This document shows, piece by piece, positions 1 to 64,000 of a stretch of 64,000 bases of DNA. Under the pieces are notes generated by a model that was not told where the DNA came from, did not search any database, and worked only from the letters and a program-made list of their open reading frames with translations. This DNA is from Eledone cirrhosa (lineage: Eukaryota). Every line of letters starts with the position of its first letter. Within the stretch, counting starts at the first letter, position 1. The stretch lies in NCBI GenBank assembly GCA_964016885.1, contig OZ024747.1, positions 79,422,001-79,486,000 of the forward strand, in the 5' to 3' direction. The translations under genes were made by a program, and so were the position numbers.

Positions 1-2516
1 GATACCCTGACATACAGATACCCTGACACACAGATACCCTGACATACAGATACCCTGACATACAGATACCCTGAGATACAGATACCCTGGCATACAGATA
101 CCCTGACACACAGATACCCTGACACACAGATACCCTGACACACAGATACCCTGACATACAGATACCCTGACATACAGATACCCTGACATACAGATACCCT
201 GACATACAGATACCCTGATATACAGATACCCTGACATACAGATACCCTGACACACAGATACCCTGACATACAGATACCCTGACATACAGATACCCTGACA
301 TACAGATACCCTGACACACAGATACCCTGACATACAGATACCCTGACATACAGATACCCTGACACACAGATACCCAGACATACAGATACCCTGACACACA
401 GATACCCTGACATACAGATACCCTGACACACAGATACCCTGACATACAGATACCCTGACACACAGATACCCTGACATACAGATACCCTGACATACAGATA
501 CCCTGACATACAGATACCCTGGCATACAGATACCCTGACACACAGATACCCTGACACACAGATACCCTGACACACAGATACCCTGACACACAGATACCCT
601 GACATACAGATACCCTGACATACAGATACCCTGACACACAGATACCCTGACATACAGATACCCTGACATACAGATACCCTGACATACAGATACCCTGACA
701 TACAGATACCCTGACACACAGATACCCTGACATACAGATACCTTGACACACAGATACCCTGACACACAGATACCCTGACATACAGATACCCTGACATACA
801 GATACCCTGACACACAGATACCCTGACATACAGATACCCTGACATACAGATAGCCTGACACACAGATACCCTGACATACAGATACCCTGACATACAGATA
901 CCCTGACACACAGATACCCTGACATACAGATACCCTGACACACAGATACCCTGACATACAGATACCCTGACATACAGATACCCTGACACACAGATACCCT
1001 GACATACAGATACCCTGACACACAGATACCCTGACATACAGATACCCTGACACACAGATACCCTGACATACAGATAGCCTGACACACAGATACCCTGACA
1101 TACAGATACCCTGACACACAGATACCCTGACATACAGATACCCTGACATACAGATACCCTGACATACAGATACCCTGACATACAGATACCCTGACATACA
1201 GATACCCTGACACACAGATACCCTGGCATACAGATACCCTGACATACAGATACCCTGACACACAGATACCCTGACATACAGATACCCTGACATACAGATA
1301 CCCTGACATACAGATACCCTGACACACAGATACCCTGACACACAGATACCCTGACATACAGATACCCTGACATACAGATACCCTGACATACAGATACCCT
1401 GACATACAGATACCCTGACACACAGATACCCTGACATACAGATACCCTGACATACAGATACCCTGACACACAGATACCCTGACATACAGATACCCTGACA
1501 TACAGATACCCTGACATACAGATACCCTGACACACAGATACCCTGACATACAGATACCCTGACACACAGATACCCTGACATACAGATACCCTGACATACA
1601 GATACCCTGACACACAGATACCCTGACATACAGATACCCTGACATACAGATACCCTGACATACAGATACCCTGACACACAGATACCCTGACACACAGATA
1701 CCCTGACATACAGATACCCTGACATACAGATACCCTGACATACAGATACCCTGACATACAGATACCCTGACACACAGATACCCTGACATACAGATACCCT
1801 GACATACAGATACCCTGACACACAGATACCCTGACATACAGATACCCTGACATACAGATACCCTGACATACAGATACCCTGATACACAGATACCCTGACA
1901 TACAGATACCCTGACACACAGATACCCTGACACACAGATACCCTGACATACAGATACCCTGACATACAGATACCCTGACATACAGATACCCTGACACACA
2001 GATACCCTGACATACAGATACCCTGACACACAGATACCCTGACATACAGATACCCTGACATACAGATACCCTGACACACAGATACCCTGACATACAGATA
2101 CCCTGACATACAGATACCCTGACACACAGATACCCTGACATACAGATACCCTGACACACAGATACCCTGACATACAGATACCCTGACACACAGATACCCT
2201 GACATACAGATACCCTGACACACAGATACCCTGACATACAGATACCCTGACACACAGATACCCTGACATACAGATACCCTGACATACAGATACCCTGACA
2301 TACAGATACCCTGACACACAGATACCCTGACATACAGATACCCTGACACACAGATACCCTGACATACAGATACCCTGACACACAGATACCCTGACATACA
2401 GATACCCTGACATACAGATACCCTGACATACAGATACCCTGACACACAGATACCCTGACATACAGATACCCTGACATACAGATACCCTGACATACAGATA
2501 CCCTGACATACAGATA
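1..2516. repeat. 16-bp minisatellite (GATACCCTGACAYACA)n, about 157 units, truncated by the window start
   Basis: Near-perfect tandem 16-mers with a C/T dimorphism and rare other variants. Confidence 0.98.
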
Positions 2517-2524
2517 CATAATTA

Positions 2525-2925
2525 TAATAATAATTGTTTCTACCTTTTGGCACAAGGCCAGCAATCACTCAGTACATTACTGGTACTTTATTTTATCGAC
2601 CCCATATGGATGAAAGGCAAAGTTAACCTCGGCGGGATTTGAACTCAGAATAGCAAGGGCCGTAACTCTATGCTGGAAAGCATGGTGTCCGCCCCTCTCC
2701 CGATACTACCAATCCACCGCCCACATAATAATAATGGTTTCTACTTTAGGCAAAAGACCAACAATTTTGTGGGGAAAGGGAAAGTCGATCAAATCCACCC
2801 CAGTGCAGTACTGGTACTTTATTCTATAACCGCGTAAGGATGAAAGGCAAACCTAACTTTGGCGGGATTTGAACTCAGAACGTAAAGGGCCATAACTTTA
2901 TGCCGCTATACATGTTGTCCGACGT
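2525..2925 (-). mobile_element. Two tandem tRNA-derived SINE copies (family A)
   Basis: Minus strand matches the family consensus GGGCGGTGGATTGGCAGTATCGG (A-box-like) ... GAGTTCAAATCCC (B-box) ... GGCCTTGTGCC...AGAAAC(ATT)n, which recurs many times in the window. Confidence 0.85.
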
Positions 2926-2929
2926 GCAA

Positions 2930-3975
2930 AGGCCTTCGATAAGATTGATCATGGAATATGTCACAAACTACGTAGTCTTGAAAGACAGAAGCCAGACTGT
3001 CGTTGCCAATGGAGCCCTCTCAAAGGAAACCTCAATAACGTGTTGTGTTTCCAAAGGAACTGTTTTGGTGACTACTGTTGTCTGTACTGGTTCTCTCAAA
3101 CATGCCCACGATAGTACAAGCAGCCGCTCTCACTAGTTATGTTGACGACACAAAAGTAACACAGGCAATCAAGAATTCGTTAAATGTTACTCTCGTACAA
3201 TGAGATTTGGATGCCATATACAAATGGCTGAAAGCAACAGTATGGAGTTTAATGCCAGAAATTGTCAAGTCTTCTGTTATCGAGCAGCTATAACAAGTCC
3301 ACCACAAGAAAGTTATACTGGGCCAAGAGGGGTTGAAATCCCTGAGTCAAAATTAGTGTCGGACTTGAGAATTGATATGAGTAACGATGCGCCGTTTCAT
3401 GTACACGTCACCAAGATGGTGGCAATCTGCAGACAATTGGCTGGCTGGATTCTGAGGTCATCAGAACAAGAGACCGAGAAACCATGTTGGTCATCAGGAA
3501 GACATTTTTCCTCAGCCGACTAGACAGATGCTCCTAGTTATGGGTACAACGCACAGTCAAATTAACTGCAGAACTTGAAGCAATCCAACGAAACTACACC
3601 AAGAAGATTACTTCAGTGAAAGAGATGAACGACTTAGAGAGTTTCTAAGAATTAAAACTCTAATCCTGGAGAGAAGATGGGAGAGATACACAGGGATATA
3701 CATATAGAAGATCCTCGAAGGGCCAGCACCAAACTTTGGCATTGAGAGCTGGACCAACACCCGAACAGGGCGTTACTGCTTAGTACCAAAGATCCGAACC
3801 TCGACATCTATAGTAAGGAGCAGATATTGTAATCACTTCGGGATTATGGGTCCCTAGCTTTTCAATATATTGCCAAAATATCTAATAGATCTAATATAAG
3901 GGTGATGTTGATGTTTTCAGAAACGACCCCGTGTTCTGCTAGCTGAGATCCTAGACGAGCTCACAGCACGCCAAA
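2930..3975 (+). mobile_element. Degenerate non-LTR retrotransposon (CR1/L2-like) reverse transcriptase fragment
   Basis: Translations give decayed 'VSKGTVL' (normally VPQGTVLG), YVDDTK at about 3138 and 'NSMEFNARNCQV'; many stops and frameshifts. Confidence 0.75.
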
Positions 3976-3987
3976 TGTTAAACTCGC

Positions 3988-4420
<433 letters not shown>

Positions 4421-4714
4421 ATAGGTTTAACGTTTGAAACGCTACCCTCGAACAAAACTAACTCCAACTAAACCAACACAAGCAACATAACTACTAAACC
4501 AACACAGATGGCAGTTTATTTTATCTATCAGTTTTTGCAATGCAATTCAGGGCAGCAGCGTAAATTTGTCTTCTGCTTTCATAAATAAAAGGAATCAAGC
4601 AAGCAAACAAAATTCCATCCTGACAAATTATTATAACGACTCCGGCTGCTAAACAAGCCGCCGCTGTCTCAGTGTTAATATTTAGAAACACTTCGTTCTC
4701 GCCCGTCGACAAAT

Positions 4715-4813
4715 ATACATCTACATATACATATATATATATGCATAGACACACACACACACACACACACACGCGCGCGCACACACACGCACACACACAC
4801 ACACACACACACA

Positions 4814-4853
<40 letters not shown>

Positions 4854-5007
4854 CACACACACACATATACAAACATATATAAATATGTGTGCATTTGTGT
4901 TAGTATATGTATGTATATGTGTGTATATATATATATATATTTATATATATATTTATATATATATATATACATATATGTGTGTGTTTGTGTTAGTATATGT
5001 ATGTATA

Positions 5008-5089
<82 letters not shown>

Positions 5090-5121
5090 TGTGTGTGTTT
5101 GTGTTAGTATATGTATGTATA

Positions 5122-5170
<49 letters not shown>

Positions 5171-5193
5171 TTGTGTTAGTATATGTATGTATA

Positions 5194-5269
<76 letters not shown>

Positions 5270-5307
5270 TGTGTGTGTTTGTGTTAGTATATGTATGTAT
5301 ATATGTG

Positions 5308-5340
<33 letters not shown>

Positions 5341-5375
5341 TTATATATATATATATGCATATATGCTGATATATA
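4715..5375. repeat. (CA)n/(TA)n microsatellites with 5 tandem copies of GTGTTTGTGTTAGTATATGTATGTATATGTG-(TA)n
   Basis: Seen directly. Confidence 0.93.
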
Positions 5376-5679
5376 AATATACGACTATAAGTGATAGGGT
5401 ATATAAAACCGTCAGTTATGTGTTTCCTTGTGGTTGTTAGCTGGTATAGATGCCTTCTGGTGAATGTCGAACTAGAAAACCGGTTAAGGTTTTTCATCAT
5501 TTTTTTCATTTTACAGAGAAATACGTATATTTGGCATGTTTAATTGTCTATATAGTAAAAATGTGTAAATAAATATACATATATATATATTTACGTAATC
5601 TCAGTTAGCTGTTTGAACAATATCACGAAACCCGGAGGTCATCCCACCTTACTAAGAATGGTCTAGAGGGTGTCCCTAT

Positions 5680-6480
5680 TCACGCAGTCAAAAGATTTGG
5701 TGAGGTCAACAAAAATCTGTTACAAAGCCACGCAATGTTCTAAACATTTCTCCTGCAGCTGGGGAGCCGAGAAGATCATGTCCATTGTGCCCCTGCTCGA
5801 CCTAAAGCCACATTGTGCTTCTGGAATCAGTCGAGGGCAAATCTACTTAGTAAGACTATTAAGGAGAAGTTTTGCAAACACTTTACTCACTGCCTCAAGA
5901 ATGCTTATTCCCCGATAGTTGCCACACACCGACTTTGGCCTCTTTCCCTGGAACAAGGAAACAAGGATCACATCAATCCAGTCTTGAGGAACAGGAGTAG
6001 CCGACCAGATATCAGAAATCAAATAGAAGATCTCCACAGTTATTGTGTCAACCACATGAAGCAAGACCTCGAAAGAAATACCATCAAGACTCGGTACTCC
6101 CAGTATTAATCTTCCCCAGTCTGTTGGACTTCTGCCAGAGTAGAATCATCTGTCATCTCATGATATCCAATTGAGGCAAGTTATTGATGATATCTGCATT
6201 AAATTCGAGGGGTTATGAAAGAGATCTGTAACATTTTCGCTCCAGTGTTCCATTATATTATCCGAGTCTTTGAAAAGGACAGGCCCGTCCTTGGACCATG
6301 GACAGGGATTGAGGGTCAAAGGCCTGATTGATCAGGTGGTACAATACCTTGGAGTCCTTTCGATCACTCGGAATCTGCATTGAAAAATCTGACCACCATT
6401 TATTTTTCATCTGACGGATTCTGCGCTGGAGCAAAGAATTTTCATTCTTGAAGGACTGAAAGCAAAGCAGAACGGTCTTT
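5680..6480 (-). mobile_element. Degenerate RTE-clade LINE ORF fragment (RT N-terminal region)
   Basis: ORF 5843..6064 contains VPQDW...LFQGK...CGNYRGISILEAVSKVFAKLLLN, the typical RT domain 0/1 of RTE LINEs; upstream 'IRQMKNKWWSD'. Confidence 0.8.
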
Positions 6481-6885
6481 ATCCGAAGCACTCAAAAATG
6501 TGTTTATGCCAGGTCAGGTCTCTGCCTGCTACTGGTACCATGTAGCCCAGAATAACCTGTTTCATGGTCGGGTGGTTGGCAACTAAACCGGCACTTCCAC
6601 TAGACCCTGGTATGGTGAGGAGGGTATATGGAAACCCAGCAGCAGAAAAACAAGAGCTATCAAATGGCAGATGAACTCCAGAGTCAACGGTCATCCACCC
6701 CAACTGTAGGTTAAATAACCTCACCAACCTGCAAGTGGCTAAACATGCTGGCTATGGCCACACCCTCTGAAGACGTTAAACTACATGATAATAACACATA
6801 CGAGCCTTGTAACTGTCCTGTTATCTTGCCTTGGTTTGTCACAGGACACATAGCTGTCGGGACGGTGTGGATGTCATATATATAT

Positions 6886-6919
<34 letters not shown>

Positions 6920-7349
6920 CGGTTTAACATCTATCTTTCAACCCTTATATGGGTTGTCATATTATTAGATAATTCAGGTCAGGTGACCATGCTTTGCTCA
7001 TAAGGATCTATATTTTTGGCTTGGTTTCTATGCCTGGGTATCCTTCCTAACACCAACCACGTTACAGTGTGGACTGGGTGCTTTTTTGTGTCACCATCCT
7101 AACTGTCTTATAGGATACATATAAATATATATAATAGTAACAAAGTTATCAATAAAATTAATTAAGATTCAAGCAAACTGACTTCTTCGTTACACATATA
7201 TAGCGAAATCTCGACACATTTTCCCACAATGGTCTTTCTCAGTCTGCCACTCACAACCTCAGAGCCCCATAACTTAGATAACATTCTCTGGTTAAAGGAC
7301 TAACGACGCCAGTTGTTCGCACGCAAAACGAAACTCATATCAACCGACG

Positions 7350-7396
<47 letters not shown>

Positions 7397-7558
7397 TAAC
7401 AGCTTAAAGGTTAAGCAAAGAATCGGTGCTTTCACCCTTAACGGGATAAATCTTTGCTCTAGGGTTATATATTTGATATATATGTATCCTTATCGAGCGC
7501 TCTTTGGATTTTAGTCTTCACATTTATTATTATTATTATATATATACATAATACATAC

Positions 7559-7618
<60 letters not shown>

Positions 7619-8178
7619 TGTCTTGAGCCCGGTTTCCGTGGTGTGAAACGACTGAGTGTACAAGACTTCCCCCATCGCAGGGTTAAACCCCCAGCTATTG
7701 CTGGTTCTCATTTTGAGCTGAGTCTACTGGAGCAACAGTAAAATGAAGTGTTATGCTCAAGAACACAACACACAGCCCAGTGCATTGATGTGTAATGTTC
7801 AGTTACTGGGTTACCAGTTTGAGCACACAATGCTACCGGCGTGGGATTCCACGTTTGCGTCTTCACCAGTTTCGGTATCGGTAACAAGCAGAGTGTTCGT
7901 AATAATAAGAAGCGGGAATGAAGTATCAATATAGTATCAATTGACTAGCTCAAGGTGCGATCGGTAATGATTGAGATTCCACAAGCCTATAGATTCCAGA
8001 GTCGGGCCCGATCACTACCGATCACACCTTGAGCTGACTGATTGTGAAACGCGCGTTACGTGTGAATAAAAAAGAAAAAGATATATTGATATTATATTGA
8101 TACTTAAATTATTCTTTTCCATTTATCGTTTTCTGTACGCCCGGCCGACTAACTCACTTGATATGCAAATTAGGCTGC

Positions 8179-8552
8179 TCAGCCGTTAATATGCATAAGG
8201 AAAGTATATTTCAAACGTTCAATCATCTGACAAGAAGGTATACGATGCTGACGATAACTAATAAGCTTGAAACTAGTACATCGTTCCTGTGTCAGTGTTG
8301 AACAAAAAGGCGACGATGGTTGCCGAACACTGTACGGCGTAATTCGGGCTGTTTGTTTACAAACAAACCGAACATTATAATAAATGTTCGGTAAACCCAT
8401 ACGTACATATATATATATGTGTGCATGTATGTATATATATACATACTACTGTACGTCTATATACATATATGTATGTACGTATATATACTTACATTTAAGT
8501 ATCAGCCGTACTAAGAGTGAGAAATGAAATTTTGTTTCATTCTTTTCCATTT
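8179..8552 (+). mobile_element. Dispersed ~370-bp non-coding element containing a minimal hammerhead motif; inverted copy at 42855..43220
   Basis: The two copies align by eye along their length; both lie next to (TA)n. Confidence 0.8.
8242..8284 (+). ncRNA. Minimal type I hammerhead ribozyme motif
   Basis: acgatg-CTGACGA-taactaataagctt-GAAA-ctag-TA-catcgt: stem I, conserved core, palindromic stem III (ACTAGT), UH site. Confidence 0.72.
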
Positions 8553-8577
8553 ATATTGATACTTTGTTCCCATTTAA

Positions 8578-8667
<90 letters not shown>

Positions 8668-9439
8668 ATATATGTAGGAGGTGAGTTTTATTGTAGTACA
8701 ATAAAGCAATGCAGATATCGGATAAGAAGCACTCTACAGTTTGTAGGACTGGAGTATACATAATATATAAGATCAAAAGATGGTTAAAAGAGTTCCATGT
8801 ATTTTATTATGCGCATTTCAAAAACAAATATCATTCAATAACATTTGTGTTTTCATCAGATAAAATAGGAAGACATGATATGAAGGTTAAAATACACTTG
8901 TGAATAGTGCAGTTTTAAATCAACATATATATATATATATGTGTGTGTAAGTGTCTGTACGTGTGTGTATGCGTGTATATATATGTGTGTGTGTGTGTGT
9001 GTGTCTGTGCACGTGTGTATGTGTGTGTGTGAAAGAAATAAGAAACACAATATTCGTTTAACGGTTTAATGGGTCCAAGGGAGGTTAATCCTGTTATTAA
9101 AGGTGTTTATATGTGTGTCGACATATCGTGGATATTATAAGTTATCGTTACCCCAATGATACAAGTGTAGTAGAACCCTCTCTAGCGTGCAGAATAGAGG
9201 TGCCAACCATCTTGTGGTTCCAGCAGGCAGAATGGAGAAAGCACTTCCCCAGAGAATAATGAAAGAGTCTCGTTGAACTAGATACACGTGGAGCTCACTC
9301 TGCCGGGTGGCTAACTTCGTTACGATAACAGTAAGTAGGGAGATGATAGAGGACCAAGAACACCAGAAGTGCTATAGGTTCAATGTTAATATTATTAACT
9401 ATTTCTGGGGCTGTCATTATGTATCACTATGTATGTATC

Positions 9440-9480
9440 CGGTGTTGTCGAGTTATGGCTAATCCGGAAGTTGTTTTCAT
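9440..9480 (+). promoter_or_regulatory. Putative promoter of the FAAP100-like gene
   Basis: Locally CpG-richer region with ETS-type CCGGAAGT at 9464..9471, just upstream of exon 1. Confidence 0.4.
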
Positions 9481-9559
9481 GCCTTCCGTCTGCTTACGTA
9501 TAGCGGGAACATCAAAATCTCATAACTTACGTGTTTCTATGTTTTGCTGAATTTTCGCA

Positions 9560-9649
9560 ATGAAAACATTGAAGCTGCCCGATAGACATATTACGGTGGC
9601 TTTACACGAACAACATTGGTTGTATGTCTATTCGGGAGGAACACGGCAA
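9560..9649 (+). CDS. FAAP100: FAAP100-like exon 1 (MKTLKLPDRHITVALHEQHWLYVYSGGTRQ)
   Basis: ATG, GTGAGT donor at 9650, phase 0 matches exon 2; LYVYS resembles the FAAP100 N-terminal VYVYD. The start codon is uncertain. Confidence 0.6.
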
Positions 9650-10779
9650 GTGAGTAAATTAAATTTAAATTGAATTATATTCTCTAACTTTCATCTTTAT
9701 AATATAGTTATTTGATACTATATAAGAACCCATTTTCCCTGTTAAAAATTACTTTTAAAATATTACTAGGGCCTTATATGCAAACTTGAGTTAGGCTAGT
9801 GTTTATTTCTTAACCTTAATATTCCCTGTGGAAACTGGGAGGGTATCTTAAATATCCGGGGGTCATACAGTTTATGCCATCAAATACGGTATATTGGCAT
9901 TTTTTAGTTTTCTTCTGGAAATGAGTTTTATATTTGCAATATTACGATCATTTAATCAAAATCTCCATCGGATATAAAAGAAGGCTTATGAATTTTTGCT
10001 GCATCTGTAAAGTTAAATATTAAATGTAATTTGCTTTTATTTATTTATGTTAATAACAATTTCTAAACATGCGTTATAATATGTATACAAAGAAGAGTTC
10101 AGCATTTATTATCATAAGATTAAATAGAAGTATATACATGTAATTATAATCATTTTAGGAACCTTATAAATATAATATATTTATATAATATATATAATTA
10201 AAGCGAAAGAGAAAAAACAAGAACAAAGCCATAAATTTAAGTACGTCAATCGGTCACACACCACAAGGGTCATTGGAAATATTTTGCTGTGAAATTTTGA
10301 CTGTGTCTAAAATAATAGTTGATAGTTGTTCTATCAAGAGTGGTTCTACTTAGACTTGGAAGACGAAAATAAATTCTGTTAGGTGGTTTTTAAATAATTG
10401 TCTGGTATTTAAAAATACGATGAACGAGTAGAATTAAAAAGACAGCAGGGAGACAACACTGTCTTATTCATACTTTCTTGAAATAAGAGTTATTTCCCGC
10501 TTTATCCCCTTCCTTCGCCTAAGTTAAACTGCCATGCTAGGGCAGTGCCTTGATTTCCTCGTTCATATTGACCCCAGTAATTATTGTTTTAAGTTTGGTA
10601 CATATTTTATCAATAGCATTTTTCCGAATGGCTAAGTTACGTGGCATAAAGACATATACAAATGTAATTATAGACACACATACACACATATATATATATA
10701 TACACTGGTCTCTGAGAGACGCAGGACATGGCGGCGATGAAGGATGGAGACCATGGGTGGATCTGATGAATTTTACCCG

Positions 10780-10819
<40 letters not shown>

Positions 10820-10824
<5 letters not shown>

Positions 10825-11040
10825 AAAAAATATGACCCCGACGGCAGAGCTCAAGCCGTTTCGACGGCTATTTCTAGACTAAATTAGAATCTAATTTAGT
10901 CCAGAAATAGCCGTCGAAACGGCTTGAGCTCTGCCGTCGGGGGTCATACTTTTTCCTATTTCCCACTCTACTACTCTAAGTATTGAGTACTCTGGTGCAT
11001 TATGGTCCATCTAGTTCCTTACCATAATTCCTTTGTTATA
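10820..11040 (+). mobile_element. Fold-back element in (TA)n: ~140-bp near-perfect palindrome (10820..10959) plus a unique tail with GTATTGAGTAC
   Basis: Arms are directly visible; a related half-copy lies at about 56245..56292. Confidence 0.8.
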
Positions 11041-11057
11041 TATATATATATATATAT

Positions 11058-11315
11058 AGTGGTAGAACACTGGAAGCTAATATCCGTAGTGGTAGAGCAC
11101 TCAGTCCATGGGACGAGTTAGGTAGAAGTGGTTACACAACAGTTAGTTCACCATACCGAGAACAATTGTTTCACCTTAGCGGATCCTCAGCTCGGAATGG
11201 GCATGATTATAGGTCCTTCCTGTTCCTATAATCATGCCCATTCCGAGCTGAGGATCCGCTAAGGTGAAACAATTGTTCTCGGTATGGTGAACTAACTGTT
11301 GTGTAACCACTTCTA
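11058..11315 (-). mobile_element. Fold-back element in (TA)n with 91-bp perfect arms (11123..11213 / 11225..11315), each carrying a hammerhead motif
   Basis: Perfect inverted repeat; ccgag-CTGAGGA-tccgctaaggt-GAAAC-aatt-GTT-ctcgg at 11243..11282 and its reverse complement at 11156..11195. Confidence 0.85.
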
Positions 11316-11769
11316 TATATATATAGGATAACAATAAATCGTTAAAGGTAATCCGATAAGAGTCTGTGAAAACTACTTATCATGGACAGTTTAAGCGTAC
11401 GGTGCTGTGTGACTCAACAAGAGGTTTATGTTGGTGACGATTTTATGACTTTGCTTGTATTCTTATGTAAATATATCTTGGAATAATAAAAAAGTGAAGA
11501 ATAAGATGGTTTGACTGTAAATAAATATCCTTGTTTGTACTGTCAACTATGTTATTCTGCACTTTTTTATATATATATATATCATTTCATTTTATGTCCG
11601 CTTTTTCCCTGCTTGCAAGGGTGGGACGGGAACTGATTCTGGCTTGATTTCTACAGCTGGATGCCCTTCCTAACACCAACCTCATTTACAGTGAGTGGTG
11701 GGTGCTTTTTTGCCGTGGCACCTCCACGACCAATGATATGGACCCCTGTCCCTATCATCTCATTTCTAC

Positions 11770-11896
11770 AGCTGAGTTAACTGGAGCAATGTGAAATAAA
11801 GTGTCTTGCTCAAGGAAACAACACATCACCCGGTCTGAGAATTGAACTCACAACCTTTTGATTGCAAGGCCAATGCTCTAACCACTAAGCCATGTG

Positions 11897-11897
<1 letters not shown>
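11770..11897 (-). mobile_element. tRNA-derived SINE (family C); related pieces at about 7710, 21935, 39395 and 63920
   Basis: Minus strand reads TGGCTTAGTGGTTAGAGC...GAGTTCAATTC...CCTTGAGCAAGACACTTTATTTCAC (A/B boxes plus a CORE-like segment). Confidence 0.75.
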
Positions 11898-11967
<70 letters not shown>

Positions 11968-11974
11968 ATATCTG

Positions 11975-12136
11975 TAAATGTGGTTGGTGTTAGGAAGGGC
12001 ATCCAACTGTAGAAAACCTGCCAGACAGTCCTATGCGAGCAAGACAATCACTCTTGCCTCAAGTGGGACTACCCCCGTCCAAACCCATGCAAGCGTGGAA
12101 CACAGACGTTAAACGTTGATGATGATGATGATGATG

Positions 12137-12138
<2 letters not shown>
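11975..12138 (+). mobile_element. Short interspersed family B ending in GACGTTAAAC(GAT)n; copies at about 6890, 11580, 17870, 19850, 33360, 33540, 34830, 48640 and 50550
   Basis: Recurrent GGTTGGTGTTAGGAAGGGCATCCA...CAAACCCATGC...(GAT)n tail. Confidence 0.8.
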
Positions 12139-12177
<39 letters not shown>

Positions 12178-12472
12178 TACGCGCCGGGCTTCTGCAGTTT
12201 CCGCCTGCCAGTTAAGTACTGGGGTTGATGAAATCGACATTCCCCTTCCCCAAATTGCTGGCCTTGTACCAATGCTAGAAAGAATTATTCCATCAGTCTC
12301 AGAGACTTGTGTAATAGGAATTTGTTTTAATTTTAAGAGTAGTTTGATTAGAATTTTAAGGTGAAGCTGTACTTTATCCAATTTTATTGACTATTATTTG
12401 TAGTGATAGACTATTATTATGGTCATTTGTGTTGGGATGCACATTTCAAATTATTTTAATTTTATTTTTTAG

Positions 12473-12612
12473 CATATATTTTCTTTTGTGGAAACTGTGG
12501 CTGATTTTTCCCTTGAAGATGCCCCCAACAGCAACCACTGGCTGTTGTGGGTTCTATCAATACCAGGACATCTTTATAGAATCTCTGAACAAACTGTTAC
12601 AAAGTCACCTAA
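12473..12612 (+). CDS. FAAP100: FAAP100-like exon 2 (HIFSFVETVADFSL...LLWVLSIPGHLYRIS...)
   Basis: Polypyrimidine-AG acceptor, GTAAGT donor, phase 2 joins exon 3; resembles FAAP100 FRFPDQV...LLYALC...GLYCLS. Confidence 0.75.
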
Positions 12613-12717
12613 GTAAGTTGCTGCCCTGATTTGTTTTGGCATGTTTTGTTTTTAATTTTAGTCTTAGTTCTTTATGATGATGATACATGTGTATCATCAT
12701 CATTATTTAATGATAAA

Positions 12718-12912
12718 AGGGCAGTGGATTGGCAGTATCGGTAGAGCATCGAACACCATGCTTTGCAGCATAGAGTTGTGGCCCTTTGCGTTCTGAGTTC
12801 AAATCACGCCGAGGTTAGATTTGCATTTCATCCTTATGGGGTCAATAAAATAAAGTATCAGTAACGCACTGGGATAATTGATGGCCTTGTGCCAAAAGTA
12901 GAAACAATTATT
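12718..12912 (+). mobile_element. SINE family A
   Basis: A/B boxes and family consensus. Confidence 0.85.
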
Positions 12913-13127
12913 TAATGATAAAAGGCTAAATTGATGGTGGGATTTGAGCTCAGAGTGCAGAAACCCAGAACAAATACTGCCATAGCATTCTAGTCAACAT
13001 TCTAACGACTTTACCAATTTGCTTCTGTACAAAATAAATCGCATAAACTTAACAAATATTTAAAGTAAAATCAATAATTGTGTTTTTATTCATAAATTGA
13101 TTTAATCTTTCTTCTCTTTTGTAAAAG

Positions 13128-14098
13128 GTCAGGTTCTGCAACTGCCACAGTTGGAAAAGGAAATGATTCCATCTTTGATGATCTTTTATCAAACTCTTCA
13201 GGATTAAACTTCGTACAAAATACTGAGCCAACTTCATCCATACATCCACAGGATTCTCTTTCTCAATTAACTCCTTTCTCCACTGCATTGTGTATTTTCA
13301 ATGATTTCATTATTGTCTGTTCTGTTGCTAATGATGTGTGCACTGTAAACATATATCGAAAAGAGGATACATCTTCTGTCTCTGAAAAAAATGTCACCAG
13401 TACCTTGGTGGTACCATACTTCAGTAAATATGTCCCTATGCAAAACTATGACAGTCAGTCATGTGGAAAGTACATGAATCTTTATTTAATTACATCTTCT
13501 GACAATTCTTTAGTTCACTGCTCCCAAACCATCCAACTTCCATCCATGGTTTTCAGTTCGTTGTTTGGTGCAGAGGCCAGTATATTACATTCAGCTGTGA
13601 TATTATTAACTATGCCATCTGGGTGTGTTTACCATTTCCCTCTTAAACAGTGGACACCTCAATACAATTCCGTGGGTTGCAGCCTGTCTATCCTCTGTAA
13701 TCTGAATGCTCCAGTTGTCAAAGTATGTTTTATTCATCTCCAGAAACAATTTGACAGTGACCCACAAACTGAAACCCTATCTAATTCCCAACTGGTTGCA
13801 CCTACCAGAGAATTCCATTATTTTCCATGCTTACTTCTGGCTGCTAAGAATGGCAAATGTTTTGTATTTTCTTCACCAAATAATTTCAATAATCAACTCA
13901 GAGTACTAGAGACCATTAATTTGGAAGATTGTCCAATATCAGACTGTTGTTTGGGAATCAAACCACACCAGTTAATCTACACAACAAAGAGAAAGATTAT
14001 ACAACTTCATTTTGTTTATAATGAATCCATTAGACAAATCCACAAACAGATTTCATCTTTGTCTAGAATTTCTACCTTGGCAACTCTTCAACTAAAAG
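13128..14098 (+). CDS. FAAP100: FAAP100-like exon 3
   Basis: Open frame containing FSSLFGAEASILHSAVILLTMPSGCV, similar to the FAAP100 signature FGLLFGADATLLQSPVILCGLPDGQL; AG/GT borders. Confidence 0.85.
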
Positions 14099-14200
14099 GT
14101 GGGGTTTATATATTTTTTTTTATATTATATTTATTTCTCCGATGTTTATGCTGTGAATCCCGATTAGATATATACATGTGTGTTTTTATATTTTTTTTAG

Positions 14201-15076
14201 ATGACAACACGTTGCTATGTTTATCCACACATGGCCAATTCCACAAGCTATCTATATCTGAAGAAGGATTTAAGATGAACACAAAATTGAAACAAGAAGA
14301 GGAATCTATTCCACAGCTTTTTGCTCAAATGGAAAACATGAGTAAAAAGATTACAATAGCTTCAGAAATGTTGGAAGCTCAGTCCCATATAATTTCTCAG
14401 TTGGTTGTTGGCAGTCACATTATGTGGAGACAGTTTGTGTCTAGCAATATCCAGTGTAAACTGACTGTTGACAAAGACAGCTATGGAAAAACAATCCTTC
14501 AATGTGTGCTGACTAATGGCAAGCTAACTTTCTCGTCTGACTGGTCATTTCTCATTGAAGCTACAACTAAACAAAAATGTCAACAAGGAAGTCACACAGC
14601 GTGTCACACTTTTAAAACTTTATCTCTTGCCAATGGTTTAAAGCCTGAGGAATCTGCCAAGATTGACTTTACATTGGATATCTTGGCACCATCAGACACT
14701 AGAATTTGCATTTCTGCTTGGCTTGTATTCAACTTAAAATCTGGTATGTTTTATTTAGATTCTCCAAATGAAACTTCTAAAAGTTTAAAAACCCAACTCT
14801 CTAAGGGATTGGCTATTCCTATTTATAAAGGAAACACTGATTTCTTATCTTTTATTTTACCTTCAGAAAGGAAAGAATATAAGATCCATTCCATTTCAGA
14901 GATAAATGTTCCTTCTTTAACTTCAATTGTACAAAAAATTGCCTGTGATAAACCAATCTATAAAACTTTTTCTGACCTCCACAAAGATCTTTCTACTGAA
15001 TCAGAACAGATGTTAACTTATACAATTGACATTCCTCCTTCTCTTCAAACTTTCCTGTTTAGTCATAGCTGTACAG
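14201..15076 (+). CDS. FAAP100: FAAP100-like exon 4
   Basis: T-rich AG acceptor, GTAAAT donor; coiled-coil segment followed by LQCVLTNGKLTFSSDWSFLIE, similar to FAAP100 CVLENSS..LDQGWTLCIQ. Confidence 0.85.
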
Positions 15077-15947
15077 GTAAATATTCAAATTCCATTTTAA
15101 TTTAATTTTATTCATTTTGTATAATTTGATCATTTTTCTTACTAAGCATGTATCTGTTATATTTTTACCATTAGAGGTTTTTATTTGTTTTGGTACTGTT
15201 TAACTCTTTCATTAACATATTTCTAATCTAAAATATTGCCTCTGATTTTCTGTTAATTTTGAAAATAATTGAAAATTTGGATGGATTTAGTAATATAACT
15301 AACTTTCTCATTATTAAATTGGTGCTCAAAGCATGACTTAACAAATGTTCTTGCATAAAATTATGATGGCAGGCTTTTAGATAATTATAGACATTTTAAA
15401 ACAAAGTTATTTTATTGTCAAACCAGTGGCGGTTTCAGGTGGGTTGGTATCAAAATATGACAGAAACCTGTAATTTAGTGGTTCCTTAAGAAGCTATGAA
15501 TGGCTTGTGAGAACCAACAATCTGATATAACTAATCTCATCACTTCCTCTGTCCCGAGTACATTCTAGTGTCAACACAGTAGTTTTTCCATCAGCAGTCA
15601 TTGTTCAATTACATCTCATGATTATATCAGTGCATCTAATGTTGCTCTTCAACATTTAACTTTTGTTTTTTTTCTTATACCAAGCAACACTTTATGTATA
15701 ACCTTTTAATTCTTAATGTATGTACCACATGAAATCACATTAATAAGACATTCTTGAAAAGTACAAAACAGCACCATGACTATCACATTAAATATTAACC
15801 TCTTTACTCTAACACTGCAAATTTTGACAACAATCTGTCTACTAGCAAAGATACTATAAACATTTGAATGAACAAACCTGTTTTTAGATATTTTCTACTA
15901 AATCATTACAGGATGTTAATAGTTAATCCTAATTTCTATTCTGAAAG

Positions 15948-16177
15948 ATCCAAACCACCAATCATGTCTTCTCAAAGATTTATTGTCTAAGATGAAAGTA
16001 GTGATGCCATGTGATGTGATCGGATCAGAGTCATCAATAACTCTCAGGTCATCTGATTGTGGAGATCTGGTTATTACTGTTCATCAGCAAGATGATGCTA
16101 AATACACCCTGGAAATCCAAGCTGCCAACCAAGTAGCCATTGCTGAAGCTGTCCAGACCATCTTACTTCGACTTAAG
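15948..16177 (+). CDS. FAAP100: FAAP100-like exon 5
   Basis: Phase-consistent; LEIQAANQVAIAEAVQTILLRLK resembles IQVESSSLADICRAHHAVVGRMQ; GTAGGA donor. Confidence 0.8.
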
Positions 16178-16676
16178 GTAGGAAACGTAACATTTGGGTC
16201 TGTAGAAAATTAGAAGAAAGACTAATCAAAGCCCACCCCCACATCTCTCTCTATGCTTGTTAGTACTACAAAAGACATTTCTTTAATCATTTTATTACCA
16301 TATTTCTAATGACATATACTTCCCATGATTTTCAGTTAATTTATAAAATAATTAAATATTTGTCCTTTTTGTTAATATGTTTAGAACATAACTTAAGAAA
16401 TGTTCTTACATAAATTATAATTGATGGTTTAAATTTAAATATGAACACTTTAAAATAAATGTGTTTGTGTCAAAGAAACAGGGACAGTTTCAGGTGCGTT
16501 GATATCAAAAGGGGTTTGAAATAATCTCAAATGTTTTTATTAATTACCTACCATCTGTAATGTTAGTATGAAATTGTCTTGGTGGTTTCTCTGCTGTGTG
16601 TATCTTGACTGTTATATATATAACACTTGGTTTCTTTTATTTTGATTCTTTGCTCTTATATTTGTTGTTTCAACAG

Positions 16677-16739
16677 AAATTGTTACCTGACAAACTTGCT
16701 GTCATATTGGATTGTTCCAAGTTTCTTCATGAGTCAGAG
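16677..16739 (+). CDS. FAAP100: FAAP100-like exon 6
   Basis: CAACAG acceptor, GTGAGT donor, 63 nt, phase 0/0. Confidence 0.75.
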
Positions 16740-16973
16740 GTGAGTTTGATATTTTTGTTGTTACTACATAACTCCATGAACCTTAAACATTTCTTGGAGC
16801 TTGTCATACATTCTAGATATTACCTCTATACCACAATGGATCTATAGCTAGTGTCTTCTCTTCATTACTTAACATCAGGTAAGTCATGAGATTGAACCAT
16901 CAGTGCACTGCTTAATAATTCTATTGACAAGACTATACAAACATCAAAACAGACATACACACACTCATATATA

Positions 16974-17050
16974 CAGGGTGTGGCAGAAAAACCTCACATA
17001 TTTTACACAGCCAACTCTTAAAATGTGGGAGGTATTTTTGCTGCACCCTG
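16974..17050. mobile_element. 77-bp Tc1/mariner-like MITE
   Basis: TA|CAGGGTG...CACCCTG|TA with imperfect internal inverted repeats. Confidence 0.7.
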
Positions 17051-17102
17051 TATATACTTTCCAGTTCACAACATTCTGAGGTGTCTTTGTTTTCCCATTC
17101 AG

Positions 17103-17246
17103 ATAATTAAAGAAGAATTGAAATCAATCCAAGAAGATGTGGACAAGATAAAAATACTCGATAACAACATTATGACCCGGCTGTTGTATGCCTGCCTAAA
17201 GTTAAGGAATCTTGATTTCATGATAACATCAGATTTGTATTCCTAA
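17103..17246 (+). CDS. FAAP100: FAAP100-like terminal exon 7
   Basis: TTCAG acceptor; RLLYACLKLRN resembles the FAAP100 C-terminal RLLQVYRQLRH; stop TAA. Spliced CDS 2514 nt, about 837 aa. Confidence 0.8.
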   Translation: MIKEELKSIQEDVDKIKILDNNIMTRLLYACLKLRNLDFMITSDLYS

Positions 17247-17624
17247 CAAATTTTAACCTTTAACACTATAGACATTTTTTGTAATTTGCTTCCGTTGACA
17301 CTATATACTCTATCAGCGCCTTATGTCGCCTAGAGCATGCTAAAGGTTAATGAGTATGAAAAAAGGAATTAAGTTCTAGGAAGCCACTTCAATGCAAAAG
17401 GAACTATAAGTATTTATTTGTTTTGTTTTTTATAGTTGGATGTCTGTCCTTATTTCTAACCTCTTCAGTTATGAAGTGGTTATGGCGTCTAATTTTCCTC
17501 AGATATACTGGAGCAAGCAAATGTATAGACATTGTTGCTCTAAAGTTTAAAATATTATTTGGAAAAATATACAAATTTATAATCAGTAGACTAGTTAAGT
17601 TCTCCACCATTGTGTTTCATATAG

Positions 17625-17655
<31 letters not shown>

Positions 17656-17671
17656 TATATATATCATTATA

Positions 17672-17860
17672 AGGGCGGTGGATTGGCAGTATCGGTAGAG
17701 GGTCGGACGCCATGCTTTGCAGCATAGTTACGTCCCTTTACGGACTGAGTTCAAATCCTGCCGAGGTTAACTTTGCCTTTCATCCTTACGGGGTCGATAA
17801 AATAAAGTACCAGTAATGCACTGGGTAATTGCTGGCCTTGTGCCTAAAGTAGAAACAATT
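17672..17860 (+). mobile_element. SINE family A
   Basis: Near-consensus full-length copy. Confidence 0.88.
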
Positions 17861-18583
17861 ATATATATATCATCATCATCATCACCATTTAACGTCCATT
17901 TTTCGATGCTAGCATGGATTAGACAAGTTGTTCTGTTGTGAGACAAGCCAGGTCAGGACACCTTGTCTTGCTCATACTGAACTAATTTTGGCTTGGTTTC
18001 TATGGCTGGATTCCCTTCCTAACACCAACCACATTTACAGAGTGAACTGAGTGCTTATTATCATGGCACCTACATGACCACTTTACAGTGTGGACTGCGG
18101 GCTGCTGTGGGGGAGGTGCATGGGAATTTGACAGGTAGTTCTAGGATGGGGCACTTATCTGGTGGGAGGGGGAGGTAAGGGAAAGAGGTGCATACTAGAT
18201 GTATGCTTCAACCTGTGTCAATACCTTTAGAGGTCAGTGCAGTTATCTGGAACAATGATAATGTTTCTTGAAGTAAGATCAGCAGAAAGTTGTCTTAAAA
18301 TATTCCACTAGCTGAATGTCATTAGTGAAGTGCTGCTCAGTTGGAAAACATAGGACATTAAAGAATTTTGAAGCACATTTGAGTATTTCTTCAGAATAAC
18401 CCCACACCTGTACTGTTGGTCACACAACAGTACTGTTGGCCACACACCTATGCTGTTGGGACACCCTTTTGCTGTCAGATGTCATTTTCTGGTTGATCAA
18501 TGAATGTCTAATGTCTGATATGAGAATATTGTTGTTGTTGTAAAGTCTCAGCTGTTGCCTGTTTATTGATAAGATATTTAGTT

Positions 18584-18800
18584 TTAGCCCTTTCACATTT
18601 ACATTACTCTATATTTACTATTGTATTTTTATGGTAAAGGCTTTACCTCACATAATATCAAAGCTATGAGATTTTGATGATATTTATTTTAAGAACAATA
18701 CCTTAACATTAGTATGAGTGGCCTGTTACAACCAGTTTGAAAAGAAAGAGGTGAGAGAATTCTGGCCGGATACAGCTGGTTTAAATGCTAAAGGGTTTAA
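18584..18800. mobile_element. piggyBac-like MITE, degenerate copy of the 30008 family
   Basis: CCCTTT...AAAGGG termini; internal sequence matches 30008..30203 and 53225..53417. Confidence 0.7.
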
Positions 18801-19604
18801 CTCAACACAACTGTTTGTGTTATTTTTTGTACAATTGTTCGTATATTTATTGTTTGTTTATTTATTTATTTTACTACACTTTTTTTAGCTTCAGTTTCCA
18901 TTAATTTGCATGTTATGTTACATGGTGAACTAGTAAAGATAATATAAACATTTGAAAACCATATGAAACCATATTAGCAAGACATTCTTGAAAAGTACAA
19001 AGCAGCACTTTAACTGCAAATTTACACAACAAATTGTTAACTAGTAAAGATGCTATAAACACATGAGTTAACAAACCTCTACAAACTGCACTATGACTGC
19101 ATCACATTAAAAGTCTTAACTTTAATACAGCAAATTTTCACAATTTGTCCACTATAAACATTTAAATTAACTGCAGTTAATTTAAATGTTTATAAAATCT
19201 AAAGCCTTTACTCTCATACTGCATGTATAAATGTTTATAAAATCTAAAGCCTTTATTCTCATACTGCAAATTTACACAACAATCTGTCTTCTAATAAAGA
19301 TACTATATGCATTTTATTAACAAATCTGTTTTTAGATATTTTCATTTTCTTGTAAATCGTTACAAGATGTTACGGGTAAAGTATGGCTGTGGCTTCTGTT
19401 TTACATATTCAGATGTTGGATTACTTTTTGGATCAATTAATGTGATAACAAAACTAGCTCAAAGATCAATATACTTCAATGGTCTGTGTATCACTGGGAA
19501 ATCTTTATCATTACTGATCAAAATGGTGTATCAGAGCCTTAACGATTGTTTCAATTGTGATGTCAGAGAAATAGTTTCAGACCATCAAGTAAATCTGTTG
19601 ATGA

Positions 19605-19790
19605 TGGGACTATTTGAGGGTCATCTACCAATGATGTCACTGGCTGAAGGTCATCTACCAATGGTGGGGATCTTGGCTTGAAGGTCATCTACCGATGATG
19701 ACACTGGCTGAAAGTCATCTACCAATAGTGGCACTGGCTCAAAGTCATCTACCATTGATGGTGTTGCTTCAGGTTTAACCACCAATGATG
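19605..19790. repeat. ~30-bp tandem repeat (GGTCATCTACCAATGATGTCACTGGCTGAA), about 6 degenerate units
   Basis: Seen directly. Confidence 0.85.
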
Positions 19791-22700
19791 TTTAAAGTAT
19801 CTTCACTAATAGATGGATGTTTTTGTGAAAAATTGCAGTATTAGAGTTAGTGATTGGTGTTAGGAAGGGCATCCGACTTTAGAAAACAAGTAAAATATAA
19901 AGTGTATGAGCAAGATGTGGTCACTTGACCGGTCTAACCTATGTAAGAATGGAAACAAAGACGACAATGATGATGATGGTGATGATGGCGGTAGTGATGG
20001 CAATGGTGGTGGTGGTGATGGTGCAGTCATTGTGCTGTTTTGTACTTTTCAAGAATGTTTTGTTAATATAGTTTCATGTGGTATAACACATTAAAAGTTA
20101 ATATCTTTAGTAGTTATAAAAATAAAATGATAATAAACTATATTAGATTAAAGTGAACATTTATATTTCTTTATTGGCTGAGATTGGGACTGTGTTCTTT
20201 ATTCATTTATATTTTACTATGAATAAAAATGGAGAAGCTGTTGTTTTTATAGAAAGAAATGATTAATGAATGAATTATGTCTATAAATGGCCAGAAATAT
20301 TTGAAGTCATGGCAACAGAAATCCTGAACTGCAACACATAAGAAATGTCAGAGAATAATTATAGATGTATTTAACTCTAAGAGGCCATAGAGTTTAACGC
20401 ACTGTTAGCAAATTATTACACAAATGGGTGTAATTATATTACACTTACATAAATGAAATCAGGATATAAAACATGTCTGAGTGGTTAAGTTTGTTTCATA
20501 ATCATGAGGTCTTGGGTTTGATTAAGTAGATTCTGGCAATCCAGAAGTATTCTGTAAATAAATTTCCCAATACCTATTGATTATTATCATTTTTATTGTT
20601 AGTGGCTTTGCTTCCTAGAACCAAATCCAGTTAAGATTACATGGATAAATGAAATCAAATTTTTTAAAAATATATAATTTACAGCTCCCATTTATGGCTC
20701 CCTATAAGGTTGCATCTCATACGAGGTTGTGTGCAGGTGTTTTAATGATAGAGGCCTCAATGCTGTTGTTACAACTCTCACCTATATAAGTTCAACTGGC
20801 CTCCTATAGTTTTCTCATAAGAGGTTCCCTATGATAGGGGCCACAGTCTTATTACAGCTCTCACCCACAAGTTTTAAGGTGGAAAAAGACGACACAAAAA
20901 CAAAATCACAAGAATATTTCAACTATTTTAACCTTTTCATTACCATATTTCTAATGAAAGACAGTGATTAATGTTTATTATTTTTTTTATTATTTGTAAG
21001 GATTTTATAATATATGACATCATTATGTCTATAAAAAAAATCTTAGAAATCTGGTTAGGATGGTCCAAGCTGGATTGCTTTTATTTTAAGTCTGCTGAAT
21101 CAGAGCTGGCCTGAGGCTAAACAACAACCTACAATGTACATGACAAGTGTTAGTAGATAACCTGTTTCATGAAATAAATTAGAATGATTCACTTAGTATG
21201 TCAACAAACCAGACAGAACTCTAAATAAGTCCAAGTAGTGAAAGTTCGTTTACATACATATAGTGCATGTATGTATATATATATGCACACACATGCACAC
21301 ACCCAGAATACATAATAGACACATGTAGATTAATATGAGAATTATTTAATAGCTATAATAAATTTTATTTATTCTTATCAAAAGACATGTTCAATCGTGT
21401 CTGCAGACGACTTAGTCCAGGGATTATAGAGACAGTTCTAGATATAGCAACACCTACCCAGATGTCTAAACAGCCATTAAACCAACAATCATCATCATAT
21501 GTTCAGTTTTCCATGCTGGCATAGGTTAGATGAGATTTTAGATACTATTTAAAAAAAGCATCTTTCCACTCAGACATAATGTGCTGGAATAAAATGTGAT
21601 TAAGAGATGCAGAGAATATTTGGATATGTAGAGAGAGGGAATAAGAAAAATATAGACTTTAGCTGGAAACTAATGTGTGCGTGTGTGTTAGACCTCTGTC
21701 GGTTTTAGCAATGAGTATTTCATTTGAACAGCCTACTCATGAAATTAATATGCAAGTGGTTGAGCATTCCTCAGACATGTGTACCCTTAATGTAATTCTC
21801 AGGGAAATTCAGCTTGATACAATGTGTAAAATGGTTGGCTCTCTAAACAAGAAGTAAATTGACGAGTTGTAGTGCACCTGAGCACTTTACACAATAATTT
21901 CATTATTATTATTTATAAAACCCATTTTTTATCAGCTGAATGACCTGGAGCAACAGGAAATAAAATGCCTTGCTCAAGGACTTAACTTGCCACAAGGAAT
22001 TGAACTCTTGACCTTACAATTGTGACACAAACATCCCTAACAACCAAGCCACAATTGTCATCCCCAAACTTCTAGCAGAAAATATCTAAAAAAAAAAAAG
22101 TTTGTTAATTTAACTGTTTGTATATTACTAGTAGACTGACTGTTCTGAAAATTTGCAGTATTAGAGTAAAAACTTCAATTTTTAATGTGATGCAGTCATA
22201 GTGCAATTATTCAATTATTTATAGTGGATATTATTGTGAAATTTTGCAGTATTAGAGTTAAGATTTTAATTCTTAATGTGATGCAGTCAAAATATTGTTT
22301 TGTACTCAAGAATATTTTGTTAATGTGGTTTCATATAAGAATTAAAGGACAACAAACACAGAATAAGGAAAAGCAGCAAATTCATTGAGAAGAGCAGTGT
22401 TTATTGTTTTTGTAATGGCAGTTCTATATATTTAAATGTATATCTTTCTTTTCATTTTTTTTAAACACCAACAAATGTTGACCTGAAAACAAATTTTAAT
22501 ATACTTCCATACAACATTATTATAATTATTTAAAAATAAAAACAATTAGATAACAAAAATCAATGGAATCATATTTAGAGTTGTTGGAAAAGAAATATGA
22601 AGTTGTGATGGCTATGTTTTTACCCCAGGGAGCATTTGCAATATATAAGTTCAGTGGTTTTGATCCTTCAACAATTTACCATCACACCATTCATAATAAT

Positions 22701-24094
22701 AATGATTTTTTTTTTTTCAATTTAGGCACAAAGCCAACAATTTGGGGGAAGGGAAGAGATAGTCAATTAAATCAGCCCTAGTACTTGACTGGTACTTTAT
22801 TTTATCGTCCCTGGAAGAATGAAAGGCAAAGTTGAACTCAGACTGTAAAGGGATGTAACTAAATACTGCAAAGCATTTTGTTCAACATTAACAATTCTGT
22901 CAATGTACTGCCCTATTCATAATAATAATTACAAATTCTGAGAGTAAAACATGCAGCTCAAGATTTTCAAATTAAATGACGTTATAATATAAGGATGTTT
23001 TCCCAGGGAATATGGTTGGTTAGCTCCAGCTGGTATTTAAAACCAGACATCAGAAAATAAAAGTTTAGAATTTATTTATTTACAATTAAAAGTCAGCAAG
23101 CTAGCAGAAACTTTCATAAAATGTTGAACTAAAACACCTTAAAATATTTAGTTTAATCTATCTATGATCAATAAAATATATACCAGTAATATCATATCAT
23201 ATATATATATAATTCAGATTCTTAAAGCCTGATGGAATTGTAAGGGCAGTGCTGTGATATACTGTACACCAGTCTTTTATATCTGTTGCAGTTGCATGCC
23301 AGGTCTCCACTAAGGATCTGCCTATCCATCTTTTTCTTTATCTTCCTCTTCTCACCTTTTCCACAGTTCCTTGCATTCAAGGCTACAAGCTCTTGTTACA
23401 TGGCTATACCATCACATCTTTTATTTACTATTGTGGGAAGGAAAGCGAGGACAATGTGATGTTGTATTGTTTTGCAGACCTACACATTTCTGATATGCTC
23501 TAAGTATTAGACACCAGGAGGTTGATTATATCTACTACCCTGCAAAAATCAACCCTATACCTGTTTCAAAATTCAGTATTTATTATACATTTTATAAGGA
23601 TAGAATCAATTTTTGAGAATGAACCTATGTGAAATTGTACAATTCTTTTCCTTCCCAAAGCCAATAACAATATATAGAATACAGTTACAACAAATTACAA
23701 TTTCTTTTTTTCAACCTTCTCAGTGTATTACTGGTACTTATATTACTGACCATGGAAAGATGAAAGACAATGTCCTTGGCAAGATTTGAACCCAGTATTT
23801 TTAACTATTATCTCTCTCTCTAACACTTTAATAATAATAATTTCTCACTGACACAAATTTGTAGGGGAAGGAATATATTTCAGTATGTGACCAACTGGTA
23901 ATTTTAATGACCCTGGAGAGCAAAAAAAAAATCAACCCAGTACAATTTGAACTCAGCATATGGGAAGACAGAACTAAATACTGTTAACTATTCACCGCCC
24001 TATTAATATTAGTGTTTTTTTTACATTGGCACAAAGGGAAGGAGTAAAGTCAAATTTAATTGACTCACAGTATATGACTGGTACATATTTTGTC

Positions 24095-24966
24095 AGTCTC
24101 GTATATCCGATTTCTATACGATAAAAAAGCGTACCAAAGAACACAAGACTTTACTAACGTCTGGGTGAGCAAACAAAATGAAAACTTTCTACTAGCATTA
24201 GCTCAGCCGATGTACAAAAACATCCTCAAAAAAGTAGCAGAAGTAAGCAAGGTGAAAACACTAAACACACCTTTCAAACAGAAATTTCTCGACAATGATT
24301 GGGACTACTACATTAATATAGACAACATAAAAATACATGAGCATGAGAGTGTTTAAGAAAAAATTAGAAATCCAAAGTATAGACATTCAAGAATTTGTCC
24401 AAGACTTATGGGACCTATTAAACCAAACTTGGCCGAAGAAAAATACCTTTGTCATGGAAGGTGTACCCAACAGTGGAAAGTCCTTTATTACTAAATCGAT
24501 AGCTAAACTATTCAGATATACCAGCACAATACACGGAACCTCGTCATTTCCTTTTATGGACGCAGTTAACTGCGAGATTATTATTTTCGAAGAACCAAAC
24601 ATGATGCTGGAAAGCTTCATCCATTTAAAAAATTTTCCGAAGGAACAGACTGCTCAGTGGAGGTTAAATATAAACCTTCAGCTAAAATAACCAGGATGCC
24701 AATCATCATAACTTCAAACTCTCCTTTCGATAGAAATGCGAGAAAGAAGCTTTTAAAAGCACTGATTAAGTACATGTTCAGACATGAATCACACTTTCTC
24801 AAATCAACTCAACTACAATTGGATCCTAACATTTGGAAGCAATTGTTCAATGAATACGTAACCGAGTTAAGTTTACAACACAAAATATCAGACGACGAAC
24901 TAAATATAAATGAGGTGCGTGATGCATTAGAAATGCCAATAACAAAGAGACCTGAAAACAACGAAC
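24095..24966 (+). pseudogene. NS1: Endogenous parvoviral element: NS1 SF3 helicase fragment with two frameshifts
   Basis: Walker A PKKNTFVMEGVPNSGKSF, Walker B IIIFEEP, B' FKKFSEG...VEVKYK and motif C PIIITSN, spread over three overlapping frames. Confidence 0.88.
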
Positions 24967-25639
24967 AAGGATGAAAGGCAAAGTTGACTCTGGCAGGATT
25001 TGATGATGATAATAATAATAAGTTTTTAATTTAGACACAGAGCCAACAATTTTAGAGAAAGTCGATCCTATCAACTGGTACTTCATTTTATCAACCCCCG
25101 GAAGGATGAAAGGCAAAGTTGACATTGGCAGGATTTGAACTCAGAAAGAAAAAGCTGTAACTAAATACAAGGTATTTTGTCTGATGCTCTAATGATTCCA
25201 CCAATCAACCATGCTAGTAATAACAATAATCGTTTCAAGGAGTATGAAGCCCCCAGGTTTGAAACAGAAGGGGAAATAAGAAGTGGAGACCTACATGCTT
25301 TTCCCTTGAGTATTAGCATTATTAAAGTTATATTTGCAGTGAGTCACAATGTTATTTTGATGAAAACCTACCATCAATAATAAATACATTTTTTTCTAAT
25401 TTTGGCACAAGACCAGCAATTTGGAATGAGGTGGGGAGTCAATCCAGTATTTGTCTGATACTTTGTCGGACCCGGAAGGATGGAAAGTAAAATTGACCTT
25501 GGTGGGATTTAAACTCAGAACTAGATAGCACAAGACATTTTGCTCAACTCTCTAATTCTACCAATTTACCACCCTTACAAATAATTTTACTATAATGTCA
25601 CAAAAGCTAGTTGTAGAGGACAATGTCGAGTTGACTGAA

Positions 25640-26700
25640 CCAACCACAGCCGAAAAGAGGTAGTCATGGTTCTAGGACAGCATTCTTCACCATATGAGAT
25701 GTCATCTAGTGTACCACAGAGATCTGTTCTTGGTCCCCTTTTGTTTGTTGCATACATTAATGACATAGATGCCAACTTAAAGAATGCCACAGTACTGAAA
25801 TATGCAGATGACATCAAGCTGTACCTTGAAATCAAAAGGACAGATCCTGAAATCTATAACTCTTTCCTACAATCAGACCTGGACACAATGCAGCAATGGA
25901 TCACAGACTGGCAACTGAAGCTGGCTGTGGACAAGTGTACCACCATGCATTTTGGGAGGAAAAATCCAGCATCCACATACTCCCTCCACAACACTGATAT
26001 CAAGAAGTCCTCTTGTGAACATGACCTAGGCATTACTGTCAGCAACGATTTGCATTGGACAAAGCACATCTCTAAAACTGTCAAGGCATCACTCAGCAAG
26101 ACCTTTATTAGCCACTCTCCAGCCATCTATTTAAAGCTGTATACAGCTGTGGTTTGACCACACTTGGAATTCGCATCATCAGTCTGGAACCCCTATCTTG
26201 CTCAGAACATTGACCTCCTGGAAACTGTTCAGAGACGTGCAACCAAGCGCATACCCCCCATACTCTGAACGCCTTGCTTCCCTGGGCATGGATTCATTGA
26301 AGCTCCATCTGGCAATGGACTTGGCAAACACCCACAGTTTTTAACCATGTCGCCAACAACAATCCTGAGCACCTTTTTGATCTCCATGTGTCTAACACAC
26401 ATGGACATGCCTATAAAGTCAGAAAACAGCATAGCTCCCACGACTTTCGGAAACATTTTATCATGCTTAGAGTTGCTGAAACATGGAACAAACTGCCTGC
26501 GTCAGTTGTTAGCTGCCGAGACACTGCATCCTTTAAAACACTGATGCTTCCCGAAATTCGCCAAAACTACACCTGATGTCTCCCTTCCATACACATGCAC
26601 ATATCATGACTCATGCTGTTCATTTTCCTGACGTTTGTACATTACATACACTTTTGATGAGTTGTAGTGCACCTGAGCACTGTACACAATATTTTCATTG
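25640..26700 (+). mobile_element. 5'-truncated CR1-like LINE (RT C-terminal region plus 3' UTR)
   Basis: SSVPQRSVLGPLLFVAYINDI...KYADDIKLY...WQLKLAVDKC...THGHAYK...RVAETWNKLP; stops and frameshifts; the 3' tail recurs elsewhere in the window. Confidence 0.92.
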
Positions 26701-29700
26701 TCATAACTGGTATTCATTTCATTGAGCTTAGTGAGATGAAAGGTGTATTTGAACTCAAGATAAGGACAGAACTAAATACTAAATGACCAGCAATTTGGGG
26801 GATAATCAATTAAATCAGTCCCAATTCTTGATTGGTATTTTATGTTATTGAAAGGCAAAGTTGACTTTGGCGGGTTTTGAACTCAAAACATAAAGAGCCA
26901 GAACAAATACCAGAAGGCAATTTGTCTGACACTAACAATTCTGCCAATCTACAGCATTAAAAATAAGAATTTCTGAGACATAGGGCCACAAATTGGGTGG
27001 TGGAGGGGTAAAATCAATAAAATTAACTAATTCTTTATTGATAATTTACTTTATCAACTCCTGAAGAAAGAAAGAAAAAGACAAAGATGACCTTCATGGA
27101 ATTTGAACTCAGAAACATTGCAAAGCATCTTGTCCAACAGTCGAACAATTTTGCCAATCTACTGATCCTGGACTGGTAATTTATTTATCAACCTTTGGTG
27201 GGATTTGAACTCAGAGCGTAAAGAGTCAAAACACATACTATTTAATTTGACTGTTTAATGACTGACAATTTGGCACCTTACATCATCAGTTAACATCTGT
27301 TTCTCCATACTGGCATGGATTGAACAAGATAAACTAAATCAATACTTATTTAGAGCTATTGTCATTGCTGAATAGCCATAGCTCACATAAATTCTAGTTT
27401 TTGCATTGTTTCTACAGCTGGATGCTATCTTTACATATTTTTAAGAATTGCAAAAATAACAGAATTTCTGTAGATTTGTAGCAAATTAAATAAACATAAT
27501 TCAGATTTTTGTATTCCCTTGATATAAATCCAACCAATCATTTTTTTGTTTTCATGGGTTTTTATTTTAAATATAACTTAACAATTTTGATACTAAGCCA
27601 CTTCTATAATATAAAACTATTGATTTTAATGTGTTTATATCTATCTAAGAACCTTTAAGTTAGTTATGCTCCGAACACCATCTTTATAATGAAAAAGTTA
27701 TATTACTAAATCACCCCAAATTCTTATTTTCAAAATGATTTGAAAAACATTGGCAGTGTCTTTCATTGGAAATATAACAAAATGGTTAATTTATTTAGAT
27801 ATTTTTTTTATCTAAAACCCTTTTATTATAATTTTTATGTAAAAGCCTTTGTTTCAAACATCAGGTAAATAATGAGAAAATTAGTTAATTTTATTTAATC
27901 CCTTTAAATTCTTATTTTAAAAACTATTTGCAAATCAGAGGCAGTGTATTTCAAAATACCTCTCTCTCTCAGGGAAGAGCAGATTATACAATACCAGTGT
28001 TTGAACTACTATGCTGCATGGCAGTGGGACATAAGCAGCTAAAAAGAAATGAAGAAAAATGGAACATATGAGCAAGGAAAATAGATGTTAAATGATGATG
28101 ATATATATATATATGTGTCTGGGTGTGTGATTACTCTCTCATTGAGTGCTTTGTGACAGCCTTCAAAAATCGTTTGCAAATCTGCTACTCGCAGCTGCAA
28201 CATCGGTTATACTCATTATTATTATTATATATATATTGAATTTTTCTGAATATTGAAAGCAAAAATAAAGTAATAAATGCATATGTTCATGAAAACACAC
28301 CGAGAAAGAAATTTGTATGAGAGAGAGAGAAACTATATATATTTGTGTACATAAGTAGAAACTATCTTCATCTCCATGGCTTCATAACAGTGGAACCTCT
28401 AGTGGAGGTTATTTCATTATTTATTAAGACCCTAACCGTCTCATGTCCAACATCTCCTTTCTCTTCCTCCCCAACTTCCTCTGAATTTGAGCCTATGTTA
28501 GTGTGATCCACCTGAAAGTATAGAAATAATATTTGGGCCATAGTTTCACTTGATTCAACAACAGGTGAGTATTGTCCCCAAGAAAACAACACAGAGTTTC
28601 AATAATTAAATTTTCATGCCTTGCATACCGTCGAAACCTCTGTTATTGGTTTCTACACAGAAAGACAGCCCACCCTAGGAAGGATCCCTGTGTGACAGGC
28701 CATTCTCCATGGCAATGCCTTTGCCATTTTGTTTGTGGGACACGGCTGAATCACCGCTCAGACTGAGGTGTAGAGTCTGTCCCTCCCTCTCTTGCTTTCC
28801 TTTTTTTTTGTTTCATTTAAATATATTATTTTTTTAATTGTAAATATTATATTCTATTTTTCAATTTAGCATTCCATTTTTAACGTGATTTTCTCCAGTT
28901 ATCAATAAAGCATGGGTAAATTTTTACAACTATACCTATCTCACATTGGTGGTGAAATTTATGTTTTGGACAAATCTGGCTGTCAAAACCGTTGGAAATT
29001 ATTTGATTTTTACTTAACTAAAAAACAAACGATTTCTGACAGTTTTGAAGATCAGATTCATTAAAAGCACAACAGAAACTATAGTAAAAAAAAAATTTCA
29101 CCATTTAAAGCCAGACAGGTGTAATAGTAAAGAAATTTTTTAGGGTATCACCCAGCTAACTAAAAGAATCAAATCATTGTCAATGGTTTTGAAAATCAGA
29201 TTTGTTCAAAACGCACCAAAACATAATTTTCAGCTCCTACACAAGGTAGATGTAATTGTAAAGATTAACCAAAGCAGGAATTTAAGAAGTTTTTCTTTCT
29301 CTTATTGAAGAAAAGAGAATAAAAATGTCAAAATAAAAATCAATTTTTCATTTTTTTAACAATGATTGGGTGCAAAATGATTCCATTTGTTTGGAAGGGG
29401 CAAAGGGTCATATATGTCTAGTTTTGAAATAATAACAATTCATTTGAAGCAGAAATAATATAATTTCATACTCAAACATGGGTCATACATAACCATAAAT
29501 AGCACCAGACCTTCTAGATTGTAAATAATTTTAACATTGGCTCAAGGCCAGCAATTTGGAGGAAGGGGAAAAAAAAAATCAATTATATCAACCCCAGTAC
29601 TTAACTGGTACTTTTTCCTTTCATCCTTCCATGGGGTTAAGATAAGTTGACCTTGGTGGGATTTGAACTCAGAATGTAGAAAGCCATAACTAAATACCAC

Positions 29701-30007
29701 GTATTTTATCTGACTCTATGGATACTGCTAGCCCATAGCCCTTCTAGGGCTTAAACAAAAATATCAATCATCTATTAAAAAAAAAAAATGATTTGCAGGA
29801 CATAATGTCAGAAACCTGAACACATTCCCCCAAAACAGAAAGATATGAGATTCAGAATACAAGAGATTTTCCAGGGAGTAACCTTCTGAAATATTGTCAG
29901 TATTTGAAACAGTTTGACACATAAGTAGAATATGGTACAACAAAACAGTTTTAACAAACAGTATGTAAGACAATTCAACATATTACAAGGATATAATGTT
30001 ACATTAA

Positions 30008-30203
30008 CCCTTTAGCATTTAAACTGGCCAGAATTCTCTCATCTCTCTGTTCAAACCAACCATAACTGGCCACTCTTACTGATGTTAAGGTATTATTCAC
30101 AAAATAAATAATATCAAAATCTCATAGATCTGATATTAAGTAAGATAAAACCTTTACCATGAAAATACAATAGTAGATATAGAGTAATGTAAATGCTAAA
30201 GGG
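30008..30203. mobile_element. piggyBac-like MITE
   Basis: TTAA|CCCTTTAGCATTTA...TAAATGCTAAAGGG|TTAA: TIRs and TTAA target-site duplication. Confidence 0.85.
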
Positions 30204-30542
30204 TTAAACTGCAGATAAACTAATGAGATATGATGTACTAAACAAGGTAATAATACTACACTTTCTTCAGATGTAGCCAATCAGCACACTAACAGAATAT
30301 GACGTGACAGCACATTATAACTTTGGCCATGATGTCAAAGCACTTTCTCATAACATGATATGCCCCACAGTACTTTCTAATAACCAGACATTATGTCCCA
30401 GAAGTAATATGACACATTATAGAATCACAATGACATGCCCAGTTTTATAAATATATATATATACACATTCATACACACATACACAATTTTTAACGTTCCA
30501 GTTAAATCATATACAAAGATGCATACATATAACGTGTTTGAA

Positions 30543-30586
<44 letters not shown>

Positions 30587-31399
30587 TTCTTTTGTAACCC
30601 AATATATATTATGCAGAGGTGGCCACCTGGACCTACTTGCTATATATTCCTGTTGCATTACAGATATCTGGGGTTGAAAACATTGTTTCAAAAAGGAGCT
30701 CATAATGAGCGTGAAACCTTTCAGGAAGCCCACAAGTTTAACCTCTGCTTTAGCAAGGAACAATGGCCTTTGCTGTATCATAATAGTCTGATATGCTGAA
30801 GAGTTTCACGACTAGCCCACTGTATGAAGAGCCAATATAATAGCAAACACACACAAACAAACATTAACTCGTACACATTATGGTAGGCTGAGTGTTTGTA
30901 AGAGTTCAGTGGCAGATCATGCATGTCCATTCACCATTAACAGTAACAGCAACAAAGAAACACCCTGTAGTTATATTATTACTATAGTTATTTAACAATA
31001 ATATATATAATAATTTGTTATATTTATGCATGTATATATATATAAGTTTCTCCCGAATGAAACAGTTCTAGTCCTGTAGAAGCCATTTCTATATTATATA
31101 TATATACTTGCATATACATACTATACACACAACAGACAGTAGATGGAAGCATGTGTGTGTGTATGTGTGAAAAGAGAGAGAATGAGTGAGTGAGCAAGGA
31201 AGGAAATTGTGATCAAGTATGTGTTTGAAAATAAAAATTTACAAAGTTTTTCAAAAATAATAAATATTAACATGAAAGAAAAATAGTTTAGAAATGTGCA
31301 ACCTCTTCCCATGAGATTAATAGAATTTATAAAATAGAGAAAAATAGAAATAGGTTTGGCAACAAATAGAAAAAGGCAATGGTTACTGGATATGTATAA

Positions 31400-31800
31400 T
31401 TAACCCTTTCATTACCATCTTTTTAACAAAAGACACTACCTAGGTATTGCAAATAATGTTTTAAATATTCAAGAATTTTTAGGGATTTAATAATATAACT
31501 AATTTTCTATTATTAAGCTGATGTTTGGAACAGAGGTTCTTACATAAAATTATGATTAAAGGTATTTAGATAAATATAAATACTTTAACCCTTTTGTTAC
31601 TATATTTCTAATGAAAGACACACAAATAATTTTGAAAATAAGAATTTGGAGGGATTGAGTAATATAATTAATTTTCTCATTATTAAGCTGGTGTTTGGAA
31701 CATAAAATTGCATAAAATTATGATGGAAGATTTTTTAGATATATATAAACACTTTAAAATAAACGAATTTGTATTATTGAACCATGGGTGGTTTTGCAGA
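31400..31800. mobile_element. Second TTAA/CCCTTT-terminated non-autonomous family, two nested or tandem partial copies; relatives at about 15200, 16290, 27580 and 53895
   Basis: TTAACCCTTT(C/T)(A/G)TTAC(C/T)AT start and a shared internal AATTTTCTCATTATTAAGCTGGTGTTTGGAAC. Confidence 0.6.
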
Positions 31801-32629
31801 ACCCACTTTTGTCGGGATCCCAAATAAGGGGAGATTCAAAGAGGATGAAATGAAGGGATAGATCATTTCAGTATTTTACTCATTCATTCACTGTTTCTCT
31901 GTCTTCTTCGATCTATCACTTTCACTCTCTCTATCAGCCTTATATATATAATCCTCATCATCATTTACATATATAAGGAATCTATTGATGTCATATTCCT
32001 ATGAGGGCAATATGAGATGATTTATCTGGAATAGCCCAATCAACACGCAATGATTCATGAAATGAATTCACTGTTTCACAGAGTTTATTCTATTTTAAAG
32101 GGGCTATGAACAGAGGACAAAGATAACATGTGAACCTCATACAATGGACAACAACAAATACTCAGGAATGGACAGAGAGAGAGAGAGAAGAAAACAGTTT
32201 GAAGATGTATCTGAGATGACGAAACAGATCTTTAACTTCTCTGCCATGCCATCAATAACCAACACCATAGTTTGTCAATTTGTCCTCACCATCATCCAAC
32301 AATGGAATAGCATTATCTTTTATCAAGCAAAATCTTCTATAAACCATTAAATAGTCTTCGTCAGATAAACGAATATGTGTGTGTGTATATATATATATAA
32401 ATAAATAAATATATATATACACACACATATATATCACTCTGGACGCATGTATAGGTGTGGTAGTTTATGATGCATGCTTGAATGTATGTTTTTTATATAT
32501 GCATATATATAAAATTTTCCTATGTATGTGTATGCATATCTGTATGCTGTGTGTGTGTGTATATATATATACATACATATACATATATATATATACACAC
32601 CACTACCAATGTGCAACGATTGGCATAGC

Positions 32630-33163
32630 TTAGCAACCATCTTTACAACCCACAACGGCACCTATTATTATCCATAAAACTATTCCGGCAACAATACTGA
32701 TGTATATAAAGCACACAGCTAGTTTACCGTCTCTTTGCATGAGGCCATACAGTCCTTTGGACTGGTGTTTCAGTGTCTTCTGTACATAGTGATACGCTAC
32801 AAGTGCTGTAGGGAAAAAGAACACAAAGCTGACACAGGACGCAATCAAAACCCATTGCAGATGTTTCCAGGGTCGTGGTAGCATCTCTGCAGAGGGCACA
32901 CGCCGTACCATATGAGGAACGGAAACTGTTGTTTCTCTGTATGGGTTGTCCGTTGTGTTCATGAATACTGGTTCTATGGAAAATGCTCTCATGTCCTCGG
33001 GACCACCGCCAGAGGGTGTGTTTTGGTCAATCAGTGAAGTAACATCCACTGACATGGCTCCATTGTGGGCATTTAGGTCGGCAGTAAAATCACTGTCCTC
33101 ATGGATCTCCTTGTGTAAGGGCTGCCTCTCACTGGAATGGTTGCCATTGTCACCAGACGACAT
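32630..33163 (-). CDS. CD225/dispanin-family (IFITM/PRRT-like) membrane protein, 177 aa, single coding exon
   Basis: Disordered N-terminus, then P..HL.WVLIASCVSFVFFFPTALVAYHY...G.Y...A..GKLA..FIYISIVAGIVLWII (two hydrophobic segments, CD225 pattern); TTTTGCAG acceptor opens the exon at 33213. Confidence 0.85.
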   Translation of the reverse strand: MSSGDNGNHSSERQPLHKEIHEDSDFTADLNAHNGAMSVDVTSLIDQNTPSGGGPEDMRAFSIEPVFMNTTDNPYRETTVSVPHMVRRVPSAEMLPRPWKHLQWVLIASCVSFVFFFPTALVAYHYVQKTLKHQSKGLYGLMQRDGKLAVCFIYISIVAGIVLWIIIGAVVGCKDGC

Positions 33164-34750
33164 CTTTCTAGCAGCAGCTGTCTTCTCACGTACAGAAGAA
33201 ATACACGAGGCCACTGCAAAATAAAAAATAAAAAAACATTTAATACATTCCAACATAATTTCAACACATGCAGTAAACAAAAATTAATGTTACTTGTTTC
33301 ATACAAAGCAGAAAGGTAAATGTAATCATACACTTTATACACACACACACACATATATCATCATCATCATCGTTTAACGTCCATTTTCCACGCTAGCATG
33401 GCTTAGACGGTTTTTTTTCCATTTGATGCAGGAATGGTTGGGAGACCATGTCTCGCTCACACGGAAGTGTCTCTGGCATTTTTTTTTTATATGTATATAT
33501 ATATATATATATAGTGCCATGATAAAATATATTCACCTCACTTTGTAAAGTGGTTGGTGTTAGGAAGGGCATCCAGCCATAAAATCCATGGCAAAATGGA
33601 ACATATGAGCAAGATGTGGTCATTTGTCCTGCCTAGTCTGAGAAATTAACAACATATCAAACCCATGTCTCCATAGAAAATGGATGTAAAACAGTGATGA
33701 TTATATATCTTCATCATTTCTTTTACATCCACGTTTCCATGCTGGTATGGGTTGGACAAGATGTTTTGAGACAATGTTTTACATCCAGATACTCTTCCTG
33801 ACACCAACCCTTGTAGTCACATCTTATAACATACAGTCTATTCTAAAGTCTGAGAACCTCCATAACAATTTTATGTAAGAACCTTTGTTATGTTTTGCTC
33901 CAAACACCCAATCAAAATCATAAGCAGTGTCTATCATTAAAAATATGGTAACAAAGGGGTTAAACCAGACAGGTTTAACATGAATGTCTTATCACTTTCA
34001 TTACGGGGCACAGCCTTTCTGCCCCCATGCCCTAGGTCCAATAACCCTCCCCCTTCACCCCTCCCCTCTCTTCTGCGACACCAGAGCTCTTGCCATCGCC
34101 TTCCCGTTCTTTTTTTCTTGCTTTTCTTCTTTTTTCTCTATACTTCCCTATTCTTTTGTTTCCTTTTCTTTTTTTATTATTGCCATTATTATTATTATTT
34201 GGATTGGCAGAATTGGTAGAAGGTCGGACACCATGCTTTGCAGCATAGAATTATGTCCCCTTATGGTCTGAGTTCAAATAAAGTACCAGTAATGTACTGG
34301 GATAATTGGTGGCCTTGTGCCAAATGTAGAAACAATTATTATTATTATTATTACTGTAAATAAAGTTTATTTCAATAAAAAACAAAATTTAGTGTTTGAT
34401 TCAAGTGTAACTATAAATGTTGGTGAAAGGCTTAGGACAATATACTTAAATGAAGATTTATCCATTAGCTACAGGTTAACGAGCTAAGTGAAAAGCTTCC
34501 TAGAGTAGCTGTTCTACATTTTCTAGTTGTTGCTGTAGGTTAAGAGATAAGCTTCCTAAATGATTCAGCTACTCTACATGTTGTACTTGTTGCTGTTATT
34601 AGTTCTTTGCAAGCAAACTTCATCATCATCATTATTTTACATCCACTTTCCATAATCTCAGTGGTTGAACGAGTTGTCACGATCCAAGACTAGACGTGTC
34701 TGACAATTATATCTCACTCAGCAACCATAACAATACACCACGTGTTTGTG

Positions 34751-34785
<35 letters not shown>

Positions 34786-35495
34786 GTGTATAGACAATAT
34801 GCCCCCACCCCCTCCCACTGCAAAGTGGACGTGTAGGCGCCATGGCAAAAAAGCACCCAGCACTCACTGTAAATGAGGTTGGTGTTAGAAAGGGCATCCA
34901 ACTGTAGAAATCAAGCCAGAATCAGTTCTCGTATGAGCAAGACAAGGTCAGCCGACTGGACACTGCCCACAACAGGACAGCCCGTCTAACCCATGCTAAC
35001 ATGAAAGAACGGACGTAAAACAGTGATGATGATATATGTATGTAAAAGGTAAACAGAAATAACAACACAATCGGTACAGTATAAGAAAGGGATATATTAG
35101 GCTAACGCTTGATATAGCAGGAAGAGGGTCTTAACGTTTCGGACGCTAGTCCTTCATAAGAAGAAAGAATGAGAAATAAGATAGATTGAGGGGACGGGCG
35201 GGTTGGAATTGGAAAAAATGTCTTTAGATAAAAATAACAGGTCCATTCATGTTGACATCTCTTACAAAACTTGATGTATGATTTATTTTTTAGAAAAGTG
35301 GATGATGGAGCGCGTCAACCTGTATGTAACTCTTTAACATTTTCAAACACAGACACACACACACAATACATTTCCTATATCAGCCATGTTGCTACAATAA
35401 TAAATTTACTTTTTGTCCCTGCAAATAATTATTTCACCAAAGTTACTCATACAATTTAATCCAGAATGTCATTTATACATACATGCTGAACATTT

Positions 35496-36198
35496 ATGTA
35501 ATTATATCCTAGAAATACATTATTGAAATATCATTTTCCTCTGTCAGTAATCAACATAAACTAAAGAATTTCGCCTATCAAAACCACATTTCCTGGTTTG
35601 TATTATTGGTTATATATCAAGTAACCCTGGTTTATATGGCATACCAGTCCTTCACCCCAACCATTACCGTTATCATTATTGACATATCTAGGGCGGTGGA
35701 TTGGCAGTATCAGTAGAGTCGGACGCCATGCTTTGTAGCATAGAGTTACGGTCCTTTTCGGTCTGAGTTCAAATCCCGCTGAGGTTAATTTTGCCTTTCA
35801 TCCTTACGGGGTCGATAAAATAAAGCACCAGTAACATACTGAGGTCGATTTAATCGACTTTCGTCTCCCCCCAAATTACTGGCCTTGTGCCTATACTAGA
35901 AATCATTATTGACATATCTAGATTGAAAAGTACTGATGGTAATTCTAGGCATCACAGTATGACTGAGATATTAGAAGACTTAAGTTTTGATGTATAGAAA
36001 CAACTGTGGAGACAGGCATGGCTGAAGATTGGTATGCCATCTATACCAGGATTACTGGATATATAACCAATAATACAAACCAGGAAATTTGTGTTTTGAT
36101 AAATTTATGGTTTGAATAAGCAAAACCCTTTAATTTATGTTGATTACTGACAGAGGAAAATGATATTTTAATAATGTATTTCTAGAATATAATTACAT
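35496..36198. mobile_element. Older MITE-like element with ~160-bp imperfect TIRs, interrupted by the SINE
   Basis: 35496..35655 is approximately the reverse complement of 36023..36198. Confidence 0.7.
35691..35902 (+). mobile_element. Full-length SINE family A with target-site duplication
   Basis: ATCATTATTGACATATCTAG repeated at 35672..35691 and 35902..35921. Confidence 0.9.
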
Positions 36199-37860
36199 AT
36201 CCTAGAAATATATTAGTAAAATATAATCAACAACAACAATAATAATGGTTTCTTATGTAGGCACAAGGCCAGCAATTTTGGGGGAGGGAACAGTCGATTA
36301 AATCGACCCCAGTGTGTGACTGGTACTTTATTTTATCGACCCCGTAGGGATGAAAGGCAATTGAAGGCAGTTCTCAGGTGTTCTGAAAGGGCAAGTATTC
36401 AGATTTGATCTGAAAGTCTACACACGTTAGTTAATTCCAGAGAGCTGGAGCGGCAAGATTTGAACTCAGATCGTAAAGGGACGTAACTATGCTGGAAAGC
36501 ATGGCGTCCGACCCTCTACAAACACTGCCAATCCACTGACATACTTCGCATCCATTGGTCCTTAATTCTTGGGCAAAATAAACCTGACAGGGCCCCATCC
36601 CTCTCCAGGTCAGAATACAGTCATTTACTCTCAGAGAAAGTATTGACCCCTTTATTGAACAGGAATTTTATTTATTAGCCTCAAAAGTACAAAAGACAGC
36701 AGGATTTGAACTAAAGGCACAGAGAACCAGAATAAATACTACAAAGCATTCCATCTGACTTTTTAACAACTTAGGAATTTCACACAACCTCTCAACTACA
36801 ATCACAGCTGGAAGGATGTAGTGATACCAGTGGCAGCAGGATTTGATGTAAAACACAAAGATGACTATTACTAAATATCAAAATAACTGTCAGTTCTTTA
36901 TAACCACCAGCTCAAATAACAATATAAAATGATCCTATTATTCCAGGGCATGGTATTTTTATATAGTACGATGTACAAGTGTTTGAATGTCGCATGGTGT
37001 CTAGTTTGATATACAAATGATTGAATGTTGTGTGCTGTGTCATATATACAGGTGATTGGATGTTGTGTGGTGTATTTATTTCAGATCAAAAATCAATCAC
37101 AAAATGAAGCAGGGCAATGTTGGGGAGGGGCTAGTATATTATTACAGCTATAAATTTGTTGGTCTTAATACACACATACCCAGTGAAATGAGAGCGAGAG
37201 AGAGTCAGAGACAGATAGAAATAAAGAGAGATAGAAAAACAATATATAGAGAGGGGGGGGGGGAACAAGCTGCTATTTTAAATGATATTGATAACAAACA
37301 TCTGTCAGGAAGACAGAGACAATTATGGATTTGGTTGCTTTGATATATATTTGTTCTATTGTCTGTAGAGTATTTTTACTGGGAGAGTGACATACATTTT
37401 AATGTGATGGGTTGGGTGAGGCAGTGGCTGACATTATCTTCACAACAAAGTGAATACTGAAGATAGTAATGAGATATTAGAACAACAACATCAACAAAAC
37501 ACTAACACTAAAACAACAACCACCAACAACAACTGTAACATCAACACCAACATCAACAACACCACCAACACCAGCAGCTGTAATATCAACAGCAACATCA
37601 ACAACAGCACATCACCAACACCAACATCAACAACACCACCACCAACAACACCAACACCAACACATCACCAACCACAACAGCACATCACCAACCACAACAG
37701 CACCATCAACAACAACACCAACTGCTGCTCACATTAAACACGAAAGCAATATGCAGATAGCTGTGTAGTTAAGATGTCACTTCAAAACCATAAACTTCAG
37801 TTCCATTGTGTTTTTATTAGAACTTTGTTAGTGAATTTGGAAACTATAAGGAAGCCCGTT

Positions 37861-38848
37861 AACCCTCCCTAGTGTTGGTGTAAAGTACCAAGAGGACTCT
37901 TCAGTAGTGTCAACACAACAACCTCCCTAGTATTGGTGTAAAGTACCAAGAGAACTCTTCAGTAGTGTCAACAACATAACAACCTCCCTATTATTGGTGT
38001 AAAGTATCAAGAGAACTCTTCAGTAGTGTCAACAACATAACAACCTCCCTAGTATTAGTGTAAAGTACCAAGAGAACTCTTCAGTATCAATAACAACAAC
38101 CTCCCTAGTATTGGTGTAAAGTACCAAGAGAACTCTTCAGTTGTGTCAACAACACAACAACCTCCCTATTATTGGTGTAAAGTATCAAGAGAACTCTTCA
38201 GTAGTGTCAACAACATAACAACCTCCCTAGTATTGGTGTAAAGTACCAAGAGATCTCTTCAGTATCAATAACAACAACCTCCCTAGTATTGGTGTAAAGT
38301 ACCAAGAGAACTCTTCAGTTGTGTCAACAACACAACCTCCCTATTATTGGTGTAAAGTATCAAGAGAACTCTTCAGTAGTGTCAACAACATAACAACCTC
38401 CCTAGTATTGGTGTAAAGTACCAAGAGAACTCTTCAGTATCAATAACAACAATCTCCCTAGTGTTGGTGTAAAGTACCAAGAGAACTCTTCAGTTGTGTC
38501 AACAACACAACAACCTCCCTATTATTGGTGTAAAGTATCAAGAGAACTCTTCAGTAGTGTCAACAACACAACAACCTCCCTAGTATTGGTGTAAAGTACC
38601 AATGGAACTCTTCAGTAGTGTCAATAACACAACAACCTCCTTAGTGTTGGTGTAAAGTACCAATGGAACTCTTCAGTTGTGTCAACAACACAACAACCTC
38701 CCTAGTGTTGGTGTAAAGTACCAATGGAACTCTTCAGTTGTGTCAACAACACAACAACCTCCCTAGTGTTGGTGTAAAGTACCAATGGAACTCTTCAGTT
38801 GTGTCAACAACACAGTGACCTTCCTAGTGTTGGTGTAAAGTACCAATG
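37861..38848. repeat. ~57-61-bp tandem satellite, about 17 units, with trimeric higher-order structure
   Basis: Unit AACCTCCCTAGTATTGGTGTAAAGTACCAAGAGAACTCTTCAGTAGTGTCAACAACATAAC; three variants recur in order. Confidence 0.95.
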
Positions 38849-39809
38849 GGAATGTATGTGTATGATCTGACACTAGACTGTGTGGGAGATAATATCTTGA
38901 CTTAAATGTTTCATATCTGGCTTGGATTCTATGAGTGGTTGCTCTTCCTAACATCAACCACTTCACAGTGTGTACTAAGTGTATTTTATAATGGCATCAA
39001 CACTAATATATCTTGTTTTGGTGTAGGACAGAACAAAGGAGAGACACAAAATAAATTAGTCACTGAGGAGGTCACAGAAAGTGTGGCAAAAGAATTTTAA
39101 CAATAAACAACCATGTGGTTATTAAACTAACAGACTGGGGTTTATAATAAATTGAAGTGAAACCAACAGGTGCGTGCATTTTTATTGCCAACATGACCCT
39201 CCCAAAATCTAACAATATATATATATATATATATATATATCGACAGTTGATCGACAAGATCTCAGACCTCATTCGCTTAACAAGTGGTGTGGAGCTCGTC
39301 AAATTGGACCGAGGAAGCAATGTTTCCATTGGTCTTTCCAATTGCTACTACTATCTGTCGGTTGCAAATCCAGGCAGAAGGAGTATTGTTAAATAAAGTG
39401 CCTTGCTCAAGGACATAACACATCACCCGGTCCAGGAATCAAAATCACAATCTCGCGATGGCGAATCCAATTGTCTAACCACTCAGCCACACACATATAC
39501 AATTTCATTATCTACAATTGAAAGAATTACTGTCTATAGTGTGTTACAATATCATTGAAGCCAGTTGAGTACGAGAATGATGGTAGCTCTGGTGTTAATG
39601 CTAAACACTAACTGTCATTTTGAATGTCAAGTGGATTTTTAGTTAGCAGCACATACACACACTTCTGGTAGGAAAATGAAATGGCAGGGTATTTTTGCCA
39701 GACAAATTATCTTCTGTGGCATTCATAAGCTAGATCATTCACCTACTATCACGTGTGTGTGTTTGTATAAGAAACATATATATCTATATGTGTGTGTGTG
39801 TGTGTATAT

Positions 39810-39998
39810 ATATTTATTAAAATAACAGATTAAAGTTTAAGCAAAGAATCGCTGCTTTTGAGTGAAAGCAGCAATTCCTTGCTTAAACTTTAATCTGTTA
39901 TTTTAATAAATATTTGCTCTATGGTTCTTATATATTTGATATATATTTATCCTTACGAGCCCTCTTTGGATTTTAGTCTGCACATTTATTATTATTAC

Positions 39999-40000
<2 letters not shown>
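39810..40000 (+). mobile_element. Fold-back element (~100-bp palindrome plus tail); same family at 7392..7540 and 48430..48620
   Basis: Shared TTAAGCAAAGAATCG.TGCTTT arm and CCTTA..GAG...CT.TGG.TTT.GTCT tail; flanked by (TA)n. Confidence 0.8.
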
Positions 40001-40029
<29 letters not shown>

Positions 40030-40449
40030 TAATTAGAAAGTGAACAACACAAAATATAACTACTCCATTACCAAAGTACCAAAGGTTTCTGGATCCGTAG
40101 TTATATTTTGTGTTGTTCACTTTCTAATTAAATAGCTCTGTTCTATACATAGAGCACTCTTTTTTCCTTTGCTTTTCCATCGGAATTACCTAACACACAC
40201 ACATATATATACACACACACACACACACATATACATGTGTGTGTGAGTCTATAAGTACAAATGACAGAAGAGTGTACTCAATACAATGTGTAGAGTGTAC
40301 ATCTGTAACGAAGCCAGACTACATACAAACATACATACACATTGCATTATATATTAATGAAAGGTAATGAAGCCTCAAGGATGTTGGTACATTTCTAACC
40401 ACCAGGGGATAGTTCATAATACACACACACAGATATATACACACACACA

Positions 40450-40836
40450 CACACACAGATATATATATAATCAAAAGTTTAACAAGGTTCATTGATTAAT
40501 CAATGAATAAAGTTTTACAATAGATTAGAAGCACTCAACAATGAGTTTTTCTGGAGTTAATATTACTTCAAAATATTAATAAATATAGACATTCATGTGA
40601 TCAAATATATTTTATTATACATATTTCAGAGGTACTGAGCTATTTCATCAGTACGTCCTCATCAGATAAAATAAATTGACTGCCAAGACTGGAATTGAAC
40701 CATCAGCACAGTTGAGGTATGTCAGACATCAATTTATTTTATCTGATGAGAACGTACTGATGAAATAGCTCAGTACCTCTGAAATATGTATTATAAAATA
40801 TATTTGATCACATGAATGTCTATATTTATTAATATT

Positions 40837-40841
<5 letters not shown>
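40450..40841 (-). mobile_element. Fold-back element with ~113-bp arms (40567..40679 / 40729..40841), each containing a hammerhead
   Basis: Inverted arms visible; unique tail carries AAGCACTCAACAATGAGT. Confidence 0.88.
40608..40673 (-). ncRNA. Type I hammerhead ribozyme motif (mirror copy on + at 40735..40800)
   Basis: tattttat-CTGATGA-gga c gtactga/tcagtac c tct-GAAA-tatgta-TA-ataaaata. Confidence 0.8.
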
Positions 40842-40881
<40 letters not shown>

Positions 40882-40884
<3 letters not shown>

Positions 40885-41310
40885 GTTATGTTTAATTTGT
40901 TGGGATTCAACAAGCTTAAAAATTGTTATAACTGATATAAAGCACTCAACAATGAGTGGAGTAAATACACAATATATTAATAAATGGAAACTATATTTAT
41001 AAAACCATATTTATTTTATTATATATATTTCAAGGGCAACCAAGGCAAATTATGGTGCGCTTTCATCAGATAAAATACAGATTTGTTTTATAAATAAATA
41101 TTGACATACCCGGAAAAAAGACAACCTTAACGGTTCATGAAGCTTCAACCGTTAAGGTTGTCTTTTTTCCGGGTATGTCAATATTTATTTATAAAACAAA
41201 TCTGTATTTTATCTGATGAAAGCGCACCATAATTTGCCTTGGTTGCCCTTGAAATATATATAATAAAATAAATATGGTTTTATAAATATAGTTTCCATTT
41301 ATTAATATAT

Positions 41311-41315
<5 letters not shown>
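40882..41315 (-). mobile_element. Fold-back element with 169-bp perfect arms (40967..41135 / 41147..41315), each containing a hammerhead
   Basis: Perfect inverted repeat with 11-nt loop; unique tail carries AAGCACTCAACAATGAGT. Confidence 0.9.
41205..41270 (+). ncRNA. Type I hammerhead ribozyme motif (mirror copy on - at 41012..41077)
   Basis: tattttat-CTGATGA-aagcgcacca...tggttgccctt-GAAA-tatata-TA-ataaaata; 8-bp stem I, predicted cleavage after 41262. Confidence 0.82.
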
Positions 41316-41354
<39 letters not shown>

Positions 41355-41413
41355 CACACACATCCCAGCTTACGGTCGGTTTAGTCGTACAAACCAACAA
41401 ATGATGAACTTAG

Positions 41414-41451
<38 letters not shown>

Positions 41452-42189
41452 CAAAGAATATTCTATTCATATTTATACATACTTATAACATATGTACACT
41501 ACACACACACACATACAGACACAGACACATACAGACACACAGACATATACAGACACAGGCACACAGACACACACTGGATCACGACTAAAAACGTGGCCTG
41601 GATACTATTGACCAGAGAGAGGAGAAGAGTGTAAATGAATTAATATCTTAATTCAGTGTTCTAAATAAATAAGCTTTATTGTTGTTCATATTGTAGTACA
41701 TCATGTGTGTGTACGTGTCAAATATGCATCTGTGTGTGTACGTGTCAAATATATGTGTGTGTGTGGAAGTGGGACGTTGTCTTGTGTATGTCTTCTATAT
41801 ATGTATGTCTTTATATATATATATGTGTGTGTGTGTGTGCGCGCGCATCTGTATACACGCATAGTCTATTTAACGAAGTCTCTTGTCAAATTGATGATTA
41901 TAGTGCGAGCATAAGTGAAATTGTCTGAGTGAGAAACAGAGTCTGAGAGAGGTAGAGAGACAGTGAGAGAGTGGCATGGAGATAGAGAGAGAGTGTTGGT
42001 TTGTAATTTAAATAAACATCCTTGACAGTCCTTTACTTTCTCAGATGTTGCTCCCATCTCGCCCTCTTTCCTCAGATATCTGATTTATGAATGCCATGCA
42101 AACACAAGAAGCATACCTAAAACTGTGATGTTACTGATGATCTCTGTGGACATACATATAAGAGTACAAATGCCTCTGGTAGTGCACAG

Positions 42190-42282
42190 GATAATATACA
42201 GAATAATATACAGATTATATACAGAATAATATACAGAATAATATACAGAATAATATACAGGATAATATACAGATTATATAAG
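42190..42282. repeat. 12-bp tandem repeat (ATAATATACAGA)n
   Basis: Seen directly. Confidence 0.9.
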
Positions 42283-42601
42283 TATAATAGTTACAAGTAA
42301 TAAAACACGAATTTGAATCTATCAATTTCGACATTCACCAAACTTATATATCTAGATATGTATGTATGTATATACATATCTAGTAGTAACACAACAGATA
42401 GTTCACCATATATATATATAGATAGATATATATATATAGAGAGAGAGATATATAGAGAGAGACAGAGATTTAATATAGAAATGGCTTCTACAGGACTAGA
42501 ACTGTTTCATTCGAAGGAAATTTTGTATATACTCTACTAATGTATTGAGTACCTCACTTATTGTGGTTACCCCTATTGAGCCCGGGACTCACACACCCCC
42601 C

Positions 42602-42683
<82 letters not shown>

Positions 42684-42807
42684 AGAGTGCGTGTGTACAC
42701 ATGAGATTTTAGTTTTGTTTGATTAACAAATCTGATGAGCAAATTGGGGTTGGAGTCGGGTCTATAACATTAATATGTATCCTGAACCACGCATCTGTGA
42801 AACGGTC

Positions 42808-42857
<50 letters not shown>

Positions 42858-43118
42858 GGAAAAAATGAAACGAAATTTCATTTCCCACTCTTAGTGTGGC
42901 TGTTACTTAAATATAAGTATGTACACGTACATACATATATGTATACAGACGTACAGTAGTATGTATATATATATACATACATGCACACATATATATATGT
43001 ACGTATGGATTGACCGAACATTTATTATAATGCTCGGTGTGTTTGTAAACAAACATCCCGTATTAAGCCATAGTGTCTAGCAACCATCGTTGCCCGTTTG
43101 TTCAACACTGACAAAGGA

Positions 43119-43161
43119 ACGCTGTACTAGTTTCAAGCTTATTAGCTATCGTCAGCAACGT
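43119..43161 (-). ncRNA. Minimal hammerhead ribozyme motif (paralogue of 8242..8284)
   Basis: acgttg-CTGACGA-tagc taataa gctt-GAAA-ctag-TA-cagcgt. Confidence 0.72.
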
Positions 43162-43557
43162 ATACCTTCCTGCCAGATTGTTGAACGTATATACTTACCT
43201 TATGCATATTAACGGCTGAGTATATATATATATATATATATAGTATAAATAAAGTTTCATACACTTAACATGTATGTGCTATCATTCGTTTCAGGTCCAG
43301 TCGTGGCTGAGGTAGTGATTGAGTCGCTCCAACCAGCAAAACTACGGAGCTTTGGAATAATAACATCAAACGCATGTCTGTCTCCAGATTAATACATTAC
43401 AGTGTCTCACAAATGAATTACCTAATAGGTCATCTGAAGATGTCGTGCCATGGATTGCATCGTGGTATCATAATATAATCATTTCACCACAGGAATACGT
43501 ATTATGGTTAATTGGGTAATTAAAGAAGTTGTGAAATCTAACCTTCATATTGTATTA

Positions 43558-43593
<36 letters not shown>

Positions 43594-43705
43594 CTGAGTT
43601 CAAACCCCGCTAAGGTTAACTTTACCTTTCATCCTTACCGGGTCGATAACATAAAGTACCAGTAATGTACTTGGTAATTGGTGGCCTTGTGCCAAAAGTA
43701 GAAAC

Positions 43706-43737
<32 letters not shown>

Positions 43738-43741
<4 letters not shown>

Positions 43742-43810
43742 CGTCCCAAAAAATGTACACTTCAACAGCATTCTAATAAAAGTGTGTATACATTTTTTGG
43801 AACACTATAT
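43738..43810. mobile_element. Tiny Tc1/mariner-like MITE
   Basis: TA-flanked GCGTCCCAAAAAATGTA...TACATTTTTTGGAACAC inverted ends. Confidence 0.55.
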
Positions 43811-44369
43811 ATGACTAGTATTGTATATGTATGTAAACAGAGGTATTGTGTCAAGAAAGGTAAGGAATATTGTAACCAAAGAAGAGAACGATAGTAAAAA
43901 CCAAAACTGTCGCTAAAGAAGATTAATAGAAGATATAGAGAGATGTTAAAGAAGTCACCATCTCAATATTCTTAGGTTACAAGACAGAAAGACTTACAAA
44001 ATGGCCTCCATCAGTCTCACGACAAGAATTCCGGTTATTTGATCAATGGAGCAAACTGGTCGGGAAATTTACATGCAAATAAGCAGTAGATCATTCCACA
44101 CATATACGCATATCTTTAATGTAAATTATCAGATAGAATTAGTGTGACAAAGCTATACTTAGAAAAGAATGGATACACAATAGTGTGTGTATATTATGTT
44201 TGTTACAAAGTAGTTGAAATTGTTATACAATGAGAATAACAATCATGAAAGAAATAATTCTACTTAGAGATAAATGGACACAAACACTGTGTATATTATG
44301 TTTTAAGAAGATACTTGAAATTCTGAATTTCAGAACTCACAGATCTCCAATTGGGAACTACTATATTAA

Positions 44370-45345
44370 ATAATTGTTTCTACTTTTGGCACAAGGCCAG
44401 CAATTATTCAGTGCATTACTGGTACTTTATTTTATCGACCCCATAAGGATGAAAGGCAAAGTTAACCTCGACAGGATTTGAACTCAGACCATAAACGGCC
44501 GTAACTCTTTGCTGCAAAGCATGGCGTCCGACCCTCTACCAATCCACCGCCCTTAATTAAATATTGTCCATACTACATTAAATAATTGTTTCTACTATTG
44601 GCACAAGGCCAGCAATTACCCAGTGCATTACTGGTACTTTATTTTATCGACCCCGTAAGGATGAAAGGCAAAGTTAACCTCGGCGGGATTTGAACTCAGA
44701 ATGGCAAGGGCCGTAACTCTATGCGTCAAAGCATGGCGTCCGACCCTCTACCGATACTGCCAATTCACGTCCTTGATACATACTGTCAGGGGGAAATGAC
44801 TGGTTGGCCACAGCCTGATCACCATCAAAGGTGTTTGTTAAGTCAGAACGGTGGTGTGGCCGAATAAGAAGAGCTATGTCAGGGGTGGTCTAAATATTAC
44901 ACGAGACAATTGATCGTCTGCTTGTAGGATGTCCAGTGATAGCTAACACAGAATGGTTTGACAATGAGTGTTCCAGTTGTTCGATAAATGGAATAACCTC
45001 CTCATGGAATTATATGCAGCACTCCACAAACATATGTACCTTTAACCACAATTCTCAGGGAGATTCAGTGTGTGATAAAGCTGGCCATTTTAATTGAAGG
45101 TACAACTCATAAATCATTCTTTTGTTCTCTTTTCATAGATGTTAGAAACTAATAATTGTTTCTACTTTTGGCACAAGGCCAGCAATTACCTCAGTGAATT
45201 ACTGGTACTTTATTTTATCGACCCCGTAAGGAAGAAAGGTAAAGTTAACCTCGGCGGGAAATGAACTCAGAACGTAAAGGGCCATAACTCTATGCTGCAA
45301 AGCATGGTTTCTGACGCTCTACCGATACTGCCAAACCACCGCCCT
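44370..45345 (-). mobile_element. Three SINE family A copies (about 44370..44552, 44580..44772, 45150..45344)
   Basis: Match the family consensus. Confidence 0.85.
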
Positions 45346-45864
45346 ATCACATGTTGGATACGAGTCACTTTCACTTCTAATATAAAGATGGATTATTGGA
45401 TATTGGATTTTGCCGAGGCGGTACCCCAGCATGACCACAGACTTACAGGCTGAAAAAACAAGTAAAAGAATCGGAAATGGCGGGCTGGGTAGTACCGTAT
45501 CATAAAAAATGGTATACCGCTACCATAAAAAAAGATGAAAGTAGCTTAAAGATGTTGTTTCGTTGATGTCGTCAATCGCTATATTCTACCAGACACACGT
45601 TTAATTTCATTTATCTAATCCTACATATGAAGCCCAACCATATTAAACGTGTGTCAGGTAGAATCCAACGATTAATGAGTTTAGCGAGAACGATTGGTAA
45701 CACCAACGCGACATCTGAAAGTTACTTTCAACCAAAGACGGTTTGATACAAGGTTTTCCGATACAAAGATCAATAGAAGCAAACAGATGCTACAGGTGGG
45801 TTTATGTCAAGATAAGTACAGCTGGTAAATTAAAGAGTTTATAGAAGTAGAAATACAATACACA

Positions 45865-46019
45865 GGCATGGATGTGTGGTTAAGGAATTCGTTTCAGAAC
45901 CATGCGGTTTTGGGTTCAATCCCACTGCGTGGCACCTTGGGCAAGTAACTTCTACTGTAGACTCGGGTTGACCAATGCCTTGAGCGAAATTTAGTAGAAG
46001 GAAAACGTGTGGATGCCCG

Positions 46020-46020
<1 letters not shown>
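45865..46020 (+). mobile_element. tRNA-derived CORE-like SINE
   Basis: TGGATGTGTGGTTAAG...GGTTCAATCCC...ACCTTGGGCAAGT. Confidence 0.65.
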
Positions 46021-46056
<36 letters not shown>

Positions 46057-47781
46057 AACTTCTAAAAACCCAAACGAGGAGTACCGTGAAAAAAAGTGCC
46101 CCAAAATAGGGAGAAATGAAACAAAATGGGGAGATTTTACATAATGAAAGCTATACTCATTTTCACAAGACATACAAATGTGAGTGGGAGATCTCCCGGT
46201 CGGACGGGGAGAGTTGGCAGGCCTGTGTATGTGTGTGTGTGTGTGTATATATATAGAGATAGATAGATACACACATAACAAGCATATCGGTCCACGAAGA
46301 CTCATCCAACCCTTGCTAGCAGATAAAACAGACATTAAATGATGATATATATGTGTGTGTGTGTGTGTGCGAGTAATGTCTGTCTCCGTTTATTTTGTAG
46401 TGACGAAATAAGTATTAGGATCAACTACACCCCTTCGAAAGGGTACCCCAGTATGGCCGTAGTCTAATGACTAAAACCAGTGATGATTGAAGGACTGGTT
46501 GAAATTGAGTGAGGAAGGGTTTTACAGGAAAAGTTGGGTGTGTCTAATAAAACTCTTTAAGTGTCAAACACGCATTCTTCAGCTCGTCCTGGTTCAGGCC
46601 AAAAGTTCCTCTCTCTCAGCAAGCACTGAATAATATTCTTCTGATAACTGTTAGCCAACTTCTCTCCTATCGTTAAATAATCTGTAATCTGCTCACTAAT
46701 TCTCTGTGTAGGTTCAGTATATTGCGACACGACTCTTATTGTTATTATTCAGGAAATGAGAATGTTAAAAGCAAGCACTCCACTATAACTAGTTGTAGGA
46801 GGTTGGTTGGTTGGCTTCCTATTTTCCTCGCTGCCTTTTCAAAGCGAGTGGACTTATACTTAATTAAAGGGATCAAATTATATTAGAAGTAGTTGACAGA
46901 AGAGGGAAGAAGGAATAAACGTTAAAAAATATTTATTTTGATCAAGCTTGAACTAATTTTGTTATGAGGAAATAGGTTTAGTGATATAATGAACCTAGTA
47001 TACACCAGTGTTTTACTGGTATCATTTATTGTGGCAAACCTAGTTGGGTGAACGGCAACTCTTATGTATAATTTGAGACAAATAGCTAGAAAGATAGGGA
47101 AACAAATATACAGCTATATAGATCCACCTGCTAGAAATAGCAGTCAATTCCCCCTTATAATTACACGCTACTGTTTCAAAATAAAAAAGATAGTCCTGGA
47201 TACATAGTGTGTGTGTGTGGGGGGGGGGGGATAACTAAAACGGGCTGGTCACAGCTGGAACGGCTTTGACCATAGGATTACTAGATGGGGGGGGGGGGGG
47301 GGCTAAACTACTACTATTAGTAGACAGAGGGACATAGATAGATAGATATGTACATAAACAATAGCAGATGACCATATACATATATACACATACATCCATA
47401 TATATATATATGCATACATTTATACATGTTACATGTATGTGTATATTTACATGTAACAGATTTGTTGACTGTTGACGACTAGATATAGACAGATATATCG
47501 ACATTATATAAATAAACACAGGGATGCAAAAAGACAGTCTTACTAGGCTATATATATATATATATATATATAACAAGCAAGATATATATATAGCGAGAGA
47601 TAGACAGATAGACAGTCTGCTCGTGAAATAGAAAGATAATTAGCATGATAGCTAGCAAAACACATAGCAGGACACGAAATTCAATCTGTCCACAAACAAA
47701 TTATAAAGCAAAAAATATTTTCGGACTTAAATATTATGCAGACGTGATGAAATAAAACAGATTACTATAGATTTGTTTAGC

Positions 47782-47842
<61 letters not shown>

Positions 47843-48019
47843 TGTGTATAGTAGTAGTGAAGTGCTTGTATGTGTGTGAGAGCGCGCACTGAATATGCAA
47901 TGTGGCCTAACATAACGGGCGAGATAGTTTAATTGAAGAAGTAAAGCCAAAACAAATTAGAACAAGTAAACATAGGAAAGTAGCCAGATTAGTTGTCTTG
48001 CTACTACTGCTGAAATTAC

Positions 48020-48200
48020 CTACCTATGCTAGTGCTGATGTTGCTCCTGATGTTGTTGTAGTTGCTAGTGCTACCACTTGTTTCGACAGTGGTAACGTTA
48101 TTGGAAGAACGTCGACAAAACGGAACCGGAAATACCACAAGTGTTTCACTCTCTAGCTACAGAGTATAATTTTGTTAGATTGGAAAGCGCCATATTGAAA
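48020..48200 (-). promoter_or_regulatory. Putative promoter and non-coding first exon, possibly of the dispanin gene
   Basis: CpG-richer patch with CCGGAA (about 48127) and YY1-like CGCCATATT (about 48188); minus-strand donor AG|GTAGGT at about 48023. Confidence 0.35.
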
Positions 48201-50505
48201 TATGATTTAGCTTCGCATGTAGAATTACATAAAAATTAAATTATGATATATATATATGTGTGCATGTCTTTAATTATTGCGGTAAATATACATATGCACC
48301 ACAATATTTTCAGTTTAATTAACAAATCGTAGAGAAGTTAACTTCGTCATTCTTCCTGGGGCCGATTGAATTACGCCTGTATTAGAATTCACTAATTACT
48401 AGTACACACATATATATATGTGTGTATGTATATTATTAGCACATTAAAAGTTTAAGCAAACAATTTTTGCTTTCATCCTAAAGCTGGAGTGAAAGCAGAA
48501 ATGATTTGCTTAAACTTTTAACCTGTACTAATAATATATATTTACAGGTTTAAATATATATACTGTATTACATCCCTTATTGAGTCCTCTCTGGTTTTTT
48601 GTCTTTGTAGTTATAACTACTATATATATATATATATCATCATTTTACATTCACATTCCATGCTGGCATTGTTTGGGAGGGTGATCACGTTCTTAGACTA
48701 GACAAGTTGGATGACCATGTCTAGCTCGTGTTTCATTTCAACATGGTTTCTACGGTTGGATATTCTTCCTAATGCCAACTACTTTACAGTGTCTACTTGG
48801 TGTATTTTATAGTGGCCCTAGCTCAATCAATTTAGAGAACATACTGGGTGCATTTTATCATGCCAACAACATTACCTCTTTATAGATTGTACAAGAAGAA
48901 TTTTATCATGGCAGCAGCTCTAATACTTTACAGAGTGTACTGGGTACATTTTATTATTGTCTAAAACTAATATGCTAAGGAAGCTGTGAAGTAACAAGAA
49001 AAATACTGTGCTGGTTGACTTGAAGATAAACAATGTACATCCAGCCTGAAAATTGATAGATGGTTGATAAAACCCCCATAAGTGATCAATAAACAACTAA
49101 AAGAGCTCTACCTGAATTAGATTAGTGCAGGATCTGCAGCATATAAGGTTAAAGGCAGTATAATACTATTGTATAAAGTACTTAGATTGGGGTTCCTGAA
49201 AATGTGGAACCCAGAGCTAATGCTAATCTTCCTACATTGTTAATTTGGTATTGAGGAAAGATATAGTTTAGCTAAGATCAAAGATGTTCATGAGTAGTTT
49301 CAGGGAATCTAATTAGCAGAAGGTGATAATTGTTTCTACTTTTGGCACAAGGCCAGCAATTACCCAGTAAAAGATAGTTTAGTCAAGTCATACTCAACAA
49401 CTGATCAATGGGCATATTCAGGATCAAATACATCAGACGTACCATTAAGACAAAAATAAAGTTGTCAGCAGCATAAATATCAGGAAAATCATTGATGAAA
49501 ATTAAGTCTAGGACCCCCCCCCCCCCCCCCCCCAAGCTGAAATTCTGAAGGACACAAGGTGATAATAGCAGGTAATCGGAGCTGATGGCTATAAGAGAAT
49601 GAGATGGTCAAAGTGGATGGTGATCAAAGCTGGATGATAAACACAGCAGGAGGTGATCAGAGCAGGAAGTTAATTACAGCAGGATGGGCCTATGGGTACT
49701 CAGGGGAAGTATGCAGAAGCTGCCTACATGTAATTAGATATTAATAGTTCTGTAATGGATTGCCTGGATGAGTATTGTCGTTTTAATGATGCTATTGGAT
49801 TGGTGTTGTGGTGCAAACCTATTTAGGAGTAATCCTGTGTGGCTTAAGAGTTGGATGTATGGCTTGGGTTGATGTAACTTGAGCTGCTTCTGTGCCAGTG
49901 ACATGTACTGTTATTTCTGGTTGAGTGATGGTATGTGTATGTAAATGTGGCCCTGTCAGAACAGGTGCTTATGTAAGTGCTAGACCTGGGTGGTGGCTCT
50001 GAGTATGGTCTTGTAGGGTCTGTTGGTGAGATTTAGGTGGAGTCATGATCATGTGAGCATCTGTACTGTGTGGACCTAGGTGAGTGTCAGCCAGTGCGGA
50101 GGCAAAATTGTGTGTGCAAATGTATTGTTTACCTAAGGCTATATATGCTGGTGTGGATGTGTACAATGGATGTTGGGAAAATAGTCTTACCCTCCTGGTT
50201 CATAAGAAGGTCTGAAGTGTTTACACAAAGTTCATCCTTTTTATTTCATAGTTGTTCCTCGGTGATGATATGGCCAGTTAACCATTAGCCCTTTTGGCAA
50301 TCAGTCAAGAACCATCTGTTGAAAGGGCAAGAGCTCAGCCATTGTGCCTTGACTTATAAAATAACCATACTCTACTATCCCAAGTATCAAGTACTCTGTT
50401 GAGTAATGGTCTAACTAGTTCTAGTTATGTTTGGTTTTACCCTCATATATATATATAACCCATGCTAGTGTGGAAAGTGGACGTTAAACAAGCAGGATGA
50501 TGATG

Positions 50506-50552
<47 letters not shown>

Positions 50553-50784
50553 AGGCAACACGGTAAAAACCTCCCAGCCCCACACTGTAAATGTGGTTGG
50601 TGTTAGGAAGGGCATCCAACTGTAGAAAACCCGCCAGACAGTCCTATGCGAGCAAGACAACCACTCTTGCCTCAAGTGGGAAAACCCCCGTCCAAACCCA
50701 TGCAAGCGTGGAACACGGACGCTAAACCTGATGATGATGATGATATATATATATATATTTCTTCTTTAATTTCTCATTCTATTT

Positions 50785-50820
50785 TCTGATGAAGGACTAG
50801 CATCTGAAACATTAAGACTC
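50785..50820 (+). ncRNA. Degenerate minimal hammerhead motif; second family copy on - at about 35128..35165
   Basis: CTGATGA-aggactagcatct-GAAAC; the other copy reads CTTATGA-a-ggac tagc gtcc-GAAACGTT-aaga. Confidence 0.55.
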
Positions 50821-50913
50821 TTTTCCTACTATATCAAGCGTAAAACTGATACATTTCTTCATTGTACTGTGTTGTTTGCTTGTTATTTCTCTTTATTTTT
50901 TACACACACACGC

Positions 50914-50952
<39 letters not shown>

Positions 50953-51800
50953 ATAAAATCGACCTACAATTAGAAATGAGTAGCAAAGCACTCAACAAGG
51001 ATAGGCCCTCAGAGTAATAGCATACATTTAGATAGCTTGACAAATTGAAAATTGTGGCAGGCAAAACCCAGCCATACAATACCAAAACAACGAAAGAACT
51101 AATCAGGTTAGACAACAGACCTGGACAAATCGAACGATATTCTGCAATATGTCCGATATGTTTCTATGAATCTGAAATCATCAATCCAACTTACATAATA
51201 CGTAAGCTTGTGGTATTCTATGATCAAACAGGGGATTCACGTCATCGACAGGTATTTTGATATATATATATGTACATATACATACAGACACATGTATGCA
51301 CACAAACACACACACATGCATGTACCACACACATACATACACGTGCACACATACACATGCACACACACACACATATCTACAGCTCCCTCTCTACCTTTGT
51401 TCATCATGCCAACATCCACAGATGTTCAAACTGAATATCACCCACCTCACACTCTGTCTGGTAAGGTCATAGACACTCCTCATCATCACCACCATCATCA
51501 CCATCACCACAAATACCACCATCACTATCATCACCACCACCACCGCCGCCACCACCGTCATCATCACTACCGTCACTGCTGCCACCACCACCACCATATT
51601 CTGGTACTGATTATCTCATAAAAAGGTTTATATTATATATATATATATATATATACACATACATATGTGTGTCTGTATGTCTGTATTATGTTTGTGTGTG
51701 TGTGTGTGTGCATACACACACACACACACACAGTGACATACAGACACTTGGTAGAATTAACATGAATAGAAAAGAAAATCTTCTAAATCCTCGTGTATGT

Positions 51801-51849
<49 letters not shown>

Positions 51850-51986
51850 CGTGGGTGTGTGTGCGTGTGTGTAAGAGATATAATATATCTGTACCAATAC
51901 AATACTAGTCAAATAGTAATCTTGTGTATGACTAATATTATTATATCATCCCAATTGATTACTAACAGAGCCGTCTAGATCATGGA

Positions 51987-52044
<58 letters not shown>

Positions 52045-53224
52045 GTATATATATCTAGATCATGGAATATATATATACATATATATATGTATATGTATAT
52101 GTATATATATGTATATATATTATAAATAGAAGTGGCTTCTGTGGGACTAGAACTGTTTCATTCAAATGAAACATGTTTAGTCCTGTAGAAGTCTTTTCTA
52201 TATATGATATAGATGCCTATACTCTACCAATGTATTGAGTCCTTTTTTTTAACTGTGGTTATCCCTGGACACAACTTGGGAATCTACATCTGTCTCTCTC
52301 TCTTTTTCTCTCTGTCTTTCTCTTTCACTTTCTGTCTCTCTTCCTCTCACTCTATATATGTGTGTATGTAGAGGCCATGTGTATTTTGTTTAAAATAGGT
52401 ACACTGCATCCTTGTGTGTCGTAAGAATCGATTAAAAGAGTTGAGGTCAGGAAGGACATCTGACTGTAAAACATTGTCCCAAACACCCTGTCCAAACTAT
52501 GCCAGTCTGGACATGCCGAGGTGAAAACGATAATGATGATGATGTAGAAATACATATGGTTAGCGTTATTGCTGTTTACGCAGTTATTACGATACTTATT
52601 TGTTGTGCTTATAATTTATATATATATACTTACAATACATGGCAATGTTTTCATTGATACTCAGAGTTTTATGATTGCATCTGATTAATCAAAACAGATT
52701 AGTCTAGTGTGCACCATCAATTTTCAACAATTATATCACATATACATTTATGCTACAAACACCATTTTAATAATGAAACAATTGATAAATTCTTCATGAA
52801 TTGATTCACATACAGCCTATGTTATTAGAAGTATGAGAATGAAAGGGTTAATTAATTCAAATACGGTGTATACCATTAGAAGTATGGTAACGAAAGGGTT
52901 AATTTAAAGGTGACAAACCAATGACAGAACCCCTATCAAGTTTCTATAACAACTGTAGTTAGATTACTTTAAAATAAAATTTTATAGTCTTATAAAAAAA
53001 AGGATTCTGTGGATAATACAGTACTCCCTGACTTATGACCCAACATGACTGAGTGATCAAGAAAGTTGTTTTGCAATCCTGAAGGCCTGATTTGCTACCA
53101 CTGTGTGGCATCTTTATATGATTTATTTAAATATCCCAGGGGCTTATTATTCTATGTATACATTAGATATTTGACTGAAATATACATTCATATATATTGG
53201 TAGGTGAATCGACAGAGTCCTTAA

Positions 53225-53417
53225 CCCTTTAGCATTTACATTATTCTATATTTACTGTTGTATTTTTGTGGTAAAGGCTTTACCTCACATAATATTGAAT
53301 CTATGAGATTTTGATATTTATTTTGAGAACAATACCTTAACATAAGTATGAGTCGCGGATTACAATCAGTTTGAACAGAAAGAACAGAAAATTCTGGCCG
53401 GTTTAAATACTAAAGGG
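53225..53417. mobile_element. piggyBac-like MITE (30008 family, opposite orientation)
   Basis: TTAA|CCCTTTAGCATTTA...TAAATACTAAAGGG|TTAA. Confidence 0.85.
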
Positions 53418-56379
53418 TTAAGGCATCAGTATTTGTTTTGGCTAACTGCACACTGAGTTCAAATCCCACAAAGGATATTTTTACCTTTCATCTTTTTAGG
53501 GTGAATATATAAAGAACCAGTTCATGGGCAGCGGATTGGCTGGATTGTTGGATAGGATGGTGTGTGGTGTCTGATCTGATATTCTCTGTAGAACATATGT
53601 CTGACTGATAGTATCAGCAATGGAAAGACAAACAGAAATATAGTTTTCTTGGTCTGATCTAATGATTGGCTCCTGTTTTGCTGCACTCACTAGTTCCATA
53701 TACAGAGTTAGAAAGTAGGTCAGCTAGGGATTATGTAAATAATTAGATAAACAAAGGAAAGTGTTAATTCTTATCCCATTATACCAAGATATATGATCTG
53801 TCTACTAATCACTCTTGACCAAGAAGAGGAAATGTCATGTTAATTAGAATTAAGAAACTTATTGCCAAAAAAACTTAATTTACCAAATGTTCTTTAATCC
53901 CTCTCATTACCATATTTCTGATGAAGGGCACTACCTAGGGTTTTCAAATAATTTTGAAAATAATCAAGAAAATAGAGGGATTTAGTAATATAACTAACTT
54001 TCTCATTAAGCACATATTTATGAACAGCTATATATATATAAACATACATATGTATGTGTCCAATGTACATATATATATGTCCACATATATATATATTTAC
54101 ATACACACATATATATATAGAAAGAGGTTTACATATATAGATGTATATAGTATATATATATGCAAACATACATACATACATATATAAAGTCTATAGATTT
54201 GAGGAAAACTAGCTATATATATTTTATATTTATGCATGTAAGAAAGTTACCTTAGCAAAGCAGGCTTGTCTTCAGCTATGTAAACAACTTATCTTACCAA
54301 TGTCACTTGGGTCATCTTGTTTGGAAGAAAACTAAGTGAGGGTCACCCTGAAATATAATCTCTTCTCTTAATGCTGCACAAATTTGTCACTAATACTACA
54401 TAGTACAACAGGAGCTGCATAACTTTGGGATGGAGGAGGGTGGGGGAGTATTGTGCCCCACCTTCCATAAAAATATAAAACTGAAGTAGGGGTTTTGATA
54501 TTTAATACCTCTAAAAATGTATATATACGCTTGTTAATAATTAATGATTAATCATTAGTCATTAATCAACCAATTACGTTTACAGTGTGGGACTGGGTGG
54601 TCTGGTTATGAGGTCAGTTGACCGCGCCGTACCTTGCTCATAGCAGGACCGAATTTTAGCTGGGTTTTGACTAGTGAATAACTAATAATTAATGACCAAT
54701 GATTGATGATTAGTGACTATTCTTCGATGATCGATTAGTTTTCCGAATTGGTCAACAATAACATTACCACCTTAAATTTGATAGACAGTTCATGGGAGGT
54801 AACTCTAAATAATATTTGGCGACTTCACTTGAAATATTTTATTATATGACTGTAAACGTATCGTTCTCCCTCCCTTCTGTGCAGGGCTGCTAATACATAC
54901 CTTTGAAAGATTCCAGTGGAGCTTAGTAGTATTCTAACTGAGAACATAGAATAATAAAACAATACAGTTAAGATATTTAGTACATCATTTCATCATTTTA
55001 ACAAACTTGAGCTCATGATAAATGTATGCAAAATAAAAGTGTGACTCATTTACTGTTGTAACGTAAACAATTTTTCCATCTTGTCCGCAAGGTACAGATG
55101 AGATATATGACATAGACAGGGGTATAAAGTCTGCCCCTTCCCCTTTCTCTTATTTTCATGATCTAATTTTTTCTTTCTTATTGCCAAATTATTTACCATT
55201 GATTTCCTATAAGGATTATTGGGCATTGTAAATGTACAATGGAGGTATGACATATGCATGAATATATACGGAATGTGTGTGTGTAACTTCCATGATTCCT
55301 GAAATTCACCAACACTACACCTGATATTCCCCCTGCATACACACGCACACATGTATCTGTGTGTATATCATGACTTATACACTGTTCACTTTCCTGGCCT
55401 TTGTATACCATTCTATGTACTATCCATGCACCTTTGATGAGTTGTAGTGTACCTGAGCACTGTACACAATAATTTTCAATACATATTGAATTATACACGA
55501 GCATATATTATAATTTAGTAAGTAAAAAGCAATAATTTACCATCACAATACATATAACAACAACAACAATAATAAAACCAAGAAAGGGAGGTATTTTTAT
55601 TTTTATTTAATTATTTTTTGTTATATGTTGTTGGGGTTTTTGTATTTTTCTCCAATCAATATTGTTTTGTTTTTTCAAATAATTATCAACAACGTTTATC
55701 ATTTCTCATTTACACAAACTCCAATTTAACAATTTAGAAACAATGTTTTATCTTTATTTATTTATTTGTTGTAAATGTTTCTTCTTGCTAGTTACAATAA
55801 AAATACATAATTTATTATTATTATTATTATTATTATTAAATTAATTTCCTTCTGATCATCATTGTCATCGTTTATTGTCATCATAATCAGATATGTAAAT
55901 TTGTTTCATTATTATAGCTCCCACTTCACAATGTAAATGAGAGTGGGTTTGAAAGGTATATAACGTCACAAAATGTTAATCAGCTTCCATTCACTCTTCT
56001 TTATCCATTTTTTATACTAACATTGGTGGAATTAAAAATAATAATAACAGTCACATAACCAACTGGATCATCACTTGAAAGTTTTCTACTTCATATAGTA
56101 TTGTATATCTTCTTCTCTTCCTAATGTTTAACATCTATTTTCCACACGAGCATGGGTTAGATGGGATATATATACTATACATACATATATATACTATATA
56201 TATATATAACAGAGGGTGTGGTAAGATACGAGGTGGACTGGTTCGGATCTAGCTGTCGAAATGGTCGGAGCTCAGCCATCGACTCTTGTCCTATATATAT
56301 ATATAAATATATATATATGAAGCTGTGCACTCAAGCAGCTTAAAAAAAATGTTGGTATAAACACTACATGAAGAGACAA

Positions 56380-56439
<60 letters not shown>

Positions 56440-56701
56440 TACATATATATATATATATACTGTATGAAGAGCATGACAATCTAATAGAACTCATAACTTT
56501 CCAAGTGACAAACAAGGTAGGTTTTGATTTTAGCAATGCAATGCAAGCTAACAATGACATCTCTGATATCAATTTACTATAATATGAAAATGGAACATTT
56601 GAGAGTGTTAGATGTTTTGGTCAGGGATCACAGAGCTATTTATAGGTGAGAGAACTTATAAAAAAAAAAACATGAGTACATGCACACACACAAAATCACT
56701 G

Positions 56702-56749
<48 letters not shown>

Positions 56750-57479
56750 TACATATATATATTAATATATATGTATATATGAATATATATATATGAATAT
56801 ATGAATATATATGAATATATATGTATGTATGTATATATATATATATATATATATATAAATGTTTGAAATATTTTTCACACAGTACTTCCATATTATCATG
56901 AATATTATTATTTGTGGAATTTCAGAGGGTGGTTATATCCCCCTAGCTCTGTGGTCCCTGTTGGTCATGTATATTGCCCAATGTGCTGGTGATAAGATGT
57001 GAACTCTGAACAGTTCATCCAGAAGATTAATGCCCTATAAACATGGATAGCTGCAACTTCAATAGGAAAGATGTCGTTTATTTTTTGTTTGTTTTACATA
57101 TATTAGCAAATTAAGTTATTTGCGTACTATTGGAGCAATTATATGTTACAGCTTAGTGGTGCTCTTCCTCTTACTAAACACTTAACTGCAATGTAAAATT
57201 GGAGCCACCTGCCAGCCATGTTGACTGAGGCATGCTCAGTTAAATTAAGTGCCTTAAGCCAGAGACCCCATTCAGAGGCTCTAGTAAGGTTTGAACTCAT
57301 GACCATATGGTCAGTGGTTGAGTACTATGAGTACTTTGACCATTAAATCAGTGGTTGAGTACCTTGACCTCACAACCAAGCCAATATTCTTTATAGAAAC
57401 TTATTTTTCCTGAATAATGAAGAGCTAAGAGACACTGCCTACAAAACAGAAGAAAGAAACACACAAAACTAGAAAGTAT

Positions 57480-58010
57480 ATGTTACAGTGTAACAAAAAC
57501 ATCCCTCTGATACTGTTGGTGTTACAAAAGGGTAGCTGACATTTGTTACAACAGTAAGAAGAAAAAAAGGAGTCAACTGACACTGTTTATTATATAATAA
57601 TAATAAAAATAATAAATCCATGTAACAAAATACCAGAGGTATGTTACTATGTAACAAAAACAAAACACTTCTATGTTACTATGTAACAAAAACAGATGCA
57701 TGTTACAATGTAACAAGAGACAAAGTTATGTTACTATGCAACAAAAACAGATGCATGTTACTATGTAACAAAAAGAAAAGTCATGTGTTACTATGTAATA
57801 AAAGATAAAGGCATGTTACTATGTAACAAAAATTACAATTTTATGTTACTGTCTAACAAAAAAAAACATGCTACTATGTAACACAAATAATACAATTTTA
57901 TGTTATTGTGTAACAAACAAAAGAACATGTTACTATGTAACAAAAATAATACAATTTTATGTTACAATGTAACATAAAAGCAGATACGTGTTACTGTATT
58001 TGTAACAGAG
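57480..58010. repeat. Degenerate ~27-32-bp tandem array with palindromic core TGTTACTATGTAACA
   Basis: About 13 clear cores between 57640 and 58010, separated by variable A-rich linkers. Confidence 0.88.
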
Positions 58011-58159
58011 ACAACAGATATATTTTACTAATTAAACAAAATTTAATATACATGTTTTTGTTTTAGCAAAGGACTAGTATAGCTTACTATGTCTATATTA
58101 GTGTATAATATGACGGCAGGGGACTGCAGAGATGTGTATAACAACAGATCAGATGATAT

Positions 58160-58409
58160 ATGATAATGATTTTTTATTTAGACACAAGGCCAACAAGGAG
58201 GGGGAGTGGAGTTGAGTATACCGATCCCAATATATGACTGGTACTTCATTTTATCGACTTTGGAATGATGAATGGCAATATTGAATTATAATAATAATGA
58301 TTTTTAATTTAGACACAAGGCCAGCAATAAATATATGTGTTTATATAAGTGTATAAATGTATGTATATATAAATATTTGTGTGCGTGTATGTGTGTGTGT
58401 GAGTGTATA

Positions 58410-58447
<38 letters not shown>

Positions 58448-61400
58448 TAACTAATGAACAAGTTAGAAAAGCTTTTAATAAATTTCAAAATATGAGAGAA
58501 GAAAAAAACAAGTTGCCCATCATAAAAATTCAAGATGAAGAATAAAGAAATAATAATAATAATGATAATAATAATAATAATTGTTTCTACTTTTGGCACA
58601 AGGCCAGAAATTACCCAGTACATTACTGGTACTTTATTTTATCGACCCCGTAAGGATGAAAGGCAAAGTTAACCTCGGCTGGATTTGAACTCAGTCCGTA
58701 AAGGGACATAACTATGCTAGAAAGCATGGCGTCTGACCCTCTACCGATACTGCCAATTCACCGCCCTTAATAATAATAATTGTTTCTACTTTAGGCACAA
58801 GGCCAGCAATTACCCAGTGCATTACTGGTACTTTATTTTATCGACCCCGTAAGGATGAAAGGCAAAGTCAACCTCGGCGGGATTTGAACTCAGATCGTAA
58901 AGGGACGTAACTATGCTGGAAAGCATGGCGTCCGACCCTCTACCGATACTGCCAATCCACTGCACATACCCAAGGTACATAGAACCGTGCTCAGTAAGGT
59001 AGTTATATCACACAGCGAAATTAAGATTAATGATGATGATAATAATAATAATATTAATGGTTTCTAATTTAGACACAAGGCCAACATTTTAGGTGTGTGG
59101 GGGGAGTTGATTATATCAACCCCAGTATTTCACTGGTACTTTATTTTATCAACCATGGAAGGACAAAAAGCAAAGTTGACTTCAGTGGGATTTGAACTCA
59201 AAATGAATATCGCCAAGTGTTCTACCCAACACCTTTAAGGCTTTACCAATTTGACACCTTCATGATATTAATAATTGTTTCTACTTTTGGCACAAGGCCA
59301 GCGATTATATCAGTGTATTACTGGTACTTTATTTTATCAACCCCGTAGGGATGAAAGGCAAAGTTAACCTTGGCGGGATTTGAACTCAGACCATATGAAT
59401 TATCAACATTCTAGAAGTGTTTGAAATTTCAAAATGTATGAATGCCGAAAATAACTGTAATAACTGTCACCCACTATAGAGAATAGTTGTATAGTGATCA
59501 ACTGTTATGAGTTATTTTCTACATTTGGGACTCTCACATTATTAATAATGTATTTAAATCTTTAAAATATAACAACAAATGAAAATAAAAGCAGTAAAAA
59601 TAACATATTTCACGCTAGACATTTCTATAATTCCTTCACCATATTCCAGTAGAATAGTCATAATTACCAAACGTCAAAATCTATGATATTCAATTCCTAT
59701 ATTCCTTACTATACACATACACACGCATACCTGCGTACACATATACACACTCATACCTGCGTACACACATGCATATCCGCATACACACACACACACAACA
59801 TTTCACATACCACACGAGAAAGAGAAAAATAAGAAAAATAATGCTAACAACAACAACAATTGTAGTAGTAGTAACAATAATAATAATAACAACAATAACA
59901 ATAATAATAATAGTAAAAAATAATAATAATGATTTCTTCTATAGGCACAAGGCCAGCAATCTTTGGAGGAGAGGGGAAGTCAATTAAATTGACTCCAGTG
60001 TGTGACTGATAAAATAATATGGTTTCTAACTTTAGCACAATGCCAGAAATTTTGGAGTAAGGGGTTAGTGGATAGTTGAATAACTAGACTTCAATATTTT
60101 ACTGGTACTTTATATTTTAACAATCTTGATAGGATTTGAACTCAGAAGATAAAGTCTAAAGTCTGTCTCAGGCCAGAAGGCTCATGAGACCGGTGCTTAT
60201 TCTGGTTTTGTGGTATGAAGCGACTTTAAAGGGTCACCATAATAACATGTTGTAAAGCTTTTTGTCTGATTCTCCACCAATTCTGTCAATTCACCATTCT
60301 TAACTGCTACTTAACTGGTACTTTATTTTATTGACCCCCAGAAAGATGAAATCAAAGTTGATTTCAGTGGAATTTGAACTCAGAATGTAGAGTTGAAGTA
60401 AATACCAAAGGACTTGGTCCAATGCTCTAACAATTCTACCAACCCACCACTTTTATAATAGTAATAATTATAGTGTTTCTACTTTTGGTACAAAGCCAGC
60501 AATTACCCCAGGGCATTGCTTGTACTTTATCCAAAAGGATGAAAGGCAAAGTTAACCTTGACGGGATTTGAAAGAGGAACGTAAAGGGTCATAACTCTAT
60601 GCTGCAAAGAATGGTGTCCGACGACCTACCGATACTGCCAAACCACCAATAATAATAATAATAATCATCATCATCATCATTACTGTTTAACGTCCATTAG
60701 TAATAATAAAACTCTGGTGTAAGGCAACACATTTGTAAATAAGGAGCATAAATGTTAGAATCAACTCCAGTATATACTTGATCATCATCATCATCATCAT
60801 CATCAACATGATGACAAAGTGTGATCAAACCTGGCACTTAATGATTGAGAAATGAACACATTAACCCACCCACCCATGCCTGCACCCGAGATACTTATTT
60901 AAATAACAATAACAATCATTCCTTACATTGGTAGAAGTCCACAATGTTTGTGTAGTAATTCAAATACCCTCACACCCAATCCCTGTTATTTTATTTAATC
61001 AACCTTAGAAGAATGAAAGGCCAAGTGAATATAACAAACAACAACAATAATGAAATTATTGTGTACAGTGCTCAGGTGCACTACAACTCATCAAAGGTGT
61101 ATATATAGTACATAGAATAATGTACAAATGTCAAGGGAGGTAACTACTAGTTATTTGCACTGACATTCTATCCACTTCAGTTTACTAAAAATATATAAAA
61201 TAATAATAATGATAATTGTTTCTACTTTTGGCACAAGGCCAGCAATTATCCCAGTGCATTACTGGTACTTTATTTTATCGGCCCCGTAAGGATGAAAGGC
61301 AAAGTTAACCTCAGCGGGATTTGAACTCAGACCGATACTGCCAATCCGCTACCTAATAATAATAATAATAATAATAGCTTCTAATATAGGCACAATGTCC

Positions 61401-62340
61401 CTTCTCTGATTCTTATTTTATTGACTACAGAAGGATGAAAAGCAAAGTCAATCTCTAGAAAGGGATTTAAATTTACACGGTAAAAGGGATGTAACTAAAT
61501 GTCACAACACATTTTGTCCGATGCTCAAACGATTCTTCCAATCTACCACCCTACTACTACTAATAATTACAATAACAATTAGATCAGCACAAGGCCACAC
61601 ATTTATAGAGAAGAGGCATAGTCAATTGAATTGGTCCCTCAGTATGTTACTGGTACATTTAACAAGATGATGATGATGATAATTTCTTACCAAGGTACAA
61701 AAGTGTGAGAGAAATGAGAGACATTACAGCAATCATGTAGTTTCCCCTGTAAGTAAAGTAATTCTAACTAGGATTTGAAACTCATTTGTTTCCCTAATTA
61801 ATCACTAAATACTAATTACAGTATAAAACCTGCAACTAAACAACACTGCATATACTCACGGTACCCACAACTGTGCTCAGTAATGCAGTGACAACACAAT
61901 ATATAAAACTAATGATGATAATAAAAATAGTTTCTAATTTATGCACAAGGCCAGCAATTTCAGGTGAAGGGAAAGCTGGTTAAATTAATCCCAGTACTTG
62001 ACTGGTACTTTATTGTATCGTCTGTGGAAGGATGAAAGGCAGAGTGGGATTTAAACATAGAATGTAAAGAGCTGGTACTCATACCATAAAGTGTCTGGTG
62101 CTCTAACAATTCTCTCAATCCACCATACTACAAAATAATAGGTACAAGGCCAACAACTTTGGAGGGAGGGAAAATTGATTAAATCTACCCCAGACATTAC
62201 TGGTACTTTATCTATTAACCCCTGTAAGGATAAAAGGGCAAAGCTGACCTCGGTGGGATTTGAACTCAGAATGTAAAGAGCTGTAACTCTATGCCACAAA
62301 GTATAATGTCTGATGCTCTACCGATACTGCTAATCCACAA
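58160..62340 (-). mobile_element. Dense cluster of same-orientation SINE family A copies separated by (AAT)n
   Basis: More than a dozen full or partial copies, e.g. 58575..58766, 58778..58962, 59270..59392, 61212..61352. Confidence 0.85.
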
Positions 62341-64000
62341 AATAATAGTAATAATAATAATAATAGTAATAATATGTAATTTTGTTACAGGGGTGTACGT
62401 TTCAAAAGAAATGTAGGGATGGGTAATAGTGACTACAATTCTTGTCTGATAAAAGAATATGGTACCTCTATATACTCTATATAGAAAAATACTCTATGGG
62501 ACCTTTTTTTAATTGAGGTCTGAAGCAAGTGGTTATTTTGTTTAATGGTTAATACAGGGTTACCTTAGAGGGATAAAACAAAGTAAAGTGAAAACAGAAT
62601 AAGATTTGAACTCAGAATGCAAATAATAATCACAACACTAAGGCTTATTATTATTATTATCATTATTATTATCATCATCATCATTACTGTATGGTCATTA
62701 TTACTGAAGCAATCAAATATCTACAATACATCGGCAAGGGAGCAAAAAGAGTTAAAGTATGGAAGCTTTTAAGTGATATTTTATATAATTTGGTTTAAAA
62801 GAAAAGAATTATGACAGAAATGAAAAAAAAAAAATTGAAGATAGTGAGGGCCTCCTAAATATTGGCAGTATTGATCTGAATGTTGAATAATCTTTTTTTT
62901 TTTCAAGACAAAAATGTATAAAGGAGAGCAAATAACTAATCATTGATGTTCGCTGTAATTGAATTGGTCCTAATTAATTATTAGTGCTTATTTTACCAAC
63001 TTCAGTAGGAAGAGAAGCAAAGATGAGGAACAAATCTTACAAAACTTGCATAACAATCCATAAACTGTATATATTATTTAGTAGCTTCTACACTATCATC
63101 TACCAAACTCCAGTCACATCAGTCATCAGTCACACATAAATTGACCTTTTACATAAGTTGATTCACAATTTTCTATTTGTTGGATAACCGTTGTCTTAAC
63201 TTTCTCTTTTTAACTTTTATATTATATAGTCAAAATATTGAGTATTTTAAATTTTATACAAACGCGTATATACACAGTATTTTTGTATATATAATAATTT
63301 AGTCATGATAAAATATTTTATGACACACTTATTATTCGATGACTTTTACACCCATACCCTCAATATGAACTGAGTGTATAAATATAAACTGAACCTTGTT
63401 TCATAATAACTTGACATTCAAGCTCTATTTTCAACTTGAAGTTGTTGTGATGTAATTAAACATTATTATACATCGATTTGGTGTAATAGTCATTATCAAA
63501 CTTATATAATAACTTTAAAATACAACATTTAGACGATAAAACAGCTAAAATGTTATGATGTCAGAATGTGAATGTATGGCAAGTTAGAGATATTAACTGC
63601 TTCGACTGACCAAGAGGTGGTCAGCAGATGAAAATATATTCAACCAACACACTTCAATCATGATGGAAGTTTAGTCAGTTTTTATGTTAAGGATTCAGTT
63701 GATCCATTGACTAAACATCCAAGTCATGAATTAACTTGTAAGAGTTTGAGTGTTCCACAGATACACATATCATTAACAATTCTAAAACTGAATCAACATG
63801 AAACAATATGTGACAAAGCTGAACCTTTGATAAAAGTACAACCCATCCAAAATGTTTTTACACAGCTTAGATCTACCCAGTTTTACTTACAAGTCTTTGG
63901 TCAACTGAGGCTATGGTAAAGACACATGCTTGCTTGAGATGTGATACAGGGTTCAAACCTGAGACCTCATGATTGTAAAACAAACTTCTTAACCATTCAG

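What the first reader, a model, noticed from the sequence alone, without database searches (positions are those of the whole stretch)
7392..52270. Window-wide shared architecture: (TA)n - palindromic head - unique tail with a TTGAGTRC-like motif - (TA)n
Seen: at least six sequence-unrelated families share one layout (10820..11040, 11058..11315, 39810..40000, 40030..40195, 40450..40841, 40882..41315, 48430..48620, 52125..52270). Most tails carry a motif of the form RYACTCAAYA on one strand or the other (about 10980, 40530, 40941, 42541, 48578, 52231). The same motif also appears in TA-flanked inserts lacking a palindrome (about 11412, 40275, 50988). Inference: a cis signal shared by divergent families, recognised by a PLE-type RT/endonuclease that targets TA microsatellites. 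This may be an under-described retrotransposon-ribozyme-microsatellite system in this lineage.
Basis: partly seen in the sequence, partly recalled or inferred. Interest (0 to 1): 0.75.

Follow-up and report, generated by a model that had tools for sequence, protein, structure and literature searches.

The report
Penelope retroelement ends with conserved hairpin
The short palindrome-plus-tail inserts in this octopod's TA repeats are clipped ends of Penelope-like retrotransposons, and their shared motif is one strand of a small bulged RNA hairpin, also seen in coral, sea cucumber and sea louse elements, that probably tells the reverse transcriptase where to start.

Summary
The layout is real and was under-read. 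Seventeen short inserts (about 5% of this octopod window) are 5'-truncated ends of Penelope-like elements (PLEs). Their palindromes are head-to-head inverted pseudo-LTR copies carrying whole or half type I hammerheads (9 whole cores, 0.03 expected). The layout, the hammerhead and the (TA)n target are known PLE features.

The same hairpin is clear in 4 of 6 published autonomous Hydra-clade consensi, weak in 1, absent in 1; my searches found no description of it. Inverted arms and tail-less copies end a few nt 5' of it; tails end 30-78 nt 3' of it.

Most likely it is the RT-binding signal between two initiation sites, and palindromes form when both ends of a cut (TA)n are primed and the cDNAs join head to head. 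That mechanism is inferred. No PLE ORF lies in the window; Neptune, Nematis and Poseidon ends were not checked; isolated folding favours the hairpin in only 8 of 14 copies. Verdict: new variant of a known kind.

The parts
7392..7536 (+). Inverted arm (hammerhead 3' half on the - strand) joined directly to the tail, direct arm missing; hairpin 7456-7498 (GCTC/GAGC variant)
   Evidence: held-out model hit E 0.17
8674..8924 (-).
   Evidence: found by the structural descriptor; hammerhead
10823..11036 (+). Palindrome (arms 10820-10888 and 10890-10959, hammerhead 3' half), hairpin 10965-10988, tail
11059..11313 (-). Perfect 91-nt palindrome with a whole minimal hammerhead in each arm (cores 11190 -, 11248 +), hairpin 11118-11099 with a 1-nt bulge, tail
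11326..11567 (-). Doubtful member: decayed palindrome (32/36), TTGAGT box at 11412 without a good 5' partner
   Evidence: not found by descriptor or model
28115..28225 (+). Tail-only insert, hairpin 28133-28147 with one inner pair
31045..31094 (+). Tail-less direct copy of the 42480/52125 family; ends where the inverted arms of that family end
39813..39998 (+). Palindrome (39810-39858 and 39865-39913) centred at the hammerhead GAAA, hairpin 39916-39960 (GCTC/GAGC), tail
   Evidence: missed by the covariance model
40022..40195 (+). Palindrome (40028-40063 and 40097-40132); the spacer 40064-40096 is a hammerhead 3' half in antisense; hairpin 40135-40155; tail
40240..40330 (-). Short direct or tail-only insert, hairpin 40296-40276
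40470..40840 (-). Palindrome with a whole hammerhead in each arm (cores 40665 -, 40743 +), hairpin 40557-40533, tail
40882..41320 (-). Perfect 169-nt palindrome with a whole hammerhead in each arm (cores 41069 -, 41213 +), hairpin 40962-40944, tail
42470..42610 (+). Inverted arm joined to the tail, direct arm missing; hairpin 42531-42550
48430..48620 (+). Palindrome centred on hammerhead stem II, decayed hairpin about 48562-48585, tail
   Evidence: held-out model hit E 0.009
50300..50444 (+). Direct, decayed relative of 10823; hairpin 50369-50392 with one mismatch
50950..51259 (-). Direct copy, hairpin 51015-50990 with six inner pairs; no intact hammerhead found
52121..52270 (+). Decayed palindrome centred just upstream of the hammerhead GAAA, hairpin 52221-52240, tail
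56209..56291 (+). Tail-less direct relative of 10823 with the hammerhead 3' half; ends in (TA)n where the 10823 inverted arm ends

Best explanation
These are 5'-truncated insertions of Hydra-clade Penelope-like retrotransposons. On the RNA the order is: hammerhead, 26-58 nt, site B, a conserved bulged stem-loop, 30-78 nt, site E. SHOWN in sequence: the hammerheads, the covarying hairpin on the hammerhead strand, its presence in autonomous Hydra consensi, and that element ends fall at B or E. INFERRED: the RT-endonuclease binds the hairpin on uncleaved tandem RNA, cuts both strands of a (TA)n run and primes cDNA at B (often beside a TA or TAT in the RNA) or at E. Priming one DNA end gives a direct copy with or without tail. 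Priming both ends, one at B and one at E, gives two cDNAs that run towards the RNA 5' end and are joined head to head, often at the structured hammerhead; the result is (TA)n, inverted arm, direct arm, tail, (TA)n. My odds by step: PLE origin 0.93, Hydra clade 0.8, hairpin positions initiation 0.65, two-ended priming 0.5.
For: Hammerheads: 9 hits at 6 loci against 0.03 in 300 shuffles (4 of the 6 loci are in this class); 3' halves in further arms. Hairpin descriptor: 16 hits against 6.8, and 12 with (TA)n 25-75 nt downstream against 0.5, with only 1 having TA upstream. Sequence-only selection: 10 of 13 boxes near TA have the complementary 5' box, 9 of those 10 have at least 2 inner pairs. Inner pairs 29 of 30 against 18.6 shuffled and 5-12 slid; 95.7% paired against 87.2%, 0 of 500 shuffles. 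Four G-U and no A-C among 50 inner cells point to the hammerhead strand. Held-out hits at 48554 and 7448 with no hit outside elements. Hydra consensi of PMC8557442 File S7, read by eye: clear in 4 of 6, weak in 1. Hydra PLEs have canonical hammerheads, target (TA)n and include an Octopus family. Inverted arms end 2-5 nt 5' of the hairpin in 5 of 7 elements measured, 2-9 nt in one, unresolved in one; tail-less copies 31040 and 56166 end at the same point. Related copies have different centres. In 40030, 7392 and 42480 the inverted arm holds sequence that the direct side lacks. In vitro, a Poseidon PLE cuts and extends both strands, is predicted to be a dimer, starts at two sites that bracket the tail and uses uncleaved RNA (PMC11167929).
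Against: No PLE ORF was found in the window, so no direct link to an autonomous copy in this genome. The one published octopus Hydra consensus ends before the hairpin. Neptune, Nematis and Poseidon ends were not available, so the hairpin may not be Hydra-specific. The descriptor was derived from these same sequences and the 10-family pair test was partly fitted. Folded alone, the outer helix has probability 0.6 or more in 8 of 14 copies and under 0.25 in 4; it is in the minimum-energy fold of 4 of 13 whole tails; RNAalifold recovered only the four outer pairs. Three of 4 outer pairs barely vary. The model missed 39916 and 11412. Rfam gave no hammerhead match (top 150 rows, 63, 64). One-armed copies could be later deletions. 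Tails here (51-93 nt from the hairpin start) are longer than the 30-40 bp published for PLEs, and the Poseidon start site is not homologous to the cut DNA.
Confidence: 0.7

Rival explanations
1. Same PLE origin and hairpin, but the palindrome forms by self-priming: one cDNA (or an antisense template) folds back at a hairpin such as hammerhead stem II and copies itself back to site B.
For: Centres lie at stem II or the GAAA core in 39810, 48430, 7392 and 52125; young arms are 100% identical; self-priming is the published hypothesis (PMC3846280 Discussion).
Against: A snap-back arm cannot hold sequence missing from the direct arm, yet the spacer of 40030 is an antisense hammerhead half and 7392 and 42480 have no direct arm. 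It also needs a reason to stop at B, which tail-less copies show to be a start site.
Confidence: 0.3
2. The hairpin works as DNA or at transcription: an endonuclease recognition site or the internal promoter or 5' end signal of the unit, not an RT-binding RNA element.
For: Two copies sit at the very 5' start of Hydra-1_Ajap. The D. virilis tail was reported as needed for endonuclease recognition of plasmid DNA (cited in PMC11167929). The outer boxes are nearly invariant.
Against: Compensatory changes and strand-specific G-U pairs imply a single-stranded fold. Element ends bracket the hairpin on both sides.
Confidence: 0.15
3. Non-autonomous Helentrons (HINE/DINE-1), which also have asymmetric inverted repeats and a 3' stem-loop.
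For: In mite HINEs one subTIR is 2-4 nt from the 5' end and the other 38-60 bp from the 3' end, with a 3' palindrome (PMC4067079), a similar outline.
Against: Arms here are 36-169 nt and meet head to head, against 12-15 bp subTIRs; they carry hammerheads; flanks are (TA)n, not TT; centres vary within a family; the hairpin occurs in autonomous PLEs.
Confidence: 0.03
4. TA-targeting MITEs (Tc1/mariner type) or chance fold-backs lying next to an unrelated short repeat.
For: TA flanks and near-perfect palindromes.
Against: The two outer ends match at only 3-10 of 16 positions in 11 elements. The tail is on one side only with fixed polarity. The same tail follows direct, non-palindromic hammerhead copies such as 8673.
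Confidence: 0.02

Closest known systems
Hydra clade of PLEs (Craig et al. 2021, PMC8557442), including Hydra-1_Obim
   Same: Canonical hammerhead near the 3' end, (TA)n targets, 5' truncation, an inverted 5' copy in one Repbase family, octopus host. The same bulged hairpin 38-43 nt after the cleavage site in two consensi counted by eye; the 40135 hairpin shares an exact 14-nt run with Hydra-2_Ajap.
   Different: No ORF here; only 50-440 nt ends. The paper does not describe the hairpin (0 hits for stem-loop in the main text; 0 for stem-loop, hairpin or bulge in the supplement). Several divergent families coexist in 64 kb.
Poseidon PAc of Anolis (Frangieh et al. 2024, PMC11167929)
   Same: Two internal RT start sites bracketing an optional tail, a stem-loop at the start region, both strands extended, uncleaved RNA as template.
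   Different: The PAc tail is 30-40 nt, AC-rich, inside the ORF and not homologous to the target; here it is 51-93 nt, non-coding as far as seen, with TA often beside site B. The PAc fold could not be compared (figure is an image).
Penelope families of Adineta vaga (Arkhipova et al. 2013, PMC3846280)
   Same: Head-to-head inverted pLTRs, palindromes at the junction, tail on one end.
   Different: Explained there by self-priming on an antisense template; TSDs are visible; no conserved tail hairpin in the passages read.
Non-LTR retrozymes (PMC7229834; bioRxiv 10.64898/2026.07.22.740005)
   Same: Short, non-coding, type I hammerhead, derived from PLE pLTRs.
   Different: Retrozymes are head-to-tail tandem units; these are single, head to head, often with half a hammerhead.
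Naiad PLEs
   Same: (TA)n targets, inverted copies, tails, present in Octopus.
   Different: No canonical hammerhead, remnants only in cephalopods; no hairpin by eye in five cephalopod 3' ends.

Membership tests
PLE (EN+) | RT plus GIY-YIG endonuclease ORF | tested here: inconclusive
   No matching peptide motifs in six frames; the inserts are too short to reach the ORF
PLE (EN+) | Type I hammerhead in the pLTR, short self-complementary stem III | tested here: met
   Whole cores in 8673, 11058, 40450, 40882; halves in others; no Rfam match
PLE (EN+) | 5'-truncated inverted copy, head to head | tested here: met
   Eight palindromes with variable centres
PLE (EN+) | Optional tail on one end (30-40 bp published) | tested here: met
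   Tail present in 15 copies, absent in 31040 and 56166; longer than published, 51-93 nt in 14 of 15
PLE (EN+) | Direct partial tandem (pLTR-ORF-pLTR) | not testable with these tools
   No full-length copy in the window; no eukaryotic genome collection offered
Hydra clade | RT phylogeny, RWK/DKT motifs, no CCHH, CxCX5C linker | not testable with these tools
   No ORF in the window
Hydra clade | Insertion into (TA)n | tested here: met
   12 hairpins with (TA)n 25-75 nt downstream against 0.5; 23 of 100 runs of 10 nt or more abut an element
Hydra clade | Shared terminal hairpin (my criterion, not a published one) | tested here: met
   4 of 6 Hydra consensi clear, 1 weak, 1 absent; specificity against Neptune, Nematis and Poseidon not tested
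Naiad clade | No canonical hammerhead | tested here: not met
   Whole hammerheads present
Non-LTR retrozyme | Head-to-tail tandem units, each with a whole hammerhead | tested here: not met
   Copies are single or head to head
HINE/DINE-1 | 12-15 bp subTIRs around unrelated interior | tested here: not met
   Arms of 36-169 nt meet at the centre
HINE/DINE-1 | Insertion at TT or T-rich sites | tested here: not met
   Flanks are (TA)n or (CA)n
MITE (Tc1/mariner type) | TIRs at both outer ends | tested here: not met
   3-10 of 16 matches in 11 elements
MITE (Tc1/mariner type) | TA target-site duplication | tested here: inconclusive
   Cannot be told apart inside (TA)n

The most novel reading that the evidence does not exclude
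A short bulged RNA hairpin conserved from cnidarians to octopods is the landing site of the Hydra PLE RT dimer and sets two initiation sites. Both ends of a cut (TA)n are primed, at site B through a 2-5 nt TA match as in telomerase template pairing, and two cDNAs are joined head to head. This would explain the inverted pLTRs and optional tails of PLEs without an antisense template, and would give a cis element of about 100 nt for a retrotransposon under 3 kb.
Probability: 0.4. Interest if true: 0.8.

Novelty: new variant of a known kind. Interest (0 to 1): 0.6.

Why it matters
How PLEs make their inverted repeats and one-sided tails is named as an open problem in PMC8557442 and PMC11167929. 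A conserved, covarying hairpin that sits between the two natural end points gives a minimal RNA to mutate in the existing in vitro assay, and a genomic signature that separates two-ended priming from snap-back. It also gives a structure-based tag for annotating short PLE remnants, which fill 5% of this window (3307 bp) and could be taken for MITEs or unknown repeats. PLE RTs are the sister group of telomerase, so an RNA element that positions initiation next to a short repeat-matching patch is of wider interest.

Tried and rejected
Rfam: the whole-window scan gave only sub-threshold, mostly microRNA-like hairpin matches in the 150 of 274 rows shown, and two local scans gave no hammerhead; hammerheads were therefore scored with my own descriptor against shuffles. 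Six-frame search for PLE peptide motifs: only scattered short matches. Exact search of six window motifs in the Craig supplement: 0 hits; a second set of six gave 4 hits at Hydra termini and 2 inside Naiad coding-like sequence. Single-tail folding supports the hairpin only in part. RNAalifold on the MAFFT alignment found only the outer helix. The PAc RNA fold and sequence could not be read. Bare TTGAGT is not enriched (35 against 47). MITE, HINE, Naiad and retrozyme readings were rejected as listed. De novo addition of (TA)n by the RT was considered but not tested. The host search gave 62% identity to Octopus bimaculoides and 53% to a protein labelled Argonauta hians: an octopod, species not determined. 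Viral and metagenome contig collections stayed unchecked, and no eukaryotic genome could be scanned.
Full report
Setting. The window is AT-rich animal DNA with many TA runs. An exon-rich frame at 13096-15105 matches Octopus bimaculoides at 62% and a protein labelled Argonauta hians at 53%, so the host is an octopod; I did not determine the species.

Observation. All eight listed palindromes are present, with arms of 36-169 nt; three are perfect. It matches exactly in only 3 of the 8 listed elements, and some matches are background. The families are not independent: 7392/39810/48430, 31040/42480/52125 and 10823/50340/56166 align, and 8673/40450/40882 share hammerhead stem I.

The motif is half of a hairpin. 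Read with the tail last, every good copy has RCTC, an inner stem, a loop, the partner stem, a 1-2 nt bulge, GAGY and usually NCT. ACTC/GAGT switches to GCTC/GAGC in 7392, 39810 and 40030, which is why the linear motif missed them. The descriptor gives 16 hits against 6.8 in 200 shuffles; 12 have (TA)n 25-75 nt downstream against 0.5, and 1 has it upstream against 0.47. The descriptor was drawn from these sequences, so I added checks. Choosing by the 3' box and TA distance alone gave 13 sites, 10 with the complementary 5' box, 9 of those with at least two inner pairs. With one copy for each of 10 families (4 of 14 rows left out as relatives or too short) 29 of 30 inner positions pair, against 18.6 when halves are swapped and 5-12 when slid. 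On a plain MAFFT alignment of 12 copies, 95.7% of cells pair against 87.2%, and three of six pairs show two-sided changes. A covariance model from those 12 found two held-out elements (48554, E 0.009; 7448, E 0.17), nothing outside elements, and missed 39916 and 11412. Against this: the helix is marginal alone, with probability 0.6 or more in 8 of 14 copies and under 0.25 in 4, in the minimum-energy fold of 4 of 13 tails, and RNAalifold kept only the outer four pairs.

The arms are pseudo-LTR pieces. A strict type I hammerhead descriptor gives 9 hits at 6 loci against 0.03 in 300 shuffles; four loci belong to this class (8673, 11058, 40450, 40882). Others keep the 3' half, with the cleavage site 26-58 nt before the hairpin. 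Stem III is short and self-complementary, as described for PLE hammerheads thought to work as dimers (PMC4209133, parts 1-2 of 4 read). Rfam does not score them. Most arms run through the cleavage site, so the template was uncleaved or re-ligated RNA (inference), in line with PMC11167929.

Link to an autonomous clade. Craig et al. 2021 (PMC8557442; passages, section 11 and supplement parts 1, 2, 52, 53 read) describe the Hydra clade: under 3 kb, canonical hammerheads, almost all in (TA)n, with an O. bimaculoides family. I read their six new consensi by eye. The hairpin is at the 3' end of Hydra-2_Amil and Hydra-2_Ajap, 43 and 38 nt after the cleavage site; at the 3' end of Hydra-1_Crog with one mismatch; twice at the 5' start of Hydra-1_Ajap, whose 3' end stops in a TA-like run; weak in Hydra-1_Amil; absent from the 3' end of Hydra-1_Obim, which stops before it. 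These sequences played no part in building the descriptor. The Ajap-1 arrangement fits the PLE rule that the tail is the start of the next tandem unit. Five cephalopod Naiad 3' ends show no such hairpin; a box pair without inner stem lies about 190 nt into Naiad_Obim and Naiad_Ovul. Neptune, Nematis and Poseidon ends were not available. No PLE ORF is in the window.

Geometry. The outer end of the inverted arm maps 2-5 nt 5' of the hairpin in 10823, 11058, 39810, 40030 and 40882, 2-9 nt in 40450, and is unresolved in 52125. Tail-less copies 31040 and 56166 end at the same point as the inverted arms of their families. Tails end 30-78 nt after GAGY in 14 of 15 copies. Five product types occur: palindrome plus tail (8), inverted arm plus tail (2), direct plus tail (3), tail only (2), tail-less (2). 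Related copies have different centres, so each palindrome arose at insertion. In 40030 the central spacer is a hammerhead half in antisense, so the inverted arm is longer than the direct arm.

Mechanism. Frangieh et al. 2024 (PMC11167929; parts 1-2 of 4 and passages read) show for a Poseidon PLE that both strands are cut and extended, that a dimer is predicted and that two internal starts bracket the tail. Applied here, by inference: the protein binds the hairpin, cuts (TA)n, and starts at B or E; using both DNA ends gives two cDNAs joined head to head. This covers all five types with two start sites. The published alternative is self-priming on an antisense template (PMC3846280; passages and Discussion read). 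It fits the centres at stem II but not arms that hold extra sequence, unless these are later deletions. The likeness to LINE-1 twin priming and to telomerase template pairing is recalled, not tested.

Rivals. No end-to-end TIRs (3-10 of 16), so not MITEs. HINEs have a similar outline but short subTIRs and TT targets (PMC4067079, passages). Retrozymes are tandem (PMC7229834 passages; bioRxiv 10.64898/2026.07.22.740005 parts 1-2 of 5; its supplements were not seen).

Novelty. Inverted copy plus tail, hammerheads and (TA)n targeting are known (also PMC8969392, passages), and recently active Penelope-like families are reported in O. vulgaris (PMC13282606, part 1 of 3 and passages). I found no description of the hairpin in eight searches or in the Craig text and supplement. 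Subscription papers on PLE structure, Repbase entries and the PAc fold figure were not seen and could mention it. Verdict: new variant of a known kind, interest 0.6.

Noticed in passing
window 24331-24974 (+): Broken endogenous parvovirus-like NS1/SF3 helicase fragment in two overlapping frames (Pfam Parvo_NS1, E 2.7e-9 and 2e-5).
   Followed up: partly
window 8178-8551 (+) and 42855-43220 (-): A family of about 370 bp (82% identical) beside TA runs, with a whole hammerhead, an internal TA/TATG run and no bulged hairpin; possibly a retrozyme monomer or another PLE clade. The first copy has a 25-nt inverted repeat upstream at 7947-8035.
   Followed up: partly
window 50769-50902 (+) and 35043-35177 (-): A small family (76% identical) with a minimal hammerhead-like core and no bulged hairpin.
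   Followed up: partly
window 10783-11582 and 39805-41350: Runs of three and five inserts separated by microsatellite, which look like repeated insertion into one (TA)n hot spot.
   Followed up: no
window 13096-17240 (+): Host gene homologous to O. bimaculoides LOC106876609, no Pfam hit; the read-through frame 13096-15105 seems to include a short intron. A resemblance to FAAP100 is recalled and untested.
   Followed up: partly
window 32630-33283 (-): Exon with a CD225/dispanin-like domain, just under the Pfam cut-off (E 1.4e-5).
   Followed up: partly
window 25639-26157 (+), 5744-6145, 3146-3523: LINE-like reverse transcriptase fragments; only the first has a Pfam RVT_1 hit.
   Followed up: partly
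window 1-2518 and about 37865-38850: An 18-bp satellite of about 2.5 kb, and a tandem array with a unit of about 60 bp (seen).
   Followed up: no
window 42680-42808 (+) and 56319-56381 (-): Further TA-flanked inserts: one with a CTGATGA...GAAAC pattern, one with a TTGAGTGC box close to the TA run; neither met the descriptors.
   Followed up: no

Follow-up and report, generated by a model that had tools for sequence, protein, structure and literature searches.

An 864-nt piece taken from the central part of the NS1 gene of a parvovirus lies at positions 24103-24966 (+ strand) of the window, by which is meant the whole 64-kb stretch of Eledone cirrhosa contig OZ024747.1 analysed here; in all likelihood it entered the germline independently and is dead, having decayed by less than about 9%. 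This endogenous element is an internal fragment spanning residues 163 to ~449 of P0001, the best-matching protein, homology to which begins at 24102 (residue 163) and fades at 24923-24946 (residues 442-449). Its content is the NS1 helicase middle, with no HUH endonuclease domain, capsid gene or hairpin. Replication and packaging are therefore impossible, since the endonuclease domain, the capsid gene and the termini are all missing. Parvovirus genomes are linear ssDNA of 4-6 kb that carry a capsid gene and terminal hairpins; here the DNA on either side of the insert consists of SINE and LINE sequence. A previous sequence-only reading had put the ends at 24095 and 24966, which is nearly right; the true limits, 24103-24966, follow from the alignment of the two halves of an interrupted SINE (see below). 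That reading had also described the stretch as A-rich and as carrying the SF3 helicase motifs in order, and both descriptions hold. The proportion of A is 0.40 and the AT skew 0.24, values that are exceeded only in subwindows of the 36.9-38.4 kb region. All four motifs were located between 24460 and 24719 on the + strand: Walker A (GVPNSGKS, 24460-24483), Walker B (IIIFEEP, 24577-24597), motif B' (EG..VEVKYK, 24639-24674) and motif C (PIIITSN, 24699-24719). Three overlapping stop-free frames occupy the site (24078-24353, 24331-24687 and 24570-24971), and the motifs sit, in that order, in the second and third of them. The longest inverted word of the insert, a perfect 14-nt palindrome at ~24561-24574 within the NS1 frame, is probably due to chance. 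An Rfam search of the window gave no match.

Homology to NS1 is significant by several procedures. In the profile search that had been proposed to check the parvoviral assignment, Pfam Parvo_NS1 matched the second frame with 36.8 bits (E 2.7e-9), and a phmmer search of the 93-aa core against 1.84 billion proteins gave 206 matches at E<=0.001, the best (E 1.8e-28) being P0001, with 63% identity over the core. P0001 is colinear with all three frames (tblastn sum E 2.6e-57), its identity ranging from 38 to 63% according to the segment. Word-indexed protein searches were nearly blank, returning either nothing, P0001 alone, or P0001 and P0165, and scans of IMG/VR and of JGI metagenomes found no locus. 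Five NS1 segments can be delineated, all on the + strand. The first (24102-24338) is the helical region that precedes the helicase, with 30/79 residues identical to P0001 163-242 (BLASTP E 6e-17). The second (24337-24615) contains Walker A and Walker B (58/93 identical to P0001 243-335) and is the one recognised by Parvo_NS1, while the third (24615-24740) contains motifs B' and C (19/42 identical to P0001 336-377). The fourth (24740-24760) is a short conserved stretch in the third reading frame, identical to P0004 at 7/7 positions, to P0151 at 6/6, to P0005 at 5/7 and to P0001 at 4/7. The fifth (24759-24946), the frame of which gives a BLASTP E of 9e-19, comprises the helicase end and the start of an acidic C-terminal region (18/55 identical to P0001 388-442), and the insert is truncated a little further on.

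The reading frame was followed by a frameshift-aware alignment of the insert to eight natural relatives. Frame changes near 24335 and 24615 appeared with every relative that reaches those sites. A compensating pair near 24740/24760 was recovered with four of the eight; at this site three others aligned in one frame with gaps, and the alignment with the last one stopped at 24740. About three codons present in the relatives are missing from the insert between 24740 and 24760. The compensating pair hides the conserved motif of seven codons in the third frame, and had been missed when the fragment was said to be broken by two frameshifts only: at least four frame changes are present. Because the first break precedes Walker A, a working helicase is impossible. 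The lack of internal stops was, by contrast, correctly noted, the aligned path being free of stops with each of the eight relatives; the stop at 24972 that closes the last frame is supplied by the host SINE and not by the virus. Nine relatives have 35 invariant residues in common; the insert retains 30 of these and differs at 5, which points to a loss of constraint. One of the clade-invariant residues lost here corresponds to R388 of P0001, a conserved Arg, and is located at a break.

Under four mutation models, the 268 stop-free codons limit substitution per site to at most 6.3-8.9% (95% upper bound), a figure that is somewhat optimistic because the stop-free path was picked by an alignment that penalises stops. 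The observed/expected ratio of CpG is 0.83 in the insert, 0.41 in the window and 0.30 in a LINE fragment lying ~0.7 kb away, a broken non-LTR retrotransposon at 25639-26573 (+; RVT_1 50.8 bits). The view that the infection was fairly recent is thus only partly borne out: the absence of stops and a decay bounded at ~6-9% favour it, whereas at least four disabling frame changes, also carried by the short-read contigs described below, have accumulated.

The insert interrupts a copy of a repeat of ~200 nt for which nhmmer finds 53 matches across the window. On the minus strand, this repeat displays motifs resembling the consensus of an A-box and of a B-box and a (TTA)n tail, and is therefore identified as a tRNA-type SINE, which I take to belong to an octopus repeat family; its motifs were not matched in two of the three supplements of PMC4824008 or in the main text of PMC4758252. 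The 3' (tail-side) half of an old long-form copy, the host target, occupies 24016-24102 (-), with 63-80% identity to five out of five intact long-form copies. Taken alone this half is weak (nhmmer model 18-98 at 24026-24095, E 0.11), but its alignment to each of these five copies scores above all 300 shuffles. The other half, up to the B-box-like motif, lies at 24967-25003 (-; model 105-142, E 1.4e-7), with 32/37 positions identical to the host majority, and a neighbouring intact copy follows at 25021-25215 (-; model 7-224, E 1e-42). On the aligned copies, the end of the left half falls within 2 bases of the start of the right half, so that the two are contiguous both in model coordinates (98/105) and at the base level, and it is their junction alignment that sets the limits of the insert at 24103-24966. 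No target-site duplication, poly(A) or loss of host DNA was found at the junctions, where the longest shared word is 4 nt. The insert is antisense to the SINE that it splits. The left SINE half differs by 20-37% from the long-form copies, themselves 73-83% identical to one another, and is as diverged as other old copies; set against the bound on the decay of the insert, this divergence makes it likely that the SINE predates the insert.

The SINE family exists as a short form, which is young (up to 96% identical to the majority), and as a long form that is older. About 19 matches stand densely at 58164-62338, head-to-tail and on one strand, and a second split copy is found at 36242-36539 (model 2-120 and 131-221), with ~90 nt of other DNA between its two parts.

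Very probably, viral DNA was end-joined a single time into a blunt break that a germ cell had suffered within an old SINE, and has decayed neutrally since, presumably without any function. Parvoviral DNA would have been present in the nucleus of a germ cell of a probable octopus ancestor when a blunt break occurred inside a SINE that had already diverged; end-joining would then have inserted 864 nt of viral DNA with an overlap of 0-1 nt, leaving the host DNA intact, and the allele would have been inherited and gathered indels thereafter. An unlikely alternative is that the SINE and the viral piece arrived together, a LINE reverse transcriptase having switched template from SINE RNA to a viral nucleic acid and back to the SINE. 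Such a double switch predicts that the SINE picks up at the very base where it broke off, without duplication at the inner junctions, as is the case here, and the density of SINEs in the window and the proximity of the LINE reverse transcriptase fragment are in keeping with it. However, joint arrival sits poorly with a SINE half that is 20-37% diverged next to an insert that is decayed by less than about 9% and has kept its CpGs, the insert is antisense to the SINE, and the mechanism requires two switches at one and the same position.

Small-RNA immunity derived from endogenous viral elements is established for some such elements of arthropods. The Eledone insert could likewise have been retained for the antiviral piRNAs or siRNAs that it would supply against a circulating virus, an RNA-level role that I rate as quite improbable. 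The frameshifts would be irrelevant to such a role and the site is dense in repeats; in addition, immunity derived from IHHNV endogenous elements is mentioned in the available portion of PMC11357303. On the other hand, the insert is single-copy within the window, a tblastn search with 164 NS1 proteins having found no second NS1 match there, and the nearest known relative, at 38-63% protein identity, is too far for that virus to be targeted through RNA.

To judge whether the donor was a parvovirus or another carrier of an SF3 helicase, parvoviral and papillomavirus models were compared. Pfam alone leaves the family unsettled: the second frame gives 36.8 bits with Parvo_NS1 and 32.6 bits, above its cut-off, with PPV_E1_C, but on the third frame (segments 3-5) PPV_E1_C leads with 32.2 bits, also above cut-off, against 24.2 for Parvo_NS1, and P0005 and P0151 are near ties between the two models. 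Parvo_NS1 nonetheless scores higher than PPV_E1_C in 20 of the 21 matches scanned. Searched against the PDB, a profile built from 13 relatives gives 80.8 bits with AAV Rep, 70.4 with another parvoviral NS1 and 43.5 with papillomavirus E1. The AlphaFold model of P0001 has a mean pLDDT of 66, with values of 77-97 over residues 161-420. In BFVD, the top 50 fold matches of this model comprise 46 of parvovirus type, one from Bidnaviridae, one Vesanto virus and two unnamed, with no papillomavirus, and the five leading entries are unclassified 'Parvoviridae sp.'. In the Atlas clusters ranked first for P0001, Parvo_NS1 makes up 98-100%. HUH motifs are defined by an HxH and a Y-containing element, and both are visible in P0001, P0165 and P0007; in P0001 this N-terminal part is modelled with a pLDDT below 56, and no Pfam Rep_N match was obtained. 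A non-parvoviral donor, whether a papilloma- or polyoma-like or bidnavirus-like virus or a transposon with such a gene, is therefore very improbable: the lead of PPV_E1_C on the later frame, the single Bidnaviridae and Vesanto virus matches and the lack of a capsid context speak for it, and against it stand the scores of AAV Rep and E1, the fold and cluster matches, and the HUH-like N-terminus of P0001, encoded on a contig of 4,017 nt. The insert is a parvoviral NS1 rather than a papillomavirus E1, as the sequence-only reading had it.

The presence of the insert in raw reads was also assessed. Four runs, from two samples of one study, contain all 99 sampled words; three of these four (X1, X2 and X4) were used for the read checks, together with one of three RAD-Seq runs (X5). 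X1, X2 and X4 each gave a single short-read contig extending from 23300 to ~25000, in which the insert is free of substitutions and indels and which reaches 800 nt beyond the left junction and 33-34 nt beyond the right one. Both host-virus junctions are thus spanned in three runs of one study, as an integrated sequence had been expected to show, and the spanning contigs together with the split SINE confirm integration into host DNA. Since the contigs from the three runs have the same letters, the frame changes are genomic. The assembly may have been built from these very runs, which rule out an assembly error but are not evidence of fixation in the species. X5, from a second study, covers ~80 nt of the insert at a depth of ~1 read, which is not enough to be counted. 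The contigs are unbranched at the left junction, which fits the insert being on both haplotypes. The joint 24102-24967 expected of the empty site is not among the 15 listed of 63 joints, those listed belonging to other SINE copies. Contaminant viral reads joined through the SINE, with long-read errors for frameshifts, would account for two junctions in a high-copy repeat, the right one spanned over 33-34 nt only, but this has next to no credibility given three short-read runs out of three that are identical, free of indels in the insert and accompanied by 800 nt of left flank, and given that a live virus would not have four frame changes in NS1.

Several other features of the window deserve mention. 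A stop-free frame of 669 codons at 13096-15102 (+) is FAAP100-like (Fanconi anaemia core complex), its sole PDB match being weak (E 0.3); the hydrophobic stretch around codons 335-370 of this frame looks like a short in-frame intron. A frame of 217 codons at 32633-33283 (-) ends with a CD225/dispanin (IFITM-like) domain that scores 25.5 bits against a cut-off of 27.1. Tandem repeats comprise a satellite with a 16-nt unit at 1-2517 (157 copies, 95% matches), which continues past the left end of the window, 61-nt units at 37864-38846 (16.5 copies), preceded by an (AAC)n run where the A skew of the window is highest, and 59-nt units at 57620-57995 (6.5 copies).

Phylogenetic analysis, which had likewise been suggested as a check, groups the insert with parvoviral sequences of Octopus bimaculoides and Lamellibrachia. 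In a tree of 40 rows, containing 39 of 144 references picked after a first tree, the core forms a clade of 14 rows with ten unnamed proteins and A0A0L8FGN6, A0A0L8GWZ8 and KAI0231278.1 (support 98/92), and this clade is whole in 100% of 200 bootstrap trees. In a larger tree of 146 rows, built with both pieces of the insert and 144 references after removal of 13 redundant cluster members, P0151, P0044, P0132 and regions shorter than 150 aa, the clade contains 15 rows (SH-like support 93). The only named proteins among the ten best matches are A0A0L8FGN6 and A0A0L8GWZ8 of O. bimaculoides and KAI0231278.1 of Lamellibrachia satsuma. That the nearest named proteins come from an octopus, together with the SINE family, makes the cephalopod host that had been proposed plausible. 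The clade has a signature between Walker A and Walker B, T-[IV]-Q-G, found in 15 of the 151 proteins tested. The affinity with hamaparvovirus- or densovirus-type NS1 that had been proposed from the pattern KN..G..N.GKS..EEP could not be upheld. The pattern occurs in 49 of 150 matches from many clades, including P0067, and is absent from P0001; moreover, an AU test rejected the grouping of the insert with P0067 and its three neighbours (p 0.023, over 92 columns, with one depositor-labelled reference and no ICTV exemplars). The donor virus would instead belong to an unclassified clade from which, judging from these trees, O. bimaculoides and Lamellibrachia received copies as well.

Animals commonly carry parvoviral fossils. 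Since, in addition, octopus members of the clade were published in 2016, the existence of this element is in itself unsurprising. The available part of PMC5013282 (Francois et al. 2016) describes, for one mollusc, two genomic sequences related to parvoviruses, and its supplement gives KOF81493 and KOF62817 of O. bimaculoides as well as Lamellibrachia, Sepia and Euprymna sequences; the printed residues of the two octopus sequences match P0006 and P0002. According to the same source, KOF81493 is genomic with an adjacent transposable element, its best BLAST match is an iteradensovirus (32% identity), and the mollusc sequences branch outside known genera. As excerpted, PMC13426907 recognises six subfamilies, of which Hamavirinae (formerly Hamaparvovirinae) contains vertebrate viruses only, and warns that depositor virus labels are often wrong. 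The portion available of a 2024 review of aquatic parvoviruses (PMC11357303) does not contain the word 'octopus' and names no cephalopod virus, and that of PMC13055364 describes NS1 fossils of flatworms without mention of molluscs. No paper on this locus was found in the literature searched, the coverage of which excludes most subscription journals, and PMC5013282 was the only source of octopus parvoviral sequences therein. The parvoviruses of cephalopods had been called poorly characterised; they are indeed thinly described, but their listing in PMC5013282 means that they are not new.

The interest of the locus is threefold. Its base-exact junctions within one SINE copy make the empty site recognisable in relatives and the insertion datable; a probable third octopus insertion ties the clade to cephalopod hosts; and the closest match is an intact NS1 whose contig, of the size of a genome, gives a concrete lead. 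An attractive but tentative hypothesis, to which I would give somewhat less than an even chance, is that an unnamed parvovirus lineage of genus or subfamily level, with marine lophotrochozoans (octopuses and tubeworms) as hosts, has invaded octopus germ lines at least three times and is circulating still, the contig of P0001 being its genome. If so, this contig would lead to the first cephalopod parvovirus, and the split SINE would be an exact fossil calibration.

How does the insert compare with known sequences? The O. bimaculoides proteins KOF62817 (A0A0L8FGN6, XP_014789984) and KOF81493 (A0A0L8GWZ8) are NS1 helicase fragments of the same clade, relative to which the Eledone insert is longer, frameshifted and provided with base-exact junctions. 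Its protein identity to them, ~51-54%, is below its identity to P0001. As the sister sequence of the insert, A0A0L8GWZ8 is rejected (p 0.0002) whereas A0A0L8FGN6 is not rejected (p 0.17). Orthology with the O. bimaculoides copies would be unlikely because 51-54% identity contrasts with a decay of less than about 9%, and the insert is, on sequence grounds, probably the third independent octopus insertion from one clade. P0001, a full-length NS1 of 593 aa on a 4,017-nt ENA contig, is colinear with the insert over residues 163-449 but unbroken and endowed with HUH-like motifs; the size of its contig suggests that the latter may be the genome of an exogenous virus. The Lamellibrachia elements, such as KAI0231278.1, belong to the same clade and share T-[IV]-Q-G, are ~45% identical to the insert and form a subclade of their own (100/98). 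Clusters related to them have several copies on contigs of 97 kb-1 Mb, unlike the Eledone insert, which is a single short piece. The P0007 and P0008 clusters comprise several near-identical NS1 copies of 490-535 aa on the same contigs of 117 kb-1 Mb, and P0009 has another N-terminal part after its helicase, layouts that suggest the existence of tandem arrays of parvoviral sequence in the tubeworm subclade. Hamavirinae, represented here only by P0067, which its depositor labelled 'Luscinia cyane Ichthamaparvovirus', share the KxN..G..N.GKS..EEP pattern with the insert, but P0067 is 35% identical to it and falls in a separate clade. Finally, the IHHNV endogenous elements of shrimp are, in the available parts of PMC11357303 and PMC12287923, also parvoviral DNA without hairpins in the germ line of an aquatic invertebrate; these elements, however, derive from a named virus of penstyl type and are widespread in crustacean genomes, whereas Eledone has a single NS1 fragment whose lineage is unnamed.

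Follow-up and report, generated by a model that had tools for sequence, protein, structure and literature searches.

Layout of the locus

The window, by which we mean the whole 64,000-nucleotide stretch of octopus DNA analysed here, carries two inverted repeats, E1 and E2, placed around one common (TA)n tract, with arms of 113 and 169 bp, respectively. An earlier note on this DNA had described two adjacent inverted repeats with arms of these lengths, and both were recovered where it had placed them. The shared tract, a (TA)20 run at 40841–40881, is the putative insertion target and, together with the microsatellite flanks, supports the note's proposal that these elements target microsatellites.

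E1 comprises a left arm on the minus strand (40567–40679), delimited by inverted-repeat search and arm comparison, and a right arm on the plus strand (40729–40841), which continues into (TA)n. The inverted-repeat search first gave 40560–40679/40729–40848, 120 nt at 96%; the true arms are 113 nt long, differ at two positions (40751 and 40792) and enclose a 49-nt spacer (40680–40728, plus strand). The arms of E2, found by inverted-repeat search, lie at 40967–41135 (minus strand) and 41147–41315 (plus strand, continuing into (TG)n/(TA)n) and are 100% complementary over 169 nt, with an 11-nt spacer (41136–41146, plus strand). In the sense of the ribozymes described below, both arms run outward from the centre, a head-to-head arrangement. 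One arm of each element, the right, ends in microsatellite; the left continues into a 3′ tail of 96 nt in E1 (40471–40566, minus strand, with two hairpins) and 84 nt in E2 (40883–40966, minus strand).

The E1 spacer is family sequence (read depth about 1e5), contiguous with the tail-less right arm as its 5′ extension, and aligns with the upstream GGTATGTCA of E2 in the orientation of the tail-less arm only. Within the E2 spacer, 8 nt (41139–41146) prolong the tail-less right arm in the 5′ direction, and a read contig of run X4 covers 41139–41234. The arms are not nested in either element: the tail lies on one arm and the extra 5′ sequence (49 nt in E1, 8 nt in E2) on the other. The string GGTATGTCA itself, at 40716–40724 in the E1 spacer and at 41172–41180 in E2, stands upstream of both hammerheads and may be a 5′ splice donor; it is absent from E3, a third family member. 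The 16-nt satellite unit at 1–2517 contains a similar string (minus strand). A tRNA B-box-like string on the minus strand of the E1 spacer was dropped as a candidate, as the spacer continues the plus-strand arm.

Aligned to each other, E1 and E2 are identical at 124 of 212 positions. By this comparison they are different subfamilies in one (TA)n tract and not a functional twin, and their adjacency therefore likely reflects one microsatellite having been used repeatedly. Repetition of the family in the genome is high: summed depth in run X1, which is not a copy number, was 1e4–1.7e6 over most of the two elements against 5–10 in the unique flank at 40249–40370 (four of 16 sequencing runs examined). 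Depth peaked in the 3′ half of the ribozyme and was lower in the tail.

A Pfam scan of 120 of the 200 filtered open reading frames (ORFs) in the window returned no reverse transcriptase (RT) or GIY-YIG ORF of a Penelope-like element (PLE). A host CD225-family gene is represented by a CD225-type ORF at 32633–33283 (minus strand); among eight matches, its protein shares 89% identity with one from Argonauta and 75% with one from a cuttlefish, which makes the host an octopod. A 669-aa open frame without Pfam match at 13096–15102 (plus strand) belongs to a host gene and probably extends through an intron. At 24331–24971 (plus strand), two pieces of ORF in separate frames match parvovirus NS1/SF3 helicase (PF01057, PF00519), as a broken endogenous parvo/densovirus-like element, and a LINE-type RT fragment (PF00078) lies at 25639–26154 (plus strand). 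The window also contains a 16-nt satellite (1–2517), a 61-nt minisatellite (37864–38846) and many copies of an abundant SINE-like family of dispersed repeats of about 200 nt (e.g. at 44369 and 58576), presumably an octopus SINE.

Hammerhead folds and their predicted activity

E1 and E2 contain four type I hammerhead folds, one per arm, so that each element has one ribozyme on each strand. Each is built from stem I (TATTTTAT/ATAAAATA), the core segments CTGATGA and GAAA, an 8-nt self-complementary stem III and a UH site. A strict descriptor matched the right hammerhead of E2 (41205–41270, plus strand), with a predicted cut after A41262—the site that the earlier note had named—as well as the left hammerhead of E2 (41012–41077, minus strand, predicted cut at 41020) and the intact left hammerhead of E1 (40608–40673, minus strand, predicted cut at 40616). 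The note had placed a hammerhead in every arm; this is borne out as far as the folds go, with the exception that the right hammerhead of E1 (40735–40800, plus strand) carries two substitutions and is predicted to be impaired. It falls outside the descriptor matches because the substitution at 40751 breaks a pair at the base of stem II; at 40792, U replaces A as the cleavage base. At both sites, the left-arm base predominates in reads of other copies, and the right ribozyme of E1 has therefore likely decayed.

The descriptor gave five matches in the window, compared with a mean of 0.015 (maximum 1) in 200 order-3 Markov windows. Its matches beyond E1 and E2 were one in another family at 43155 (minus strand) and one in E3, the third subfamily member, which lies in (TA)n at 8674–8925 (minus strand) and has no visible inverted arm. 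The E3 hammerhead (8800–8867, minus strand) shares stem I and core with E1 and E2 and has a third stem II and the stem III ATGCGCAT.

Between E1 and E2, stem II is identical at 9 of 31 positions, stem I plus core at 15/15 and the segment from GAAA to stem I at 19/20; among all three subfamilies, stem II identity is 9–14 of 31, with stem I and core invariant. The divergent stem II sequences pair nonetheless, as the earlier note had observed, and all three versions follow one plan: three base pairs, a pyrimidine mismatch (C.C or C.U) and then a longer helix. A fourth version, seen in reads of run X14 with loose ends at 41031–41032, seems by eye to keep the same plan. The self-complementary stretch of stem III covaries in its centre (ATATATAT, ATATGTAT and ATGCGCAT). 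When four ribozymes were aligned, 98.6% of cells paired and 5 of 18 pairs changed on both sides, counts that are not a probability, as the four related sequences form a small set and themselves served to draw the structure; in slid controls, pairing fell to 34–62%. The changes on both sides of these pairs, in four rows, support the note's claim of selection on ribozyme structure.

Taken alone, the ribozyme folds are thermodynamically weak (z −0.44, −1.99, −1.66 and −0.55). Fold prediction puts the cost of a monomer with a 2-bp stem III at 2–3.5 kcal/mol and the gain from a stem III homoduplex at 2–10 kcal/mol, energetics that fit the dimer mode described for PLE hammerheads (PMC4209133) and make the dimer-type stem III of the earlier note likely. 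PLE hammerheads are reported to cleave poorly in vitro (PMC4209133), and the ribozyme of the lizard PLE PAc needed protein (PMC11167929). A transcript through both arms is predicted to form a long hairpin (−176 to −266 kcal/mol) with 87–98% of its bases paired, so the ribozyme would be off in that context, sequestered and silent. The proposal of self-cleaving motifs on both strands thus holds as a prediction at the level of DNA and is not expected to extend to the two-arm transcript, which is predicted to bury the ribozyme.

The earlier note had suggested the Rfam hammerhead models as a check: these covariance models gave no hammerhead match in the window at the gathering score, at E ≤ 5 or at E ≤ 10, all Rfam matches being low-score miRNA-type hits on microsatellites and hairpins. 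A covariance model built from the four ribozymes added one weak match (43426–43510, plus strand, E 0.009), possibly a degenerate hammerhead, the remainder being near chance. Hammerhead patterns gave no matches in the collections viral_contigs, metagenome_contigs and genome_contigs; the SINE pattern of the window also gave none in the metagenome collection, and those collections therefore probably lack this host. The stem I and core of E1–E3 are absent from the supplement of Craig et al. (PMC8557442).

Tails and related insertions in the window

Each tail opens with a motif that the earlier note had recognised in both elements; the motif was written there on the antisense strand, and it sits on one arm only. 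In E1 it is a stem-loop of the form ACTC...GAGTGCT (40530–40557, minus strand) that begins 9 nt past the stop point of the other arm; in E2 it lies at 40941–40962, and a motif scan placed that of E3 at 8728–8755 (minus strand). A second hairpin follows the motif in all three (40488–40507, minus strand, in E1; 40897–40913 in E2), unrelated in sequence among them and kept as a hairpin.

Across the window, the tail opens with RCTC...GAGY-N-CT in 6/6 tailed fold-backs examined and the motif begins 2–9 nt after the end of the tail-less arm in 6/6 measured; a seventh fold-back, at 48410, gave no motif match. The pattern R-CTC..GAG-Y-N-CT-Y had 16 matches at 13 loci, three of the 16 being nested repeats, compared with a mean of 1.18 (maximum 5) in 100 Markov windows. 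Its first base and the Y were complementary (A..T or G..C) in 16/16 matches and at 13/13 loci, where the pattern permitted otherwise. Two of the 13 loci (21838 and 57295) have no clear PLE context. Of seven motif regions folded, five had z below −2; the E3 tail has no predicted fold as drawn (z −0.81), and in E1 and E2 the pairing is made by an inner ACTC.

The motif was also seen by eye in consensi printed in the supplement of Craig et al. (PMC8557442): GCTC...GAGCACT follows the hammerhead in Hydra-2_Amil and Hydra-2_Ajap and opens Hydra-1_Ajap, and Hydra-1_Crog has a variant. This amounts to three of six Hydra consensi plus a variant in a fourth, judged by eye and without an alignment statistic; as printed, Hydra-1_Amil and Hydra-1_Obim lack it by eye. 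A similar arrangement near the start of Chlamys-9_cRei, at least one case among 30 of 44 Naiad/Chlamys motif places in that source, means that the tail motif may not be clade-specific.

Among the related fold-backs, that at 11058–11315 has a hammerhead core of Hydra type (CTGANGAT...TGAA) in both arms, and its tail, present on one side, contains the motif; another at 10820–11037 likewise has a one-sided tail and motif. That at 39810–39998 has 49-nt arms and a one-sided tail with the GCTC...GAGC form, and that at 40028–40190 has 36-nt arms and a one-sided tail with GCTC...GAGCACT. A copy of the 39810 family at 7391–7545 maps to 39862–39906 (minus strand) plus 39908–39997 (plus strand) of its relative: the upstream part is inverted, the tail is direct and nothing is duplicated, a clean inversion. 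The CTGANGAT...TGAA hammerhead form occurs in other families of the window at 8248, 11169/11248 and 43155.

Several further copies were noted. Those at 42855–43221 (minus strand) and 8178–8570 (plus strand) are 85% identical copies of a further hammerhead family, whose core is of Hydra type and whose stem III is ACTAGT; both alignments begin at the same point, and the copy at 43 kb has an AG/GTAAGT splice-donor-like site upstream of the ribozyme. The insertions at 39810–39998, 7391–7545 and 48410–48557 belong to a family of very high depth (up to 1.8e6 in run X1), and loose read ends, by read consensus only, suggest for the 39810 family an upstream hammerhead-like fold with a core variant (U4 as A). 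Minimal hammerhead-like motifs of the short Penelope/Poseidon type lie in a dispersed repeat at 50778–50816 (plus strand) and 35160 (minus strand). Insertions that are degenerate or consist of a tail only, and that carry the motif or a near variant of it, were seen in or beside microsatellites at 28133 (plus strand), 51015 (minus strand), 52221 (plus strand) and 42530–42600 (plus strand).

Origin of the insertions and comparison with known elements

Endonuclease-bearing PLE insertions are described as having an inverted 5′-truncated copy and a tail at one end (PMC8557442), head-to-head being the most frequent PLE arrangement (PMC3846280). Three traits of EN+ PLEs, whose full copies also encode a telomerase-like RT plus GIY-YIG, were found at E1 and E2: a head-to-head inverted 5′-truncated copy, a tail at one end and, as predicted from fold and covariation, a type I hammerhead near the 3′ end; the tails of 84–96 nt are longer than the 30–40 of published PLE tails. 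This match to the published layout supports the link to PLE pseudo-LTRs drawn in the earlier note. Hammerheads on both strands have precedents as well: dual hammerheads on opposite strands about 100–700 bp apart in Schistosoma PLEs (PMC4209133) and, in Penelope-13_HM, a hammerhead listed on each strand via a 5′ inverted copy (Craig et al. 2021 supplement, PMC8557442).

Among PLE clades, Hydra fits best, given its (TA)n targets, canonical hammerheads and an Octopus family: (TA)n is the target of almost every Hydra family, and Octopus is the source of Hydra-1_Obim (PMC8557442 supplement). Two Hydra traits are present at E1 and E2, namely insertion in (TA)n and a canonical three-stem hammerhead near the 3′ end, with the CTGANGAT...TGAA form confined to neighbouring families and not seen in E1–E3. 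Preference for (TA)n is common to Hydra, Neptune and Naiad and is therefore not diagnostic for Hydra; Neptune, which is defined by a CX2-5CxxC linker in the ORF and a microsatellite bias, is a possible alternative, as this bias also fits E1 and E2. Naiad was rejected, as that clade is defined by absent canonical hammerheads (PMC8557442) and full hammerheads are present here. Hydra proteins are characterised by RWK, DKT, a CxCX5C linker and no CCHH (PMC8557442); clade membership and autonomy of E1 and E2 are what we infer.

We consider it fairly probable that E1 and E2 are short 5′-truncated PLE insertions, probably of the Hydra clade, each primed from both ends of a cut in (TA)n, a mode of priming that we infer from three loci (E1, E2 and 7391–7545). 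The RT/GIY-YIG protein of the element would cut the (TA)n tract and prime reverse transcription from both DNA ends, presumably recognising the tail stem-loop. One DNA end would be extended from a site 2–9 nt before the stem-loop, giving the tail-less arm, and the other from the far end of the tail, giving the tailed arm; both cDNAs would stop early and be joined at their truncated ends. The hammerhead would be the element's own 3′-UTR/pseudo-LTR ribozyme, selected in the donor RNA and likely to work as a dimer through stem III or when assisted by protein, and its presence on both strands at E1 and E2 would be a by-product of insertion. The protein of the lizard PLE PAc is a predicted dimer that cuts both strands and extends them, with reverse transcription beginning at two points, one at each boundary of the tail, near a stem-loop; the account of this initiation does not address inverted copies (PMC11167929). 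Its two-site initiation, the non-nested arms and the clean inversion at 7391–7545 together favour two-end priming at the tail boundaries.

The earlier note had supposed that a single target-primed cDNA turns back and copies itself. The E2 arms, identical over 169 nt, agree with this, but such a fold-back makes one arm a subset of the other; in E1 and E2 the tail and the extra 5′ sequence are on different arms, so neither arm contains the other and a target-primed cDNA folding back cannot produce them. With 7391–7545 being an inversion without duplication, we regard this route as very unlikely. Self-priming on the antisense transcript, after which the endonuclease would trim the tail off the RNA-derived arm, retains the PLE origin and is better placed: it was proposed by Arkhipova 2013 (PMC3846280), it places the spacer where E1 and E2 have it, on the tail-less arm, with trimming it also yields their geometry, and short palindromes overlap the E2 junction (41134–41146). 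It is nevertheless unlikely, since the copy at 7391–7545 offers no duplicated stem to prime from and target-primed initiation occurs in vitro at both tail boundaries and on both strands (PMC11167929); a 3-nt stretch of spacer that prolongs the tailed arm in the 39810 copy speaks weakly in the same direction.

A different question is whether the elements form a dedicated short non-autonomous family (about 250–270 nt, SINE- or retrozyme-like) mobilised in trans by a PLE, a reading that is compatible with two-ended priming and that we hold to be possible, if doubtful. E1R, E2 and E3 all start about 55–66 nt upstream of stem I, read depth is very high, one X4 contig has (CT)n directly upstream of 41139 and non-autonomous PLE derivatives have been described (PMC8557442; bioRxiv 10.64898/2026.07.22.740005). 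However, the left arms have different truncation points, in related families the truncation falls within the ribozyme, the locus has no tandem arrays and truncated ends of autonomous PLEs give the same picture, Hydra 3′ UTRs being so short (PMC8557442 supplement) that truncation yields such lengths. An artefact of assembly or library preparation, arising from a high-copy repeat, is a highly improbable source of the palindromes: no read or contig from the four sequencing runs examined spans either whole palindrome and the E2 arms are perfect, but the E1 arms have two differing sites and a unique spacer between them, six tailed fold-backs of one design lie in the window and raw reads of another sample contain opposite-strand joints of the family (40635/40759; 12 reads, 5 starts), which could be chimeras. 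A MITE or foldback DNA transposon with a chance hammerhead would account for long inverted repeats in TA-rich sites and is scarcely credible, as the repeat is terminal on one side only, junctions vary between copies, solo and tail-only copies exist (8674–8925 and 28133) and what is conserved is RNA structure.

As a kind of PLE insertion, hammerheads on both strands included, the elements are known already; the class being known, surprise is limited and the value of the case is mechanistic. In the open-licence literature—with Repbase, Dfam and subscription papers outside our scope—we found no description of these octopus families, the ribozyme variant, the tail motif or PLE twin priming; the main text of a repeat annotation of octopus reports recently active Penelope families and does not mention ribozymes (PMC13282606). 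What is new here is the tail motif, covarying at 13/13 loci, together with the non-nested arms, which suggest priming from both cut ends. The origin of inverted, tailed PLE insertions has been named as an open question (PMC8557442); in octopus, short copies with both junctions preserved recur many times within 64 kb, and two-ended priming and self-priming can therefore be counted against each other in one assembly. The tail motif offers a concrete cis-element for mutation in the existing in vitro PLE assay; it may also help to recognise PLE remnants that lack an ORF and might otherwise be classed as MITEs or unknowns in repeat pipelines. In cephalopods, A-to-I editing or RNAi might also draw on perfect hairpins of such length and density.

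With Hydra-clade PLEs (e.g. Hydra-2_Ajap, Hydra-2_Amil, Penelope-13_HM and Hydra-1_Obim; PMC8557442) the octopus elements share a type I hammerhead near the 3′ end, (TA)n targets, an inverted 5′-truncated copy that puts a hammerhead on each strand, occurrence in octopus and, by eye, the order of hammerhead, AT-rich linker and GCTC...GAGCACT. Unlike these, E1–E3 have a long stem II (31–33 nt) with 3 bp followed by a C.C/C.U mismatch, a stem I of 8 A-U pairs and the motif ACTC...GAGTGCT; they lack the U...U flanking stem II and the CTGANGAT...TGAA form of most Hydra entries, have no sequence match to Hydra-1_Obim and are known here without a linked ORF. The minimal hammerheads of PLEs (Cervera and de la Pena 2014, PMC4209133) resemble them in having a type I fold, a palindromic stem III, a stem II that varies extremely inside a single genome and dual opposite-strand motifs; E1–E3 differ in having A-U or G.U instead of the conserved G10.1-C11.1 pair, no extra base 9/10.1, a longer stem I and an internal stem II mismatch.

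Non-LTR retrozymes (Cervera and de la Pena 2020, PMC7229834; bioRxiv 10.64898/2026.07.22.740005) are likewise short, non-coding, PLE-related and equipped with a type I hammerhead, but form head-to-tail tandem arrays that give circular RNAs, whereas E1 and E2 are head-to-head with a one-sided tail. The retrozyme reading of the earlier note found no support, there being no array of tandem direct repeats at 40450–41315. Poseidon PAc of Anolis (Frangieh et al. 2024, PMC11167929) resembles E1 and E2 in its AT-rich targets and in a hammerhead upstream of a tail with a stem-loop; its two RT start sites bounding the tail, with both strands cut and extended, are the likeness on which the start sites proposed for E1 and E2 are modelled. 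In PAc, hammerhead and tail overlap the ORF start, whereas E1 and E2 have early stops after the hammerhead and a tail of 84–96 nt.

The proposed route to E1 and E2 works like the twin priming of L1, a different retroelement class. In L1 twin priming, the two target ends prime on the element RNA and an inversion results; at insertions such as E1 and E2, by contrast, the second priming site would be fixed by the structure of the tail, and the arms usually overlap. We tentatively put forward, as a serious possibility, that inverted PLE insertions are products of programmed twin priming, in which a stem-loop closed by RCTC/GAGY, found from corals and sea cucumbers to octopus, would set the two start sites of a dimeric RT-endonuclease. 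The octopus genome would then be a very large natural record of this process, including a mismatch-kinked hammerhead with a long stem II that Rfam misses.
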